Shown: positions 1 to 64,000 of the stretch, piece by piece | How the letters are laid out: each line of letters opens with the position of its first letter | Numbering within the stretch: the stretch's first letter is position 1 | From: Nitrospinota bacterium | Lineage (GTDB): Bacteria; UBA8248 | Assembly: GCA_046581755.1 (NCBI GenBank) | Contig: JAYGFR010000031.1 | Location: 11,039 to 75,038 of the forward strand | Direction of reading: 5' to 3' | Length of the DNA: 64,000 nt | The notes under the pieces: generated by a model | Told to the model about the DNA's origin: nothing | The model's input: only the letters and a program-made list of their open reading frames with translations | The model's database searches: none | Program-made: the position numbers and the translations under genes

Positions 1-956
1 TTGCCGCCGCGCCGTTTCTCGCCGGGGGGCTGGGCCGCGATCCGCTCGAATGCGGAAGAGAAGCCGGCCGCCAGGCCCGCGAGGGGCTGGGCGCGGCGTT
101 TCGAGGAGAAGGGCCGCCGGCCGCCGTCATTCTTCCGGATTCCTACAACCTCCGCGCCGGGGAGCTTTTCAGGGGCCTCCACGAGGAGCTGGGCGAGGAT
201 GCCATCATCGTGGGCGGAGGCGCCGCGGAGAACGGCCGGCTCGGGCGAACGTTTCAGTTTCTGGACGAGGAGATGAAAACCGACGCCGTGGCCGGAGCGG
301 TTTTTCCCTGGAGCCCCACCCGCTTCATCGGCATCACCCAGGCCTACCAGCCCGATGGGGAGCCCATGGCGGTGACCCGCGCCGAGGAGAACATCATCTT
401 CGAGATCTCGGGCCGGCCCGCCTACGAGGTATTCGCCGAGGCGGCGGGCGAGGCGTTGATGCAAAACCCACGCACCGCCGCGGTCCATGTGTTCGTCGGC
501 CTGCCCGGAGACCCGGACTCGGTCGTGCTGGATCACGGAAACTATATCGTGCGCCCGGTCGTCGGGCTCGATCCCGGAAAAGGGCTCATTGCCCTGCCCG
601 AGAAAATCTCCGTCGGCCAAGCGATCACCTTCACGCGCCGCGACGGCCCCAGGGCCCGCGCCGACCTCGAAACCATGCTCTCGAAGGCCAAGGAGCGGTT
701 CGCTACGGAGAATCTAGCCGACGCAGCCGATTTCGCCCTCTACTTCAACTGCTCCGGGCGGGGCGCCTCGCTCTACGGAGAGAGCGGCGTGGACTCCGCG
801 GCCATCCGCCGGGAAGCGCCCGGCCTTCCGGTGGCGGGATTTTTCACCGGCTCGGAGATCGCGCCCATCGGCACGGAAGATCATTTGCATCAGTTTTCGG
901 GTGTATTGATGATACTGGGTGGAGACCATCCGCCCATGTCCCAGGAGGATATATGA
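1..956 (+). CDS. FIST-domain signal transduction protein (5'-truncated by window edge)
   Basis: Frame open from base 3 to the TGA at 954-956; motifs IVGGGAA and YFNCSGRG...GFFTGSEIAP are typical of FIST N/C domains. Confidence 0.8.
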   Translation, partial: AAAPFLAGGLGRDPLECGREAGRQAREGLGAAFRGEGPPAAVILPDSYNLRAGELFRGLHEELGEDAIIVGGGAAENGRLGRTFQFLDEEMKTDAVAGAVFPWSPTRFIGITQAYQPDGEPMAVTRAEENIIFEISGRPAYEVFAEAAGEALMQNPRTAAVHVFVGLPGDPDSVVLDHGNYIVRPVVGLDPGKGLIALPEKISVGQAITFTRRDGPRARADLETMLSKAKERFATENLADAADFALYFNCSGRGASLYGESGVDSAAIRREAPGLPVAGFFTGSEIAPIGTEDHLHQFSGVLMILGGDHPPMSQEDI

Positions 957-1381
957 ACTACAGCATCGGAAACATTTTCGTCACGACGGTTCACGTTATC
1001 AGCGCCATTCTCGCCGTGGGCGGGGTGGCATTTTTCCGGTTTGTCGCGCTTCCCTACGCCGAAGGTCTTCCCGATGAGGAGCGGCAGCGCTGCATGCAGG
1101 CCCTTCGAGCGAAATTCGTTCCCTTTCTGCACGGCTCGTTTCTCATGCTCTTCCTCACCGGAATTCACCACATCACCCGGCTCATCCGCTCGGGAATGAC
1201 CATTCCGGGAATCCTCGTTCTCAAGATCGCTCTAGCCCTGATCATTATTTTTATCGGCGTCGCCCTCACCTGGCGGACGGGCTTCGAGGGCATGAAGGCG
1301 AACCGGAAGACCTATCTGACGATCAACCTCGCACTCGCCGTGATCGTCGTCTTCCTGGGAATCTGGGTGACGCACGGGTAG
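953..1381 (+). CDS. CopD-like four-TM membrane protein
   Basis: AGGAGG RBS and ATGA overlap with the FIST stop; VHVISAILAVGG...LKIALAL hydrophobic helices. Confidence 0.65.
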   Translation: MNYSIGNIFVTTVHVISAILAVGGVAFFRFVALPYAEGLPDEERQRCMQALRAKFVPFLHGSFLMLFLTGIHHITRLIRSGMTIPGILVLKIALALIIIFIGVALTWRTGFEGMKANRKTYLTINLALAVIVVFLGIWVTHG

Positions 1382-1537
1382 GCGGCCGCGCTCCGATGTC
1401 TCTCGGGGAGATGTCTCTCGGAGAGAGGATGCGGTTCCGGACGAGGGAGACGCTCCCAGCCCCTTCGGCGGGGCTGGTATTTCTCCAGAAAGGCAATCAG
1501 GTTCTTCCGCTGCCCGCCCAGTGCGGCGGAACCGGAA

Positions 1538-2191
1538 TCAGCGGACCCGGTTCTCCGGCCCGCGGCCCCGGAAGAGGTCGATAAACGCCGCCGCCGCCGC
1601 CCGGTCGAATTCGGCCAGGGTGAGGCGCTTCGTCCAGGCGGTCAGGACTATCGATTTCCCGATTCCGGCCATCGGCGTGGCGACGACCCCGGACCAAGGC
1701 CCCGAATAGAGCGCGATCCAGGAGCGCAAGGCCTCCATCGCTCCATCTCCGGGTTTATCGTAGTAGATGACGATGTTGCCGTGCTCGATCGCGTGCACCA
1801 GCTTCTCGGGGCGCTGGCGCGAGGTGTAGAAACCCGGTCTCGTCCCGACAGAATCATGCGGCCCGGAGGTGGGATAGATGCTGGGGTAGCTGGCGTATCG
1901 GCCCGCCCGAAGGTGGCCGCCGCCCCGGGTGGGGATGGTTTTTATCCGCGACTGAATCGATTTGCCCACCGCCGCCGATTTCAAAAAAGCCCGCTCTTCT
2001 CCCCCTGAATTCAACCAATAATACGCGCCGCCGGCCACGGCCAAAACAACCGCCGCCAGGGCGATGAGATTTCCTGTTCCACCCTTTTTGTTATCCTGTT
2101 CCTTGCGGGATTTCTTTCCCTTTTGTTTCGGCTTTGATTTGGACTTGGGCACGCTGTCGCTCCCGGCGTTTCGATTTGAAGATCGCGGCAA
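1538..2191 (-). CDS. DUF3105-like membrane-anchored protein
   Basis: Basic N-terminus, one TM helix, motifs PTSGPH and LVHAIEHGNIVIYY; start uncertain. Confidence 0.7.
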   Translation of the reverse strand: MPRSSNRNAGSDSVPKSKSKPKQKGKKSRKEQDNKKGGTGNLIALAAVVLAVAGGAYYWLNSGGEERAFLKSAAVGKSIQSRIKTIPTRGGGHLRAGRYASYPSIYPTSGPHDSVGTRPGFYTSRQRPEKLVHAIEHGNIVIYYDKPGDGAMEALRSWIALYSGPWSGVVATPMAGIGKSIVLTAWTKRLTLAEFDRAAAAAFIDLFRGRGPENRVR

Positions 2192-2263
2192 TGAAAACAG
2201 ATCTGATTCGTCCAGCGGATATACACGAGCGCCCCCTCCGGCGCCAAGCCGGTGGAGTGAACC

Positions 2264-3523
2264 CTATCCGCTTCCGACCGATCGGCCTCCTTGAGAGGGG
2301 CCGACCCCCAGCTTTTTCAGGCCATCCTCAAGGGCGTCCAGCGCCCGGTCGATCTGCCCTTCGGTGTGGGTAGCCATGAGGGTCGCCCGCAGGCGGCTCG
2401 TCCCCTCGGGGACCGTGGGCGGCCGGATGGCCAGCATCAAAAACCCGGCCGTGAGCATGTGGTCGGCCAGGGCGAGGGCACTCCTCGCGTCGCCGACGAC
2501 GATCGGAAAAATCGGCACTTCCGCCCCACTGACGAGAGCAGGCATCTCGAAGCCGATTCGCTCCAGGCCGGCGCGGAATCTCCGGCAAAGGGCGGCCAGG
2601 CATTTCCGCCGCTTTTCCCCCTCTTCACCCGAGGCCAGTTCGAGGGCGGCGCCGGCGGAGACCACCAAGGCGGGCGGAAGGGCCGTGGAGTAGATGAACG
2701 ATCTGGCGTGGTTCACCAGATAATTTATTACATCGGTGTCCGAGCAGGCGAAGGCGCCGTAGGAAGCCAGGGATTTCCCGAGCGTCCCCATGGAGACGCC
2801 GACGCGATCCTGGACACCGAAATGCGCCGCCGCGCCCCTGCCCGAGGGCCCCAGTATGCCGGTTGCATGGGCCTCGTCCACGAGGAGGAGCGCATCGTGC
2901 CGATCTGCAAGGGAGGCCATTTCGTCCAGCGGAGCCAGATCGCCATCCATGCTGAATACGCCATCCACCGCGATGAGCCGCTGGCGGGCGCCCCTGGCGC
3001 GCCGGAGCCCATCCTCGAGCGCGTTCAAATCACCGTGGGCAAAGACGTACACCTTGGCCCGGCTCAGGCGGCAGCCGTCCACGATGCTGGCATGGTTGAG
3101 GGCGTCGCTGAATACGGCGTCCCCCTCCCCGGCCAGGGAGGAGATGAGGCCCGTGTTCGCCAGAAACCCGGAACCGAAAAGAATCGAGGCGTCTTTTTTC
3201 TTGAAGCGGGCAAGCGCCTTGGAGAGTTTTTCGTGAGGCTCCATGTAGCCCGAAATCAGAGGGCTCGCGCCGGCGCCGGAGCCCCACCGGTGCGCGGCCT
3301 CTGCCGCGCAGGCGGCCACCAGGGGATGATCGGCCAGGCCCAGGTAGTTGTTCCCGGCGAGATGGACGGCCTCGAATCCCTCGACCCGGACAACAGGGGC
3401 CTGCACCCCGGAGATCACCCGGAGCCTGCGGCGCAGACTCCGGCTGGAAAGGGAGCGCAAATCGGCCCGAATCGAATCGCGCCAACTCGAAGCCGCTGTC
3501 TGGATTGAGTCGCTCTCGGCCAT
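2264..3523 (-). CDS. bioF: 8-amino-7-oxononanoate synthase
   Basis: NNYLGL, DALNHASIVDG, DGVFSMDGD, DEAHATG, GTLGKS (PLP Lys), IRPPTVP. Confidence 0.92.
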   Translation of the reverse strand: MAESDSIQTAASSWRDSIRADLRSLSSRSLRRRLRVISGVQAPVVRVEGFEAVHLAGNNYLGLADHPLVAACAAEAAHRWGSGAGASPLISGYMEPHEKLSKALARFKKKDASILFGSGFLANTGLISSLAGEGDAVFSDALNHASIVDGCRLSRAKVYVFAHGDLNALEDGLRRARGARQRLIAVDGVFSMDGDLAPLDEMASLADRHDALLLVDEAHATGILGPSGRGAAAHFGVQDRVGVSMGTLGKSLASYGAFACSDTDVINYLVNHARSFIYSTALPPALVVSAGAALELASGEEGEKRRKCLAALCRRFRAGLERIGFEMPALVSGAEVPIFPIVVGDARSALALADHMLTAGFLMLAIRPPTVPEGTSRLRATLMATHTEGQIDRALDALEDGLKKLGVGPSQGGRSVGSG

Positions 3524-4010
3524 GTCCCGATTTTAGGGATTGGCGGCCCCGGTGAAAAGGGCCGGGTCAAACAGACGGAGTTTCGGCCTCAGCGGGACCG
3601 GGGGGGGGAGGTTCCGCTTCGTTTCTTGCCTGGATTCACGCTCTTTTTCTCTTTTTTTGTCTTTTTCCGTAAAAAGGACGCATCCATTTCGTGCGCGGGA
3701 GCGGTTTTTTACGCTTAATAGAGCCGTCAGTATCATTTTCCACCCCCTCCATGTTGTGGGCATTGCCGCTCATTGGGCTGCTTTGGTGCCGCATCGCCCT
3801 GATTTCATTATGTCTCCTTGCCGCTGCGGGAGAGGGGTCTCCCGTTACCCGGAAGATATGACCCATCTCCTATTTACTTGCCCGGGAATGAAAAAAGTGG
3901 CATTTTGATGTGGTTTTTTGCCGGATTTTCTTCAAACCGGAATCTGGCGGGAATTTGAGATACCATGAAAGCGGGACCAGAGCTTTTCCACGCCCGCACT
4001 GAGGGCATGG

Positions 4011-4385
4011 ATGTTCGACTGGCTTTGGGTGGCAATCGGCGGCGCGGCGGGAAGCGTCCTGCGCTACGGTACGACCATCGCGGTCCAGCGGTGGACCCAG
4101 AGCTCTTGGCCCTGGGCTACGTTTGCGGTCAATATCCTGGGCTCGTTCCTCATCGGCTGGCTCGCCTATATGGTGGTTGGCCGGGGGGCGATATCCGTCC
4201 AGACGCGGCTGATCGTCATGGTCGGACTTCTGGGCGGGTTCACGACCTTCTCCACCTTCAGTCTCGATACCCTACGCCTCATCCAGGAAGGGGGGTGGAG
4301 GGCGGCGGCGGCCAATGCCGTCCTCTCGGTGGCGGGAGGACTCATCGCCGCCTGGGCCGGCTTTAATATCGCATCGTCTCTCTGA
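4011..4385 (+). CDS. crcB: Fluoride efflux channel CrcB/FluC
   Basis: GGAAGSVLRY, PWATFAVN, GLLGGFTTFSTF signature. Confidence 0.95.
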   Translation: MFDWLWVAIGGAAGSVLRYGTTIAVQRWTQSSWPWATFAVNILGSFLIGWLAYMVVGRGAISVQTRLIVMVGLLGGFTTFSTFSLDTLRLIQEGGWRAAAANAVLSVAGGLIAAWAGFNIASSL

Positions 4386-4415
4386 GGGCCCCGCCGGTCA
4401 GTCCGCCTTCCCTCT

Positions 4416-5265
4416 TCATGCGGCCGCGGCGCCTCCCGCGACGATGAGAACCATCCCCCCGGCAGCGGCCAATCCGATCCGCTCGCCCAGAATCAGCCAG
4501 AGAAAAAAGGCCGAGAGAAACGGCGCAAAGTAGGCCATCGCCCCGAGGAGAGCCACCTCCCCGGCCGAGACCGCGCGCTCCCAGGCGAGAATCGCCGCCC
4601 CGATCGTGACCGCGCCGAGATAGAGAATCGCCCCCCACGCGGCGGGCGGCGGATCGGGCCACCCCGCCGCGAACAGCCAGAGCCCCGAAAGAAAAACGCT
4701 CCCTACCGAGGCGGTGAGCAGAAACGCCCGGCCCCCGCCCCATTTTCTGAGCAAAACCGTATAGCTCGACCAGGCCACCGCGCTCCCCAGCGCGAGGGCG
4801 TAGCCCAGAATATGGCCCTCCTCGAAAGCCGCCCTCTGCCCTCCGGCAACCAGGGCCGCCCCCGCCGCCCCGAGCAGCGCGCCGGCCGCGATCCGCGGGC
4901 GGAAGGGCTCTCGAAGAACAATCCAGGCCAGGAGAACGACCAGAAGCGGCCACAGGTAATTGATCAGCGTCGCCTCGACGATGGGAGCGCGGCGAATCGC
5001 CTCGAAATAAAACGCGCGAAAGAAGAACAGGCCCCACAGGCCGAGGAGCCGGCCCCGCCAGCGCTCGCGTGCATCCCGGGGCTCAAACGCGGGGGGGCAG
5101 CCCGAACAGGCGGGGAAGGATGCCGAAGGTGAGCGCCGCCGCCGCAAACCCGCCTCCCAGCACCCAGGGCGGATGCGTCTCTCGAAGGGCCGTTCCCGCC
5201 GCTGCCGCCAGCGTCCCCCAGCAGAATATGGCGAACAGCCCCCACCCCAACGATTTCATGTTCAT
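4416..5265 (-). CDS. EamA/DMT transporter with a frameshift in a G7 run at 5091-5097
   Basis: The N-terminal half (MNMKSLGWGLFAIFCWG) joins the C-terminal half (EATLINYLWP, ALGSAVAWSSY) if one base is removed from the homopolymer. Confidence 0.75.
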
Positions 5266-5381
5266 GGAATTTTCCACGTGCTTTGAGATACGGTCTCGGC
5301 TGCCTATAATCGCGCCATCGAATTCCAAGCGCCCCGACGCATTTCACCGGGCGGGCTGTCCCGCCCGCAAAGGAGACCCGC

Positions 5382-5654
5382 ATGAACGATCAAACCGACT
5401 TCCGGAAATTCTACCGCGACGCCCACGCCACCGCGCTTCTGACCGACCGCGAGAAAAAACTCATCGGCATCGCGGTCGCCATCGTCCGAAACTGCCAACC
5501 CTGAGTGGACCACCGCCTGGCGGCCGCCGGGAAAGCCGATATCCCAGAAGAGGTGCTGGACGCCACGTTCGATCTCACCACCGCGGTGATGGCCGGAATC
5601 GGACAGAGCATGAACCGGCGCTACAAGGATTCCCTGAAACCGAAAGAGGGGTAG
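5382..5654 (+). CDS. Putative CMD/AhpD-like selenoprotein, 90 aa, CQPU motif (TGA 5502-5504 read as Sec41)
   Basis: AGGAG RBS at 5371; LTDREKKLIGIAVAIVRNCQP-U-VDHRLAAAGKADIPEE matches the CMD pattern EKELIALAVA..C..C...H...A...G...EE; frame continues to TAG 5652-5654. Absent from the ORF track. Confidence 0.8.
5516..5531 (+). promoter_or_regulatory. Putative bacterial SECIS hairpin
   Basis: CCUGGC-GGCC-GCCGGG, 6-bp stem, loop GG starting +18 after the TGA. Confidence 0.6.
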
Positions 5655-5667
5655 CGGGCGGGGAGGG

Positions 5668-6336
5668 CTAGCGGACCTCGGCGCGGAGAACGTAGACATG
5701 GCGGGCGAGGGATTCCACTAGGCGGGAGGGATCGAAATCCCGGGGAGTGGTGATCTGGACCCGTACCCGCATCGGGCCGCCTTCGGGATCTTTTTTCACG
5801 TCCATCTCCCGGATATCGCAGCGCTCCTTGGAAAGAATGTCCTCGAGCTCCTGGAACATCTCTTCCTCCTCCCCGCCGTTTGCCACAATTTCCAGAAGCT
5901 TGAAGCGGCGCCGCCCGGAAATTCGACGGCCGACTTTTTTGAGCAGGCCCAGCGAAACCAGCATGATCACCACCACCGACACAGCCTCGACGTGGAGGCC
6001 CACTCCCACGGCCAGGCCGATCCCCGCCGTGGTCCAAATGCTCGCCGCCGTGGTCAGCCCCCGCACCGAAGCGCCCATCCGGAGGATGGCGCCCGCCCCC
6101 AAAAAACCGATGCCGCTGACGACCTGGGCCGCGATGCGGCCGGGGTCGTTCGTGGGACTCCCCTCGGCCACGCGCATGGAGACTTCCATGAGCAGGGCGG
6201 AGCCGAGGCAGAGGATGATATGGGTGCGAAGACCGGCGGGCTGATTGTTGCGCTCGCGCTCCAGCCCGATGAGGCCGCCGAGGAAGGCGGCCTCGATCAT
6301 GCGGAAAATGAATCCGATTTGGTCGGGGAGGATCAA
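5668..6336 (-). CDS. MgtC/SapB family protein
   Basis: IGLERE, AGLRTH, DPGRIAAQVVSGIGFLGAG, GLTTAASIW, C-terminal ACT-like domain. Confidence 0.9.
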   Translation of the reverse strand: MILPDQIGFIFRMIEAAFLGGLIGLERERNNQPAGLRTHIILCLGSALLMEVSMRVAEGSPTNDPGRIAAQVVSGIGFLGAGAILRMGASVRGLTTAASIWTTAGIGLAVGVGLHVEAVSVVVIMLVSLGLLKKVGRRISGRRRFKLLEIVANGGEEEEMFQELEDILSKERCDIREMDVKKDPEGGPMRVRVQITTPRDFDPSRLVESLARHVYVLRAEVR

Positions 6337-6337
6337 C

Positions 6338-6964
6338 CTATTTTTTCCCGTGTGGGTTCGGGCGCGCTTTGCGCCGGGAAATTTCTTTTTTGATTTCCGC
6401 CTTGGATTTTCCGTTCACCGGGATGCCGAACACCTCGCCCACCTTGGTCTGCTTGTCGAGCAGGCGCATAAACGCGAGATCCTCGATCTCGGCGAGCACC
6501 ATCTCGCAGGTGCTGAATATGGTGCACCCCTCGACGAGATGGCCGCCGAAGCAGGTCGCCTCGGGTCGGCCCATCGAAATCGTGACGTGGGCATGAAGAT
6601 AGGGCTTGCCGTCCTCGGTCTGGGTGATGTTGCCGCTCATCTGAAGAAGCTCGAGCGGGCCCTCGATGGGAGTGAAGATGCGGCAGTCGTTGTTGATGGG
6701 CCAGGGGTTGGGAAACTGCCATACGTTGCGAAGCGTCGCCCTCCGAAGGCTCGCCGCCACGCTGAGGATCACGCCCGCCTTCACCCCCCGCTCCGCGCAA
6801 ATTTTCAGGGTCGTGCCGTACAAATCGTCGCCCGGGGCCATCCGGATCGTCAGCACGCGCCCGAGGCGCGCCTCCGCCACATCGTAACGGGGCGTGCGCT
6901 TCTTCCAGTCGGTTTCGTCGAAAATCACCTCTTGTGCTTGAGCGAATTTTTTTGTCGCCATCAA
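6338..6964 (-). CDS. PPC/DUF296 domain protein
   Basis: ELLQMSGNI...YLHAHVTIS...GGHLVEG motif. Confidence 0.8.
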   Translation of the reverse strand: MMATKKFAQAQEVIFDETDWKKRTPRYDVAEARLGRVLTIRMAPGDDLYGTTLKICAERGVKAGVILSVAASLRRATLRNVWQFPNPWPINNDCRIFTPIEGPLELLQMSGNITQTEDGKPYLHAHVTISMGRPEATCFGGHLVEGCTIFSTCEMVLAEIEDLAFMRLLDKQTKVGEVFGIPVNGKSKAEIKKEISRRKARPNPHGKK

Positions 6965-7130
6965 CCGTTCCTCTCCTCAAATTGATTCGCATCCCGCGGG
7001 ATGGAAATTGCGATCGCCTCAAACCGTCCAGCCATTCGTGTGTCCGTTTATTCTAGCCCCCCGGATTCTAATCCCAAGCCCGGGGGAATGAAAACCAAGG
7101 GCCGCCATCCCGCAGTCCCCATCGAGGAAC

Positions 7131-8447
7131 CTAATCCCCTCGGTCGAAGCGGACGATCCCGCCCGAAACCGTCGTCCGGACAATCGCCCCGGGACGGAAA
7201 ATATCGGCGAGCGCCACCTCCGCGGCGCCGGGCGGGGGCGCGATGACGGCGAAATCCGCCACCCCGCCGGAGGTCAGCCGGCCCACCCCCTCGTCCGTGA
7301 ACCCCAGGGCCCCGGCGCCGTTCACCGTGCAGATTTCCAGGAGCGCATCCGCCGTCAGGCCCGGGTCCGCCTCCCAGAGCGCCGCCGCCTCATCGAGCAA
7401 CGAGAGCGAAGGGCTGCTCGCCCGGCTGTCCGTTCCGAGGCAGAGCCGGAGACCGGCACGCCGCATCCCGGCGGCATCGGCGAAAGGATGCCCGAAATAG
7501 GCGGTCGACCGGGGACACAGGCAAACCACCGCCCCGGCGCGCGTGAGAAGCTCCCAATCCTCCTCGTCCGTCTGGTTGCAGTGGACCGCCAGATCGATGT
7601 CCTCCAGGACCCCCGCATCGGCCAGGTAGCGCACGGGCGAGCAGCCCGGCGGATCGAAGCCGTTGACCGCGCTCTCCAACGCTTTGTGCATTTCGGCGAA
7701 CGCGCCGCCACCGTCCTTGAGGAACCGCACCTCTTCGGGGCTTTCGGCCAGATGGGTGGCCGAGGGCCAGGTCCGACCGCGCGCCTCCTCGAGCGCCAAG
7801 CGGTAGAGCGGAATCGATGTCGTGTAGGGCGCATGGGGACTGACCCCATCCCTGAGAAATTCCGCCCCGCCACCGGTCTCGCCACCAGTCTCGAACACCC
7901 CATCCGCGGAGGGAAGCCTTTGGCGGACAATCGAATCCGCCTCGGCAGGGGCCAGCCCCAGCACCTCGCTGAACACCACCCCGCGCATCTCCATGAACGA
8001 TAGGATCACCCGGCTGTGGCCCGAGGCCGAAATATCTCCCACACAGGTGACGCCCGAGCCAAACGATGCGATCGCGCCGAGCCGGGAGGAGGAGAGAAAA
8101 AGAGGGGGCGGCCAGCCGCGCGTCTCGCGGACCAGGGCCACGATCCACTCGGCCATCGGCGCGCGCGTGGCCTCGAATCCGCTCAGCTCGAGGTGGGTGT
8201 GGGCGTTCACGAGACCTGGGACGAGAACCGCCCTTCCGAAATTCCGCTCGGGAACCAGCGGCCCCTTGGGGCGGACCTCCGCCTCCGGGCCCACCGCTTC
8301 GATGCGGCCGCCCCGGGTGAGGACCGCTCCGCCGCGAATGGGCGGGCTCCCGGCCGGGCACACGAGATCGGCCCGCCAGAGGTTTTGTCTTCGAGAGGGG
8401 GTCTGCTCCGCGCGGTTTCCGTTTTCCGGGCCGCTAGCTGAGCTCAT
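7131..8447 (-). CDS. Metal-dependent amidohydrolase, probable aminofutalosine deaminase
   Basis: NAHTHLE, SPHAPY, HLAES.EE, LGTDS motifs; co-oriented downstream of mqnC. Substrate is inferred from context. Confidence 0.7.
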   Translation of the reverse strand: MSSASGPENGNRAEQTPSRRQNLWRADLVCPAGSPPIRGGAVLTRGGRIEAVGPEAEVRPKGPLVPERNFGRAVLVPGLVNAHTHLELSGFEATRAPMAEWIVALVRETRGWPPPLFLSSSRLGAIASFGSGVTCVGDISASGHSRVILSFMEMRGVVFSEVLGLAPAEADSIVRQRLPSADGVFETGGETGGGAEFLRDGVSPHAPYTTSIPLYRLALEEARGRTWPSATHLAESPEEVRFLKDGGGAFAEMHKALESAVNGFDPPGCSPVRYLADAGVLEDIDLAVHCNQTDEEDWELLTRAGAVVCLCPRSTAYFGHPFADAAGMRRAGLRLCLGTDSRASSPSLSLLDEAAALWEADPGLTADALLEICTVNGAGALGFTDEGVGRLTSGGVADFAVIAPPPGAAEVALADIFRPGAIVRTTVSGGIVRFDRGD

Positions 8448-8679
8448 GATATTTGCGCGGCCTCAGGAAACCCGTGCCCGGACCCTTCCCGAACCGGTAG
8501 GCCGCGCGCCGGAGACTGGCCAGGTCATGTTCCCAGCGCCAATCGTTGACCTGGAGCCTTGTTCTCAGGCGGCCCGACTCCCACGCACACATGGCGGCGT
8601 AGGCGATCACGAGAGCAACGCCCCAACCGGGGAGGATCAATAAGAGGATTAAACCGAGAACGACGGACAAGGAAGCCAT
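8434..8679 (-). CDS. Small hypothetical membrane protein
   Basis: Two hydrophobic segments; tightly packed between mqnC and the amidohydrolase. Confidence 0.5.
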   Translation of the reverse strand: MASLSVVLGLILLLILPGWGVALVIAYAAMCAWESGRLRTRLQVNDWRWEHDLASLRRAAYRFGKGPGTGFLRPRKYHELS

Positions 8680-8681
8680 GA

Positions 8682-9761
8682 TCAGATCAACTCATAGAAA
8701 AAATTTCGCCGCCGGAGGGTGAAGCCCGCGGCCCCGGCCATGCGGTGAAGATCGGCTTCGTTCAGGCAATGGACCGTACCCGCCGAGCTTACCACGTTCT
8801 CCTCCAACATGGTCGAGCCCATGTCGTTCGCCCCGAAGCGCAGCGAAAGCTCGCCCACCTTCATCCCCTGGGTCACCCAGGAGGATTGGATGTTCTCGAA
8901 GTTGTCCAGGTAGAGGCGGCTGATGGCCAGGGTGCGCAGATACTCGCTGCTGCCCACCGTCTGCGCCTTGAGCGCCGCCGATCCGTCGTTCTGGAACGTC
9001 CAGCAGATAAACGCCGTGAACCCGCCGGTCTCGTCCTGGAGCTCCCGGAGGCGGTCCAGGTGTTCGATCCGCTCGGCGGGGGTTTCGACGTGGCCGAACA
9101 TCATCGTCGCCGACGAGCGAAGGCCCAGCCGGTGCGCCTGGCGCATTACGTCGAGCCAGCCATCCGAATCCACCTTGAGGCGCGCGATTTGGCGCCGGAC
9201 CCGGTCCACCAGAATCTCGCCGCCCCCGCCCGGTATCGAATCGAGGCCCGCCTCCCGGAGGCGGACGATCACCCGCTCGTAGGGAATGTCCTCGAGCTTG
9301 GAGATATGGTGAATCTCGGGCGGGCTCAGCGCGTGGAGATGGAGATCCGGATACTCCATCTTCAGCCAGCGGAACAGATCTTCGTACCATTCGATCCGAA
9401 GGTCCGGGTGATGCCCTCCCTGGAGGAGGATCTGCTTCCCGCCAGCGGCATAGAGCTCGTCCAGCTTTTGGCGAATCTCCTCCTTGGTGCGGATGTAGGC
9501 CTCGGGGTGATCCCCGGGCGGGCGGTAGAAGGCGCAGAAGGTGCAATAGACATCGCAGACATTCGTGTAGTTAATGTTGCGGTCGATGCAGTAGGTGGCA
9601 AAACCTTCGGGGTGCTTTCGGGCGCGGACCTCATCCGCCGCCGCGCCCAGGGCGGGCAGATCGTCTCCCTCGAGCAGGGCCAGGCCCTCCTCCATCGAGA
9701 GCCGCTCGCCCCCGGCTGCTTTTTCCAGCGCCTCGTAAAACGCCGATGTCGCCGTCGTCAT
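8682..9761 (-). CDS. mqnC: Cyclic dehypoxanthinyl futalosine synthase (radical SAM)
   Basis: IDRNINYTNVCDVYCTFCAF, LQGGHHP, FTAFICWTFQ, IQSSWVTQG, GANDMGSTMLEENVVS. Confidence 0.9.
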   Translation of the reverse strand: MTTATSAFYEALEKAAGGERLSMEEGLALLEGDDLPALGAAADEVRARKHPEGFATYCIDRNINYTNVCDVYCTFCAFYRPPGDHPEAYIRTKEEIRQKLDELYAAGGKQILLQGGHHPDLRIEWYEDLFRWLKMEYPDLHLHALSPPEIHHISKLEDIPYERVIVRLREAGLDSIPGGGGEILVDRVRRQIARLKVDSDGWLDVMRQAHRLGLRSSATMMFGHVETPAERIEHLDRLRELQDETGGFTAFICWTFQNDGSAALKAQTVGSSEYLRTLAISRLYLDNFENIQSSWVTQGMKVGELSLRFGANDMGSTMLEENVVSSAGTVHCLNEADLHRMAGAAGFTLRRRNFFYELI

Positions 9762-9856
9762 GATTTCCTCGGATCCGGTCGCCCGGGGTGATATGGAGCG
9801 GGGAGTATACGGGGGTTTCCCCATCCGGGCGAGGGTGGGCATCCTCCCGCCAATTG

Positions 9857-9887
9857 TTGACAAGTCCAGATATTGGGACTATATAAT
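9857..9887 (+). promoter_or_regulatory. Consensus sigma70 promoter with 19-bp spacer filled by a dyad operator
   Basis: TTGACA (9857-9862), TATAAT (9882-9887), palindrome AGTCC-ag-ATAT-tg-GGACT at 9863-9880. Confidence 0.55.
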
Positions 9888-10204
9888 CTTAATATAAAAG
9901 CGCTACCCCCAGCCGGGGTCACCCGGCCCCTCCTCGAATCGGACCATCTGGTACACGCGCCGGTGCCCCTACACCGCCCTGCCCCGGCGGGAAATTCATT
10001 CATCCCATCTCCCCCGCCGGGGTGTTGCCCGCCGGGGTCTTGGAAAAGCATCCTCCATTCTTCTTCCCCTTGGCCATTTATTTCCATACCCGCACTCAAG
10101 CTCCCACCACCACACTCCCCTTGCACCACTCCTCCCAGCCACCACACCTCCCCGAACGCACCGTCCCGCAGCCGGCAGGTTCAAATTTCCCGGTTTTCGC
10201 CCCC

Positions 10205-10247
10205 TTGACGCACATAAAAATTATATATATATTGTATATACTTTTTA
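10205..10247 (+). promoter_or_regulatory. mazEF promoter with AT-rich palindromic operator
   Basis: TTGACG-17-TATATT, overlapped by ATAAAAA...TATATA...TATATA...TTTTTAT inverted repeats. Confidence 0.6.
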
Positions 10248-10265
10248 TTTATGGGGATACTTGCC

Positions 10266-10508
10266 GTGGCCACCCAGATTGGAAAGTGGGGAAACAGCTT
10301 GGCCGTCAGGATTCCATCCGCCCTGGCGGAGCAATTCGGCTTGAAGGAAGGCTCTCCGGTGGAGATCATTACCGACGACCGGGGGCTCCTGGTCCGGAAG
10401 CCCGGCTACCGGCTGGAGGATCTCCTCGCGGGCATCACCCCCGAAAACCTGCCCCAAGAGCCTTCTCCCGGCCCGGCCGTGGGAGGTACGGACGGGGGAG
10501 GCGGATGA
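10266..10508 (+). CDS. mazE: AbrB/MazE-family antitoxin
   Basis: KWGNSLAVRIP, YRLEDLLAGITPEN; start may be the ATG at 10251. Confidence 0.85.
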   Translation: MATQIGKWGNSLAVRIPSALAEQFGLKEGSPVEIITDDRGLLVRKPGYRLEDLLAGITPENLPQEPSPGPAVGGTDGGGG

Positions 10509-10831
10509 GATCCGGTCTCGTCCCGGATCGCGGCGACATCCTCTTCCTGGATGGGGGCGCCGGACAGCGCGGCCGGGCCCCGGCTCTCATCGTCTCGCCC
10601 CGGGCCTACAACCGCGCCACCGGCCTTGCGCTCGCCTGTCCCATTATTCAAACCCCCGGGGGCTATCCGTTCGAGGTGCTCCTCCCCGGCAACCTGGGCA
10701 TCGCCGGAGCGGTCCTCGCCGACCGGCCCCAAAGCCTCGACTGGCGCTCCCGCCGCCCCGAATTCGCCGCCCACGCCCCCAAGGCCGTCCTCGAGGAAAT
10801 CGCCGCGAAGATAGCCATCTTGCTTGAGTGA
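10505..10831 (+). CDS. mazF: PemK/MazF-family toxin (catalytic residues appear degenerate)
   Basis: ATGA overlap with mazE; VPDRGDI, SPRAYN..TGLALACP, GYPFEV, SLDWRSR. Confidence 0.8.
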   Translation: MRSGLVPDRGDILFLDGGAGQRGRAPALIVSPRAYNRATGLALACPIIQTPGGYPFEVLLPGNLGIAGAVLADRPQSLDWRSRRPEFAAHAPKAVLEEIAAKIAILLE

Positions 10832-10941
10832 GGGGGGGGGGATACCCATCAGATTTCATCAATATGATCACACACGGATATCCATTGCACCCGGATGGCG
10901 GGACGCCGGGGGTCGTGCGGAAGTATCGGGCCGGGCCGGCG

Positions 10942-11484
10942 CTAGATACTAATCACCTTCCCGTTGAGCTTGATCTCGCTTTTGAGCGGGACGGCGGCCT
11001 GGACCATGGCTTCGGCGAAACACCCCTGCTTGGCGTTTTTGATGAGGGCGAGGACGCGCTCCTCGGGGGCGTCGGATTCGACGGTGAAGTACGTCCGGGT
11101 TTCGAGGCATTCGGCTTTCACGGTGCCCCTCAGGACGGAGCCGGAGAGAAGGTAGTCCATCTCGACGCGGACCTTGCTGCTCTTGTATTCGATTTTCATC
11201 ATGCTCGCGTACCGCGAGAGTTGGGTGAGCAGTCAGAAGCCGACTCCCATGCAGATGTAGGTGAGGGGCTGGGGGTGCTCGTCCTTTCCGCCCAGATCGG
11301 CGGGCTCGTCGCACATGACCTCGAAGTGGCGGTGTCGGCCGACCTTGAGCTGGGAGCCCGGGGGCGCCTCGGTGTCGGCGAACTGCTTGACCAGAAGGCC
11401 CTGCCGGGGGAGCTCGGGTTTGTCGATCACCCGCTCGCCGGGGGCGGTGCTCATGTCGCGGTGGAGGAGGGGCTTATCGTTCAT
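10942..11484 (-). CDS. Putative OsmC-like selenoprotein 1, 180 aa (TGA 11233-11235 read as Sec84)
   Basis: Two same-frame ORF-track fragments join as CDEP..LGG....P.PLTYICMGVGF-U-LLTQLSRYA; second catalytic Cys in AKQGCFAE; GAGG RBS. Confidence 0.85.
11204..11218 (-). promoter_or_regulatory. Putative bacterial SECIS hairpin
   Basis: CUCGC-GGUAC-GCGAG, loop GG at +20 after the TGA. Confidence 0.7.
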
Positions 11485-11521
11485 GGGACGCCTCTTCAAG
11501 AAAAAGGAATTGGAGCTGGGC

Positions 11522-12943
11522 TCATCCGACCGGCGGCCGAAGCGCCCGGATTTCCGGGGTCGCACTCTCGTAGGCATGGGCGCACCGGAGCGCGGCGGCC
11601 TCGCGCCAGGGGGCGGTGACGATGTCGAGCGAAAGGGGCAGGCCGATTTTGTTCAGCCCCATGGGCACGACCAGCGAGGGGCAGCCGGTCATGTTGTGGC
11701 AGGAGAGAAACGGGCGGTGGAGGTAGCTGAAGGGAAGGTCTCGCCCGTTCATCTCGGCCATCAGGGTTTCGATGGGCGGGGCGGCGCAGGGGACCGAGGG
11801 CATGATCATGGCGTCGGCATCTTTTAAAAACGCGGCCGCCTCGCGCCGGAGCAGGACCCGCTCTCGCATGGCGTGGACATAATCGTCCAGCGGAATCTGG
11901 GCCGACCACTCGTAGCGCTCGCGCACGTCGTCTCCATAGCCATCGGGGTTTTCCTCGTAATACGGCCGGTGAAACGCGGCGAACTCGGGCCCGGCGATCT
12001 TGGGAAACAGCTCCCCGAAGCGGCCGGCGTTCGGGAAGGAGACCTCCTCGATATTCGCGCCCAGATCCCGGAACACAATCGCCGCACGGGCGAAGGCCTC
12101 TAAAATCTCGGAGTCCACCTCGGAGTTAGAGTAAAAATCAGGACAAATAAAAATCCGGCTGCCCGCGACGCCCTTGTCGATCCCCTCGGTGTAATCGGGC
12201 ACGGAAACGTCCCGCGTTTTCGAATCCAGCGGATCGAAACCGGCCATGACGTTCAGGAACATCGCCGCGTCTTTTGCGCTGCGCGTCATCGGGCCGCAAT
12301 GGTCCAGGCTCAGGACGTTCGGGCAGATCCCCCGGATGCTCACCCGCCCGTGGGTGGGCTTGAGGCCGACGATGCCGCAAAAGGCCGCCGGGGTGCGCAC
12401 CGATCCGCCCGTGTCGGTGCCCAGCGCGGCGGGGATCATGCCCGCCGAGACCGCCGCCGCCGAGCCGCCGCTCGAGCCGCCGACGATACGATCCGGGTTC
12501 CAGGGATTGTGCGAGGTGCCCCAGTGGGGGTTGATGGTGGTCGATGCGGCGGCGAACTCGTGGGTATGGGTCTTCCCGATCAGGATGGCCCCGGCCCGCT
12601 TGAGGCGGGCGATGACTTCGGCGTCCTCTGCGGGCACGTTGTCCCGGTGGAACGATGATCCGTTCGTGGTGCGGATTCCGGCGGTGTCGATGATGTCCTT
12701 CGCACCGTAGGGGATGCCGTGCAGGGGGCCCCGATAGCGGCCCGCGGCGATTTCGTCTCCGGCCCGCCGGGCCTCCTCCATCGCCAGCTCGCCCGTGACG
12801 GTCAAAAAGCCCAGGTACTCTTCGTTCAGCGCCTCGATGCGCCCCAGGAGGGCCTCGACGATTTCGGCCGGGGAGAGAGAGCGGTTTTTAATTTTCCCGG
12901 AGAGCTCGAATACGCTCAAATCGCAAAGGGCATCATCCACCAC
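11522..12943 (-). CDS. Amidase signature (GatA-like) family amidase
   Basis: GPLHGIPYGAKD, GGSSGGS, GTDTGGSVRTPA; GTG start after GGAG. Confidence 0.9.
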   Translation of the reverse strand: MVDDALCDLSVFELSGKIKNRSLSPAEIVEALLGRIEALNEEYLGFLTVTGELAMEEARRAGDEIAAGRYRGPLHGIPYGAKDIIDTAGIRTTNGSSFHRDNVPAEDAEVIARLKRAGAILIGKTHTHEFAAASTTINPHWGTSHNPWNPDRIVGGSSGGSAAAVSAGMIPAALGTDTGGSVRTPAAFCGIVGLKPTHGRVSIRGICPNVLSLDHCGPMTRSAKDAAMFLNVMAGFDPLDSKTRDVSVPDYTEGIDKGVAGSRIFICPDFYSNSEVDSEILEAFARAAIVFRDLGANIEEVSFPNAGRFGELFPKIAGPEFAAFHRPYYEENPDGYGDDVRERYEWSAQIPLDDYVHAMRERVLLRREAAAFLKDADAMIMPSVPCAAPPIETLMAEMNGRDLPFSYLHRPFLSCHNMTGCPSLVVPMGLNKIGLPLSLDIVTAPWREAAALRCAHAYESATPEIRALRPPVG

Positions 12944-12972
12944 GGCAGCCACTCCTCCCAGATTTTGGCTGG

Positions 12973-13710
12973 CTATCTTCCCGGCGCATGAAGAATGCGC
13001 GTTTTTTTCTTCAGCGTCCTGAGCATCAGGTAGACGATCAGGCTGAGGGAGAAAATAACAGCCCAGCCCGTATCGATAACGAATTCTTTTTTCACGGTCC
13101 AATCGCCGATGGCCTGGAACAGGGTCATCACCGCGATCACGCAGAAAAACCCCGAATACTCTCTCCGCAGGACCGTCCTCGCCGAGAAAGGAAACGAGGG
13201 TTTCTCCCAGTTCGAAAATCTGGGGAAAATAACCGGTGTCCGCTCCGTCCAGCGGAGATATTCATCCCCGAATTTTTCGCGCAAAAACTCTTCCTCCCGC
13301 AAGATGATCCGCTCGTAGTAAATCCAGAAAAACATCGCGAGCAACACCAACGTGAGGGGCGATTGCAAGAAGAGAAGCAGGCCCGAGACCATAACGAAGT
13401 TTCCCAGATAAAGCGGGTTCCGGCAGAGGGAGTACATGCCGGTGGTGTTGAGCTGGCTGGCCTTTTGATTTTTCGTGATTCGGCCCGAGGTTCCGGCCGG
13501 GGCGTGTCCGACGCTGAGCGCCCGGATGGCCAGGCCGGACAGGGAAACCGCCAGGCAGACGATTTCGAGAACGCCGGCCCAGAACTCCGAGTTCATCGGA
13601 AAGCGGTAATGGCGGAACTCGTAGAGGACCACCGGAACGATCGCCAGGGGGAGGTAGCCCCTCCAGCGGAAAAGCCAGTCGCCTTGTCTGACCATATCCT
13701 CTTTCAGCAT
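12973..13710 (-). CDS. ICMT/PEMT-family membrane methyltransferase (LmtA-like)
   Basis: GDWLFRWRGYLP, GTSGR, LNTTGMYSLCRNPLYLGN, YYERII..EE.FL..KFG. Confidence 0.75.
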   Translation of the reverse strand: MLKEDMVRQGDWLFRWRGYLPLAIVPVVLYEFRHYRFPMNSEFWAGVLEIVCLAVSLSGLAIRALSVGHAPAGTSGRITKNQKASQLNTTGMYSLCRNPLYLGNFVMVSGLLLFLQSPLTLVLLAMFFWIYYERIILREEEFLREKFGDEYLRWTERTPVIFPRFSNWEKPSFPFSARTVLRREYSGFFCVIAVMTLFQAIGDWTVKKEFVIDTGWAVIFSLSLIVYLMLRTLKKKTRILHAPGR

Positions 13711-13789
13711 GGCACCACGGCTTTCGAGTTCAAGAGACATTCGGCGTCCAACGAAAAATTTCCATAACCCGCGCGGCCCGGCGCGCCGC

Positions 13790-14596
13790 CTACTCTTCCA
13801 TTCTGGCCCGGTCCGCCTCCCACCCCCCGGGGGCGAGGCCGTCCTCGGCGAGATATGCGTAGTAGCGCCGGAGGCCCTCTTCCTCATCCGCCCCCACATC
13901 GTAGCGGATACAGTTCGTCAGGTAATCCCTCGCCGTGGCCTCGTCGATATAGGGCAGCTCCCGGGCGGCCCGGGCGATGATCTCATCCAGGCGGCGGACG
14001 CCCTCTTCCTTCGCCTCCCGGAGCAGGCGGCAGGCCCCGGCGTCTCCGGCCCTCGGCCGGAACAACCAGACCGCATAGAGAAACGGCAGGCCGGTGAACT
14101 CCGTCCACACCCCGCCCAGGTCGATGAGGTCGAGGCCGCCCGCCTCCTCGCGCAGGGCGTTGTCGCCGATGAGGAGGAAGGCATCGAGAGATTTGTCTTC
14201 GCGCGGCGGGCGCCGGGGATCGATGGACACGAATTCGGGCGCGGCGCCCCATTTCCGGGAGATGATGACACGCGCCATGTTGGCGGCCGAAAGGGACCAG
14301 GCGTCCAGGCCGACGCGCCGGAGCTCCCCGGGCGGCTTCCGGCAGAACAGGCGGATGCTCTTCACCCGCCCCCGGCTGGCAATCCCCACGCCGGGCACAT
14401 AGCGGGCCCCGGGCAGATGAAACATCGCGAAGGAGGAAACCAGCGCGGCATCCACCCCGCCCTCCTCGAGCAGGGGCAACAGCCGCGCGGGGGGCTCGGC
14501 GCGGAGTTCCACCTCCGCCCGGTTTTCGAGGGCGAGAGTGAGAGGAACCGCGTTGAGGAAGGGAACCGTACCGAGCTTCAGGCCTTGACCGCCCAT
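13790..14596 (-). CDS. mqnA: Chorismate dehydratase
   Basis: LGTVPFLNAVPL, G.V.SI.LF, LLIGDNAL, DLG..W...TGLPF..AVW. Confidence 0.88.
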   Translation of the reverse strand: MGGQGLKLGTVPFLNAVPLTLALENRAEVELRAEPPARLLPLLEEGGVDAALVSSFAMFHLPGARYVPGVGIASRGRVKSIRLFCRKPPGELRRVGLDAWSLSAANMARVIISRKWGAAPEFVSIDPRRPPREDKSLDAFLLIGDNALREEAGGLDLIDLGGVWTEFTGLPFLYAVWLFRPRAGDAGACRLLREAKEEGVRRLDEIIARAARELPYIDEATARDYLTNCIRYDVGADEEEGLRRYYAYLAEDGLAPGGWEADRARMEE

Positions 14597-15717
14597 GTAT
14601 CTCCCAGGCGCTTCACCTCGCGGTAGAGCGTGTCGCGCTCGACGGGCCTGCGGCCCACCTCTTCGATGATGCGGCGAATCTCGTCCACGCCGATTTCCTG
14701 CGGCGTCTGGGCGCCGGCCATGTGATAGATCTTCTCCTGGACGACGGTTCCGTCGATATCGTCCACCCCGAAGCGCTGGCTGATCTGCGCGATGGGCACA
14801 CCGACCATGATCCAGTAGGCCTTGATGTGATCGATGTTGTCGAGAAGGAGCCGGGCGGCGGCGTAGTTGCGGATATCGAGCAGCCCGCCCGGGCCGGGCA
14901 CGTCCGCCATTTGCGAATTATCCGGGTGAAAGGCGAGCGGGATGAACGTCGTGAAGCCGCCCGTCTCGTCCTGAAGCTCGCGGAGCCGCAGCATGTGGTC
15001 CACCCGGTCCTCGTCGGTTTCGACGTGGCCGTAGAGCATGGTGCAGGAGCTCCGGAGGCCCATGCCGTGGGCGATGCGGTGGACATCGAGCCAATCCTCG
15101 GCGGATTGTTTTCCCTTGCAGATGACAGAGCGCGTGGGCTCGGCGAAAATCTCCGCCCCACCACCCGTGAGCGAGCCCAGCCCCGCCCGCACCAGCGCCC
15201 CCAGCGTCTCCTCGACGCTCATCTTCGCGACATGGTCCGCCAGCCAGCGGATCTCGGTGGAGGTGAAGATTTTGAGGTGGAGATGGGGGTGAATCTCCTT
15301 GATGCCGTGGATCATCTCCAGGTAGTAATCGAAGGGAAGGTCCGGGTGCAACCCGCCCACCATGTGAAACTCGGTGCGCCCCTTGCCGAGGCCCTCGGCC
15401 ATCTTGAATATTTCTTCGAGCGAGTAGGCGTAGGCGCCCTCCTGGCCCTCTTTTCTGGCGAACGCGCAGAACTTGCACGCCTTCCAGAGAACGCAGACGT
15501 TCGAGTAATTGATGTGGCTGTTGACGTTGTAGTAGGTGGCGTCCCCGTGCATGCGCTCTCGCACGAGGTTCGCCATGTGGCCGAGGCCGGCGATGTCATC
15601 CGTCCGGTAGAGGCGCACCCCCTCCTCGAACGAGAGCCGCTCGCCCGCCTCCACCTTCTCGAAAATATCCGCCAACGGCCCGCGCCGGAGCCGCCGGGCC
15701 ATGAATGTTTCAGTCAT
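14578..15717 (-). CDS. mqnE: Aminofutalosine synthase (radical SAM)
   Basis: HINYSNVC....CKFCAF, HMVGGLHP, FIPLAFHP, HIKAYW, DDIDGTVVQEKIYHMAGA. Confidence 0.9.
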   Translation of the reverse strand: MTETFMARRLRRGPLADIFEKVEAGERLSFEEGVRLYRTDDIAGLGHMANLVRERMHGDATYYNVNSHINYSNVCVLWKACKFCAFARKEGQEGAYAYSLEEIFKMAEGLGKGRTEFHMVGGLHPDLPFDYYLEMIHGIKEIHPHLHLKIFTSTEIRWLADHVAKMSVEETLGALVRAGLGSLTGGGAEIFAEPTRSVICKGKQSAEDWLDVHRIAHGMGLRSSCTMLYGHVETDEDRVDHMLRLRELQDETGGFTTFIPLAFHPDNSQMADVPGPGGLLDIRNYAAARLLLDNIDHIKAYWIMVGVPIAQISQRFGVDDIDGTVVQEKIYHMAGAQTPQEIGVDEIRRIIEEVGRRPVERDTLYREVKRLGDTWAVKA

Positions 15718-15878
15718 CGAACCCACTCAGCCAAAGCCCCCGAAACCCCCAAGAGGCGGGTTTTTGAACCTACCGGACAACCCGGCAAGTGTCGTATCTA
15801 GAAAGGGGGGGTGTCAATGCAGGCCCGGCCTTGCAGGCATCCCTTGCTCCCCCGGCCCGACAGGGAGCCCGGTGCCCC

Positions 15879-16085
15879 CTACCCCCCGAAAATATCGCGC
15901 GGGTGTTTTTCGCTCAGCATCGCCTCGTTGATCATCCAGTTCTCCCGGGGCACGTCCTCGAACATCACCCAGACGGCCTCGGGGGGCGCGGCGGTGTTGT
16001 GCATGATGACTTCGTGGATCTCGCTGGCGATTTGTTTTTTCGTCTCCGGCGAAAGGCCGAAGGCAGATACGCGGACCAGGGGCAT
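15879..16085 (-). CDS. 4-oxalocrotonate tautomerase family protein
   Basis: N-terminal catalytic Pro after Met, AGGAGA RBS, VWVMFEDVPRENW. Confidence 0.85.
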   Translation of the reverse strand: MPLVRVSAFGLSPETKKQIASEIHEVIMHNTAAPPEAVWVMFEDVPRENWMINEAMLSEKHPRDIFGG

Positions 16086-16133
16086 AGGAGAATCTCCTTT
16101 CAGGAATGGGAGAGCGTTTCCGGCGGGCGGCCT

Positions 16134-16937
16134 CTAGGCCGCGCCTTCGTTCTCCCTCAAAAACGCGTCCACGGCGGCATTCCAGCCCTCGGGGTTTCGC
16201 CGGTAGGAGTTGTGCCCGCCGGTTTCGAGGAGATGGAGGCTGGAGCCCTCGATCATGGCGCTCAAGTCTTCGGCGAAATAGGGCGGGGTGAGCGGATCGT
16301 CCTTGGCGGCGACGATGAGCGCCTTGTGGGCGATATTGGGGATTTCGTCCAGGCGGTCGTGCGCCAGGGTCATGTCGATCCGGGCGGTGAGGATATCGGG
16401 ATCGGCGATGGTTTCTTTCTGGCGCTTTTCGAGGTCGAGCAGGATTTCGAGATCGTTGCGGAACATGGCGGGCCCGCCCGTCCAGATGGAGCTGGCCTCG
16501 ATATAGGCCTCTTGGCCGTAGGCATGGAGGATTCGCCGCCGGGCGATCTGGAGGCGGGTCATATACTCGTCCGCGCGGGTCCAGGTATTGGTGAAAACGG
16601 CCAGCCCGACGCGATCGGGATGGTCGAGGCAAAGATTCTGGAGAATGCAGCCGCCGGTCGAGGCCCCCGCGATGTGCGCCCGCTCGATTCCCAGATGGTC
16701 GAGCAGGGCGGCCGCGTCTTCGGTGATCTGTGCGGTGGTGTATCCCTCCTTGGGCTTATCGCTCTCGCCCGAGCCGCGGTGATCGAACGAGATGCACCGG
16801 TAGCGCCCGGAGAAATAGGGGAACTGGAACTCCCACATTTTCGAGAGCCCGATGAGGCCCGGAATGAAAAGAAGGGCCTCGCCCTCGCCTTCTTCGATAT
16901 AGTGAATTTGAACGTCTTTCGCCTGGAATCGAGGCAT
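16134..16937 (-). CDS. Alpha/beta hydrolase (RutD-like)
   Basis: FDHRGSGES, GASTGG nucleophile elbow, DDPLTPP, GGH. Confidence 0.8.
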   Translation of the reverse strand: MPRFQAKDVQIHYIEEGEGEALLFIPGLIGLSKMWEFQFPYFSGRYRCISFDHRGSGESDKPKEGYTTAQITEDAAALLDHLGIERAHIAGASTGGCILQNLCLDHPDRVGLAVFTNTWTRADEYMTRLQIARRRILHAYGQEAYIEASSIWTGGPAMFRNDLEILLDLEKRQKETIADPDILTARIDMTLAHDRLDEIPNIAHKALIVAAKDDPLTPPYFAEDLSAMIEGSSLHLLETGGHNSYRRNPEGWNAAVDAFLRENEGAA

Positions 16938-17110
16938 CGTCTCTCCTCAAAAAATGCGTCACTAAAAAAATGCGTAACTCCCCTCCGGCGCGTCCCGGGC
17001 GAAGCGGCGTCTCCGGGGGATCAACCTGCCCTGATTGGCGAATGGTTCGGAAAAGCGGCGGGGCCGCCGGGGATGGACAAGCCGCCCGCACAGGGGCATC
17101 CGCTACGGGG

Positions 17111-17296
17111 CTATCTCTCGTCCCTGTCCATTTCTTTGACGAGCAGATTTTTGTCCTTCTTGTCGCCCGGATAGGCCGGGGATCGTTCGTGCCCCATCCG
17201 GCCGAAGGCCCGGCCCAAAATGCGGTGGGCCGCGCTCTCCTCGCTGTGCTTGGGCAGAGGAGGCTGCGCTTTTTTCTTCCCGGGTTTTTCGGACAT
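17111..17296 (-). CDS. Small hypothetical protein
   Basis: GAGG RBS, 61 aa, co-oriented with both neighbours; no recognisable motif. Confidence 0.35.
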   Translation of the reverse strand: MSEKPGKKKAQPPLPKHSEESAAHRILGRAFGRMGHERSPAYPGDKKDKNLLVKEMDRDER

Positions 17297-17350
17297 CTCA
17301 ACAGACCTCAAATGATCGATTGCCTTCCGGCTGCCCGCCGGGCTCAAGCG

Positions 17351-18793
17351 CTACGAATCCATCTTATCGGAGGTTCTTCTTCCCTTACTGACTCTCCGCT
17401 CTTCTTCGATCGTTCTCCGCTCATTTCCGTACCTGCGCCAAGCCCTTCGCCGGTCAATTTTGAAGGAGGATCGCATCAGCCAGCCCCGGACGCGCGATCG
17501 GAGGCCGGAGACGGCGAATTCTTTCGTCATGTAGTCGGTCGCCCCCGCCGCGAAGCACTCCAGGACATCGTTCTGCTCAAACCGCTTTCCGGTGACAACG
17601 ATGATGGCCACGTCGTTTAGGTCGGGATTCTCATTCCCCCGGATGGCCCGGCAGACGTCGAGTCCGTGCATTCCGGGAAGCTCCAAGTCCAGGAGGATCA
17701 GGTCCGGCAGCTCATCGCATGCGACCTTCACCGCCTCCTTCCCATCGTAGGCATGGAGAAACCTGATTCCTTCTTCTTCCTGAAGGGTGGCTTCCAGGAG
17801 CCGGTTCATTTGGCGATCGTCGTCCACGATGAGAACTTTCTTTTCCCGCTCCGGCGACGATCCCGCGAGCAGGGCGGAATCTTTTTTTGAAACGACCGGA
17901 ATCTTGGCCTTGGGATCCTCGGCCAGTTCGATGACCAGATTGTCCTCCGCCGCGAACACCTCGGGAACGAATTCGGCCCCGTTCGCCCTTTGCCGGGCCT
18001 TTTCGACCAACTCGTCCATCTCCTCGTCGTTTCGAAGCGGGTCGTGGTGGAAAAGCGCCAGCCGCTTGGCGCGGGCGGCAATGGCATAGTCCACCACTTT
18101 TTCATAGGGCGAGTGGCCCCAGCCCACCTTGGAGGAATATTCCTCGAGGGTGTATTGCGCATCGTGGATGATCAGATCGGCACCTTCCATGAATTTAACG
18201 TGGTCCTGGTCTTCATGATGAATGGGAAATACGCCGATCTCGGAGCCCATCGAATGAAGCGAGTGGGGTTCATGGTCCGGAATGTAGACGATTTTCACCC
18301 CTCCGGTTTCGAGGGCATAACACAAAGTGAGAGAGGGATGATTTGTGTAGCATGCGGAAACATGCACGCCATCGACATCGAAAACCCCCTCGCCCAGGTC
18401 CATGAACTTCACCGTCGCGCCGAGCGAATCGAGATTGACGGGAAAATAGCTGTAGATCATCTGTCCCGAGAGGGTATTGCTCAACTCTTGGCCCATTCTC
18501 CTGGGCCCGTATATGTTCACCTCGTTTCCGGGAACGAAAAGAGGGGCGAAAAACGGGAAACCCTGGATGTGATCCCAATGGGTATGGGTGATCAGGAGGT
18601 TGGCTTTTATCGGATTCTCGCCCGATCTCATCATCTCCTGACCCAGGTCGTGAATTCCCGTCCCGCAGTCGAAAATGATGCGCCTTCCATCATCCATCAG
18701 GACCTGCACGCAGGACGTATTTCCGCCATACCGAAGCGTGCTCAGACCCGGTTTCGCCAATGAACCGCGAACCCCCCAAAAACGAACTTGCAC
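17351..18793 (-). CDS. MBL-fold hydrolase fused to a receiver domain and an Arg-rich tail
   Basis: FWGVRGS, THTHWDHIQG, GWGHS, LFHHDP; REC motifs VLIVDDD...DLILLDLELP. Confidence 0.85.
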   Translation of the reverse strand: MQVRFWGVRGSLAKPGLSTLRYGGNTSCVQVLMDDGRRIIFDCGTGIHDLGQEMMRSGENPIKANLLITHTHWDHIQGFPFFAPLFVPGNEVNIYGPRRMGQELSNTLSGQMIYSYFPVNLDSLGATVKFMDLGEGVFDVDGVHVSACYTNHPSLTLCYALETGGVKIVYIPDHEPHSLHSMGSEIGVFPIHHEDQDHVKFMEGADLIIHDAQYTLEEYSSKVGWGHSPYEKVVDYAIAARAKRLALFHHDPLRNDEEMDELVEKARQRANGAEFVPEVFAAEDNLVIELAEDPKAKIPVVSKKDSALLAGSSPEREKKVLIVDDDRQMNRLLEATLQEEEGIRFLHAYDGKEAVKVACDELPDLILLDLELPGMHGLDVCRAIRGNENPDLNDVAIIVVTGKRFEQNDVLECFAAGATDYMTKEFAVSGLRSRVRGWLMRSSFKIDRRRAWRRYGNERRTIEEERRVSKGRRTSDKMDS

Positions 18794-19024
18794 GTTTCCT
18801 CCCTTCCCCCCGCCCCGCGCGAGGAGAGGTGCATGGAAATCCGGCAGGAGGCGGAGAGCCCATCACAACCCGAGGGACCGGATATCGGATTTTTCGAACC
18901 GGAACCCGCGAACATTAAAAAATTCAAAGGCTACCGGACAAAACCCATATATTGGATAAGCTTACCGATTCCTTGTCCCGAATTGCAATGGCGAATCGGC
19001 AAACCTGGCATAGGTTAATATGCC

Positions 19025-20158
19025 CTATAATCTTAATTTCAATTGCTCCCCGATGGCCATGAGACGGATTTTATCCATACCTCCACCCGATTCCGATATG
19101 ACGCGCCTGAGCACGGCCGGGGCCGCGTCCACGGGTTCGTCCGTCAGATCGAATGTCCCCCAATGCATCGGCACCATCCACCTAGCGCGAAGCTCCTTGA
19201 ACGCCCGGTAGGCCTCGGATGGATTCATATGGGCGTATCGCATGAACCAGCGGGGCTCATAGGCGCCGATGGGCAGCATGGCCACGTCGATGGGGCCGAA
19301 TTTTTTTCCGAACTCGGCAAACCCGTGAAAATAACCCGAATCACCGCCGAAAAAGTATTTTCGCCTGTCCGACTCGATGAGCCAGGCGCACCAAAGAGAT
19401 CCATTCCGGGGCATCCAAAAACGGTTGGACCAGTGTTGGACGGGCAGGCAGGTGATTTTCCATTTTCCCCGCCGCGCGCTTTGCCACCAGTCCATCTCCT
19501 TGACCCGGCGGCCGCGCTCGCGGAACCATTTTCCCAGTCCCCGGGGAACATACCACTGGACGCTTTCAGGAAGCGTCTTCACCGTCCACTCGTCCATATG
19601 GTCGTAGTGGTTGTGAGAGAGGACGCAAAACGCGTCCCCTGGAATACGCTCCACCGGAAGCCCGGGCGGATGAACACGGTCGTACAACAGCGCGCGTTCG
19701 CCGAAATGGGGGTCCGTCACGAAGGTATCGGCCCCCTCCTTTACGACGAATGTACAGTGGCCCACCCAGGCAATCGACGCCGATGGCTCGGGCTTCGAAA
19801 GATAGGCCCCATCGTTTTCCGTCCGGGCAACGCGGGGAGACCGGGATTTTTCCGCCAGGTAGGGATTCCGGTAGTAAAACTTCCACTTCAAAAAAGCCCC
19901 GAACCGGTTGGGGCTCGGCCACCAGGGATTGAACCAGGCCCCTTCTTTTTCGTGGGGCCAATAAAGCGATTCCGCCGAGCGCGATACGAGCCCCTGGGCC
20001 TCGGGCCGGGGGAGTTCCGTGGGGGAAGGCGGCTCAAACCCGATGCGCCCGCAACCGGTCAAGACGCCAGCCGCCGCCAGGGACCAAGAGCCCGCCGTTT
20101 TGAAAAAAACCCGCCTGCCCATTTTCTTTTCCATCCCGAAACCGCGCCTCCGGCTCAT
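19025..20158 (-). CDS. NAPE-PLD-like MBL-fold hydrolase with Tat/lipoprotein signal
   Basis: GRRVFFK...LTGC; LSHNHYDHMD, GDSGY, LPIGAYEPRWFM, PMHWGTF. Confidence 0.85.
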   Translation of the reverse strand: MSRRRGFGMEKKMGRRVFFKTAGSWSLAAAGVLTGCGRIGFEPPSPTELPRPEAQGLVSRSAESLYWPHEKEGAWFNPWWPSPNRFGAFLKWKFYYRNPYLAEKSRSPRVARTENDGAYLSKPEPSASIAWVGHCTFVVKEGADTFVTDPHFGERALLYDRVHPPGLPVERIPGDAFCVLSHNHYDHMDEWTVKTLPESVQWYVPRGLGKWFRERGRRVKEMDWWQSARRGKWKITCLPVQHWSNRFWMPRNGSLWCAWLIESDRRKYFFGGDSGYFHGFAEFGKKFGPIDVAMLPIGAYEPRWFMRYAHMNPSEAYRAFKELRARWMVPMHWGTFDLTDEPVDAAPAVLRRVISESGGGMDKIRLMAIGEQLKLRL

Positions 20159-20310
20159 GATAATTTGTCCGGCGCCCAGGCCACATACATATGATAGAAT
20201 TCATCTTATATCTTTTCGAAATAGAAAACGGAAAAATTTTCCGCACGAACCGATGGCTCCCGGCCCGAAAATATTCGCTCCCGGCCGCGCCGGGAAAGTA
20301 GGGGAGAGGA

Positions 20311-21819
20311 ATGAGAGAACCACCCGAAAAATGGGGCCGGGCCTTCATCCTGACGGCGGCTGTCCTCTTCCTGGGATGGAGCGGACTGGCGCCGGCAATG
20401 GGCGCGGCCTCCCCGTCCACCCAAATGGTGAACATCGAGACCGCCCGGCCCGCCGATGCCTATATCGCCGGATACGCCATGGCCATCATCTTGCGCGAAT
20501 TCAACCTTAAGGGCGTCACCCTCACCGTCGAGGGCGGAAACGTCATCCTCATCACGGGGAGACACCGGGGGGATGCGATTCGCCGGGTGGCGGCTGCCGT
20601 ATTCAAACTGCCCTCGGTCAGGAGCGTCAGCATCCGCGAACGCCTGGCGCTCGGCCCAAAGCCCAAGGGCCGCCCGGAACCGGACCGCATCTCCTGGTCT
20701 CGTCCCATCAAAAGAGGAAAATTCACCATCCACCTCCGGGAAGATGTCTCCGGGGCGGCGGCTCTTGCGCTAAAAATTCTCTCCTCTCCCGGAGCGGACT
20801 CCCGGGACAGAATCTACCGAATGGCCAAGAAAAAGCTTTCGGGGATCGATGGCCTCACGCTCGTTGCGGTGGAGGAGAGTATATTCACGCGGGACTCCGG
20901 GACCGCCTCCGCTCCCCCCGAAGAGGAGCCGAAAAAAGTGGTCCGGGTGAAATCTCCGGATACGGGTTCACGATTTTTCCCGAAAGGAGACCTGTTCAAG
21001 CCCCTGATCGCCGATCCGCGCTGGCCCCATTTTTCCGTCGTCTATCAGAGCTATATCGACGATCCGGTCCGCTCGGTCGAAAACAAATTCGTCAGCACAG
21101 CGATTGCGGTGAGTTTCGGGGAAACCCTGCCCATCTACCGGCAGCAGCTCTCTCCCGACTTCGCGTGGGAAATTGGCTTTCACGCCGCCGTGTTCGGGCT
21201 CTTCGACCTGGAGGGAGAGTCCTTCGATCTCATCAACACGGATTTCTGGGTGGCCCCGATAGCGATCGGGATCCGTCTCGGAAACATCACAAGCCTGTTT
21301 CGCTTCTACCATCAATCCTCCCACTTGGGAGACGAATTTATCCTCCGCGACCCCAACATCAGCGAATTCGCGCTCCGGGATCCGGCCAAGGATCGCGTCA
21401 ACCTAAGCTACTGGGCGTTCAACCTGCTCCTGTCCTATGACATCGACGAGAACTTCCGCGTCTATGTGGGCGGAGAGCATATGATCGACAAAGGCGGGTT
21501 CTTTTTCGAAAAAGACCCATCCGATTTGGAAGAGGTCTCGGTTCAATACGGCATCGAATACCGCGGGCTGCCGCTTTCCATCCTGAAATGGGACAAACTC
21601 GAGGGAAGGATCATCACCGGTATGGACATCAAGAACCAGGAAGAATCCGACTGGGAGGCCAACCTCTCCATCCGGGGGGGGGTCCAGTTCGAGGATCCGA
21701 ACTTTCCCCACTCCCAGTACCAGATCATCCTCGAATACTTTACCGGGCGATCTCCGAATGGGCAGTTCTACAAACGGAACATCGAGTATTTCGGCTTCGG
21801 CGTTCAGGGGTTCTTTTAA
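20311..21819 (+). CDS. DUF1207-like exported protein
   Basis: Signal peptide; LFKPLIADPRWPHFS, RFYHQSSHLGDEF, GRSPNGQFY, C-terminal Phe. Confidence 0.7.
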   Translation: MREPPEKWGRAFILTAAVLFLGWSGLAPAMGAASPSTQMVNIETARPADAYIAGYAMAIILREFNLKGVTLTVEGGNVILITGRHRGDAIRRVAAAVFKLPSVRSVSIRERLALGPKPKGRPEPDRISWSRPIKRGKFTIHLREDVSGAAALALKILSSPGADSRDRIYRMAKKKLSGIDGLTLVAVEESIFTRDSGTASAPPEEEPKKVVRVKSPDTGSRFFPKGDLFKPLIADPRWPHFSVVYQSYIDDPVRSVENKFVSTAIAVSFGETLPIYRQQLSPDFAWEIGFHAAVFGLFDLEGESFDLINTDFWVAPIAIGIRLGNITSLFRFYHQSSHLGDEFILRDPNISEFALRDPAKDRVNLSYWAFNLLLSYDIDENFRVYVGGEHMIDKGGFFFEKDPSDLEEVSVQYGIEYRGLPLSILKWDKLEGRIITGMDIKNQEESDWEANLSIRGGVQFEDPNFPHSQYQIILEYFTGRSPNGQFYKRNIEYFGFGVQGFF

Positions 21820-21861
21820 AGCCGGGCCGCCTCCGTGCCCACCCCCCCGCCGCCCGGCCCG

Positions 21862-22725
21862 CTATTTCGCCGCGGCCCTGGCTTCTTCCTCTTCCTTCAT
21901 CCGTTTCAGGAACACGGGCGCGGGAGTGTCCGGGCGCCACTTGGTCTGATCCGGAGGCTCGGGCCACTCATAGGGAAGATGGACATACGTATTCGGCCCC
22001 TTCGCCGATTCGAGCAAATCGGCCATGCCGCCGCAGATTCTCCGCTGCCCCTCGCGGTCGCCCACATCTCCAATCTGGCGGCCGAAGGGATACTGGATAA
22101 ACGCGGCGCGCGGGACGGCGACCTTCTCCGTCATCCCGGGCACGTTGCTGAGAGAAACCGTGGCGATTCCCGCCCTTTCGATTTCGCGCTGAAGCAGTCC
22201 GCCGGACCGGATGCAAAGCGGTCAGACGGGAATGAGAAAAACCGCATCCACCTTCTCGGACTTCATTTTTTCGACCATCAGCGGCGCCGTGCGCTTGATC
22301 AGCGGGTTGAAGTTGGGGATGTAGCCCATGATGGAATAGAGCGTATCGGCGAGGCTCCCGATTTTTCCCTCGCTCTCGTAGTCGTTGAAAATGTCCACCG
22401 GCCAGGCCACGTTCCGGTCCTTGGCCATAAAGCTCGTGTCGATGTGCAGATGGCTGTACTCCACATCGTCCTGGCCCGCCGTTCGCGGAATCTCTCGGTG
22501 GCTGGGGTCGCCCCAGGTCGGCTCGGCCCGCTCACGATCATAGTCGAACGACACATCCCCTTTCGCAAAGATTCCGGCCGTGGAAACCAGCGTCACGCGG
22601 CATTCCGAAAGCGGCTTGGAGAGCGGCGTCCAGGGCGTTTCCGCCGGGTCGTTGGCCCGCATTTGCTCGATACGATCCTTTTGCCCGGGGTGAAAAAACA
22701 AACTGTCGACTTTCGTGATCGCCAT
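21862..22725 (-). CDS. Putative PrdB/GrdB-family (proline/glycine reductase selenoprotein B-like) selenoprotein, 287 aa (TGA 22222-22224 read as Sec168)
   Basis: AAGGAG RBS; PLSECRVTLVSTAG, GDPSHREIP, VDAVFLIPV-U-PLCIRSGGLLQREIERAGIATV, PRAAFIQYPFGR; frame continuous through the TGA. Confidence 0.88.
22195..22209 (-). promoter_or_regulatory. Putative bacterial SECIS hairpin
   Basis: CGGUCC-GGC-GGACUG, loop GG at +19 after the TGA. Confidence 0.65.
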
Positions 22726-22830
22726 GGAAATCTCCTTGAATGAGTCCGGATTCCGGCGGAGCCGAGCGATGGACGCTTCGAGCCTCTGCGAGACGCATAT
22801 ATTATTCACACTATCACCAACCGGGCATCT

Positions 22831-23874
22831 TCACCCCACCGTGAGGACCAGCTTCCCCTGGGTGTGGCCCCCTTCGAGCATGGCGTGGGCGCGGGCGATG
22901 GACTCAGCCGTCATGGGGCCCAACTCCGCAACCATCGGCGGGGCGATGGCGCCCGCTTCCAGCCAGCCGCGGAGGGTATCGAGCGCATCCCGGTAGGCGC
23001 TCCAATAGGGCCGCCCGCCGCCGCGCACCGGGGCTCTGAGAAACACGCTATGGAACGAGGCGGATTTCGGGAACAGGGGGCCCTTCTGGGAGTGGAAAAA
23101 TTCATCGATCGGCGCGCCCGGCTCGGGGGCACAGGAAACCACGTGGCCGAAATAGTCCACTGCACGCATGCAGAGCTTTTTCATATCCTTGCCCACCAAA
23201 TCGAACGTCAGCCGGGGGAGCCTTCCCCCGTTCGCTTCAACGATTCGGCTTTCGAGCGCATCCAGAGAGAGCCCCGCGTAGCGGATGATGTTTTCATCCG
23301 GAACCCCGAGGCGCTCATGGATATAGGCAGCGCTTTGATCGCTCCCCGCCGTCGTAACGATGGGGTCGGCCCCCAGGTGGCGGAGTATCTGGATCGCCAT
23401 CGTCCCGACCCCGCCGGAACCGCCCGCCACGAAGGCCGAATCCCCCGCCCCCGCGCGGGCCTTCATGACAACGCACTCATAGGCCGTCAGCGAAACCAGC
23501 GGCACCGCCGCCGCCTCGGCGAAGGAGAGCCCGGCGGGCTTTCGGGAGACGAATTCGGCGGGAACGGAGACGAACTCGGCATATCCCTCCCCGCCGCTCT
23601 CCCCGAACCGGGGGAGGTAGGACATCACCTCATCGCCGAGGGCGAAATTTTCGACGCCGCTCCCGGCGGCCTCGACCACCCCCGCAACGTCCCGCCCCAG
23701 GAGCATGGGCAGCGCCCCCCCGCTCGCCCCCGAGCGGGCCTTGTAGTCTGTCGGGTTCACTGAGATCGCCCGGACCCGGATCTTCACCTCCCCTTCCCCG
23801 GCTTCGGGCTCGGGCCACTCCGCGTCCTCGAGGTTTTCGGTCCCACCGAAGGCTTTGAAGATTACCGCTTTCAT
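22831..23874 (-). CDS. MDR-family NADPH:quinone oxidoreductase-like protein
   Basis: SVNPTDYK, LGRDVAGVV, GGSGGVGT, GKLVL. Confidence 0.85.
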   Translation of the reverse strand: MKAVIFKAFGGTENLEDAEWPEPEAGEGEVKIRVRAISVNPTDYKARSGASGGALPMLLGRDVAGVVEAAGSGVENFALGDEVMSYLPRFGESGGEGYAEFVSVPAEFVSRKPAGLSFAEAAAVPLVSLTAYECVVMKARAGAGDSAFVAGGSGGVGTMAIQILRHLGADPIVTTAGSDQSAAYIHERLGVPDENIIRYAGLSLDALESRIVEANGGRLPRLTFDLVGKDMKKLCMRAVDYFGHVVSCAPEPGAPIDEFFHSQKGPLFPKSASFHSVFLRAPVRGGGRPYWSAYRDALDTLRGWLEAGAIAPPMVAELGPMTAESIARAHAMLEGGHTQGKLVLTVG

Positions 23875-23905
23875 ATCGAACTGTCCTTTCGGTTTAAAAT
23901 CCGCC

Positions 23906-24691
23906 TCACACCATCCAGGCGCCGCCGGCAACCATCATGCCCTGGCCCGTGACGTTCCGGCTCTCGTCGCTGGCCAGGTAGACGGCCAGGCTCCCCACGT
24001 CATCGGGCGTCTGCTCCCGTCCCATGGGCACCGCGCCCTGAACAAACGCGTCGAACACATCGCGGGGCGCGCGCCCGGTGTCCTCGCCAATGACCACGCC
24101 GTGGCCCTTTTCCCACAAGTCCGTCCAGAGCATCCCGGGGTTGATCGCGTTCACGTTTACGCTGTAGGGCGCGAACTCCTTGGCGAGGCTCATGGTAAAG
24201 CTCATCGCCGCAGCCTTCGAGGCGCAGTAATGTGGCACGTTCTCGTTCGCCCGCCGGGCCGCCAGCGAGGCGATGTTGATAATTTTCCCGTACCGGCGCT
24301 CCCTCATATGCGCGGCGAGGGCCCGGCACATGAGAAAAACGGCGGTCGTATTCACCGCGAACACCGCGTTCCATTCCTCCAGCGAAAGCCGGTCGATGGG
24401 GTTTCCGAGCTGGCTGGAGGGCCGCCCGTGGCTGTTCACGAGAATATCGACGCTGCCCATTCGCTCGATGGCCGTCCGGGCCACGCGTTCCACGTCCCCC
24501 TCTTTCGTTAGGTCGGCGCCGAGCGCGAAATGGTCTCCCCCGCCCGCATCGTCGGCCCCCTTCCGGGCGATTTCTTCGGTGAGATCGACCGCGCAAACCC
24601 GCGCGCCCTCGCGCGCGAATGCCCGGATGATTCCCCGGCCGATACCCCCTCCGCCTCCCGTGACGATTGCCGTCTTGCCTTCTAATCGCAT
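23906..24691 (-). CDS. SDR-family oxidoreductase
   Basis: TGGGGGIG, YCASKAA, VNAINPG. Confidence 0.9.
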   Translation of the reverse strand: MRLEGKTAIVTGGGGGIGRGIIRAFAREGARVCAVDLTEEIARKGADDAGGGDHFALGADLTKEGDVERVARTAIERMGSVDILVNSHGRPSSQLGNPIDRLSLEEWNAVFAVNTTAVFLMCRALAAHMRERRYGKIINIASLAARRANENVPHYCASKAAAMSFTMSLAKEFAPYSVNVNAINPGMLWTDLWEKGHGVVIGEDTGRAPRDVFDAFVQGAVPMGREQTPDDVGSLAVYLASDESRNVTGQGMMVAGGAWMV

Positions 24692-24912
24692 TTCCACCTC
24701 CCGTGCGGCGATGGCATTCGCCGCGCACCTGCCGCCTGAATAGATAACAGATGGGATCGACGGTACAGGAACGCGGCGGGGCGGGCCAGCATCCCCGCCG
24801 GATCCCGTTGGCCGCTGCCGGAGGGGGATGATATCCTCGGCCTATCGATAACCGAGCCCGGCCTCGCGGCAACCCGGAGCCGGTTCTTATTTTCGCATTC
24901 AGGGGACCCATC

Positions 24913-25347
24913 ATGCCCCTTTTAAAAACGACCAAGGATTCCATCGATATCGGCATCGTCGTGAAAGATCTTTCGGTGGCGGAAAAATTTTATGGAGATG
25001 TCCTCGGCTTTCCGGTCGTCCGGGAGGTGGATATCAGCGCCGATGTGGCGCGCCAGGCCGGTTGCGCCTCGGGCCCCTTCCGGTTCAAGGCGTTCCAGGC
25101 CGGGGAGGTCCAGCTCAAAATCATCCAGGCCGAGTCCGACCCGCCCGCCGGAACGGGCAAGGTGGATGCGGCGACCGGGGTGCGCTACCTCACTTTTTCG
25201 GTCGAAAGCGTGGAAGAAGCCTACGACGCGGTGAAGGCGGCGGGCGCGGCGATGCAGGGCGAAATTTCGGAAGTCGTTCCGGGCCGGTTCATTTTTTTCT
25301 TCTCCGATCCCGACGGGAACCTGCTCGAATGCGTCGGGCCCAAATAA
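24913..25347 (+). CDS. VOC/glyoxalase family protein
   Basis: IGIVVKDL..AEKFY.DVLG, FFSDPDGNLLE. Confidence 0.85.
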   Translation: MPLLKTTKDSIDIGIVVKDLSVAEKFYGDVLGFPVVREVDISADVARQAGCASGPFRFKAFQAGEVQLKIIQAESDPPAGTGKVDAATGVRYLTFSVESVEEAYDAVKAAGAAMQGEISEVVPGRFIFFFSDPDGNLLECVGPK

Positions 25348-25411
25348 TCCCCGGCCCGGCGCGGCCTCCCGGCAAGCCGCCGAGCCCTCGCCTCCAGGAA
25401 AAGAAAATCTG

Positions 25412-26029
25412 ATGTTCGAAATCGTCCACGCCTACCTCGCCGAGTTCACATATGCGGGCATTTTTTTGGCCCTGTTGCTCTGCGGGCTCGGCCTTCCGCT
25501 TCCCGAGGACGTTCCGATCCTCATTTCGGGCTATCTTTCCTACCTGGGAACCATTCACTTCGGGTATGCCCTGGCCGTCACCATGGCCGGCGTCCTGATC
25601 GGGGATATGATTATCTTCAGCTTGGGCTATTGGTGGGGGCCGCGCGCCACCCAGCACCGCCTTGTGCGATCCATCCTCACCCCGAAACGAATGGAAAAAG
25701 TCGAGGTGTTTTTCGGCAAGCACGGAAGAAAGGCGGTGTTTTTTGGCCGGTTTCTCGCGGGGCTCCGGGCGCCGCTGTTTCTCACGGCGGGGATAATGCG
25801 CATGCCGGCCTGGAGGTTTTTCTGCATGGACGGCCTGGCCGTCCTCCTGAGTGTGCCGGCCCTGTTGATTTTGGCCTACTCCTTCGGGGAGCAACTGGAC
25901 TCCTTGCGGCGGATGCTGGGAACCACCAAGACAATCGTGGTTCTCATTCTGGGAGCGGGAATCGCCTTATATGCGGTTCGCTTTTTCGTTCGCCGCTGGA
26001 AGGGCGGCCCCTTCGCCGCGGCCGACTAG
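25412..26029 (+). CDS. DedA family membrane protein
   Basis: GLPLPED, VFFGRFLAGLR motifs. Confidence 0.9.
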   Translation: MFEIVHAYLAEFTYAGIFLALLLCGLGLPLPEDVPILISGYLSYLGTIHFGYALAVTMAGVLIGDMIIFSLGYWWGPRATQHRLVRSILTPKRMEKVEVFFGKHGRKAVFFGRFLAGLRAPLFLTAGIMRMPAWRFFCMDGLAVLLSVPALLILAYSFGEQLDSLRRMLGTTKTIVVLILGAGIALYAVRFFVRRWKGGPFAAAD

Positions 26030-26231
26030 GCGCCCCGCCGCCTGGAATTGATCCCCACTTTCTTCATTTTAATGCCCCGGGTTCCCGGATCGGGACCACA
26101 TAAAATTATTGGACGCGATAACCCGCCGGGAATAGAGCGGAAGCGACCGGGCGCTTGAAAATGATCTGAACCTGCCGAACCATGCCGGCGCAAACGACAT
26201 CACCGAAACAATCCTGAACGGGCGGGCAGAA

Positions 26232-26634
26232 CGAAAATTCGCGGCCCTTGGCGCATCTGCCCGAAAATTCTCCCGGACGGGACGGAAACGATGGAGGGCG
26301 AATCTGCGCACGCCCCTCACCCAACCCTCTCCCGGCGGATGGGAGGTGGAGTCCACCTCCACCCGCCGAACATGGTTCGAGCGGGGCAAGGGAGAGGGCG
26401 TTGCTCAATGATCCTCCCCGCAATTACCTGAAAATTCGGACAGGAGGGCTCGAAAAGAGAGTGTGCAAAATTGTGCGCACCTCGGCGCATTTGCCCGAAA
26501 ATCCTGGAAGACCATTGAAAATGGGGGAGCGCGAAATTGCGCGCGCCTTGGCGCATCTGCCCGAAAATTATCCCGGAACACCCCGAAAAGAGGACTGGCG
26601 AATCTGTGTGCGCCTTGGCGCATTTGCCCGAATC
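26232..26634. repeat. Degenerate tandem array of about five palindromic ~36-nt units, period 66-67 nt, unit 2 split by a 100-nt insertion
   Basis: Core GGCGCATyTGCCCGAA at 26250, 26484, 26550 and 26617; degenerate right half at 26417 and left half at 26297. Confidence 0.75.
26313..26398. repeat. REP/MITE-like multibranched palindrome
   Basis: CCCTCTCCC (26325-33) pairs with GGGAGAGGG (26390-98), enclosing GGAGGTGGA-g-TCCACCTCC and CGAAC-atg-GTTCG. Confidence 0.6.
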
Positions 26635-26723
26635 TCCCGGCGGATTGCGCTGGAGCGTTTCGAAATATTCGCCCGAGGGGGGGGATCCGCCGGAATCCGG
26701 ACGCGCCAGAGGAGACAGCGATA

Positions 26724-27665
26724 TCAGGATGCGGCGGCGGCGAAGATATCCTGGCCCGAGGTGTCCACGGCGTGGGCCCCATGCGCGGCGATTCGGAGGA
26801 CGTGCATCTGGGTGCCGATGCCGTGGGAGCGGTAGACATCGCGCATGGCGAGCCCCACCTTCCCGGCGCTCGGATCGCATAAGGCCAGGACACAGGGCCC
26901 GGCGCCGCTGATGCAGACCCCCAGCGCGCCCGCCTCGTATGCGGCGGCAAATATCTCATCAAGGGGGCCCATCAACTCCTTGCGGTAAGGCTGGTGCAGT
27001 TTGTCATCCATGGCTTCGCGGAACAGTTCGTTCTGCCCATAAGCGAACGCGGCCATGAGCATCCCGACCCGCTGCACGTTGAAAGTTGCGTCCGAAAGGG
27101 AAATCTCGCCGGGAAGCCGGAGCCGCGCCTCCTTGGTGCTGACCTCGAAGGAGGGAACGACGATTACCCACCGGTAGCGGTCCACGACTGGAGCGCGGGT
27201 GTAGAGCGTCCGGCCGTCTTCTCCGATGGCCGAGATGCAAAACCCGCCCACGAGAGCGGGAACGACATTATCGGGATGCCCTTCCATTTCCACGGCCAGC
27301 TGTACGAGATCGTCCATCGATAGCGGGCTGCCCAGCATGAGATTCCCCCCCACCAGCCCCCCGACCAGGGCTGCGGAGCTGCTGCCCAATCCTCTGGCAA
27401 GAGGAATGTGGTTGCGCTGCTTCATCCAAAGTCCGGGGAGGGTCCGCCCCGCCTTTTGATATACGCGCTTGACCGCCTCGACGGATATATTGGTCTCATC
27501 GCGCGGGATGACGTCCATCCCTTCGCCTTCGACGTGAACCGAGAGGCCCCAGGGAAGCTCGTCGAGTTCGACCCGGTTATAGAGGTTGAGAGCCACGCCC
27601 AGCGCATCGAAGCCCGGACCGAGATTGGTGGTGCTTGAGGGAACTTGAACGCGAACCAAGGGCAA
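26724..27665 (-). CDS. thrB: Homoserine kinase
   Basis: NLGPGFDALG, IPLARGLGSSS, EGHPDNV, DKLHQPYR, ISGAGP; TTG start. Confidence 0.93.
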   Translation of the reverse strand: MPLVRVQVPSSTTNLGPGFDALGVALNLYNRVELDELPWGLSVHVEGEGMDVIPRDETNISVEAVKRVYQKAGRTLPGLWMKQRNHIPLARGLGSSSAALVGGLVGGNLMLGSPLSMDDLVQLAVEMEGHPDNVVPALVGGFCISAIGEDGRTLYTRAPVVDRYRWVIVVPSFEVSTKEARLRLPGEISLSDATFNVQRVGMLMAAFAYGQNELFREAMDDKLHQPYRKELMGPLDEIFAAAYEAGALGVCISGAGPCVLALCDPSAGKVGLAMRDVYRSHGIGTQMHVLRIAAHGAHAVDTSGQDIFAAAAS

Positions 27666-27677
27666 ACCGGCACTCCT

Positions 27678-28255
27678 TTATTCCGGTACATCCACCGACA
27701 TTGCGAACGCGCATCCGGCGTCCCGCATTTCCCGAGTCGCCCGGTCTCCGTCGCCGGGCCGGACATCTACCGCGCGGATGGCGTCCTTGAGAACCACTAC
27801 TTCGAGCCCCTCCCGGCGGCCGTCCAGCGCCGTGGCGCGCACACAATAATCCGTCGCCAGCCCGCAGACAAATATCCGCCGGATCTTCTTGGATTTCAGC
27901 TCGGCGGCCAGCGGGGTTCCGTCGAATCCCGAATAGGCCTCGACATCCTCCCGGGTGCCTTTCGATATGAGGAGATCGGCCCGGTCGGAATGCATTTGGG
28001 GGTGAAATTGGGCGCCCGCCGTATCCGCCACGCAATGGGGAGGCCAGATTCCGCCCTGGGCCTCAAAGGACATATGGCCGAGGGGATGCCAGTCGCGAGT
28101 CGCCACCTTGAACAAGCGGGGATGGGCCAAAGGGTATTGACATGAGGAACGATCAGATCCCCTTCGGGGACAGCCAGCGCCCCGCCGGGGCAAAAATCGT
28201 TCTGCAGATCCACCACCACCAGCGCGTCTCCGGGTCCGGCGGAAATCTCGCTCAT
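27678..28255 (-). CDS. pncA: Nicotinamidase/pyrazinamidase, frameshifted near 28129-28131
   Basis: VVDLQNDFCPGGALAV in one frame; ATRDWHP, WPPHCV, YSGF, GLATDYCV in the other; one added T restores the frame. Confidence 0.85.
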
Positions 28256-28276
28256 CTCCAGGCCCTCCATGCAGGA

Positions 28277-28741
28277 TCAGGTACGACCCCCAACAAGTTG
28301 CGCATAATACCTCTGAAGAGCTTCCATGAGATTGCTGAAATACTGGCGGTAATAGAATAAGCTCATTCCGTAGGGGTCTTTAATCGTGTCCCCCGGCTTC
28401 CCGCCCAGACGGAACCGCGCCAATTCGACCACTTTTTCGCGTGCAATCGGAAAGTTCATCTCAATAAATTCTTCATGCTCTGGAGACATCACGACGATTT
28501 CGTCGGCCCAGGTCACAAGCTCTTGCGAAAGCGGCTGGGCCACATGAGACATCAGGTCCAGGCCGGCCGTATCCGCCACCTGCTGCGCCTCGACGGGGGA
28601 TTTGTTCCCGGCGAAAGCGTGGGTCCCCGCCGACCGGGCGTTTAGGTCGCTCCTTCCCGCGCGAGAGGAAAAATTTTTCAGCAAGGCTTCGGCCATCGGC
28701 GATCGGCACAAATTTCCCGTGCACACAAAAAGAATGTTCAT
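28277..28741 (-). CDS. Low-molecular-weight protein Tyr/Arg phosphatase
   Basis: ILFVCTGNLCRSPMAE, SAGT, IKDPYG. Confidence 0.9.
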   Translation of the reverse strand: MNILFVCTGNLCRSPMAEALLKNFSSRAGRSDLNARSAGTHAFAGNKSPVEAQQVADTAGLDLMSHVAQPLSQELVTWADEIVVMSPEHEEFIEMNFPIAREKVVELARFRLGGKPGDTIKDPYGMSLFYYRQYFSNLMEALQRYYAQLVGGRT

Positions 28742-29553
28742 TGCCCCGCCCCGGCACTTTCCACACCGGCCAACCCGATCCGCAGCCGGATATTTTCTCC
28801 CCTCGGGCCCCTTCTCACCGAAATATTCATTTCCCGGCCCCGGTTGAGAAATTCCTTCTCGAACGATTCCACCGTAGATACTTTCCGGCCCTCCACCTGA
28901 ATAATCACGTCTCCGCGCCGAAGCCCAGACCTTTCGGCGGGTTTTCCGGCGAAAACCTGGGAAACGAGCAACCCGGCCGCGTCCCCGCCGCCGAAATAGC
29001 GAGAGAGCGAGGGAGTCAACGACTGAAGAACAACTCCCATGCGTTTGCGGTGGGTCAGACTTGAACCGGAGCGGCGAAGTTCCCCATCGCGCAGAACCTG
29101 GGCTTTGGCAAATATGGGGGCCTTGACCCGCAAGGCCAGTGCGATTGCATCCGAAGGACGGCTGTCGATAAAAAAACTGCGGTCTGGGGACTTCATCTCG
29201 ATATGGGCATAAAACATCCCGCCCTTAAGCTCGGTAATGACAACGCGAACCACCTTTGCTTTTAGGCCACCGATAATATTTCGAAGCAAATCATGGGTCA
29301 TTGGCCTTTTGGGCGTAACTCCTCGAAGTTGCATCATAATGGCACGGGCCTCTGCCATGCCGATCCATATTGGAATCATCCGGCCTTGAATTTTATCCTC
29401 AAGGACAACGACGGGCTGCTTGTTTCGCGAATCGAGAACGACCGTCTTCACATGGACTCGCCGCATCCCACTGGCAGCCGGAAACTCAGCCGCCGGTGCC
29501 TGCGCCAGGAATGGAAGCACAAGAATCCCGACCACGGCCGAGATCAGGCCCAT
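28738..29553 (-). CDS. Bifunctional nuclease (DUF151) domain plus PDZ domain, with signal-peptide-like N-terminus
   Basis: IPIWIG..EA.AI, RPMTHDLL, IDSRPSDAIALALR; PDZ motifs GLLVSQV...PAERSGLRRGDVI. Confidence 0.8.
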   Translation of the reverse strand: MGLISAVVGILVLPFLAQAPAAEFPAASGMRRVHVKTVVLDSRNKQPVVVLEDKIQGRMIPIWIGMAEARAIMMQLRGVTPKRPMTHDLLRNIIGGLKAKVVRVVITELKGGMFYAHIEMKSPDRSFFIDSRPSDAIALALRVKAPIFAKAQVLRDGELRRSGSSLTHRKRMGVVLQSLTPSLSRYFGGGDAAGLLVSQVFAGKPAERSGLRRGDVIIQVEGRKVSTVESFEKEFLNRGREMNISVRRGPRGENIRLRIGLAGVESAGAGQ

Positions 29554-30048
29554 CCCATTTTTTGACGGTCTGCAACTCACTCGAGTATCCTCGATAAAAA
29601 AAAACTCATATTTCTAGCAAAATGGTGCAAAATTTATTGAGGGAATTTAACTCCTCTTTAAATTCGCTCCCGGGCAAGCCACCGGAGGATGGTCAAACGC
29701 GCCGCCGGTGAGACGAAGGCTCACTGTCTTCATCACCGGATCCCACTTGGCGATTTCAGCCCTCCAATATCAGCACCGACATACTCAGCCTATCACCTAG
29801 AAAATAGCCCGATCAAGAAATATAACAAAATGAAACTTTCTCTCGTAAATAACGCCGCCGATAGGATAAATCGTGCCGATCAAAGCATCCCCTAATCTCT
29901 ACCAGGGTCTTGACACCTGCGCCAACTCTGATCCAACCTTAACCTGTTGCGAAATTTCAAGCCACTGATTCTATTTTTATGGCATCCATTAGGCCGATTT
30001 GTTTTTTCAGCGAAGACCGCAAAAACCCGAAATGGGTGAGGTTTTCAG

Positions 30049-30429
30049 ATGCAGCGCATTAAAGTCGAACAAGCCGCGACGGACATGGTCATCGCCCAGC
30101 CCGTCGAAACCTCGACGGGGCAGGTTCTTTGCTCCAAAGAGACGGTTCTGACCCAAACCTTGATCGACCGGCTGGAAAAAATCGACATCACCCACATTAC
30201 GGTGGAAGGGCATCCCGTGGACGACGGGAAACCCGTCAAGACGTTTGAAGAGGAGATGGCCGAGATCGATATTCGGTTCCGCTCCGTCTTGGACAACAAA
30301 CTCATGGCCGCGCTGAAAGTGGTCGTTCAAAAACACATACAAAAGAAGTACAAGATGCTCTCCGAAGAAATCGCAGCCAGCGAAAAGCGGAATCAAGAAG
30401 CCGAGGAGTCCGAAACGGCTAAAAAGTAG
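30049..30429 (+). CDS. Hypothetical protein, probable HDOD partner
   Basis: GAGG RBS; resembles the N-terminal module of HD-GYP proteins (MVIAQPV...GQVL......LT...I.RL); directly upstream of the HDOD gene. Confidence 0.6.
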   Translation: MQRIKVEQAATDMVIAQPVETSTGQVLCSKETVLTQTLIDRLEKIDITHITVEGHPVDDGKPVKTFEEEMAEIDIRFRSVLDNKLMAALKVVVQKHIQKKYKMLSEEIAASEKRNQEAEESETAKK

Positions 30430-30465
30430 AGTCTCCCGTTAAACCACGAAACGCGAGGACCGCCC

Positions 30466-31305
30466 GTGGCGATTGATTCTTCTCTTTTCAAACATAAAGT
30501 CCAAGCCCTCGAAAATCTGCCGACTCTTCCGGGCGTCGTGGCAAAGCTATCCACCATGGTGGAAAGTCCCACGATCAGCACCGCCCAGGTCGGTGAAATG
30601 ATTCAGGCCGATCAGGTCCTCTCGGCCAAGGTGCTCAGGCTGATCAATTCAGCATTTTTTGGATTTCCCGGGAAAATCTCGACCGTCACGCATGCCCTCG
30701 TCCTCCTTGGGTTCAATGCGGTAAAAGGGCTGGTCTTGACGGCCTCGGCGTTCGATATCATGGCCACTGAGATGATGAATCTGTGGAAACATTCCCTTGG
30801 TGTTTCCCTGGCCGCCGGAATTATCTCCAGAAGGCTCAACCTCAAGGACACAGAAGAAGTCATCGTCGCCGGCCTTTTACACGACATCGGCAAGGTGGCG
30901 CTCAAGGTGGAAGGTCCCGAGCAATTCGATGCCGTGATGGAAAACGTCCACCAAACCAAAGGCCTATTTATCGAATCCGAAAATGAAGTTCTCGGATTCA
31001 ACCACACCAGGGTCGGGGAATGGCTCAGCGAAAAATGGAACCTTCCGCCGAATCTGCGGGACCCAATCACATTGCACCACCGCCCCCAAAGCGCCAAAAA
31101 CGCTCCCGAGGCCACCGCCGTGGTTCACATGGCGGATATCCTTGTGCGATCAATTGGATATGGAAACGGCGGCGACATGGGAATCCCGGTTCTCGACCGG
31201 GAAACCGTCAAATCGCTGAATCTCTCCCTTGCCGATATTGGAGAGATCCTTGATGAGATGGAGGGCGAATTCTTCAAGAGCGAAGATCTGATCCCATCGG
31301 AATGA
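30466..31305 (+). CDS. HDOD domain protein
   Basis: LPTLP, D..LSAKVLRLINSAFFG, WKHSL, AGLLHDIGK, WNLP. Confidence 0.9.
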   Translation: MAIDSSLFKHKVQALENLPTLPGVVAKLSTMVESPTISTAQVGEMIQADQVLSAKVLRLINSAFFGFPGKISTVTHALVLLGFNAVKGLVLTASAFDIMATEMMNLWKHSLGVSLAAGIISRRLNLKDTEEVIVAGLLHDIGKVALKVEGPEQFDAVMENVHQTKGLFIESENEVLGFNHTRVGEWLSEKWNLPPNLRDPITLHHRPQSAKNAPEATAVVHMADILVRSIGYGNGGDMGIPVLDRETVKSLNLSLADIGEILDEMEGEFFKSEDLIPSE

Positions 31306-31398
31306 CTCCGGCCCATCGAAACGATTCCGGCCGCGTCCCCCCCGCAGGAACGCTTATTCTTCCCGCACATTTCCATTTAATGCCCCGGAGCCGCCCCC

Positions 31399-32178
31399 AT
31401 GACCGACGCTCCCGCCTTGGCGCTGACCGTCCTTGGCACCGGTGATGCCTTTGCCTCCGGCGGCCATCCCCATAGCTGCTACCTGGCCGAGCCGCTCAGG
31501 CGCGAAGAGGGCGAAGCCCGGGCCTTGCTGATCGATTGCGGCCCCACCGCAGTTCCGACACTCCAGGGAATGAACTTCGACCTGGGCAAAATCGACCTTG
31601 TACTCCTGACCCACCATCATGGCGACCATATCGCGGGGATCGCCTTCCTCTACCTGAATTACCAGTTCATGGTCCGCCGGGAGACCTCCCTCACCGTCGC
31701 GGGTCCGCCCGGCACAGAGGAAAAATGCGAGGAAATCTTTCGAGCGAACTACGGAGAAACCGCCGATCTCATGAAGCGCCGCTTCGAACTGAACTACATC
31801 GAACTTGTCGAAGACCGAGAGCAGGAGATTTGCGGCCTCAATGTGCTTCCGAAGCGGGTCACGCACATGCGAAAAGGAATCCCCTACGGATATCGGATTC
31901 GCTGGAAGGGACGCTCGTTCGGCCTGAGCGGCGATACCGAATGGGACGAAAATCTGATTGATCTTGCCGAGGGAACAGACCTGTTTCTGGCGGAATGTTT
32001 CTCCGCCGGGGAAAAAATTCCGTTTCACACCTCGCTAAAAGACCTCGAACGGGAATCGGACCGCCTCCGCACGCGGCGGCTTCTTCTGACGCATATGGGC
32101 GAAGATGTTCGTCGCCTGACCGCCGCAGGCAAATCCCTCTTCGAAGCCGCCCGCGACGGCCAGCGGATCGAATTCTAG
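31399..32178 (+). CDS. RNase Z-like MBL-fold hydrolase
   Basis: LGTGDAFASGG, LTHHHGDHIAG, SGDTEW, LLTHM. Confidence 0.85.
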   Translation: MTDAPALALTVLGTGDAFASGGHPHSCYLAEPLRREEGEARALLIDCGPTAVPTLQGMNFDLGKIDLVLLTHHHGDHIAGIAFLYLNYQFMVRRETSLTVAGPPGTEEKCEEIFRANYGETADLMKRRFELNYIELVEDREQEICGLNVLPKRVTHMRKGIPYGYRIRWKGRSFGLSGDTEWDENLIDLAEGTDLFLAECFSAGEKIPFHTSLKDLERESDRLRTRRLLLTHMGEDVRRLTAAGKSLFEAARDGQRIEF

Positions 32179-32190
32179 CCTCGAGACCCG

Positions 32191-32496
32191 TTACTTCGTC
32201 TGAGTCAATAAAACGTCGTACATGCTGACCTTAGCCGGTCCGGTGAATAAATCGGGAGGCGTATCTGATGATCGGGCGTGCGCTTTGTGAAACGATTCGC
32301 TCCCGACCCAGCTATCAAACGCCGATTTGTCTTCCCAAGTGGTATGGCTGATAAAATCGCCGCCATCGCCGCGCAGAAGGTGAAACTCCTGGAAGCCTTC
32401 AACTTCGTGGAGATACGAATCCCGAGTCCGCCAAATTTCCTCGAACTCCTCTTCTCGGCCCTCGGCCACTTGAAAGCGGTTCATTACGATGTACAT
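32191..32496 (-). CDS. Antibiotic biosynthesis monooxygenase family (IsdG/HmoA-like)
   Basis: MNRFQV..GREEEFE..W..R, GF.EFHLL, W..SESFHKAH. Confidence 0.85.
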   Translation of the reverse strand: MYIVMNRFQVAEGREEEFEEIWRTRDSYLHEVEGFQEFHLLRGDGGDFISHTTWEDKSAFDSWVGSESFHKAHARSSDTPPDLFTGPAKVSMYDVLLTQTK

Positions 32497-32741
32497 ATAA
32501 AACTCCTCAACCTCACTGAGTAAATTCCCGTACCGGGATCATGGCTGGCCACTCCATTTGAGACGCGGCAAACGCCGCTTTCTCCATCTTATTTTCAACG
32601 GCAGGGGGTATGAAAATCAAGGGACCGGAGAGAAATTCTTTCTTCCTTTTGACATCTGTTTCTCTTCTGATTCATGCTGGAAATACACGTACCAGATACT
32701 CCTCCCAAAACGAAAATTTTCAACATACATGGAGGCTTACT

Positions 32742-33098
32742 ATGAGCAACGCGGCAAAGAGAAAAGCTTGCCTCATTCGGCCCTCGGAGGTCCCAGACGA
32801 TGAAATCGACGGCGGAGCCACCCATAAAACCATCATCACCCGGGGGGCAAACGAAACCGACATTACCGTCTACCGCTCACAAATAACCCCGGGCAAATCC
32901 CACGACTGGCATCATCACGAGGTGGACGAGGTGATTTTCTGCGTCGCCGGAGAGGGGCGCTACGAGCTCGAAGACAGCGAGATTTGCTTCAAGGCCGGTG
33001 ATTTTATCTTCATGCCCAAAGGCACCGAGCACCGCAGCTCGTCTACGACCGATGGCCCCGTCGAACTCGTCGCCATCTTTCAGCCCGGCCTCGAATAA
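32742..33098 (+). CDS. Cupin domain protein
   Basis: GGAGG RBS; HHHEVDEVIF..GEG, GDFIFMPKGTEH. Confidence 0.85.
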   Translation: MSNAAKRKACLIRPSEVPDDEIDGGATHKTIITRGANETDITVYRSQITPGKSHDWHHHEVDEVIFCVAGEGRYELEDSEICFKAGDFIFMPKGTEHRSSSTTDGPVELVAIFQPGLE

Positions 33099-33152
33099 TG
33101 CGTGGACGATCATCGCTCCGAAGTCCAAGATTGCCCGGCTGGGTGCCACCCC

Positions 33153-34033
33153 CTATTTCTTCGGCGGAATGTGGCGCACCTTCCGCTCTTTCTTGATGGG
33201 CTTGAAGGAGCGAAGATAAGCCACGATAGCGTCCAGATCCTCCGCGTGGATGTTCTGGTAGAAATGATAGGGCATCGGCGGGAACATTTTGCTCCCGTCG
33301 GCGCGATATCCGGTGAAGATGGCTGATTTGACCTGCCACTCCGACCATTTGCCTATTCCGGTTTCCGGGTCGGGAGTGATGTTGGCCGAAACAGTCTGCC
33401 CCCACGGGCCGCGAACGACAAAACCACCCGCCCCGAGCTGGTTCTTAAAGTCGCGTCGCCCCTTCACCATCGGCGTGTGGCACTCGATACAGTGGCCGAG
33501 CGGCCCGGCGAGATAGGCGCCATATTTCAGTTTGTCCTTGCGCGAAACCTCGGGCCGGCTTCTCTTCTGACCCCATGCGGGCGGTAGCGGAATCCGGTAC
33601 ACCCCTCTAGGCACCTTGTTCTTTACCGGCTTCACCTGCCGAAGATAGGCGATGAACGCCCACACGTCCCGGTCGGAAATCATGGAATAGAGACCGCCGG
33701 GCATCGGGGGGCCGATGAGAGAGCCATCTGGGCGCTTCCCCGTACGAATGGCTGCAAAAATCTGATCGTCCGTCCAGTTTCCAATTCCGGTCTCTTTGTC
33801 GGGGGTGATGTTTGAGGCATAGGTGGTGAACGGAGGCTCAACCCACTTATGCCCCCCGGCAAACTCCCTGCTGGAATCGGGTTTTCCCATGAGACTGCCC
33901 GGCGTGTGGCAATTTCCGCAGGCGACAACCCCGTTCATGAGGTATTTTCCGCGCTCCAGCAGCGTCTCGGCGGATACCGCGCCGCCAAAAACCAAGGCCA
34001 CCAAAATATCAGATAAACCCAAATTTTCCCCAT
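33153..34033 (-). CDS. Periplasmic dihaem cytochrome c; signal peptide frameshifted at an A4 run (34003-34006)
   Basis: CGNCH and CIECH motifs, repeated NITPD.ETGIG.W; one added T gives MGKIWVYLIFLVALVFGGAVSA from an ATG with a GAGGA RBS. Confidence 0.85.
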
Positions 34034-34281
34034 CACGGAATTCCTCTTGGATTCAGGCCCCAGCGCCCGAATCTGGCGGATGGGCACGATTCCTAGCCAA
34101 TCAATCGCTAGGTAGAATTAACCATTGGGTACGAGCAAGTCATATAAAAGAAAGTCCATGCTACTTCCTGGAAGTTTCATTTTGCAAGATGGCTGCTGGC
34201 AAGATGGCGGCCCTCTCTAAATCCACCGGGAAGAAGAATTCCGCACAAATAACCATTTGATATCTATACCGTTACATGCAC

Positions 34282-34314
34282 TTGACAACTATGTTCGATA
34301 TTTGTTTGTATTCT
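34282..34314 (+). promoter_or_regulatory. Promoter region with candidate LexA box GTTC-N7-GTTT
   Basis: TTGACA at 34282; GTTCgatatttGTTT at 34293-34307, upstream of the operon containing lexA and dinB. Confidence 0.5.
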
Positions 34315-34354
34315 AAATGTATTTCTTTCGACACCAGATTTCGGTGGAGGTGCT

Positions 34355-35728
34355 ATGAGCAGCACTGCCACCCGGGGTGATCTCACCGGGACAATCCACA
34401 CGGCCGAGGTCGAGACCATCGCCGCAGGCGGGGCCGGCGTCGCCCGCCTCGACGGGCGCGCGGTTTTCATTCCGCGCACCGTTCCCGGCGACAGGGTCAG
34501 CTTCCGCATATTAGCCGACAAGGGAAGATTCCTCCGGGGCGAATTCGAGGAGATCGCCCGCGCGGGAGCCGACCGGCGCGATCCCCCCTGCCCAGACTGG
34601 GCCGAATGCGGCGGCTGCCCTCTTCAGCAAATGACGCCCGGCGGACAGACCGAGGCGAAGAGTCGTATATTTCTGGATGCGCTTTCGCGGATCGGCAAGA
34701 TCGAAACCTTAGTCCAGCCCCAACTCCTCAAGGACACCGCCCCCGAGTTCGCCTACCGGATTCGTGCGCGGTTTCAGATCAAAGGAGATGCCATCGGTTT
34801 CTTTGCCCCGGGAACGCGAGACCTGATTCCGGTCAATTCCTGCCTCCTGACCGAGGAGCCGGTTTCGGCGGCCTTCGACGATATTAGGCAGCTTCTCCAA
34901 GAAGAGCCCGCCGCGCGCGGAATCGAATCGGTCGAGATCACTTCGCTGGACGAAGATCCGGATATGGGCGCTGGCCTTCTTATCTACCCTATCGGAACCC
35001 GGGACCGGGGAAAAGGAACCCTTTCGGGCAAGACCCGCCAGGCCTGGAGGTCTTTCAGCCGCTCCAGCGGCCGGCCCCTCGCGGTCGCCGGAGAGCGGAC
35101 GCCGGAGGAGGCTCCCCGGTGGACGGCGCGGTATGAGTTGGACGCACCGGCGGGCAGGCCGCTTTCGCTGCGGGTCTCTCCCGAATCTTTTTTGCAGGCC
35201 AACCGCTCGGTCAACCGGCTGCTCGTTCAGGCCGTAACTACGGGGGCGGCGCTTCCCAGGGATGGACGCGCGGTGGACCTGTACTGCGGGGCGGGCAATT
35301 TTTCGATCCCGTTGGCCATGATCGCCGGGCGCGTGGTGGGCGTCGAATCCAGCCCCTTCGCCATCCGGGACGCCGAGGCGAACGCCCGCGAGGCCGGCCT
35401 GGATAACCTGCGCTTTATCCAGGGCGAATCCGGGCGGATCGAAGCGGACGAAATCCTGGATGCGCTGGGCGACGGCACGCCCGATCTGTTGCTCCTCGAT
35501 CCGCCCCGGCGCGGGGCGCTCGAGACAGTCCCGCTCATACTGAGGTTGATGCCCGGGCAAATCATCTACGTCTCGTGCAATCCCGCCACGTTTGCCCGCG
35601 ACGCACGGGATCTCACCGAAGGAGGCTACCGCATGGAGACGGCGCTGATCGCCCCCATGTTTCCCAATACCGCCCACGTCGAGTCCGTCACCTGGTGGAA
35701 GCGCGAGAACGCTCCCGCCCCTGGTTAA
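34355..35728 (+). CDS. 23S rRNA m5U methyltransferase family (RlmD/TrmA-like, TRAM domain)
   Basis: C....ECGGC, SFLQAN, DLYCGAGNF, DPPRRG, YVSCNPATFARD, MFPNTAHVE. Confidence 0.88.
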   Translation: MSSTATRGDLTGTIHTAEVETIAAGGAGVARLDGRAVFIPRTVPGDRVSFRILADKGRFLRGEFEEIARAGADRRDPPCPDWAECGGCPLQQMTPGGQTEAKSRIFLDALSRIGKIETLVQPQLLKDTAPEFAYRIRARFQIKGDAIGFFAPGTRDLIPVNSCLLTEEPVSAAFDDIRQLLQEEPAARGIESVEITSLDEDPDMGAGLLIYPIGTRDRGKGTLSGKTRQAWRSFSRSSGRPLAVAGERTPEEAPRWTARYELDAPAGRPLSLRVSPESFLQANRSVNRLLVQAVTTGAALPRDGRAVDLYCGAGNFSIPLAMIAGRVVGVESSPFAIRDAEANAREAGLDNLRFIQGESGRIEADEILDALGDGTPDLLLLDPPRRGALETVPLILRLMPGQIIYVSCNPATFARDARDLTEGGYRMETALIAPMFPNTAHVESVTWWKRENAPAPG

Positions 35729-35752
35729 GGATCGTCCCAAGGAGAGAAGGCC

Positions 35753-36366
35753 ATGTTTTTGACCCGCAGGCAACGCGAAATCTTTGAATTCATCCAGGAG
35801 TTCATCCGGGAAAAGGATACGCTCCAAGCATCGCGGAGATCGGAGCCCACTTCAAACTCTCCTCCCCGGCCACCGTGCACAAGCATCTTCAAAACCTCTC
35901 GCAAAAAGGCCTCATCAAGCGCAGCTGGAACCGATCCCGCGCGATCGAACTCATACCCGGCGCGGACACGGTGGGCAAAGAGGCCGGCGCCCCTGTCGAG
36001 CTTCCCCTGCGCGGGATAATCGCCGCGGGCGTTCCGCTCGAGGCCGTCCAGGACAACGAAACCATCCCCCTTCCCTGGTCCTCGAGCGACAACAACCTCT
36101 ATGTCCTCAAGGTCAAGGGCAACTCCATGGTTGAGGATCATATTCAGGACGGCGATTACGTCATCGTCGAGCAGCGCGAAACCGCCCAAAATGGCGAGAC
36201 CGTCGTCGCCCTGCTGGAGGGTGAAAACGCCACCCTGAAACGGTACTACCGGGAGGGGGACCGGGTCCGCCTCCAGCCGGCAAACGCATCGATGAACCCG
36301 ATCCTGGTGAACGAGGGCGACCTCCGCATCCAGGGCGTGGTCGTGGGCGTTCTCAGAAAGTACTAA
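35753..36366 (+). CDS. lexA: SOS repressor LexA, frameshifted at 35808-35816
   Basis: LTRRQREIFEFI in frame 0; GYAPSIAEI..HF.LSSPATVHKHL, IAAGVP, KGNSM, ATLKR in the -1 frame. Confidence 0.9.
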
Positions 36367-36408
36367 GCGACTGCTCCCGCTCCTCCGAAAGCCGCCCGGG
36401 AGCCCAGA

Positions 36409-37662
36409 GTGAACCTCGAACGCCATCCACCCCCCGTGGGGCCCGCTTCGCGCGTCATCGCCCATGTGGACATGGACGCCTTTTTCGTCGCGGTCGAACG
36501 GCGGGACAACCCCGCCTTGGCGGGAAAACCCGTCATCGTCGGCGGCAGTGTGGGAAACCGCGGCGTGGTGTCGGCAGCCTCCTACGAAGCCCGGCGGTTC
36601 GGTGTCCATTCGGCCATGCCGATGATCCAGGCGCGCCGGCTGTGTCCCGGCGCTGTTTACATTCCCGCCAGCCATTCGAAATACGCCGCCGCCTCCAGGC
36701 AGGTGATGGGCCTTCTGCGGACCTTCTCTCCCGCGCTCCAAGTCATGTCGGTCGATGAGGCCTATCTCGACCTCACCGGAACCGAACGCCTCCACGGCCT
36801 GGCCTTTGCCGCCGCGGTGCAAATCCGGGCCGCGATCATGGACGAACTCGAATTTTCGGCCTCGGTGGGCATCGCATCGAACCGACTCATGGCCAAGGTC
36901 GCCTCGGAGCTGTCCAAACCCGCCGGAATTCTTCACATCTATCCGGGCCAGGAGGCGGCAATCCTCGCCCCGCTTTCGCCCGGCGCCCTCCCCGGCGTGG
37001 GGATGGTCACCGCTGCCCGCCTGCGCGGGATGGGAATCCGGACGATCGGCGACATCGCACGGCTACCGCTATCGGTGCTGGAGGCGAACTTCAAAAGCTG
37101 GGGCACCGAACTCTACCGCAAGGCGCGGGGGGAGTACGGCTCCGACCTTGTGCTGGACAGCGCGCCCAAGAGCGTCGGAAAAGAAACCACCTTCGGCGAG
37201 GACGAAGGCGACCCGAACCGCCTCGAAGCCGTCCTCTCCCGCCTGGCCGGGGAGGCTGCTTCGCGCCTGCGGCGGAAAAAATTGGAAGCCAGGAGCATCA
37301 CCCTCAAGATTCGCTTCGAGGATTTTGCAACGAACACCCTGGCCGCCCCGCTAAACCCGGCCACGGCAATCGCCCGCCCCATATTCGAGGCGGCGCGGGG
37401 GCTCCTCCGGCGGGCGCTCGATGAAAAATCCGGAGGCCGCAAGATCCGCCTCGTCGGAGTGTATCTCGGGGGGCTGGAGTCCCCCGGCATTCAGCCCCGC
37501 CTGATAGACGAAGAATCCCGCCGGCGGGAAGTGCGGCTGACCGAAACTGTAGACTCTCTGCGCGAGCGTTTCGGAGAAGACGCACTCGTCTCGGGAACCT
37601 CGCTGGAGCATATGAAGCGGCCCGAGACCGGCGGAGGCCAGACGGAAGAAATCCCCTTCTGA
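36409..37662 (+). CDS. dinB: DNA polymerase IV
   Basis: HVDMDAFFVAVE, SAASYEARRFGVHSAM, SVDEAYLD, KPAG. Confidence 0.93.
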   Translation: MNLERHPPPVGPASRVIAHVDMDAFFVAVERRDNPALAGKPVIVGGSVGNRGVVSAASYEARRFGVHSAMPMIQARRLCPGAVYIPASHSKYAAASRQVMGLLRTFSPALQVMSVDEAYLDLTGTERLHGLAFAAAVQIRAAIMDELEFSASVGIASNRLMAKVASELSKPAGILHIYPGQEAAILAPLSPGALPGVGMVTAARLRGMGIRTIGDIARLPLSVLEANFKSWGTELYRKARGEYGSDLVLDSAPKSVGKETTFGEDEGDPNRLEAVLSRLAGEAASRLRRKKLEARSITLKIRFEDFATNTLAAPLNPATAIARPIFEAARGLLRRALDEKSGGRKIRLVGVYLGGLESPGIQPRLIDEESRRREVRLTETVDSLRERFGEDALVSGTSLEHMKRPETGGGQTEEIPF

Positions 37663-37922
37663 CGAAAACCGGCCAGGCGCGGAATACGGGCACGCCAACC
37701 GGGCCAAGGGCCGGAGCCGGTCGCCACCTGAAACAAGGTGAAACCAATCCCCCGCAAATTCCCTCAAACCCCGGAAAATATTCCCCGCCGGACGCAATCC
37801 TCCTGTCCGCCGGCGTTCCTCCCGCCAACGCGTTAAACATACATCCATTCGACGAATGGCCTGCTACAGGAAATTCGCGGAAATGCGGGGTTCCGGTTCG
37901 TATGCCGCCCCAACCTTTCGGC

Positions 37923-38831
37923 TCAAACAGACAAAATTACCACCATCGTTCCGGCCACCGTCATGCCCGCGCCCCCAACCAGGCGCCAGGTGATATTTTC
38001 GGCCTCGCGCACAAATATATGGGCCACGATGAGGGCAAGAAGCGGCTGAAGGGCGGTAATCGAAGATGCGTTCACCGCATATGTATAGTGGACGGCGCTG
38101 AAAAAAGAGGGCACCGCCACCGTCTGGCAGCAGGCGGCCGCGCCGATCCACGGCCAACTGGCCCTTGGCACCCATCTTCCGGCCTCGGCTTTCGAGCCCG
38201 CCAGGGCGATCAACCAGGTGAACGGCACCCCGGCCCAGATGACCATGGCCGCCGCCGCGAGCGGAGGCACATCCGAGGCCACTACCTTCATGGTTACGCC
38301 GGATATGCTCCATATAAAGACAGTGACTCCGGCCGCGGCCCACCCGAGCAAACGGGCGGTCGGGGCGGACGGAAGGTTGGCGTCCTGGGAGGGCTCAGCC
38401 CTGACGGCGGCGGTCAAACCGCCGGCGAGAAGGACCAAGCCGAACAACATTTGCTGGGTAACCGGCTCGTTCACCCAGGCCGATGCGATAAAGGCGGTGA
38501 TGATCGGGGTGCTCGTCGCGACCGGAAGGGCACGGCTGGGCCCGATCCGGCGGATGGCGAAATAATAGGTGAGCCTCCCTGCGCCCACCATGAACAGCCC
38601 AAGCGCCGCCATGAAATAAATCGTCTCGCTCCGCGAGGGCTGAAAAGCCGAAAGCGGCATAATGGAAAAGGCCACCGGGATCATCAACAACCCGTTGACT
38701 GACGATATCGTCGCCGTGGTCCGGAGAAGGGGAGCGTCCCGCAACGCCATGCGGATCGAAAATGACAGCGCGGTCCATGCGAATAACGCCACCCCCGCAA
38801 AAATCATTCCCAGAGTGTGTGTGGTTTCCAT
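37923..38831 (-). CDS. EamA/DMT family transporter
   Basis: About ten TM helices in two repeats; YYFAIRRIGPSRA. Confidence 0.8.
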   Translation of the reverse strand: METTHTLGMIFAGVALFAWTALSFSIRMALRDAPLLRTTATISSVNGLLMIPVAFSIMPLSAFQPSRSETIYFMAALGLFMVGAGRLTYYFAIRRIGPSRALPVATSTPIITAFIASAWVNEPVTQQMLFGLVLLAGGLTAAVRAEPSQDANLPSAPTARLLGWAAAGVTVFIWSISGVTMKVVASDVPPLAAAAMVIWAGVPFTWLIALAGSKAEAGRWVPRASWPWIGAAACCQTVAVPSFFSAVHYTYAVNASSITALQPLLALIVAHIFVREAENITWRLVGGAGMTVAGTMVVILSV

Positions 38832-38943
38832 TTAGACGATATCGGCCTTTCGGTGGAGCGGAATAAAGCTGGGGGAGTTACAGGTGGCGTGCTGGAGCCA
38901 GCCATTCACATCGGGCGTGGGGGGGGCGCCGACCTTCGTCATC

Positions 38944-40125
38944 TCAGCCGCCCTCCATAGCGGTCAGTACTCTCGATACAAAGCCCAGCAGGCGAATGCC
39001 CTCTAAATAACGGCCCCATCTGGTCCCCCCACCGGGGTCCACATGGCTCATGCTTTCAGCCACCATCAGATGGACGCCACCGGCTCCCGGACCTCTCCGC
39101 CGGGCCTCGGCCGCCAGGCGAACGCTCTCCGATGGCGGCACAAAGGGATCCGAACGGCCATGAAGCAAAAACATCGACATCCGGGTCTTCGGAAGCGCCG
39201 CGCGAAGCGACCACTCTTCGAGCATCGCCCGCATCGGACCGGATTGAGCGCCGAAAAGTGCCTCGAAACGGCGCGGATCGCGATTTTCGATCAGCGCGAG
39301 CAGCCGTCTAAACCTCTCGGGCAAGCGGCCTACGGAAGTCGATACATCGGCGCTTTCGTCGGCGATCTTCGCCCGGACAATCCGTTCCAATTCGATTCGG
39401 TAGGCTCCAATTCCGAGTATCCCCATGTTGTACCGGAGAAACAGCCATTTTCCCACCCGGACAGGGGGGCCGCCCGGAAACGCGGGCTCTGCATCCCGCC
39501 CCCCGGTCGTCAGATGGCGAAGCACCGCCTTCAGGTCATAGTACGCGCCCAGGCCGATGAAATATCCGGTCCGCCCTTTTAGTCTTGATCGAGAGGCGGC
39601 CATCATCGCGGGCCCGGCGGCGAACGAGAAGGCGAACAACCCGCAGGCGGTTCCGGGCCGGGAGAATTTTTGGTCCATCCATAAAAAACTTTTCGAGATT
39701 CGCCCGGCATCTTCCCGGTCCGCGCGAAATTGGCGCATTCCCGGAAGCTCGGGCACACCAACCGCGAAGCCCAGGCGGGCCAGGTTCCGGGCGAACGCTG
39801 CCAGCCGGGGATCCCGCCTTCCCAGGTCGGTCATCCCGTGGGCGAGCAGGATGCATCCCCGGACGGCTCCGGGGGGTTCCGGCCCTCCGCCCGGGAGGTA
39901 GAGATCGACCCTGAGGCCTTCAAAATCAGCCGGTAGGCGGCGAGGCGGGGATGTCCACCTCTTGAGCCAGGCGACATCCTCCCCGGCGAATAGCGCCTGC
40001 AAGAGAAAGGCCGCGTCCACCGGATGGCGGGCGGGCGGATAATACCGGGGGACAATGAGGAGAAGAGCGAGCGCAACCAGGCCCAGGCACAGGCGGCGCG
40101 GCCATCTCGGGGTGCTCTGGGGCAT
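38944..40125 (-). CDS. Membrane-anchored alpha/beta hydrolase-fold protein
   Basis: N-terminal TM, LLAHG, AFSFAAG, LLHGRSDPFVP, SHVD. Confidence 0.65.
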   Translation of the reverse strand: MPQSTPRWPRRLCLGLVALALLLIVPRYYPPARHPVDAAFLLQALFAGEDVAWLKRWTSPPRRLPADFEGLRVDLYLPGGGPEPPGAVRGCILLAHGMTDLGRRDPRLAAFARNLARLGFAVGVPELPGMRQFRADREDAGRISKSFLWMDQKFSRPGTACGLFAFSFAAGPAMMAASRSRLKGRTGYFIGLGAYYDLKAVLRHLTTGGRDAEPAFPGGPPVRVGKWLFLRYNMGILGIGAYRIELERIVRAKIADESADVSTSVGRLPERFRRLLALIENRDPRRFEALFGAQSGPMRAMLEEWSLRAALPKTRMSMFLLHGRSDPFVPPSESVRLAAEARRRGPGAGGVHLMVAESMSHVDPGGGTRWGRYLEGIRLLGFVSRVLTAMEGG

Positions 40126-43011
40126 CTACACGGCCTGTTGCTGTTCCAGATAGGCTTTGAGGTAGGCCCCCGTGTGGGATTTTTTCGATTTCGCCACCTC
40201 CTCGGGCGTTCCCTCAGCCACGATGCGGCCTCCTCCTTCGCCGCCCTCGGGACCCAGATCGATAATCCAGTCCGCCGCGCGGATGACATCGAGGTGATGC
40301 TCTATCACCAACACCGTATTCCCCAGCGCAACGAGGCGGAAAAGAACCTCCAGGAGACGCTCGACATCCTGAAAATGCAAACCCGTGGTCGGCTCGTCCA
40401 TGATGTAAAGGACGTTTCGCGGCGGCTTGGTGATCAGCTGGCCCGCGATTTTGAGGCGTTGGGCCTCGCCGCCCGACAGGGTGTTGACCGGCTGCCCGAT
40501 CCGCAAATAGGCCAGGCCCACCTCGCGCAGGACGAAAAGCTTGTTCACGATCGAGGGAACATGATCGAAGAAGAGGATTCCCTCGTCCACGGTCAGGTTG
40601 AGGACTTCGTGAATGTTCAAACCTTTGAAGCGAACCTCCAGCGTCTGGGTCTTGAAGCGCTTCCCCTCGCACTCGGGGCAACGGACGAAGATGTCCGCCA
40701 TGAAATGCATCTCAATCTTCTGGTGTCCGCTTCCGCTGCAGGCCTCGCACCGCCCGCCGGTCGAGTTGAAGGAAAAATGACCGGGGCCGAAACCGAAGCT
40801 CCGTGCCCTCTGCGTATCGGCGAATTGGCGGCGAATTGGATCGTAGGCTTTGATATAGGTGACGGGGTTGCTCCGGGGACTCTTCCCAATGGGGCTCTGG
40901 TCGAGAAGGACGGTGGAGGTGATATTTTCGAAGCCATGAATCTGCTTGAAGCGTCCGATGGGGGTTTTTGAATCGTGGAGGATGCGCGCTAGCACCGGAT
41001 ACAAGGTGTCGTGGATCAGGGTGCTCTTCCCCGAGCCCGACACGCCCGTAATGGCGACGAATTTTCCCAAGGGTATATGGAGGTCCACGTTTTTCAGGTT
41101 GTTTTCGCTGGCCCCGATGAGAGAGAGGCGCTGGCCGTCCCCGCCCGCCTGCTCGCGGGGCCGCCGGGGCTTGATTTGGCGGGTGTTTGCCATGAATTTC
41201 GCAGTCAAGGAATCCTCGCTGGCGGCGAGGTTTTCGAGCGAGCCGGAGTACACCACCTCTCCGCCGCGTTCGCCCGCTCCGGGCCCGAGATCCACCACAT
41301 AATCCGCCTCCGAAATAATGTCCCGGTCATGCTCGACTAGGAGGAGCGTATTTCCGCGCTCGACGAGACCTTTGAGAATTTCGATGAGCCTGCTGTTGTC
41401 CCGCGGATGGAGCCCGATGGTCGGCTCATCCAGGATATACAGCGTTCCCGTCAGGTGGGCGCCTAGCTGTTTGGCCAGGCTGATCCGCTGGTGCTCGCCC
41501 CCGCTGAGGGTGCGCGTCTCGCGGTCGAGGGTGAGGTAGTCCAGCCCGACGTGGTGGAGAAATTCCAGTCGCTCCTCAACCTGCCTTAAAATATCGGCCG
41601 CCCGGTCCGCCTGATCCGGGGGCATTTCCGCATCGCGGAAAAACGCTCGTAGCTTCGAGACCGGCAGGGCGCAGATCTCGGCGATGTTCCGCCCCGCCAG
41701 CCGGACCCAAAGGGCCTCGGGCCGGAGGCGCGTCCCGCCGCAGACGGCGCAATTTTGGAGGCTCTGATAACGGCGGATGAACACTCGGACCCATATCTTG
41801 TATTTCTTCCGCCGGAGGCGTTCGAAAAACGGATAGATCCCAAGCAGGTGCTTCGATCCCTGGAGGACCATTTTTTTATGCTTTTTCGGCAAAACGGCCC
41901 AGGGCCGATGGATATCGAGTCCTTCCTCCTCGGCGGCCGCCTGAAGCTGTTGGCCAAAATAGCGCCGGTAGCGGGGCCGTGTCCAGGGATCGATTGCACC
42001 CTGGGCGAGCGTCCGGTCCGGCTTCGGGATGATGAGGGATTCGTCGAAATTGAGCGTGTTCCCGAACCCCCCGCACTCGACGCAAGCGCCATGCGGATTG
42101 TTGAAGCTGAAGCTCGGCGGGATGGGAGGCTCGAATATCCTTCCGCAGCACTCCAGGCGCTCGTTGAAGGAGCGCATCGGGCCATCCACCACCTGGACCA
42201 CGGCGTTCCTCTCCCCCTCCCGAAAGGCGGTCTCGATCGATTCACCTAGCCGGGCGCGGGATTTTTCCGAAAAAACCAGCCGGTCCACCACAATATAGAT
42301 CGGCACCGCAATCGATCCGTTTTCCTCTGCCTTTTTCCCGGGAACGGCTTTTTTCTTTCCCCGTGTTTTTTCCTTGGGCTTGGGCGGGGGCTTTTTTTGA
42401 GACTCGGGGGCGGGGACAGCGATTTTTCTGATCCGGTCCGCGAGGCCGGGCTCCAGGTTATGGACCTCTCCCTCCACCATGGCGCGGATGAAGCCTTGGG
42501 CCGTCAGGCTGGAAAAGCGATCTTCCAGGTCGCCGAGCAAGGCCAATGGGAGCGGAAACATCACAAATCCCCGCGAATCCGGAAAATTATCGAGTATGTG
42601 TGCCACGGTATTGTCCACCGTAGAGGGCCGGACAGGCTTTCCGCAATCGGGGCAGTGAATTTTTCCGGCCTTGGCGAACAGGAGGCGAACATAATCGTAT
42701 ATTTCCGAGGCTGTCCCGACGGTGGAGCGTGAATGCTTTACGGGATTGTATTGCTGGATGGCGATGGCCGGGCTGATTCCCTCGATCAAGTCTACGTCGG
42801 GCTTGTCCATCCGCTCCAAAAACTGCCGCGCGTAGGTCGAAAGGGATTCGACGTAGCGGCGGTGCCCTTCGGCATAGATGGTATCGAAGGCCAGGGAGGA
42901 TTTTCCCGAACCGCTGGGACCGGTCACGACGATAAACTGCTCGCGGGGAAGACGGAGGGAGATGTTCTTGAGGTTATGCTCCCGCGCTCCCTCGATAATG
43001 ATGTCTTCCAT
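40126..43011 (-). CDS. uvrA: Excinuclease ABC subunit A
   Basis: GAREHNLKN, two Walker A motifs (SGSGKS), LSGGE signatures, zinc fingers. Confidence 0.95.
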
Positions 43012-43148
43012 GCCAGATAATCCCGAATCGATCAGAGCGTTTGATGTAGGACCGCAGAGTAACCCTACAAGTATGGTCGGGTGGGTTCTTCGGTGTCAAC
43101 GGTAGGGCTATGGTATATTGAGGCGGCCATAAAGGAGGGATTCGGCGA

Positions 43149-43709
43149 ATGCAAAAGCGCATTGCCGCGTGTTTCGGCATCCTTGCAGCAGCCGCCGCCC
43201 TGGCGGGATGCGGAACCCGCTACGAGCGCTTCATCTCATCGCGTCCCGGCGGCGGGATCGTCCGGATTATCGCCAAGCCAAGCCAGATCGTATTTCCGGC
43301 AGCGCTCCGGGTCATGCACGACACAGGGGAGGAAATCTGGGAGGCCGATTAAAAGGCCGGCCGGATCGTCTCTATCAGCGCCCTCGGCCCGCGGGCCGTT
43401 TTTTTCACCCCCCTTTCCCATGGCAGGACCCGGGTCGAAATCTCCTCCGACCTACCCAGTTCCTTCTTCAGAGGGGGTATCGTCGGGCCAGGCAATTTTT
43501 TTATTTTGCTGCGAGAACAGATCGTCGCCTAAGAGAAGAAGGCGGGATTCAGAAAATCAGAACTCAAAAAAAGAAAAGTCGATGCCGACCTTCGAACGAA
43601 ATTCAAGCAGAAAGTAACTCCCGAGGAAGAGCGCCCTCCGGCCGCGGAGCCGGCGCCCCCGCCCGCGCCGCCGGGCCGGTTTCAAAGGTTCCGGAGAAGA
43701 TACAACTAG
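43149..43709 (+). pseudogene. Putative lipoprotein with two in-frame TAA stops (43350, 43530)
   Basis: AAGGAGG RBS, lipobox ALAGC; the frame reads as plausible protein through both stops to TAG 43707. Confidence 0.5.
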
Positions 43710-43733
43710 CCTCCCCGCCCGGCCGGTGAAATC

Positions 43734-44519
43734 TTAAATCGCCTTCAGGCGGCCTCCGTCCACCAAAATATACCCGCCCGTGATGTAGCTCGCCCCTGGC
43801 GAGACCAAAAAACCCACCATCGCACCGAATTCATCCGGCTCCCCAAGCCGGCCGAGCGGAATCTGCTTGGTGGCCACGGCCAGGGATTCTTCGAGCGAGA
43901 TATTTTTCTTTTTCGAGAAGGCGGCGCGGTTCTGTCTCACCCGGTCGGTCAGAACCGCACCGGGAGCCACCACATTAACCAGAATTCCATCGCCGGCCAG
44001 TTCGCGGGAGAGGAATTTCGACAGCCCCGCCACAGCGGGCCGCATCACGTTCGAAAGAGTCAAGTTCGGGATGGGCTCCCGAACCGAGCCGGAAAGATTA
44101 AAAATAATCCGGTCGTATCCGCGCCCTTTCATATGTGGCAAGACGGCATCGACAAGACGCACCGCGCTCATGACGCTCAATTCGAACGCACGGCGCCAGT
44201 CATCGTCCGAAAAGTCATTAAACTCACCCGGCGGCGGGCCGCCCGCATTCGACACCAGAACATCCACCCCTCCGAAATGTCCCGCCCCGCCCTCGATGAA
44301 ATATTTTACGCCTTCCACCGTGCCGATACCGGCCGCACAATGCCAGGTTTCGATATCCGCCTCTTTTGAAATATCTTCCGCGGCGGCGGCGGCCTCATCG
44401 GCATTTCGTGAGAACAACCCGATCTTCGCCCCTCGGCGGGCCATCGACAGCGCCGACGCACGTCCGAGACCTTTGCTGGCCGCGGATACAAGAGCGACCT
44501 TCCCTTCCATATTTCGCAT
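43734..44519 (-). CDS. SDR-family oxidoreductase
   Basis: AASKGLG, NAGGPPPG, LSNVMR, IPLGRLGEP. Confidence 0.88.
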   Translation of the reverse strand: MRNMEGKVALVSAASKGLGRASALSMARRGAKIGLFSRNADEAAAAAEDISKEADIETWHCAAGIGTVEGVKYFIEGGAGHFGGVDVLVSNAGGPPPGEFNDFSDDDWRRAFELSVMSAVRLVDAVLPHMKGRGYDRIIFNLSGSVREPIPNLTLSNVMRPAVAGLSKFLSRELAGDGILVNVVAPGAVLTDRVRQNRAAFSKKKNISLEESLAVATKQIPLGRLGEPDEFGAMVGFLVSPGASYITGGYILVDGGRLKAI

Positions 44520-44534
44520 CAAATACCTCCCACG

Positions 44535-44963
44535 TTAGGAATCATTGCCTTCGGCGATCTCGACGAAATAGCGCATCACGTCGATTTCGGTAATGATTCC
44601 AAGTAGTTCACGGTCATTGTTGACCACGGGAAGACACCCGATTCTCATCTCGAGCATGCGCTTGGCCGCGTGCACGACTGGCTCGTTCGGATCGGCCAGC
44701 TTCACATCCTTGACCATCACCTTCTCGACATCGGTAGCCTCTAGCAGCTCTTTGCGATCCTCTTTGGAGAAATTGATCCCCGAGGAAAGTTTCGCGCGGA
44801 GCAGGTCTCGTTGGGTCACCAGGCCGACGACAAAACCCCCTTTAGTCACCGGCATGTGGCGGATATCTCCACTCGACATGATCTCATCGACGAGATCCAG
44901 TTTTTCATCGAGGCTGATGGTGACAACGCCCGTGGTCATAATTTTACTGACACGTTCATCCAA
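44535..44963 (-). CDS. CBS domain pair protein
   Basis: IRHMPV, IGCLPVV, GIITEID. Confidence 0.85.
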   Translation of the reverse strand: MDERVSKIMTTGVVTISLDEKLDLVDEIMSSGDIRHMPVTKGGFVVGLVTQRDLLRAKLSSGINFSKEDRKELLEATDVEKVMVKDVKLADPNEPVVHAAKRMLEMRIGCLPVVNNDRELLGIITEIDVMRYFVEIAEGNDS

Positions 44964-44984
44964 AAATTTCCCCCCTGGCGCCGG

Positions 44985-45851
44985 TCAAGAACCGCCTCCA
45001 CCTCCCCGGGGTACGGCGAGAACCAGCGCCGGCACAATTCTTCCAGCCAAGAAAGTCAAATATCCATCTCCCTGAACCACCAACTGGGAACTCGACCCCC
45101 CATCGAGGTTCATCGCCTCAATTGCCCCCAGGCCGCCATCCGGCTCGGAGCGGACCAAAAAATTCTGAAGTTCGCACCAGGAGATCCCGCGCCCGATTTC
45201 CTCGCTCACCATGAAAATGAGGCGCCCTTTTTCCCCGAATGCCAAGATCGTCCGCCTGTCCGCTCGGCGGTACTCGCGGTATGCGTCCAGCCCGGGGTCG
45301 GGCCGCCCCCCGCGCACGAGATAGGGGCCGGCCTGAAACGCCTCCCGAACCCCTTTCGAATCGAAATCCTCGCGGGTTGCGATACCCACCTTTCCGGAAC
45401 CTTTCAAGACGTAAAAAACCGCTCCCAAGTGAAGCGCCCGCCGCCGTCCCCGGAAAAGAAGGCGGCTGTTGAAAATCGTATCGGCCGTGCGGAAGTAGCC
45501 GAGCGGCCTTCCTTTTTCGTCGAAATATCCCGCGTTCACCACAACGGCGGCCTTGGTCATCTGCGCAATTATGCGCACGGCCTCGGACCTTATATTTTTG
45601 CCCGCCTGCCACCTGAGCCGAATATCGAATTGATCCGGATCGAGCCGCGCCGCGGTCATCCTTGAGGTGGTGCCATCCTCGAAACGGATTTGAATCTTTC
45701 TGACTTCCATCCCCGGGCCAATGGTGCGCCAAGTGTTTATTCCGCCTACCAAGCGGGTCTTACAGCCATCTTCCGAAGCATGGGCGGTGGCAACGGCGGC
45801 GATGAAAATCGCCGCCGCGAAGGACAACCCGGCATTCCGGAATTTGACCAC
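44985..45851 (-). CDS. Phosphodiester glycosidase (NAGPA-like) exported protein
   Basis: Signal peptide; VNAGYF, QAGP.LV, AMNLDGGSS. Confidence 0.8.
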   Translation of the reverse strand: MVKFRNAGLSFAAAIFIAAVATAHASEDGCKTRLVGGINTWRTIGPGMEVRKIQIRFEDGTTSRMTAARLDPDQFDIRLRWQAGKNIRSEAVRIIAQMTKAAVVVNAGYFDEKGRPLGYFRTADTIFNSRLLFRGRRRALHLGAVFYVLKGSGKVGIATREDFDSKGVREAFQAGPYLVRGGRPDPGLDAYREYRRADRRTILAFGEKGRLIFMVSEEIGRGISWCELQNFLVRSEPDGGLGAIEAMNLDGGSSSQLVVQGDGYLTFLAGRIVPALVLAVPRGGGGGS

Positions 45852-45914
45852 GGCCCCCCCCCCTTCGCTCCCTACCAGCGTATTATGAGCCTTTCCTGAC
45901 GACGAAGCCCCCCG

Positions 45915-47564
45915 TCAAAATCCAACGGCGCAACCGTCCCTGCGATGGTCCGACCCGCCCATGTAAGCGTCCCCCGGCATGCGAACAATCCCCTGCCCGC
46001 CTCCGAAGCCCTCGTAACCGCCGCTCCGAGCCACATCGTGGCCTCTTTCGCGAAGGTCTTCGAGCACATCGTCCGGAACGCCGCCCTCGATGGCGACCTC
46101 CCGGCCCTCCAGGATGCGAAACCGGGGCGCCTCGATAGCCTCCTGAATGTTCATGCCAAAATCCACCATGTTGGACAGGACCTGGACATGGCCCTGGGGC
46201 TGCATGTCACCTCCCATGATGCCGTAGCTCATCCACGGCTCACCGTCCTTCATCACGAATCCGGGGATGATGGTATGAAACGGCCGCTTCCCGGGCGCGA
46301 TGCAATTGAGATGGCCCTCCTCCAGTTCGAAGCCGAAACCTCGACTCTGGAGCATGATCCCCGTATCGCCCGCCGTGACGCCGGATCCGAAATGATGGAA
46401 AAGGCTGTTGATGAAGGAGCACATGTTTCCGTCGCGGTCTGCGGTGGTGAGATAGATCGTGTTGCTCGATCTCGGCGGGGAGCCGGAAACAGGATCGCCG
46501 GCCACGTCCGCCAGAATCAATTCGCGCCGGCTTTCGGCATACGCCTTGGACAAAAGCCCCTCCAGAGGGACTTCGGCCTGCGCCATATCGGTGATGTACT
46601 TCCCCCTGTCCGCGAAGGAGAGCTTCATCGCCTCGATGAGACGGTGGAGATGATCCGCACAGCCGTAGCTGTAATCCGACAGCGGATACCCTTCGAGAAT
46701 GTTCATGCAAATGAGAGCGGCAAGCCCCTGGCCGTTCGGAGGAATCTCGCAAAGCTCATAACCCCGGTAGTTCGTCCGGATGGGCTCGACCCAGGTGCAG
46801 CGGGTGTCCGCGAAATCCTCCATTTCGAACAGGCCGCCCAGTTCCCCCGAAGCGGCTACAATCGCCTCGGCCACCGGCCCGTGGTAGAAGGCTTCTCTTC
46901 CGCCATCGGCCAGGAGCCGGAACGTGGCGGCCAGATTTGGATTCCGGAACACTTCACCCACCTTCGGCGCCCGCCCGCCAGGAAGATAGGTCCGCTTCGA
47001 GGCTTCGAAGGAGGAGAGTTTCTCTTCCTGCATTCGCCAGGCGTTTCCGATGATGGGCGTCACCGGAAATCCATTTTCCGCGTAATGGATGGCCGGGGCC
47101 AGCAGATCGGTCATCGATTTTTTTCCGCTCCCGAACCGATCGAGCGCCGAGCACCAGCCGTCGAACGCGCCCGGCACGGTGACCGCAAAAATCCCCTTCT
47201 GGGGAGCGATGGTGAACCCCTCGCTCCGGTAGCGCTCCAGGGTGGCGGCGCGGGGGGAGCGGCCGCTCGCGTTCAGGCCGGCAAGTTGCTTCTGGGCGGC
47301 ATCCCAATAGATCAGGAACATGTCGCCGCCGATGCCGGTGGACTGGGGCTCCACTACGTTGAGCGCGGCCGCGCCGGCGATGGCGGCGTCCATCGCGTTC
47401 CCTCCCTCCCGGAGGATCTGAAGGGCCGCAATGGCGGCGAGGGGCTGGCTGGTCGCCACCATTCCCTCTTGCGACAGGACCGGAGAGCGGCCCGCGGGCA
47501 AGGAGGTTTTCGTTGTCGGCGGCAGCCTTTTTGTTTTCGAGTCCAAAAGCATTGTCTGGCTCAT
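45915..47564 (-). CDS. ggt: Gamma-glutamyltransferase
   Basis: GGNAMDAA, GIGGDMF, PPNGQG, NTIYL autocleavage Thr, PGKRPFHTIIP, GGDMQPQGH. Confidence 0.92.
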   Translation of the reverse strand: MSQTMLLDSKTKRLPPTTKTSLPAGRSPVLSQEGMVATSQPLAAIAALQILREGGNAMDAAIAGAAALNVVEPQSTGIGGDMFLIYWDAAQKQLAGLNASGRSPRAATLERYRSEGFTIAPQKGIFAVTVPGAFDGWCSALDRFGSGKKSMTDLLAPAIHYAENGFPVTPIIGNAWRMQEEKLSSFEASKRTYLPGGRAPKVGEVFRNPNLAATFRLLADGGREAFYHGPVAEAIVAASGELGGLFEMEDFADTRCTWVEPIRTNYRGYELCEIPPNGQGLAALICMNILEGYPLSDYSYGCADHLHRLIEAMKLSFADRGKYITDMAQAEVPLEGLLSKAYAESRRELILADVAGDPVSGSPPRSSNTIYLTTADRDGNMCSFINSLFHHFGSGVTAGDTGIMLQSRGFGFELEEGHLNCIAPGKRPFHTIIPGFVMKDGEPWMSYGIMGGDMQPQGHVQVLSNMVDFGMNIQEAIEAPRFRILEGREVAIEGGVPDDVLEDLRERGHDVARSGGYEGFGGGQGIVRMPGDAYMGGSDHRRDGCAVGF

Positions 47565-47584
47565 TCGAAAAATAACTCCAAGCA

Positions 47585-48649
47585 CTAAAAAGAATCGGGG
47601 GGGGGTTGTCCCTTCAGGAACACGGACTCAATACATCTTTCGCCGTCCGGCGAGACGGCGAGGGCATCCGGCCCGACGATGCACCGCTCCAAGGATACCT
47701 TCTCCCCGACCTCCGCCCCAGGAAACAACACCGAATGTACGACCGAGGCGCCCTCGCCCAGAGTAGCACCGCCTCCCAAAACCGCGAAAGGGCCGGCGGA
47801 GGCTCCCCGGCCCAGGCGCACCCCTTTTCCGATCAGAACGGGCGGATGGACCACGCCCCCGCCCCAATCCATGGAGGGCCCTTCCACCAGCACATCCCCT
47901 CCGGCGGGCCAATCCATCCCGGGGACAAACCGCCCGGCGAGCAGATCGTCTGCGGCATCCAGATACCGTGCCGGCGTGCCAACGTCGGCCCAGTAGGAAT
48001 TCGTCACCAGCGCGCCGATGAGGGCGCCCCCTTCGATCAAGGGGGGATACACCTCCTCGGAAATCCCGCAAGGACGCCCCGGGGGGATGTGGTCGAGAAA
48101 TTCTGGAGATAAAACGCTCTGCCCGGTAAACATCCCCTCGGTCAGGGCGCCGGCGGGCTGGCCGGGCGCCTCGGCCCGGAGAAACCTCCGGAGCCGCCCC
48201 GCCTTATCCACGGCCAGTAGACCGAATTTTTCCGCTTCCGGCGACGTGCGCAAAACCAGTGTCGCCAGGAATCCGCCCGCCTGATGGCGGGCCAGCGCCA
48301 CCTCCAGATCGGCATTGCTTATGATATCGGCGTTTAATACGAAAAACGGCCCGCCAGTCTCCCGCAGGAAGGCTTCCGCCTGTTTAATCCCACCCGCCGT
48401 TCCCAATATCTCGGGCTCGAACGAGTAGCGGATCTCTACGCCACAGGCCGATTCCCCGAGTTCTGCCCGAATCGCCTCGGCCCGGTGATGGAGGTTCACG
48501 ACGGCTTCCTTCACGCCCGCCCGGCGGAGCCTGTCCAGAGCAAACCGGATCACCGGCACGCCGCCCAGAGGCAAGAGCAGCTTGGGCACCGATTCGCCGA
48601 GCGAGCCCATCCGGACGCCGAGGCCCGCCGCTAGGACAAAAGCGCGCAT
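47585..48649 (-). CDS. NDP-sugar pyrophosphorylase (nucleotidyltransferase plus hexapeptide repeats)
   Basis: LAAGLG.RM, PK.LLP, E...LGTAGG, WADVGTP. Confidence 0.85.
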   Translation of the reverse strand: MRAFVLAAGLGVRMGSLGESVPKLLLPLGGVPVIRFALDRLRRAGVKEAVVNLHHRAEAIRAELGESACGVEIRYSFEPEILGTAGGIKQAEAFLRETGGPFFVLNADIISNADLEVALARHQAGGFLATLVLRTSPEAEKFGLLAVDKAGRLRRFLRAEAPGQPAGALTEGMFTGQSVLSPEFLDHIPPGRPCGISEEVYPPLIEGGALIGALVTNSYWADVGTPARYLDAADDLLAGRFVPGMDWPAGGDVLVEGPSMDWGGGVVHPPVLIGKGVRLGRGASAGPFAVLGGGATLGEGASVVHSVLFPGAEVGEKVSLERCIVGPDALAVSPDGERCIESVFLKGQPPPDSF

Positions 48650-48824
48650 CGCCAGCCCAAAATGAACCTCTCCAAATGGCGGCGAACGATTTCATGCCAC
48701 AGGCACCCCGCCCGGCCGAAAGCAATGGCGCAATTTCTTTCAATCGGCATGGGTCAAAGCCGCCTGTCCGGGGGGGGCGAATGTGAAAAGATGGATTCGC
48801 ACGGACGGCCGCTGGACCGGTGTC

Positions 48825-49730
48825 TTAATCGGAGGAATTCCCGTTTTTCCTGCGGCGGAAGAACGATTGGATCTCATCCGCAAGCTCTTCGCCCGAGGGC
48901 AACTCCTCGGGTTCCGTGCCTTGGGCTTCCTCGTCTTCGTCCAGGTCCTTCTTGGCCCGGGTATTCCACAGATCCGTCTGGGAGAGAAGGCGAGCAATTC
49001 CGGGCCGATCTTCGATGGCTTCCTTTATCTGGGAATCAAACTGATCCACCGACTTTTGCAGTTCGCTCAGGTCGAACCGAACCTCTCCAGTGGCCCCGAG
49101 ACGATCCAGAAGGGCATGAGCCGCCTTTGGATTCGGCAGCGAGGAGATGTAATGCGGGATATTGGCCCAAAGGCTCACCGCCGGAATCCGCGCATTCTGG
49201 AACTGGGTATGAATCACGCCCACGATGCCGGTCGGACCCTCGTATTTGGTTGCCGCCACCCCGGTGCGATCCGCCAGGCTGGGGTCGGTCGCCAGGCAAA
49301 CCAATTCGGGCGGTTCGGTGTGGGACAGTCCTGCCAGCAAGGCACCCATGGTCACCGCCAGGCGCGATTTGCACACCTGGACAAGTTCGAGAACATCCTG
49401 GCTGAACGTCTTCCACCTGAGTTGCGGCTCCACACCGACGCACACCACCAGGTCGCGCGATAGGTCCGGATGCTTGCAATAATAAAACGCGTTCTCGGGC
49501 CAGGAGATCTTACGGTTTCCATCCCTATCGAGCCGGACGAGGGGCCGTTGGTCCGAATACTGAAAAAATTCATCCGGTCCAAACCACGCGAAGCGCTTGC
49601 CTCTGTATTGATTGATCAGGAACCGCGCGGCGATGGTCGCCGACCGGGCGGCATCGTTCCATCCCTCAAAAGCCAGAACAAACATCGGATCGCGGAGTTC
49701 TGGAAGGATCTCGATGTGAAGATTTTTCAT
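48825..49730 (-). CDS. PAC2 (proteasome assembly chaperone) family protein
   Basis: AFEGWNDA, GVEP.LRW, YEGPTGIVGV, WANIPHY...PNPKA. Confidence 0.85.
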   Translation of the reverse strand: MKNLHIEILPELRDPMFVLAFEGWNDAARSATIAARFLINQYRGKRFAWFGPDEFFQYSDQRPLVRLDRDGNRKISWPENAFYYCKHPDLSRDLVVCVGVEPQLRWKTFSQDVLELVQVCKSRLAVTMGALLAGLSHTEPPELVCLATDPSLADRTGVAATKYEGPTGIVGVIHTQFQNARIPAVSLWANIPHYISSLPNPKAAHALLDRLGATGEVRFDLSELQKSVDQFDSQIKEAIEDRPGIARLLSQTDLWNTRAKKDLDEDEEAQGTEPEELPSGEELADEIQSFFRRRKNGNSSD

Positions 49731-49881
49731 TGTGGAATTCTCTCCGGATCAGGCAGCCGGCCGGTAACAGGCCCCATATCGGAATTTCATTTTACCCTCG
49801 GCTCCCGGCTCACCTCAAGGCAAGCCCGGGAAGAGGGCGGGCGAAACCCGCTATCTGACACCGGACATTCGCTTTCAGGAC

Positions 49882-50775
49882 CTATCCGGCCTGCCCCGAG
49901 GGATGCTCGCCGAGGGCGTCGTAAACGATCCCGACGCCGTTTTTCTGGAGCAAATAAGCCCTGTCGCCCAGGACGCGAGGATGCTCAAGGCCGGGTCGAT
50001 CGATGTAATTCACCCGCTCCTGGACCTCCTCGCGACCGAGCCCGAGATCCTTGAGCTTCTTCACCTCCCCAATGACGTCGAACATCCTTTGCCGCTGGCG
50101 GGGAATTTCATCTTTCCGGCAAGGGCCGCCGTGTCCCGGCACGTACCAGTCCACGTCGAGGGATTCCAGCAAGGCGAGCGATTCGAACCACTCCCAGACC
50201 GCAGCCGAATGGAAGAAGGGATAATTGCCGGGGGTGATGTTGTCCGCCGTGAAGACAACGCGGGCCTCCACGGCGTGAACGACCGTCTGGCCCCGCGTGT
50301 GGCCGGGCGAGAATATGAGATGAAAGGTTTGGCCGCCGAGCCGAAGCGTCATCCGGCTGCGAAAAGTGATGTCCGGCCAGCGGATTTCGTACCCATCGAG
50401 GAGAGGCCCGCACTCGGGATCGTAAAACAGCATGCGCTCCTTGGCCACCTCGACGGAGGGAAGCGAGGTCAGGAAGTCGGAATAGGTCACCTCGCTCGAA
50501 ATGATCGTCCCTCCCCCCAGATACCAGTTCGATGCGATGTGATCTTGATGATGTTCGGTGTTGATGTGGTAGCGGAGGGGCCCTTTCGAAGCAATGAAAT
50601 CACGCCATTCGATCGCGTCGCTGGGCTTCATGGGGCCGTCGATGGCGACGACGCCCTCGGAGGTGATCACCATCCCCACTGTGGGGTAACGGTTCATGTA
50701 AAAAACCTGGTCGGTCAATGAGTCCATCGCTGCCTCACTGGGGGGCGGGAGAGCCGGATTTACAGGCGTGCCCAT
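49882..50775 (-). CDS. MBL-fold hydrolase (cyclase-like)
   Basis: INTEHHQDH, PGHT, VFTADN, VPGHG. Confidence 0.8.
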   Translation of the reverse strand: MGTPVNPALPPPSEAAMDSLTDQVFYMNRYPTVGMVITSEGVVAIDGPMKPSDAIEWRDFIASKGPLRYHINTEHHQDHIASNWYLGGGTIISSEVTYSDFLTSLPSVEVAKERMLFYDPECGPLLDGYEIRWPDITFRSRMTLRLGGQTFHLIFSPGHTRGQTVVHAVEARVVFTADNITPGNYPFFHSAAVWEWFESLALLESLDVDWYVPGHGGPCRKDEIPRQRQRMFDVIGEVKKLKDLGLGREEVQERVNYIDRPGLEHPRVLGDRAYLLQKNGVGIVYDALGEHPSGQAG

Positions 50776-50795
50776 CCTCCCGTGCCGGCCCCCTG

Positions 50796-51350
50796 TTATC
50801 CTGAAATCCCTTCGAGCTCCAAGGGCTCGCCGTTCAGTTCGATTTCACTTTTGAGCGGGACGGATGACTGGATCATCCGCTCGGCGTAGCAACCCTGCTT
50901 GGCGTTCCGGATAAGCAGAGCGATCTTCTCGGGCGGGGCACCGCTTTCCACCCGGAAAATCGTTCGCGTCTCTGTGCACCCGGACTCGACCGTCCCCTTC
51001 AATACCGAACCACGCAAAAAATAGTCCATCTCCACCCGACAACTCGCCTTGGTGATCTCGATTTTCATCATGTGCGCGTACCGCGCCAGCTGGGTGAGCA
51101 GTCAGAAACCCACCCCCATGCAGATATAGGTGAGAGGCTGGGGATAGCAATCCTGCCCCCCGATTCGGGGCGGCTCATCGCAAAACACCTCGAACTTCTC
51201 CTTCCGCCCCACCTTGATCTGGCCGTCGCCGCTCCACTCGGTCTCCGCCCATTGGTAGGAAACCGTCCCTTGGGGCGGAAGCTCGGGCTTGTCGATGAGC
51301 CGCTCCCCGAGAACGGCACTGAGCTCTGTCGTCACTATCGGTTTTTCCAT
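50796..51350 (-). CDS. Putative OsmC-like selenoprotein 2, 184 aa (TGA 51102-51104 read as Sec83)
   Basis: Same-frame fragments join as PQPLTYICMGVGF-U-LLTQLARYA; AKQGCYAE; clear paralogue of 10942-11484 with the TGA at the same codon. Confidence 0.87.
51071..51088 (-). promoter_or_regulatory. Putative bacterial SECIS hairpin
   Basis: UGGCGC-GGUAC-GCGC(A)CA, loop GG at +20; the U-A pair of paralogue 1 is replaced by G-C. Confidence 0.7.
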
Positions 51351-51630
51351 AATCAGGCCCTTTTTGAGAAAACGCAGGTGCATCATCCGCTTCGGTTAAA
51401 TGGGAGCCGAATGCCCTCTGACGGTCAAAATTCCGGGTACCAGCCCATATTTTCAAAAATACCCCGTCAAAGCCAGACCCCGAACCATTATCCCGAGAAT
51501 TAACGGGGCGCGGCCCGATTTACGCCCTTGAATCTGGCTCCCATTTCAGCCATTATCCGTCCTCCCCGGACCTCCGGGGAAAACGGATGCAGCCGCGCCA
51601 CTAATGCCAGAACGACCCTGGAGCAAACCA

Positions 51631-53436
51631 ATGGCCTCGACCATTCGGGACGACATTCGAAATTTCGCGATCATCGCCCATGTGGACCACGGCAAAACCA
51701 CACTCGTGGATTCCATGCTCTGGCAGACCGGAATCTTCCGCGAGGGCCAGGTGGTCGCCAGCCGGGTCCTCGATTCGATGGACCTTGAGCGTGAAAAAGG
51801 CATCACCATCATGGCGAAAAATTGCGCCGTTAAATACAAGGGCATCACCCTCAACATCGTCGATACACCCGGCCACGCGGATTTCGGCGGCGAGGTCGAG
51901 CGGGTGCTCTCTTTGGTGGACGGCGCCCTGCTCCTGGTGGACGCCTCCGAGGGGCCGCTTCCGCAGACCCGCTTCGTGGTCAGCAAGGCGCTCGAGCGCA
52001 ACCTCCCCTTCGTCCTTATCATCAACAAGGTGGACCGCTCGGACGCGCGCCCCGAGGAGGTTTTGAACGAAGTGTACGACCTGTTCATCGACCTGGAAGC
52101 CACCGAGGATCAACTTGAGTTCCCCGTCCTTTACGCTATCGCCAAGGAGGGCCGCACGGGCACATCGCCCGAAGCTCTCTCGGACAACCTCGAACCCCTG
52201 TTCGATGCCCTGTTAAAAACCATTCCCCCGCCCACATTCAATGAAGGAGAGCCACTCCAGCTTCTCGTAGCCCAGCTCGAATACGACAACTACGTCGGAC
52301 GCCTCGCCATCGGCCGGGTGTGGAACGGGGAGATTCGAGCGAGGGAAAAGTGCATTCTGATCGGCGCAAAAGGCGAGAACGCCACCGCCGAGATCACCCT
52401 CCTCTACGGCTACGAAGGGCTTCTGCGGAAAGAAATTTCAAAAGCGCGGGCCGGCGATATTGTCGCCGTCGCCGGCTTCGATAAAATCGGAATCGGGGAT
52501 ACCATTGCCGACCCCGAAAATCCGAAACCGCTTCCGCCCATCGTCCTCGATGAGCCGACCATCACCATGATCTTCCGGGTGAACGATTCACCCTTCGCGG
52601 GCCGGAGCGGTCGATTTCTCACCTCGCGCCAGATTCGAACCCGCCTGTTTCAGGAATCGCTCAACAACCCGGCCATCGTGGTCGAGGAAACCGACTCCTC
52701 AGACACCTTCCGCCTGTCGGGCCGGGGCTCCCTCCAGCTGGCCATTCTCATCGAACAACTCCGGCGCGATAGCTTCGAAATTATCGTCGGCCCGCCAGAG
52801 GTCATTACGCGCTCCGAAAACGGCAAAAAACTCGAACCCGTCGAGAACGTCGTCATCGATCTGCCCGAGGAATATATCGGCGCGGTCACCCAAAAGCTCG
52901 GCGAGCGCAAAGGCAAGATGACCCAGATGGTCAACCACGGAAAGGGCCGCGCCCGCCTCGAGTTCCGCATCCCGAGCCGAGGCCTTTTCGGATACCGGAC
53001 CGAATTCATGACCGACACGCGGGGCACTGGAATCTTCACGGCCATCTTCGGTGGGTGGGAGCCCTGGGCGGGCGACATTCCCGGCAGGACCACCGGCGCC
53101 CTCGTCGCCGACCGGGCGGGCAGAGTCACTGGCTATGCCATCGAGCATCTACAGGACAGGGGAACCCTTTTCGTCGCGCCCACCGACAATGTATACGAAG
53201 GAATGATCATCGGCGAAAACAGCCGGGAGCAGAACATGGACATCAACATTACGAAAGAGAAAAAACTCACCAATATGCGGGCCGCCGGCTCCGACAACAC
53301 CGCCCATATCGTCCCGCCGCGCCTCTTCAACCTGGAGCAGGCCATCGATTTTCTCAAAGAAGGCGAATGCCTCGAAGTCACCCCCGACGCCTTTCGTTTC
53401 CGCAAAACCGAGCTCAAATCAAGAAAGCACGCGTGA
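51631..53436 (+). CDS. typA: Translational GTPase TypA/BipA
   Basis: [39 protein letters not shown]. Confidence 0.95.
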
Positions 53437-53449
53437 TGGCAGCCCGCCG

Positions 53450-54466
53450 CTAGCCCCTCGGCTCAAGTTCGAACGCCTCGGCCATGAGTTCGTAGGTTTT
53501 CATGCGGAAACCGAAGTCGTAGCACTGGTTCACGACAACAAATTCCTCGATGCCGCCGTGCTCCTCGCCCAGGGCAAGCATCTGCGCCTTTACCCCATCG
53601 GGCGTTCCGGCGATGGTCCGGCTCAGAGTGTCGTTCACGAAATGGCGCTCCATCTCGGTGTAGGGGTAGGCGAGCGCCTCCTCGGGCGAGGGTACGCCGC
53701 CCGTTTCCCCCTTGCGGTTCCGGAGGAAAAACAGGCCTCGGCTTGCCGCGTGGCGGCGGGCCTCTTCTTCATCCTCCGAGCAAAAAACAAACACGCCGAG
53801 GCTGGCCTCGGGAACGGTGAGGCGGGAGGAGGGGCGGAAACGCTCTCGGTATATATTCAAAATCTGCGGCCCGCCGATGTTGTTGATGAAATGGGCAAAC
53901 GAAAAGGGGCAGCCAAAATGCGCTGCGAGCATGGCGCTCTGATCACTGGAGCCGAGCAGCCAAGTCTCGGGCGCGGTCGGACCGTCTGGCATGGCTTGAA
54001 TATGCTCGAAGGGATGTCCGGGCTCGAGGCCGCCGCCGAGATACCCCAGCAAATCCGAAACCTTCCGGGGAAAATCCTCGACCGAAAGGGGGTTTCCTCC
54101 GTTGGCGAGCGCCTGCGAGGTGAGCCGGTCGCTTCCAGGGGCGCGGCCGATTCCGAGATCGATCCGTCCCGGATAAAGCGTTTCGAGGACCCGGAAATTC
54201 TCGGCCACCTTGAGGGGGCTGTAGTGGCTGAGCATGACGCCGCCCGAGCCCACCCGGATGTCCTTTGTGCGGGCGGCCACCTGGCCCACCATGATTTCGG
54301 GCGAGGGGCCGGCCAATCCGCTGTGGCTGTGATGCTCGGCCACCCAATAACGGTGGTATCCCAGGCGGTCGGCCGCTTGGGCAAGCTCTATCGTTTCGCG
54401 GATGGCACCGGCCGCCGAGCCACCGCCCCGGATCGGGGATTGGTCCAAAACGCTAAGACGAATCAT
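53450..54466 (-). CDS. LLM-class flavin-dependent oxidoreductase
   Basis: LSVLDQSP, RYWVAEHH, RVGSGGVML.HYSP.KVAE.F, GRIDLGIGRAPG. Confidence 0.9.
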   Translation of the reverse strand: MIRLSVLDQSPIRGGGSAAGAIRETIELAQAADRLGYHRYWVAEHHSHSGLAGPSPEIMVGQVAARTKDIRVGSGGVMLSHYSPLKVAENFRVLETLYPGRIDLGIGRAPGSDRLTSQALANGGNPLSVEDFPRKVSDLLGYLGGGLEPGHPFEHIQAMPDGPTAPETWLLGSSDQSAMLAAHFGCPFSFAHFINNIGGPQILNIYRERFRPSSRLTVPEASLGVFVFCSEDEEEARRHAASRGLFFLRNRKGETGGVPSPEEALAYPYTEMERHFVNDTLSRTIAGTPDGVKAQMLALGEEHGGIEEFVVVNQCYDFGFRMKTYELMAEAFELEPRG

Positions 54467-54752
54467 CAAAAAAATTCCACAAATGAAGGACAGATAATTT
54501 CACGTTCATCCATCCGTCGAAATACCGGGTTTGCCGCACGATCCACGCGAGAAACAGTGCGCCCGGAAGCGAGGTGTATCCGGCAGGGGATTTTCCATCT
54601 TCCGCCGCCGGGAGACAAGGAGTGGACGTCTCCCCCGGCGGGGTCCGCCGTGCCGCCGTCCCACCATGATTTGCATGGAACGGACGGGACAGGATAGCAT
54701 CCTCCCCATTCCGAATACCGATAATGGATAAATTTCCCGGGGAGGATATCTC

Positions 54753-54953
54753 GTGTCCATGTCAGAAGAAGAAATATCGCGCCGCTCCGAAGAAATTTTC
54801 GGAACACCCATCAGTGGAGAGCACCTTTCTGGACTCGCCTCTCTGTTGGCTTCGCTCGAAGGGACCCATCTCGGGGCTGTCGAGGCGATAGCCCCGGAAT
54901 CGGAGCCGATGGGCCACCGGGCCATATTAAGGGAGTCCCGCCATGGTGGATGA
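54753..54953 (+). CDS. Small protein overlapping the amidase start (GatC-like position)
   Basis: GGAGG RBS; 66 aa with SEP near the C-terminus; overlaps the amidase ATG. Confidence 0.5.
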   Translation: MSMSEEEISRRSEEIFGTPISGEHLSGLASLLASLEGTHLGAVEAIAPESEPMGHRAILRESRHGG

Positions 54954-56361
54954 CATCGCCCGCCTTGCCGCCTCGGAAATCGCCGGGCGGGTCCTGGCCG
55001 GAGAGCTTTTGGCCGCCGATGTGGCGGAGGCGTTCCTCCTCCGAGCCGAGAAGATCGGCCCGGCCCTCAACACCTGGATCACCCTCGACCGGGAAGGCGC
55101 CCTGAATCAGGCCCGGATTATCGACGAGGCCATGGCGGAAGGCAAAGACCCCGGACCGCTAGCCGGCGTTCCGGTGGGCCTGAAAGATATCATCGACGTG
55201 GCCGGACTCCGGACGACTGCCGGAAGCCTCATCCTCAAAGACCAGGTGGCGGCCGGGGACGCACCGCTTACCCGAAAAATCCGGAAAGCGGGCGCGGTCA
55301 TTCTGGGAAAACTCAACATGCACGAGTTCGCCTTCGGCCCCTCCGGCCACAACCCTCACTACGGAGACCAGAAGAATCCCTGGGACACGAAAAGGGTCAC
55401 CGGCGGCTCCAGCGGGGGTTCGGGAAACGCGGCCGCCACGGGCCAAGCCTCCATCACCATCGGCTCGGACACCGGGGGCTCCATCCGGATTCCCACCTCT
55501 CTTTGCGGGGTCATCGGGCACAAGCCCACGTTCGGGTTGGTCACCAAGGCGGGCTGCGTATCGCTTTCATGGTCACTGGATTCATTCGGCCCCATGGCGA
55601 CCTCCGCCCGGGACTGCGCCCTGATGATGTCCACCATCGCCGGGCCCGACCCGGAAGATCCCAGCTCCCTTCAGGTGGAGGCGCCCGATTTCATCGGCGC
55701 CCTGGACAAACCGCTTGCCGGGCTCCGGATCGGACACGCCCGAAACTACTACGCCGATCAGTCCGACCCCGCCGTATGCGAAGCTATCGAGGAGGTGGAC
55801 CGGGCGCTGTCCGATGCGGGCGCCCAGGTCGTCGAGGTGAACATTCCCGGCTTGAAGACGGCTTACGGCGCAGCCACGAATTTTATGATGCCCGAGGCCG
55901 CGGCCTATCACGAGAAAAACATTCGGGAGAGGCCGGACGATTACGACCCCAAGGTGCTTGAGCGCCTGAAAATCGGTTTTTTCATTCCCGCGACATCCTA
56001 CATTCAGGCCCAGCGCTTCCGCTCGCAGTGGACCGCGCAGGTGCTCAAGGAGGTTTTCGGGAAGGTGGACCTGGTCCTTGCGGCGGCAACGCCCATGCCC
56101 GCTCCGTTGCGCTCGGCCAAAACGGTCACGGTGGCCGGAAAAGAATACGACGCGCGGGGCCACCTGATCGCCTTGACCCGGCATATCAATTTCCTGGGCT
56201 TTCCCTCGACCGGGTTTCCGGCCGGTATCAGCGACGAGGGCCTTCCGTTGGGAGCCCAGCTCATCGGACCGCCGCTTCACGATCACCGCACCATCGCGGC
56301 AGTCCATCAACTGGGAAAAGCGGGAGCCGTCCGCTTTCAGTTCGCGCCGTTCGAGGGATAG
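54943..56361 (+). CDS. Amidase signature family amidase
   Basis: GPLAGVPVGLKD, GGSSGGS, GSDTGGSIRIP. Confidence 0.9.
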   Translation: MVDDIARLAASEIAGRVLAGELLAADVAEAFLLRAEKIGPALNTWITLDREGALNQARIIDEAMAEGKDPGPLAGVPVGLKDIIDVAGLRTTAGSLILKDQVAAGDAPLTRKIRKAGAVILGKLNMHEFAFGPSGHNPHYGDQKNPWDTKRVTGGSSGGSGNAAATGQASITIGSDTGGSIRIPTSLCGVIGHKPTFGLVTKAGCVSLSWSLDSFGPMATSARDCALMMSTIAGPDPEDPSSLQVEAPDFIGALDKPLAGLRIGHARNYYADQSDPAVCEAIEEVDRALSDAGAQVVEVNIPGLKTAYGAATNFMMPEAAAYHEKNIRERPDDYDPKVLERLKIGFFIPATSYIQAQRFRSQWTAQVLKEVFGKVDLVLAAATPMPAPLRSAKTVTVAGKEYDARGHLIALTRHINFLGFPSTGFPAGISDEGLPLGAQLIGPPLHDHRTIAAVHQLGKAGAVRFQFAPFEG

Positions 56362-56413
56362 CGTGCCGACGGGAAACCCTTGCGAGGTGAACGGATGGTC
56401 TCTCGGAGTTCAT

Positions 56414-57670
56414 TTACTCCGGGCGCGCCCCGCCGGGGCCCATCGGAAATTTCTTGCAAAGCTCCCGAACATCATCGCGTACGGAGGCGATGAGTTCTTC
56501 GTTGCCGATGTCTCCCAAAACGTCAGCGATCCAGCCGCCGATGGTCTCCATGTCGGCTTCCTTCATCTTCCGGGTGGTCAGCGCGGGAGTTCCAATACGG
56601 ATACCGCTCGTGAGCGTCGGTTTTCGCGTGTCGAACGGGATGGCATTTTTATTCACGGTGATTCCGGCACGGCCGAGCGCCGCCTCGGCCTTCCTTCCGC
56701 TGAACCCGGCCTCCCTCAAATCGAGAAGGAGCAGGTGGTTGTCGGTTCCTCCCGAGACCAGCTGGATTCCCTTCCCCTTCAACGCCGCCGCTAGCGCCTT
56801 GGCGTTTTTCACAATCTGCGCCGCATAGTCTTTGAAGGCGTCCGTCGATGCCTCCTTGAGCGCCACCGCCTTGGCCGCGATGACGTGCATCAACGGACCG
56901 CCTTGCATCCCCGGGAAAACGGCCTTGCTGATCGCGGCGGCGTGGTCCTCGTCGGTGAGAATCATGCCTCCGCGCGGCCCGCGCAGCGTTTTGTGGGTGG
57001 TCGTGGTGACGATATGGGCATGCCCCGCGGGGGAGGGATGCTCTCCCGCCACGATGAGCCCGGCGATGTGGGCGATGTCGGCCATGACGACCGCGCCCAC
57101 CTCGTCGGCGATCTGGCGGAAGGGCTTATAGTCGATGGTCCGCGGATAGGCGCTCGCGCCGACCACGATGATTTTCGGGCGGTGCTCCATGGCCTGGGAT
57201 TCCACCTCGTCGAAGTCGATGACGTGATTTTCGGGGTCCACCCCGTAGGCTGCGACATTGAACCACCGCCCGGAAAATGTAACGGGATGGCCGTGGGTCA
57301 GGTGGCCGCCGTGGGAAAGATTCATCCCCAAGATGGTATCTCCCGGCTCGAGGAGGCCGAAATAGACGGCGGCGTTCGCCTGCGCCCCACTGTGGGGCTG
57401 GACCGATGCGTGGTCCATCTTGAAAAGATCTTTGGCACGCTCGATGGCCAGAGACTCGGCGATATCCACGTACTGGCATCCGCCGTAGTAGCGCTTGCCC
57501 GGAAGGCCCTCAGCGTACTTGTTCGTCATGATGCCCCCGACCGCCTCCAGGACCGCCTCGCTGACGTAGTTCTCCGAGGCGATGAGCTCCAGCCCGTCCT
57601 CTTGCCGGACGGTTTCTTTTTCCATCGCGTCGAATATTTCGGGATCCATTAATTCGAGAGCAGATGCCAT
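56414..57670 (-). CDS. glyA: Serine hydroxymethyltransferase
   Basis: [52 protein letters not shown]. Confidence 0.96.
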
Positions 57671-57886
57671 GAAACAAACCTCCGGAAGAACATCAAGTCG
57701 AGGATTCAGGGACAACCAAGGCGCGGCAGGACGGCTTCTGCCTAGAAAGGCGGACGCTAACAAAGAGGCCATCCGGCGTCAATTCTCCCGCCCGCCCCGG
57801 CCTCCGGGGTCTCTGCGAATCTCTGGCATGAGCGGCGGGCCGGGCCTATAATACTTTTTTCCAATGACTCGAGTGGAGATTCCCGT

Positions 57887-58357
57887 ATGGTGAAAAACCT
57901 CCTGCAATCCTCGCCGGGGGGGCCTCCCCGGATGGCGCTTCCCGCTGAACCGGAGGAGATGGGTAAATCCGGGGAACTTTGCGAGGTCCTTCTTTCCCGG
58001 TCGGACGAAACCGGGGACGCCCTCGATGCCCTGATATCCCTCACCGCGCGCCATCCGGACGCACTCTCGGGCTGGACCGCTCTCGGCAAGGTTGCCCAGG
58101 CGCGGGGAAAAATTCTAGAGGCCTACGCGTATTTTCGCGTGGCCTATCCCCACGGACTCGATCGTGCGCGCGCCGCCGGCGGGCGGGGGGACGGGCCCTT
58201 CCCCTGAGAATTTCCCGAAAACCGCCCGTTCCTTCTCGCCGTATCCGGGCTCATGCATTGCGCCGACGAAATCGGCGAGACGGGCGAGGCCGAGCGGTGC
58301 TGGAAGTTTCTGGCCATTCTCGACCCGGGGCATGCGTTCGAGCGAAAGCCCGGCTGA
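57887..58357 (+). pseudogene. DUF3151-like protein with an in-frame TGA at 58205-58207 (Trp position)
   Basis: AYAYFRVAY.HGLD..R..G.RG.GP.P*...ENRPFL......IGETGEAERC continues in frame past the TGA. Confidence 0.65.
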
Positions 58358-58532
58358 GCCGGTCCCCCCCCTTTCAATCGTTCTGTTGGCGAAGCGTCCC
58401 GATCATGTCAGAATCGGTTCTACAGGTGCGTTCAACCGCTTGAACGCCGCCGTCCCGGCGGGCATCGATCATTCGGATGCGGCGCCCGGGATATCCTCCA
58501 GGCCTCCCGAATGCACCTGTGAGGGACCGCCC

Positions 58533-59930
58533 ATGGGAAAGCTCGTCGTCGTATCCAACCGGTTGCCATCCATCTCCGAGAAGGAAACTTCTCGTTCGCG
58601 AAACCGAAATGTGGGCGGGCTGGTTTCGGCACTGATGTCGGCGCTGGAGTCCAGCGGCGGCGGAATGTGGTTCGGCTGGAGCGGAAAATCGAACCCGGAC
58701 GAAAAAGCCAAACCCGCCTCTTGGAAATCCGGAAACATCCGCATCGTGGGGTTTGACCTCACAAAGCGCGAAATCAACGCCTACTACAACGGGTTTTGCA
58801 ATCAGGTCCTCTGGCCCTTGCTCCACAGTTTTCATAGCGAGGTGAAGCTCCACAGGTCGGAAAGCCACTCTTATGGCTTCGTTAACACGCGCTTCGCCCG
58901 GGAGCTGATGCCCTATCTGGACAAGAACGACGCCGTGTGGGTAAACGATTACCACCTGTTCCTGCTCGGCCGGGAGCTTCGAAAGCTAGGATACGAAGGC
59001 TCCATCGGATTCTTCCTCCACGTTCCATTTCCCTCCTACGTCACCTGGCAGATTCTCCCGGAACCGGAAGAATTTCTCAAAGCCATGATGGACTACGATT
59101 TGGTGGGCTTTCACACCCGGACCTACCGGGACAACTACGTTTATTCGAGCCAGCGCCTTATCGATTCTTCATGGGACGGAAAAATTCTCAGGGCCGGCGG
59201 GCGGAATCAACGGGTCCAGATGATTCCGATCGGCGTGGATCCGGAGCGTTTCGGGCCGACAGGTGGGGGAATCTCGCCGGGCCGCCCCAGGCTCGGACTC
59301 CAGGAGGAGGCCGGAGAGTCGAAGGTTATTCTCGGGGTGGATCGCCTTGACTACACCAAGGGCATTCCCCAGCGAATTTTGTCGTTCGAGGCGCTCCTGC
59401 ACCACTATCCGGAATACCGGAGAAAGGTTTGCATGTTTCAGATTTGCGCCCCCTCGCGGAGCGATGTCCCCGAGTACATTGCGCAAAAACGAGCGGTCGA
59501 GAGCAACGTGGGCCGCATCAACGGCGAATACGCTGAGCACGACTGGGTGCCTATCCGGTATCTCTATCGCTCCTACCCCCACGACCGGCTGAGCGTTTTC
59601 TACCGCGACGCGCACGCCTGCCTCGTCACCCCCCTCCGCGACGGCATGAACCTTGTGGCCAAGGAATATATCGCCGCCCAGGACCCGAAAAATCCGGGCG
59701 TCCTGGTGTTGAGCAAGTTCACCGGAGCGGCCGAGGAGATGACCGAGGCGGTGATCGTCAACCCCTATCTCACCGAGGACGTGGCCGACGGAATCGATCG
59801 GGCGCTCTCGATGCCCCTCCAGGAGCGCGTCGAGCGGCATGATATCCTTCTGGAAAAAGTGGTTCTCCACAGCTCCGACTGGTGGTTCAAAACCTTCCTT
59901 AAAGAGCTGGGGGCAACGACGCCCGGTTAA
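58533..59930 (+). CDS. otsA: Trehalose-6-phosphate synthase
   Basis: [48 protein letters not shown]. Confidence 0.93.
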
Positions 59931-59975
59931 GAACCTTTCGCCCGCCAAGGGGATGATTGCAAGAGAAATGGACAT

Positions 59976-60004
59976 AAAAAAGCGCGCCCCAAAACGGGCG
60001 CGCT
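59976..60004 (-). terminator. Rho-independent terminator of the AOR operon
   Basis: 9-bp stem AGCGCGCCC/GGGCGCGCT followed by a T run on the minus strand. Confidence 0.75.
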
Positions 60005-60039
60005 CTGCATGACAGCCGCTCCATTTGGGCAGAAAGGCA

Positions 60040-60366
60040 TCACCCGCCCATATATTGTCCCATGAGAATAATCCGGTCGCCCCCGCGCACCTCGCTTCCG
60101 AGATGGTGATTGATTCCCAAAAGCGCATCGTTCACGGCAATCTCGATATGCTCGCTGAGTTCGGCCGAGCCCCGGTCCCACAACGCTTCGTCCAGCTCCC
60201 GGTGCTGGAGGCTGAGGCGCTTCAAGACGTCCCGGATCGTATCGCCAGGCCGGATCTCCTCGGCGAATTCCCGGCTCTCACTGCCGTCCCCGCCGACGAA
60301 CACCGTCGCCCAGGCCACAAGCTCGATATGAACGACCTGCTCATCTCCGCCCACCGAATCCTCCAT
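60040..60366 (-). CDS. MoaD/ThiS family sulfur carrier
   Basis: Ubiquitin-like pattern with C-terminal GG; downstream of the AOR gene. Confidence 0.8.
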   Translation of the reverse strand: MEDSVGGDEQVVHIELVAWATVFVGGDGSESREFAEEIRPGDTIRDVLKRLSLQHRELDEALWDRGSAELSEHIEIAVNDALLGINHHLGSEVRGGDRIILMGQYMGG

Positions 60367-60403
60367 CGCGGCCCATTTCGAAACCAAGCCGCCGCCGGGC
60401 GCA

Positions 60404-62290
60404 TTATACCTTAGCCGCGGCTTCTTTTCCCCAAAGCGGTTCGATCAGTTCATCGAGATCCAGTTCGGCCAGTGTCTCCGGCGTGGGCCGGCCCGATTTC
60501 CGATCGTAGCCGACGGTTTCATACCAGACGTCGAGTATTTTCTCCCAGTGCTCCATGATGCCCACCCCCTTGAGAGGGCCATCCACCGGGGTGGAGCCGT
60601 AGCGCTTCGAAGGCCGCTCAAGCTCCGGGCCGATGCCGCACCGAAGATTGAAAGCGCGCAGGAGCGTCGCCGTTCTCCGGCCGTTGGTCATCGCCTCATC
60701 GCGCCGGATGTCCCATCCCGTCGCCGCCTCCAGGGAGCGGCAAAGCACATCCAGGCGGACGCGGGTGGTGAATACGCACGCGCCCAGCGAGTCCTCAAAA
60801 TACCGCCTGCCCCGCATGGTTCCCACCAGCCGGGGAACCGCCACGGGGTCCTGGGCGTCCGTCCGGGCCGGAAGGCCCAACTCTGTCGGAAAGACGGCGG
60901 GCGCCGAATCCATCGTCCCGCCGCCGCCCGTGCAGGTGTCGAGCATCTCCTCCCACCTGGAGCGGTGGTCGTGCCCGCGCGGCGAGTCGCCCTTTATCGT
61001 GTATATGGCGCAATCCGCCGCCTCCCCCCCGATCTTCTCGGAGGCCCGCTTCACCCCCTCGGCCAGAAGGTCGCCCATTCCCTCGCGCCGGCAAATCATC
61101 TGGAGCAGGCGGTTCGACCCCTCGGCATCCCCCCATTCGAGGTGGAAACCGAGATCCTCATCGCTGATGTAGCCCTTTTCCTGGCACTCCATCACCCACC
61201 CGCAGAGCCAGCCCCACTCGTTCACATCCACGCAGGCCCGGTCCACCTGTGTATTCAACCAGGCCACCTCGGTGGGCTCGGTGCAGCCGGTGGCCCATCC
61301 CGCACCCGACCAGCCCTCATACTCGGGCTCATCGACAATCTCGCCCTTGTGAGCTCCGGATGGGATTACCTGCATGTGGCAGTGATACATCCCGCAGGAG
61401 TTGCACTGATGGCCACGGTGTTCGAATCCTTCCCGGAGGCTGGGCGCCTCCCATTTTTTGGTTTCCACTTCCTCGGGCCACTCGTTGGTCGTGTAGTTGC
61501 GGATGGGCAGCGCACCCATTCCGTACAGGTTCCGGACCCCGCCCAGGGTCCCGTACATATAAAGGCCTTTCGTGCTCGGATCGTTTTTAAGACTGTGCAC
61601 GATTTCGTCCGCAGCGGCGTAAAGCGCCTTCATGTGCGCGACGGAAATTCCCTTGCCGCCCCGCTCGATGACGACGGCCTTGACCTTTTTGCTTCCCATG
61701 ACCGCGCCGCAGCCGTTCTTGCTCGCCACGTGGCCGTAGTCACCCTGGATTGCGGCGAAGCGGATGAGGTTCTCGCCGGCCGGTCCGATCGAATACACGC
61801 TGAGCTGGTGGCCGCTCAATCCAATCTCTTTTTCGAGAGCCTGCTGGGTTTCCCAGGTGTCCTTGCCCAATAGATGCGACGCGTCCTTGAGGTCCACCCG
61901 GTCTCCCTGGATATGGACATAGACCCACCCTTCGGACCTTCCCTGAAGAACGAGGGCGTCATAGCCGCAAAGCTTGATGTTCGCCCCAAAAAATCCGTTG
62001 GCGTTCGTGTTCGTGCCGCCGCCCGTCATCGCGCCCCGCGTGACAACGGTCAGGCCCCCAGTGCCCCAGATGGGCAGGCCGGCCAACGGACCCGTGGCCA
62101 TGACCAGGCGGTTTTCCGGGTGGTCCCATGTAACTTCGGGAGGGACTTCCTCCCAGAGAATTTTGGCTCCCAGCCCCGCGCCGCCTATATATTTCCGTTG
62201 ATCCTCGGGCGAAAACGGATCGGCCCAAGTCTTCCCCGCCGAAAGGTCCACTCGAAGGATTTGTCCCGCATATGCGTATGATTCGCTCAA
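60404..62290 (-). CDS. Aldehyde:ferredoxin oxidoreductase family (tungstopterin) subunit
   Basis: ILRVDLS, YIGG.GLG, IGPAGEN, GAVMGSKKVKA, CNSCGMYHC, EPEYE, DSLGAC. Confidence 0.9.
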   Translation of the reverse strand: MSESYAYAGQILRVDLSAGKTWADPFSPEDQRKYIGGAGLGAKILWEEVPPEVTWDHPENRLVMATGPLAGLPIWGTGGLTVVTRGAMTGGGTNTNANGFFGANIKLCGYDALVLQGRSEGWVYVHIQGDRVDLKDASHLLGKDTWETQQALEKEIGLSGHQLSVYSIGPAGENLIRFAAIQGDYGHVASKNGCGAVMGSKKVKAVVIERGGKGISVAHMKALYAAADEIVHSLKNDPSTKGLYMYGTLGGVRNLYGMGALPIRNYTTNEWPEEVETKKWEAPSLREGFEHRGHQCNSCGMYHCHMQVIPSGAHKGEIVDEPEYEGWSGAGWATGCTEPTEVAWLNTQVDRACVDVNEWGWLCGWVMECQEKGYISDEDLGFHLEWGDAEGSNRLLQMICRREGMGDLLAEGVKRASEKIGGEAADCAIYTIKGDSPRGHDHRSRWEEMLDTCTGGGGTMDSAPAVFPTELGLPARTDAQDPVAVPRLVGTMRGRRYFEDSLGACVFTTRVRLDVLCRSLEAATGWDIRRDEAMTNGRRTATLLRAFNLRCGIGPELERPSKRYGSTPVDGPLKGVGIMEHWEKILDVWYETVGYDRKSGRPTPETLAELDLDELIEPLWGKEAAAKV

Positions 62291-62307
62291 GGTCGCTTCT
62301 CCCGATT

Positions 62308-63639
62308 CTATGAAGATAGGGCGATATCCCGCTCCGGCACTGATGGCCGGCCCAAAAGCGTCTGCGGAATCAACTCTCCCGCGGCGCCCGTAGCGAGATA
62401 TGCGCGCTTGATATCAAAAGGGTTGTTTTTCAGGTGACTCTTCCACTCGGAAAGGTCGCGCCCGGTCTGGACGAGACCCTTGAGCATTCCCACATCGTTG
62501 GTCGTCCAAATGTCCCGGGTCTTCCCAAGAATGATGGCGCCGACCAGCCGTCCTCCCCGGAAGAGGAGCTTCCGGTAGGCCGGTCGATCGGCCTGAAGGG
62601 CTTCGGCCGTCTCCGCCTCGGCGTCGTCCCAGCTTCCGAAGCTGGCAATCTCAAGATCGATCACATCGACGATGTTCATGAGCAGGCTGCCCGAATAGGC
62701 CGTGTCCACACCGGCCATGTTGGCGCCGACCACACGCCCGTGCTCCATTGCGGTCGGCTCGATGGCGTGGACCGCCTTGCCCTCGGTTACCCGGTCGGGG
62801 CCTTCGGCGACATCGCCCGCGGCGTACACGTTGGATTCGCTCGAGCGGAGGTGATCGTTTACAACGACCCCCTGGTTCACTTCGATTCCCGATCCTTCGA
62901 GCCAATCCAAATTCGTCTTGATTCCGGTGGCCATGATGACGAAATCGGCCTCGATGTCTACATCCTCCTTGAGCTTGACTACCTTACCGCCGTCCGGGCC
63001 ATCCTCGATGGCAGTCACCTCCACCCCGGCCTTAATCTTCACGCCGCGCTCTTCGAGCCAGCCCTGAACGATTCTCGCACCCGTATCGTCCACCATGCGC
63101 GGGAGGATTCTCGGAGCGATCTCGACTATGGTCAGCACGGCGCCCCGCTTGACCAGGGCATTCAGGATGGTGAACGAGATGAAGCCCGCGCCGATCATTG
63201 CGACGCGCGTGCCCGGCTTCAGGACGCCGGCCACCTCGCGCGCCTGATCAAGCGTCCAAAAGCTGTGAACGCCCGGGCCGTCCGCGCCGGGAATGGGGGC
63301 ACGGACCGGCGAGGAACCCGTTGCGATGAGCAAATCGTCGTAGGCGATCTCTTCATCGTCATCGAGGATGAGTTTGTTGTCGTTGGGATTCAGCCCGGCC
63401 CCCCGGCGGTCGAACCGGGTTTCCACGCCAAGCGCTTCCAGGCGGGATTCACCGGCCGTGAATACGTGCGCCTCCCCGATTTCCTGGGCCAGGTAATACG
63501 GGAGAACCATCCGCGAGTAGGGGTTCTCGTCCGATACGAGAATAATTTCCGATTCGCCCCCGTCGATCTCACGAATCGTCGTAATGGCATTCCAGCCGGC
63601 GGTTCCCCCGCCGACGATGACGTGACGTTTGGCAGCCAT
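62308..63639 (-). CDS. FAD/NAD(P)H-dependent oxidoreductase (AOR partner)
   Basis: IVGGGTAG, LLIATGS, IGAGFI, VYAAGDVA. Confidence 0.88.
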   Translation of the reverse strand: MAAKRHVIVGGGTAGWNAITTIREIDGGESEIILVSDENPYSRMVLPYYLAQEIGEAHVFTAGESRLEALGVETRFDRRGAGLNPNDNKLILDDDEEIAYDDLLIATGSSPVRAPIPGADGPGVHSFWTLDQAREVAGVLKPGTRVAMIGAGFISFTILNALVKRGAVLTIVEIAPRILPRMVDDTGARIVQGWLEERGVKIKAGVEVTAIEDGPDGGKVVKLKEDVDIEADFVIMATGIKTNLDWLEGSGIEVNQGVVVNDHLRSSESNVYAAGDVAEGPDRVTEGKAVHAIEPTAMEHGRVVGANMAGVDTAYSGSLLMNIVDVIDLEIASFGSWDDAEAETAEALQADRPAYRKLLFRGGRLVGAIILGKTRDIWTTNDVGMLKGLVQTGRDLSEWKSHLKNNPFDIKRAYLATGAAGELIPQTLLGRPSVPERDIALSS

Positions 63640-63640
63640 A

Positions 63641-64000
63641 TCAGTTTACCCCCGGTGCAAGCGCACCGCCGGGGCCGTGCGTACGCTCTTCGGCGAACGG
63701 TCCGACCCAATCCGCGGTCTCGGTCTCTTCGTACAGGATGGCGTCGCGCGGGCAGACGTCCACGCAGGCAGGCGCTCCCCCGCAAAGGTCGCACTTAAAA
63801 GCCTTATGGCGATCGGGATCGTAGAACATCGTCCCGTACGGACAGGCAATCGTGCAAAGCTTGCAACCGACGCAAATATCATCCACGACATCCTTTGCAC
63901 CCGCCGGGCTGATCAGAATGGCCTCGACGGGACAGGCCGTCATGCACCACCCCTCGTCGCATTGCAGACAGGTGTATGGGGCGTAACTGGTGTGATTTTC
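63641..64000 (-). CDS. 4Fe-4S dicluster subunit (5'-truncated by window edge)
   Basis: CLQC....CMTACP, CVGCKLCTIACP, KCDLC....ACVDVCP. Confidence 0.9.
   Translation of the reverse strand, partial: ENHTSYAPYTCLQCDEGWCMTACPVEAILISPAGAKDVVDDICVGCKLCTIACPYGTMFYDPDRHKAFKCDLCGGAPACVDVCPRDAILYEETETADWVGPFAEERTHGPGGALAPGVN

Follow-up and report, generated by a model that had tools for sequence, protein, structure and literature searches.

Four genes in the 64,000-nucleotide stretch of Nitrospinota bacterium DNA analyzed here (the window) each carry a single in-frame TGA at a conserved redox cysteine position, and a comparison with related sequences indicates that these conserved codons are very probably read as selenocysteine (Sec) by the genome's own machinery under the guidance of hairpins. 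The genes encode a CMD/AhpD-like protein (gene 1), two OsmC-related paralogues (genes 2 and 4) and a PrdB/GrdB-like protein (gene 3), with CxxU, UxxT and UxxC motifs, respectively. The TGAs of genes 1–4 start at positions 5502, 11233, 22222 and 51102, and the checked translations agree with the positions given in the original prediction. Downstream of each TGA, the frame is open and family-like in translation and profile searches, and the anticipated continuation into the rest of the family is found in all four genes. Because the in-frame UGA is kept in relatives and is followed by a small hairpin, all four products are predicted to be selenocysteine-containing redox proteins of the thiol/selenol type. 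Earlier publications already cover the families, this type of SECIS and the richness of the lineage in selenoproteins; the three families were reported in 2005 (PMC1088965), and little is added here for biology.

Redox families of the four genes

Gene 1 spans positions 5382–5654 on the plus strand (90 codons), with Sec codon 41 (TGA 5502–5504) in the motif CQPU of NCQPUVDH. It passes the Pfam CMD model (PF02627; 27.7 bits versus a cut-off of 23), and the U residue of CQPU aligns with the second cysteine of the CxxC motif in PDB entries 3bey and 7y4r. The CMD type is present in 25 of the 41 genomes searched, where it is confined to the genome's own family and a single sister family; all 25 matches listed contain one TGA, and the codon aligned to that of gene 1 is TGA in 20 of 20 loci. 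CMD domain-containing/AhpD-like selenoproteins with a CxxU motif were described in surveys of the Sargasso Sea (2005) and GOS (2008) data, and the motif is given in Table 3 of PMC1088965. Gene 1 shares with these proteins the CMD domain and a CxxU motif in which Sec occupies the second cysteine position but differs in its very short length (90 amino acids). It also scores far under all of the specific NCBIfam selenoprotein models to which it shows any match, such as the model of the GSU3128 family (seleno)protein (NF041047; 21.8 versus 110 bits).

Genes 2 and 4 are located on the minus strand at positions 10942–11484 (180 codons) and 50796–51350 (184 codons), respectively. The Sec codons are codon 84 in gene 2 (TGA at plus-strand positions 11233–11235) and codon 83 in gene 4 (TGA 51102–51104), and both genes contain the motif ULLT in GVGFULLTQ. 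An alternative start of gene 4 is an ATG at position 51386. Both proteins exceed the cut-off of 95 bits of the curated NCBI model for the OsmC type (NF041052, 'OsmC-related (seleno)protein'), with 162.2 bits for gene 2 and 168.3 bits for gene 4. The U residue of gene 4 aligns with the first conserved cysteine of the OsmC fold in PDB entries 3cje and 2opl, and a distant OsmC paralogue from the same genome has cysteine at the Sec-aligned position. The OsmC type occurs in 31 of the 41 genomes searched, and each of the 24 same-family relatives has it. Every OsmC match listed that has at least 42% identity and covers residue 83 contains one TGA, and gene 2 also appears with one TGA among the OsmC-type matches listed. 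The OsmC-like selenoprotein family was described by Zhang, Fomenko & Gladyshev in 2005 with the UxxT motif (PMC1088965, Table 3), which is also tabulated for this family in PMC13188914. Genes 2 and 4 exhibit no defining difference from this family, with which they share the UxxT motif and the Sec site. The family is multi-copy in this lineage, each genome having 3–12 matches and the one studied here six Sec-type loci.

Gene 3 spans positions 21862–22725 on the minus strand (287 codons), with Sec codon 168 (TGA 22222–22224) in the UxxC motif UPLC of IPVUPLC. It passes the GRDB superfamily model (PF07355; 42.2 versus 22 bits) and contains the UxxC motif. It shares this motif and a near full-model alignment with the D-proline reductase subunit PrdB and the marine 'PrdB' selenoproteins, but differs from D-proline reductase PrdB in a score under the equivalog cut-off (TIGR04483; 120.4 versus 300 bits, aligned over positions 19–234 of 238) and in the lack of an adjoining PrdA-type gene. 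The score against the subfamily model TIGR01918 is also below the cut-off (64.5 versus 65.45 bits). PF09338 matches are found only on contigs C256 and C60, where these PrdA/GrdE-type genes adjoin full-length GrdB-like genes, and no PrdA-type proprotein gene is located beside gene 3. Its neighbors in the window encode a Zn-dependent dehydrogenase, an SDR protein and a DUF1207 protein.

The PrdB-like type is found in 32 of the 41 genomes searched, and the codon aligned to the Sec codon of gene 3 is TGA in 20 of 20 loci. One relative encodes a PrdB-like protein with 80% identity to that of gene 3 (locus L144), and a 37%-identical homologue contains cysteine at the Sec position. A PDB sequence search with the PrdB-like protein returned no match. 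In the Sargasso Sea data, 'Proline reductase PrdB' is the third most abundant selenoprotein family with 42 genes (PMC1088965), and the GOS survey lists 235 PrdB sequences. Contigs from an RNA library (run X15) lie on both sides of the gene 3 TGA. One of them covers the TGA and ends 13 nucleotides past it; under the rule applied to the contigs it thus does not bridge the TGA, and no claim about transcript or translation is made from it.

The neighbors of the four genes are conserved only in close relatives. In the relatives' loci, MgtC adjoins the CMD gene (8/19), a Zn-dependent dehydrogenase gene lies beside the PrdB-like gene (4/19) and an MBL-fold gene adjoins the OsmC gene (2/19). No functional link is drawn from gene neighborhood in this comparison of 19 loci per gene type.

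Probable selenocysteine decoding and conservation of the TGA codons

The marine bacterial genome that contains the window (4.22 Mb; 400-contig assembly; estimated contamination, 2.99%) encodes the complete bacterial Sec-decoding trait, with tRNA-Sec, SelA, SelB and SelD all above their curated cut-offs. The tRNA-Sec gene scores 73.8 bits versus a cut-off of 47 and is called tRNA-SeC with the anticodon tca by ARAGORN. The selA (569.8 bits) and selB (374.7 bits) genes are adjacent on contig C136, and selD (335.4 bits) is Sec-containing, with its own in-frame TGA. The window itself is devoid of sel genes, as had been noted, and its only SelB-like match is a BipA GTPase (54.5 bits); the machinery that was to be sought elsewhere in the genome is entirely present.

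Homologues of the four genes were sought in 41 genomes, among them 24 same-family relatives. All 60 loci compared, of which 57 are from other genomes, have TGA at the Sec-aligned codon, and more distant homologues contain cysteine at this position. These alignments bear out both the placement of the TGAs at catalytic Cys/Sec positions and the expected Cys/TGA pairing among homologues and, together with the encoded machinery, they argue for Sec decoding.

Two other readings of the TGAs were weighed against this pattern. One is that the TGAs are nonsense mutations, pseudogene lesions or assembly errors, which would leave the halves as dead or separate genes. Such TGAs do exist in this genome: pyrB and the genes of an enoyl-CoA hydratase and a 2-hydroxyacid dehydrogenase, used as negative controls, have in-frame TGAs that are absent from every relative, and public gene calls present the halves of the Sec candidates as separate proteins. 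However, TGA occupies the same codon of the candidates in 57 of 57 loci of other genomes at 42–86% protein identity and is always at the redox cysteine position. Moreover, contigs from three other DNA studies that cover the gene 3 TGA contain no differing letter at positions 22222–22224, and damage or error is a very improbable origin of the four codons. Even less probable is a genome-wide reassignment of TGA to Trp or Gly like that of genetic codes 4 or 25. Those codes do read through in-frame TGAs, and nothing specific to this genome favors them. Only 251 of its 110,861 TGA triplets have an in-frame coding signal on both sides, and many of these are clearly the ends of genes, after which the next gene begins. 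The aligned site of homologues is occupied by cysteine rather than by Trp or Gly, and the full Sec machinery is encoded.

Hairpins downstream of the TGA codons

A small hairpin starts 11–15 nucleotides after each TGA codon and would guide the decoding of the four TGAs as Sec by the genome's own tRNA-Sec, SelA, SelB and SelD. In this model, SelB in complex with Sec-tRNA(Sec) would dock on the apical G(G/U) loop 17–20 nucleotides beyond the UGA at which the ribosome is positioned. Such docking of SelB on a hairpin loop with the ribosome at UGA has been worked out for E. coli fdhF. The predicted products are a CMD/AhpD-like CxxU protein, two OsmC-related proteins with Sec at the peroxidatic cysteine position (UxxT) and a stand-alone PrdB/GrdB-like UxxC protein.

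When the U of UGA is counted as nucleotide 1, the gene 1 hairpin comprises nucleotides 15–30 (plus strand, 5516–5531) and consists of a 6-bp stem (CCUGGC/GCCGGG) and a GGCC loop (ΔG, −9.4 kcal/mol), the first base of which is 18 nucleotides after the A of UGA. The other three hairpins are on the minus strand. That of gene 2 (nucleotides 18–32; 11204–11218) has the stem CUCGCG/CGCGAG and the loop GUA (−7.3 kcal/mol) and belongs to the minimum free energy (MFE) structure. The gene 3 hairpin (nucleotides 16–30; 22195–22209) combines the stem CGGUCC/GGACUG with the loop GGC (−6.0 kcal/mol), and the gene 4 hairpin (nucleotides 19–31; 51074–51086), observed in the centroid structure, combines GCGCG/CGCGC with GUA (−6.2 kcal/mol).

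The predicted hairpins exist, but single-sequence folding is no better than chance. Folding energies do not surpass those of shuffled sequences for three of the four genes (60-nucleotide MFE z-scores of −0.33, −2.51, +0.80 and +0.89 for genes 1–4), and the MFE structures of genes 1 and 3 favor other, overlapping hairpins. A strict hairpin also follows 1002 of 8724 (11.5%) ordinary in-frame TGC, TGT and TGG codons in long ORFs of the genome. Given this background and the chance-level folds, support for the hairpins comes from comparison with relatives and not from the fold. In gene 1, 100% of the cells are paired in 18 distinct orthologue sequences, and two pairs are changed on both sides, both in one divergent sequence (2/500 shuffles). 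In gene 2, U19–A31 and C18–G32 are replaced by G19–C31 and U18–A32 in paralogues; in the OsmC family alignment (23 sequences), both-side changes occur in three of the six pairs, and the covariation score is reached by 0 of 500 shuffles. The gene 3 stem is paired in 99.1% of the cells in 18 distinct orthologue sequences and has no both-side changes; it is invariant and thus uninformative for covariation. Compensatory changes therefore lend support to the OsmC and CMD stems, in the CMD case through one divergent sequence.

The four hairpins were originally proposed to share one SECIS geometry, with GG at +18, +20, +19 and +20. These values stand if they are counted from the A of UGA and if the G23–C27 pair of the two OsmC hairpins is open (loop GGUAC), whereas a closed G23–C27 pair gives the loop GUA at +21. 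A lineage-specific geometry unlike the general bacterial element is improbable and was overstated. In its favor, all four loops begin with G at 18–21 nucleotides after the A of UGA, and the G+C-rich stems of 5–6 bp enclose loops of 3–4 nucleotides. However, the general bacterial SECIS model, as given in PMC13188914 (loop of 3–9 nucleotides, stem of 4–16 bp, G in the first two loop positions and spacing of 16–37 nucleotides), includes all observed values (loops GGCC, GUA, GGC and GUA; stems of 6, 6, 6 and 5 bp; spacings of 17, 20, 18 and 20 nucleotides). Furthermore, other supported selenoprotein genes of the genome have loop starts at nucleotides 19 to 27 and loops of 3–8 nucleotides, and Rfam yields no match within the window at the gathering threshold. 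The minimal hairpins of genes 2–4 are less stable than the published model MFE of −7.5 kcal/mol (PMC13188914), a figure that may refer to a longer element. In their geometry, the hairpins are read as ordinary bacterial SECIS elements. Like the consensus and the fdhF SECIS of E. coli, they have a small apical loop that contains G within its first two positions, an upper stem of 5–6 bp and a UGA-to-loop distance of 17–20 nucleotides. The bulged U and long lower stem of the fdhF element are not established in the four hairpins.

Selenoprotein complement of the genome

Approximately 50 supported selenoprotein genes were identified in the 4.22-Mb genome, which is thus selenoprotein-rich, as had been proposed. 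The proposal overreached in its basis, since four genes per 64 kb is ∼5 times the genome's own average and does not permit extrapolation to the whole genome. Among the 251 candidates of the genome-wide screen, 142, all without a strict hairpin, were screened by paralogy only and not by Pfam. A fifth candidate in the window, a TGA near position 35229 on the minus strand with a hairpin, was rejected for its weak coding signal, low-complexity translation and lack of a Pfam match. The count is similar to those of the Nitrospinota-labelled GTDB UBA8248 MAGs (54, 50 and 48 selenoprotein genes), which are among the ten richest bacteria in BSepDB 2026 (PMC13326102, Table 2).

Ordinary gene calling splits or loses these four genes as well as about 46 others in the genome. 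Consistent with the suspected breakage by gene callers, five of 10 exact look-ups of truncated halves match entries in public protein collections, all of which are unnamed. Because the genes are split or lost and their halves are unnamed, the redox and detoxification capacity of this marine lineage is under-read.

The useful leads come from elsewhere in the genome, where CoA-related, MetE-like and DUF442-like genes contain conserved Sec codons. The Sec proteins of the CoA-transferase operon and the MetE-like and DUF442-like Sec proteins are not found in the main text of a 2026 review (PMC13188914). Tentatively, the hidden selenoproteome may hold families missing from current catalogues (CoA-transferase-A-like, YccU-like, MetE-like and DUF442-like), with the odds somewhat against it. 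If real and unlisted, such families would extend the lineage's selenium use past classic thiol redox proteins to acyl-CoA and methyl-transfer chemistry.

One operon contains a CoA-transferase subunit-A-like gene (HAUAS) and a YccU-like CoA-binding gene (DLUIM), both with conserved Sec codons, and these genes adjoin a Cys-containing paralogue. The MetE-like methyltransferase has a conserved Sec codon at a probable zinc-ligand position, and that of the DUF442/TIGR01244-like protein is located in an HUxxGxxR site.

The UGA-containing genes and their families

The window forms the last 64 kb of the 75,038-bp contig C208 and contains four genes that, when translated with TGA as U (selenocysteine, Sec), are open frames with exactly one internal TGA each, bearing out the original prediction. 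Gene 1 (5382..5654, forward strand, 90 residues) carries its TGA at 5502-5504, which places U41 in the motif NCQPUVDH. Genes 2 (10942..11484, reverse strand, 180 residues, TGA at forward-strand positions 11233-11235) and 4 (50796..51350, reverse strand, 184 residues, TGA at forward-strand positions 51102-51104) present U84 and U83, respectively, in the motif GVGFULLTQ. Gene 3 (21862..22725, reverse strand, 287 residues) contains U168 in IPVUPLC, encoded at forward-strand positions 22222-22224. A simple standard-code ORF caller split genes 2, 3 and 4 in two each and replaced gene 1 with a spurious opposite-strand frame. In exact look-ups, five of ten truncated pieces were present as separate unnamed proteins in the NCBI, JGI/IMG, ENA or Logan collections: both halves for gene 2, only the N-terminal one for genes 1 and 3, and only the C-terminal one for gene 4. 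Standard callers thus break or miss these genes, as had been proposed.

Genes 2 and 4 scored 162.2 and 168.3 bits, respectively, against NF041052 (OsmC-related (seleno)protein), passing its curated NCBI cut-off of 95. Gene 1 passed the Pfam CMD threshold (27.7 versus 23) and gave only grazing matches to the specific AhpD-type selenoprotein models. Gene 3 passed the Pfam GRDB threshold (42.2 versus 22) and aligned with the PrdB model over nearly all of its length, but at 120.4 bits, below the cut-off of 300. A strict D-proline reductase subunit was rejected as the identity of gene 3 because of this sub-equivalog score and because the PrdA/GrdE-type genes of the source genome (G000) lie only on other contigs, beside full-length GrdB-like genes. 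The neighbors of gene 3, a Zn-dependent dehydrogenase and an SDR gene, are kept in close relatives only.

PDB entries 3cje and 2opl have the first OsmC-fold Cys at the position of the OsmC-type U residue, and the U of gene 1 aligns with the second CxxC Cys of the CMD proteins 3bey and 7y4r. Cys also occupies the U position of gene 3 in a 37%-identical PrdB-like homolog from a relative (G025) and the OsmC U position in a distant OsmC paralog of G000 itself. These alignments place the predicted Sec at a conserved redox Cys in all four genes, in agreement with the catalytic position originally assigned to the TGA. From motif and fold, the four products are best read as predicted thiol/selenol redox proteins.

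Conservation of the TGA codons in relatives

The search set consisted of 41 genomes, G000 and 40 relatives. The OsmC type was matched in 31 of them, including all 24 same-family relatives, with 3-12 matches per genome. Among the matches listed, each one of at least 42% identity that covers residue 83 contains one TGA, and those without a stop are fragments missing residue 83 or paralogs of at most 32% identity. The PrdB-like type was matched in 32 genomes and the CMD type in 25, with one TGA in 25 of 25 listed CMD matches. In each family, the 20 best loci were examined at the codon corresponding to Sec, and this codon was TGA in 60 of 60 cases, 57 of them from other genomes. The expected TGA/Cys pairing was found, with TGA at the aligned codon and Cys in distant homologs.

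In-frame TGAs within Pfam domains of non-redox G000 enzymes served as negative controls. The TGAs in pyrB (L133:8101-8523, contig C86), enoyl-CoA hydratase (L141:103-525, C175) and 2-hydroxyacid dehydrogenase (L100:14010-14432, C174) were confined to G000. Being absent from all matches in relatives, these three TGAs probably reflect errors of the assembly or nonsense variants private to it, and the search does distinguish conserved from private TGAs. The assembly comprises 4.22 Mb in 400 contigs, with an estimated completeness of 96.5% and contamination of 2.99%. For gene 3, 14 runs contain at least half of the sampled words of its region, and three DNA runs, each from a different study, have contigs that cover its TGA with no difference listed there. 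One RNA library yielded contigs on parts of gene 3, none of which bridges the TGA by the rule of the tool.

Five further candidates for such errors or variants are in-frame TGAs inside FAD_binding_2 (C225), SDR (C290), response regulator (C41), cNMP-binding (C35) and HDOD (C263) genes. G000 has six Sec-type OsmC-related loci on contigs C208, C226, C358, C202 and C381 (extracted loci L024, L103 and L109 among them), and the C381 locus is divided over two frames; multiple copies of the OsmC-related selenoprotein occur across the whole bacterial family. Distant PrdB-like paralogs in relatives (36-39% identical) contain two in-frame TGAs per match (G023:C17, G021:C8, G018:C254 and G012:C19).

Hairpins downstream of the UGA codons

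The 60 nt starting at each UGA were folded, and the energies were compared with those of shuffles. The z-scores of genes 1-4 were -0.33, -2.51, +0.80 and +0.89, three of the four being no better than shuffles, and the predicted hairpin was recovered for gene 2 only, plus gene 4 in the centroid. Despite these energies, the originally proposed hairpins are the conserved ones. In the OsmC family (23 sequences), 97.8% of the cells are paired and three of the six pairs show double-sided changes, a covariation score reached by none of 500 shuffles; slid partners gave 9-74% pairing. Pair 20-30, counted from the U of UGA as 1, is C-G in 15 sequences, G-C in 7 and A-U in 1, and its changes couple an amino-acid change (Ala/Gly/Glu) with a synonymous change in an Ala codon three codons on. 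In the CMD family (18 sequences), 100% of the cells are paired and two pairs show double-sided changes, both from one divergent sequence (2 of 500 shuffles). The PrdB-like hairpin (18 sequences; 99.1% paired) is uninformative either way because it contains no double changes. Double-sided changes thus support the originally proposed stems in the OsmC and CMD families.

The minimal hairpins have 5-6 bp, the loops GGCC, GUA, GGC and GUA (genes 1-4), UGA-loop distances of 17-20 nt and ΔG values of -9.4 to -6.0 kcal/mol. All values fall within the general bacterial SECIS model as given in a 2026 review (loop of 3-9 nt, stem of 4-16 bp, G within the first two loop positions and spacing of 16-37 nt; PMC13188914). 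The proposed single shared geometry holds in that the values are alike, but it is the ordinary bacterial one. Geometry alone is weak evidence because 11.5% (1002/8724) of ordinary in-frame TGC/TGT/TGG codons in G000 are followed by a strict hairpin.

Predicted selenoproteins and Sec machinery of the genome

The window contains no sel genes, as correctly noted before, and the full Sec machinery sought elsewhere in G000 is present. The tRNA-Sec gene on C264 scored 73.8 bits (gathering score 47) and was called by ARAGORN as tRNA-SeC with anticodon tca. The selA gene (569.8 bits) lies on C136 close to selB (374.7 bits, 1-580 of 581 model positions matched), and selD (335.4 bits) on C268 has one in-frame TGA of its own.

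Among 110,861 TGA triplets in G000, 251 have an in-frame codon-usage signal on both sides, and 57 of these (22.7%, versus 11.5% at control codons) are followed by a strict hairpin. Forty-one of the 57 are supported: 34 by a Pfam domain alignment that spans the TGA, three by a GRDB model ending just before it, one as selD and three by sub-cut-off NCBIfam alignments across it. A scan of 52 candidates without the hairpin gave four clear cases, GrdA and three CMD proteins, and screening of the other 142 by paralogy yielded five with a TGA aligned to that of a supported paralog. This rough screen suggests about 50 selenoprotein genes as a lower bound, in line with the selenoprotein-rich organism originally envisaged; four genes in 64 kb is ~5 times the mean density. 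The supported families include CMD/AhpD-like, OsmC, UGSC, peroxiredoxin and thioredoxin-like, DsbA, glutaredoxin, deiodinase-like, GrdA/GrdB, rhodanese, MGMT, MerB-like, ArsM-like and CYCXC proteins.

Three of the ten bacteria richest in selenoprotein genes in the BSepDB paper are 'Nitrospinota' MAGs of GTDB UBA8248, with 54, 50 and 48 such genes (PMC13326102). The 2005 Sargasso Sea study reports 42 PrdB (UxxC), 4 CMD domain-containing (CxxU) and 3 OsmC-like (UxxT) genes (PMC1088965), the GOS study reports 235 PrdB sequences (PMC2398784), and all three families appear in the table of the 2026 review (PMC13188914). The original observation and its interpretation were right overall, and genes 1-4 add sound but ordinary members to selenoprotein families that were known before, in a lineage whose richness in selenoproteins is already in the literature.

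In the 2026 review (PMC13188914), a text search of the main text returned no CoA-transferase-A-like, YccU-like, MetE-like or DUF442-like Sec families. In an operon on C378 (L128:10987-13893, reverse strand), in-frame TGAs occur in a CoA-transferase subunit-A-like gene (TEHAUASILAG; TGA kept in orthologs of nine relatives) and in a YccU-like CoA-binding gene (VMDLUIMVEH; TGA kept in orthologs of four same-genus relatives). The operon also contains a subunit-B-like gene and a second subunit-A paralog that has Cys at the position equivalent to the subunit-A TGA (VEHVCYTVIAG). A MetE-like gene of the B12-independent methionine-synthase type (L126:1-1164, C371, forward strand) has a TGA at FHLURGN that recurs in three of its four closest homologs, and its paralogs have no stop; this predicted Sec probably occupies a zinc-ligand Cys position. 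In a DUF442/TIGR01244-type sulfur-transferase-like gene (L110:1-501, C245, reverse strand), the TGA falls in an HCxxGxxR-like site (HUMASGRAG) and is found in 12 of 12 listed matches of relatives. Two pairs of GrdE/PrdA-type and full-length GrdB-like (Sec) genes (L113:1-3649, C256; L090:1-1443, C60), one pair being accompanied by a GrdA (Sec) gene, represent glycine-reductase-type clusters in this Nitrospinota-labelled lineage. Three paralogous deiodinase-like/redoxin genes (L117:9100-9522, L118:67-489 and L129:178-600) have the Sec site GAITUPPYR in common.

Follow-up and report, generated by a model that had tools for sequence, protein, structure and literature searches.

An OsmC-related gene with an internal TGA and a conserved downstream hairpin in a Nitrospinota genome, very likely encoding a selenoprotein

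In the window analyzed here, the whole stretch of 64,000 nucleotides from a Nitrospinota bacterium, two related OsmC-type genes each contain an internal TGA codon with a short predicted hairpin behind it. The locus raises the questions of whether this TGA is a stop or a selenocysteine codon, whether the hairpin is kept by selection on RNA structure or follows from the peptide that it encodes, and what kind of enzyme such a gene would specify. We read the second of these genes, copy 2 below, as a member of the NCBI family NF041052 whose UGA is very likely decoded as selenocysteine via the hairpin and whose product is likely a selenol/thiol redox enzyme using Sec83 and Cys154, with a probability of roughly 0.85. 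The combination of an internal UGA and a downstream hairpin whose base pairs are kept in many relatives makes a selenocysteine-containing redox enzyme very likely.

Two paralogous genes with an internal TGA

Copy 2 occupies positions 50796..51350 of the minus strand and encodes a protein of 184 amino acids (P0002), running from ATG to TAA with one in-frame TGA, in the coordinates and frame given by the first-pass annotation. The TGA is codon 83 (51102..51104, minus strand) and likely specifies selenocysteine; it aligns with the first conserved, peroxidatic-type cysteine of the family and opens the UxxT motif U-L-L-T (U83-L-L-T86). The second conserved cysteine, predicted to be the resolving one, is Cys154 (50889..50891, minus strand) and is kept in 141 of 141 aligned homologues. 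Copy 1 (10942..11484, minus strand, 180 amino acids) has its TGA at codon 84 (11233..11235, minus strand). The two TGAs lie 39.9 kb apart and share one alignment column, and 109 of 179 aligned residues are identical, which bears out the earlier description of a diverged paralogue some 40 kb away with the TGA at the same codon.

Both proteins score above the NCBIfam NF041052 cut-off of 95, P0002 with 168.3 bits (E 9.4e-50), and P0002 also matches the Pfam OsmC family PF02566 (E 3e-12). Cysteine stands at the TGA position in 16 of 16 full-length database homologues (alignment A1). The AlphaFold model of copy 2 (mean pLDDT 79.8) was matched by Foldseek to 1lql, 3cje, 1qwi and 1n2f with probability 1.00, and the nearest solved chains by sequence are 3cje (E 2.7e-17) and 2opl. 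An OsmC/Ohr fold is predicted for copy 2 from this model.

A gene for a metallo-beta-lactamase-fold hydrolase (49882..50775, minus strand) lies 20 bases behind copy 2 on the same strand, and the two are possibly co-transcribed. Such a gene is the same-strand downstream neighbour of 4 of the 143 distinct homologue genes. A scan for promoters and terminators around copy 2 found nothing bounding the gene. Directly behind copy 1, on the opposite strand, is a MazE/MazF(PemK)-type toxin-antitoxin pair (window 10251-10831, plus strand).

The TGA might be a true stop, marking a pseudogene or a split gene, or a tryptophan codon under another code, or an assembly error. Protein databases do hold the two halves separately: 20 of the best 150 representatives are at most 120 amino acids long, and most of these match one side of the TGA, ending just before it or starting just after it. 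One database protein (P0015) has tryptophan at the TGA position, and Met-Met at +11/+12 could restart translation. Against these points, 139 of 144 distinct genes have the TGA in one common column, where neither TAA nor TAG ever occurs, and both halves are conserved in a single frame. The genome of the window has selA, selB, selD (with its own TGA and hairpin) and tRNA-Sec(UCA), and copy 2 uses TGG for tryptophan. Sequencing or assembly error, which the first-pass annotation had argued against, is excluded because independent contigs from two public DNA runs span the TGA and hairpin of copy 2 unchanged (5 differences each, all elsewhere; 4 of 24 listed public runs were examined), and because all 150 matches listed among 207 in related genomes have a TGA inside, 4 of them with a further stop. 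Two RNA runs gave short contigs on copy 2, of 180 nt across the TGA and hairpin and of 151 nt at the 5' end, which we left out as expression evidence because contigs cannot show transcription or its level. On this evidence, a stop, a tryptophan codon or an error has a negligible probability. Selenocysteine remains the preferred reading of the TGA and, by analogy with the established bacterial pathway, SelB-GTP-Sec-tRNA would very probably bind the G-G-U loop of the hairpin and deliver selenocysteine to the UGA.

The hairpin behind the TGA

We number the hairpin from the first base after the TGA (nt 1). In copy 2 the predicted upper hairpin of a bacterial SECIS element spans nt 16-28 (51074..51086, minus strand) with pairs 16-28, 17-27, 18-26 and 19-25, and G20 and C24 of its GGUAC loop can also pair. 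Sequence comparison places the predicted SECIS hairpin of copy 1 at nt 15-29 (11204..11218, minus strand), with pairs C15-G29 and U16-A28. The codons that the first-pass annotation had quoted as following the TGA are correct in their letters but begin 13 nt after it, at codon +5, and not directly behind it. Counting from the first base after the TGA, its exchange of U16-A28 in copy 1 for G16-C28 in copy 2, accompanied by S-to-A and S-to-H replacements, is correct. The stem that it described as preserved is so at this compensated pair; the adjoining outer pair, which it does not mention, is C15-G29 in copy 1 but mismatched (G15.A29) in copy 2, and the two copies therefore differ by one compensated and one lost pair.

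The common 9-base core CGGTACGCG occurs exactly 2 times in the window against 0.38 expected, and 2 occurrences were reached in 4 of 100 shuffles. Compared with shuffled sequences, folding energies were not significant for 45 nt from the UGA (z = +0.18 for copy 2 and -0.63 for copy 1) or for 27 nt (z = -0.55 and -1.83), and a search of Rfam near copy 2 gave no family at threshold and two chance miRNA matches (E 2 and 4.7). Judged from sequence, it is the comparison across homologues, and not its own stability, that sets the hairpin beyond chance.

The bacterial SECIS model, as laid out in the available text of PMC13188914, has a loop of 3-9 nt with a G within its initial two positions, a stem of 4-16 bp, a distance of 16-37 nt from the UGA and an energy of at most -7.5 kcal/mol. 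The two copies fall within these bounds with a GGUAC loop, 19 nt from UGA to loop, a stem of 5-6 bp and energies of -8.1 (copy 2) and -7.8 (copy 1) kcal/mol, the energies being from our own folding windows and not from bSECISearch.

The homologue set was assembled from 30 loci of the related-genome search, 80 further regions and loci from other searches, and covers part of the matches; two loci of an unpublished genome (G269) were excluded from all sequence counts. It comprises 162 matches representing 144 distinct genes, of which 139 have TGA and 5 have a cysteine codon at the Cys column, with no other codon found. Among the 138 TGA genes with enough sequence, pairing is possible at 20-24 in 133, at 19-25 and at 18-26 in 136 each, at 17-27 in 135, at 16-28 in 126 and at 15-29 in 105; it ends there, positions 14-30 and 13-31 showing no pairing (16 and 8 genes). 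All five core pairs are present in 113 of the 129 distinct 45-nt TGA sequences, four in 14 and one in 2. RNAalifold recovered the identical six pairs unaided. In a set of 57 distinct hairpins, pairing holds in 91.8% of cells. The covariation score of this set, 0.47, compares with 0.15 after shuffling and at most 0.15 with partners slid.

The first-pass annotation had rested its case on a single covarying pair. The change at 16-28 is real (G-C in 96, A-U in 17, U-A in 9 and G-U in 4 of the 138 genes), but covariation is wider and this pair is not the best evidence. Pair 17-27 varies too, being C-G in 98, G-C in 19 and A-U in 18 genes, and the silent third position of an alanine codon, nt 27, tracks nt 17: C17 goes with GCG in 97 of 100 cases, G17 with GCC in 19 of 19 and A17 with GCT in 16 of 16. 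GCT is used for only 25 of 329 alanine codons elsewhere in the homologue genes. As far as sequence comparison can tell, pair 17-27 is the best witness of selection on RNA structure. Because the hairpin is itself part of the reading frame, codons +9 and +10 change to match what has changed in codon +6.

Could the stem instead be a by-product of a conserved protein sequence written in GC-rich codons, arising without selection on RNA structure? The peptide Ala-Arg-Tyr-Ala spells GCG CGG TAC GCG, and in synonymous shuffles the peptide alone gives 3.3 of the 5 pairs on average, 3.5% of the shuffles of the copy-2 peptide giving the full hairpin. The unremarkable folding energy is also in line with such an origin. 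The arginine codon +7 is CGG in 130 of 132 genes, against 103 of 271 elsewhere in the homologue genes; CGG is not specific to TGA genes, being present in 4 of the 5 close Cys forms. What speaks against a by-product is the count of complete hairpins, where a synonymous codon redraw is expected to give all five core pairs in 9.3 of the 129 sequences against the 113 observed, together with the silent alanine wobble base that follows its partner even into the rare GCT (16/16), the matched changes in separate clades and the loss of the stem in Cys forms. We consider the by-product explanation largely refuted and very improbable. Selection on RNA structure, as the first-pass annotation had proposed, is the interpretation that these counts support, and the family offers a clean comparative case of a bacterial SECIS element in a coding region: a silent wobble base follows its partner, and separate clades show matched changes.

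On neither of the two points where that proposal could have failed was it refuted: TGA homologues keep the stem, in the proportion given above, while none of 34 Cys homologues has all five pairs. Of these 34, 29 are distant; the five close ones (at least 38% identity; two of them near-identical) keep 2, 2, 2, 2 and 4 pairs, the 4 being those of the Cys form L187. Close Cys controls are scarce: metagenomes gave 6 loci, plasmids gave only distant matches (below 32% identity), and 401 genomes of another phylum gave the three Cys forms over the cut-off that are described below.

The pair counts above are over kin, and changes were also placed on a quick protein tree of 141 rows from which the selenocysteine and hairpin codons had been removed. 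There all 5 changes at nt 17 are accompanied by a matching one at nt 27, and nt 27 alone changes twice more. Three of the 5 changes at nt 16 are matched (to U-A in the copy-1 clade, separately to U-A in a clade of the Burkholderiales order, and to A-U in one clade) and 2 are unmatched, leaving 16-28 unpaired in two lineages (U.C in 7 tree rows, A.C in 1). A formal independent-pairs test had no power: on well-supported branches no more than 1 and 2 pairs could be used (p = 1), those for nt 16 being one matched and one unmatched.

Several individual genes deserve mention. In the AT-rich genus g4, two loci (L080:2301-2339, minus strand, and L081) have the hairpin rewritten in AT-rich codons, with the register shifted by one base and a G-A-U loop; the two of the 129 TGA sequences with one core pair are the ones that fold in this one-base-shifted register. 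Tandem pairs (L036, L053, L057, L086) and two copies 6 kb apart (L102) are diverged TGA paralogues with different compensated hairpins. In the genome of the window (G000), the paralogue on contig C381 (615-1165, minus strand; locus L131) is frameshifted a few codons ahead of the TGA and retains the TGA and the hairpin, with G-U at 18-26; it is either a recent pseudogene or an assembly error.

Distribution and a second selenocysteine lineage

The genome of the window has six TGA family members over the NF041052 cut-off, including the frameshift-split one. The OsmC-related family was found in 43 of the 61 genomes searched and in all 36 of the same taxonomic family, each of which has several TGA copies (3-12 matches each). 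Matches do not equal copy numbers; the 8 matches in G000, for example, comprise the six TGA genes together with a fragment and a distant Cys gene. SelA was detected in 41 of the 43 carrier genomes; completeness is 67% and 79% in the two that lack it.

Beyond the lineage, matches occur in 9 of 301 genomes from the order around a Burkholderiales record, a tally that includes G269, and all 16 of these matches have TGA. Four of five carriers tested outside the lineage have selB. Among 401 genomes of the phylum of the Burkholderiales record, 4 pass the family cut-off, one as a TGA carrier and three as Cys forms. Genes with 86% identity occur in Nitrospinota MAGs; according to the part of the BSepDB paper available to us (PMC13326102), one such MAG falls under UBA8248, and three UBA8248 genomes are among the ten richest in selenoproteins, with 54, 50 and 48 genes; the organism of the window probably belongs to UBA8248 or close to it. 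Since many of the genes appear in protein databases as two separate halves, it is easy to overlook this redox family, which has multiple copies in a widespread marine lineage. A 180-residue Nitrospinaceae entry (P0006) reads like one copy's C-terminal half joined to the N-terminal half of a following copy and ends at GVGF, an arrangement that would be compatible with two fused OsmC-Se domains interrupted at two TGAs. Many distant relatives (e.g. P0039, P0055 and P0058) are about 400 amino acids long with two OsmC-like domains.

A further OsmC-fold gene in the genome of the window is YhfA-like (protein P0024; contig C31, 3221-3652, minus strand, which is 2722-3153, minus strand, of locus L197) and scores 37.7 bits against NF041052, below the cut-off. 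It sits between genes for an LLM-class oxidoreductase and a sulfurtransferase. In a search of 46 genomes, 11 had a match, and the P0024 orthologues (L199-L208 included) have TGA at the first cysteine (U-M-M-G) in 3 of these and cysteine in 8. The three TGA genes group in a single clade (SH-aLRT 95). They have in common a hairpin of 7 bp at nt 13-33 whose loop starts A-G-U, with one U-A/C-G change; a partial stem persists in one Cys form (L201). This lineage is possibly an independent, uncatalogued Cys-to-Sec recruitment outside the curated model.

Possible chemistry and relation to known systems

Ohr and OsmC, as described in the available portions of PMC5384416, PMC8945050 and PMC5962072, use a peroxidatic and a resolving cysteine, are activated by an arginine and a glutamate and are recycled by lipoylated proteins; the same sources describe a third, Ohr-like/YhfA group as lacking the Arg and Glu and poorly characterised. 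They also report that loss of the Glu or Arg of XfOhr raises the thiol pKa from 5.9 to 7.2 or 8.1. The catalytic residues of XfOhr are Glu51 and Cys61 (PMC5962072, available text), and one Ohr-like enzyme had no peroxidase activity (PMC5384416, available text). In E. coli OsmC we read Glu49 and Cys59. Across 143 homologues of copy 2, position 73, where Ohr and OsmC have the catalytic Glu, holds Leu 103 times and Met 40 times; it aligns with a Met of YhfA. Residues 40-72 contain no invariant Arg, and R17 and R90 are conserved. When profiles were compared, E. coli OsmC aligned only in the region of the second cysteine (probability 3.9%), and YhfA gave a weak full-length alignment (40.8%). The missing catalytic Glu and the better alignment with YhfA than with OsmC therefore place copy 2 in the third, Ohr-like/YhfA-type group.

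Selenocysteine has a low pKa and is ionised at neutral pH without activating help. For this reason, the OsmC-related subfamily may keep selenocysteine, its low pKa standing in for the missing activation. Against this idea, the natural Cys forms also lack the Glu, with Leu in 103 of 130 longer representatives. Reasoning from the chemistry of Ohr and OsmC, we lean slightly toward a cycle in which, in a homodimer, the Sec83 selenolate would reduce an oxidant, most likely an organic hydroperoxide, and would form a selenenyl-sulfide with Cys154, a lipoylated protein or an AhpD-type reductase then serving for recycling. The genome of the window has lipA, a GcvH homologue and an AhpD-like TGA gene; the window itself includes an AhpD-like gene with an in-frame TGA (C-Q-P-U) and hairpin (5382-5654, plus strand), a candidate reductant partner. 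No lipoyl-carrier (GcvH) or AhpD gene was found beside the TGA copies. The one place where a GcvH lipoyl-carrier gene was seen as a neighbour is L134 (2421-2789, plus strand), where it precedes a Cys-type homologue by about 200 bases.

A smaller but appreciable share of our expectation goes to an enzyme in which selenocysteine is inserted but which is not a peroxidase, where Sec83 and Cys154 would act on S- or N-oxides, on persulfide or disulfide sulfur or on a catabolic intermediate, and where paralogues would differ in substrate. The Glu/Arg activation of Ohr and OsmC appears to be missing, the nearest relatives belong to the uncharacterised YhfA-type group, and each genome has several ancient paralogue clades. 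The neighbours are varied and include an amidase, a molybdoenzyme resembling S/N-oxide reductases, a TcuA-type flavoprotein and an LLM monooxygenase. However, no neighbour recurs across clades, the largest cluster covering 14 of 143 genes and mostly one genus, so that the neighbourhood points to no particular pathway; thiol peroxidases are also matched in fold and at both redox positions. An AIR-synthase-like neighbour of 10 genes was considered as selD and rejected, being below SelD cut-offs and without a match to the SelD of the genome. Unlikely in our view, as a whole, is a more far-reaching picture in which the lineage has several selenium-dependent OsmC-fold enzymes per genome with chemistry other than that of Ohr and OsmC, selenocysteine replacing Arg and Glu, and differing oxidised substrates, in which a tightly kept SECIS element lets RNA pairing dictate which residues of the active-site helix can change (A/G/K/E/S at +6, H/S/T at +10), and in which the YhfA-like gene is a second selenocysteine recruitment with its own hairpin. 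Returning to the selenol/thiol redox enzyme that we prefer, the Ohr-like group is without a settled function, and a selenocysteine form with natural Cys counterparts offers a handle on whether selenium replaces the catalytic Glu and Arg.

Novelty, which the first-pass annotation had implied, does not extend to the kind of system. Copy 2 adds no new kind, its family being on record since 2005 and covered by a curated NCBI model. In the available text of PMC1088965 (Zhang, Fomenko and Gladyshev 2005), OsmC-like selenoproteins are listed under COG1765 with a UxxT motif, three sequences and a predicted hairpin. They are listed again in the available parts of the reviews PMC9312934 and PMC13188914, and PMC1976440, in its available part, lists the OsmC-like family with no selenocysteine member in its data set. 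In the literature searched, with most subscription papers outside its scope, we found no account of multi-copy expansion of OsmC-like selenoproteins or of covariation in their SECIS elements, and no paper on NF041052 or on selenoproteins of Tectomicrobia. "OsmC" is absent from the main text of the BSepDB paper, and none of three terms looked for occurs in the 3,999,962 characters searched of its supplement.

The closest known system is NF041052.1 itself (OsmC_like_Se, "OsmC-related (seleno)protein"), which is of the same kind and is passed by all six TGA paralogues of the genome; compared with its 144-position model, the proteins studied here carry a conserved N-terminal extension of about 30-40 amino acids. 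With the OsmC-like selenoproteins of 2005 they share, as far as the available text of PMC1088965 goes, the OsmC-like domain, UxxT and a predicted SECIS element downstream, the likeness of the hairpins being one of description and not of figure. The SECIS consensus in the available text of PMC13188914 (Fig. 2 legend) has in common with our hairpins an in-frame hairpin whose loop is N1-G-U-N-N2 with N1-N2 pairing. In the SECIS element of E. coli fdhF, G-G-U stands at nt 19-21, whereas here it is at nt 20-22, one base further from the UGA, and fdhF folds a long lower stem that the hairpins of the two copies lack. At the protein level, Ohr/OsmC (X. fastidiosa Ohr, E. coli OsmC) and the Ohr-like/YhfA group (E. 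coli YhfA; 3cje, 2opl) have the same predicted fold and two redox positions. Compared with Ohr/OsmC, copy 2 has selenocysteine in place of the first cysteine and no Glu ten residues before it, and its two redox positions are 71 residues apart, against about 60 in the available text of PMC5384416.
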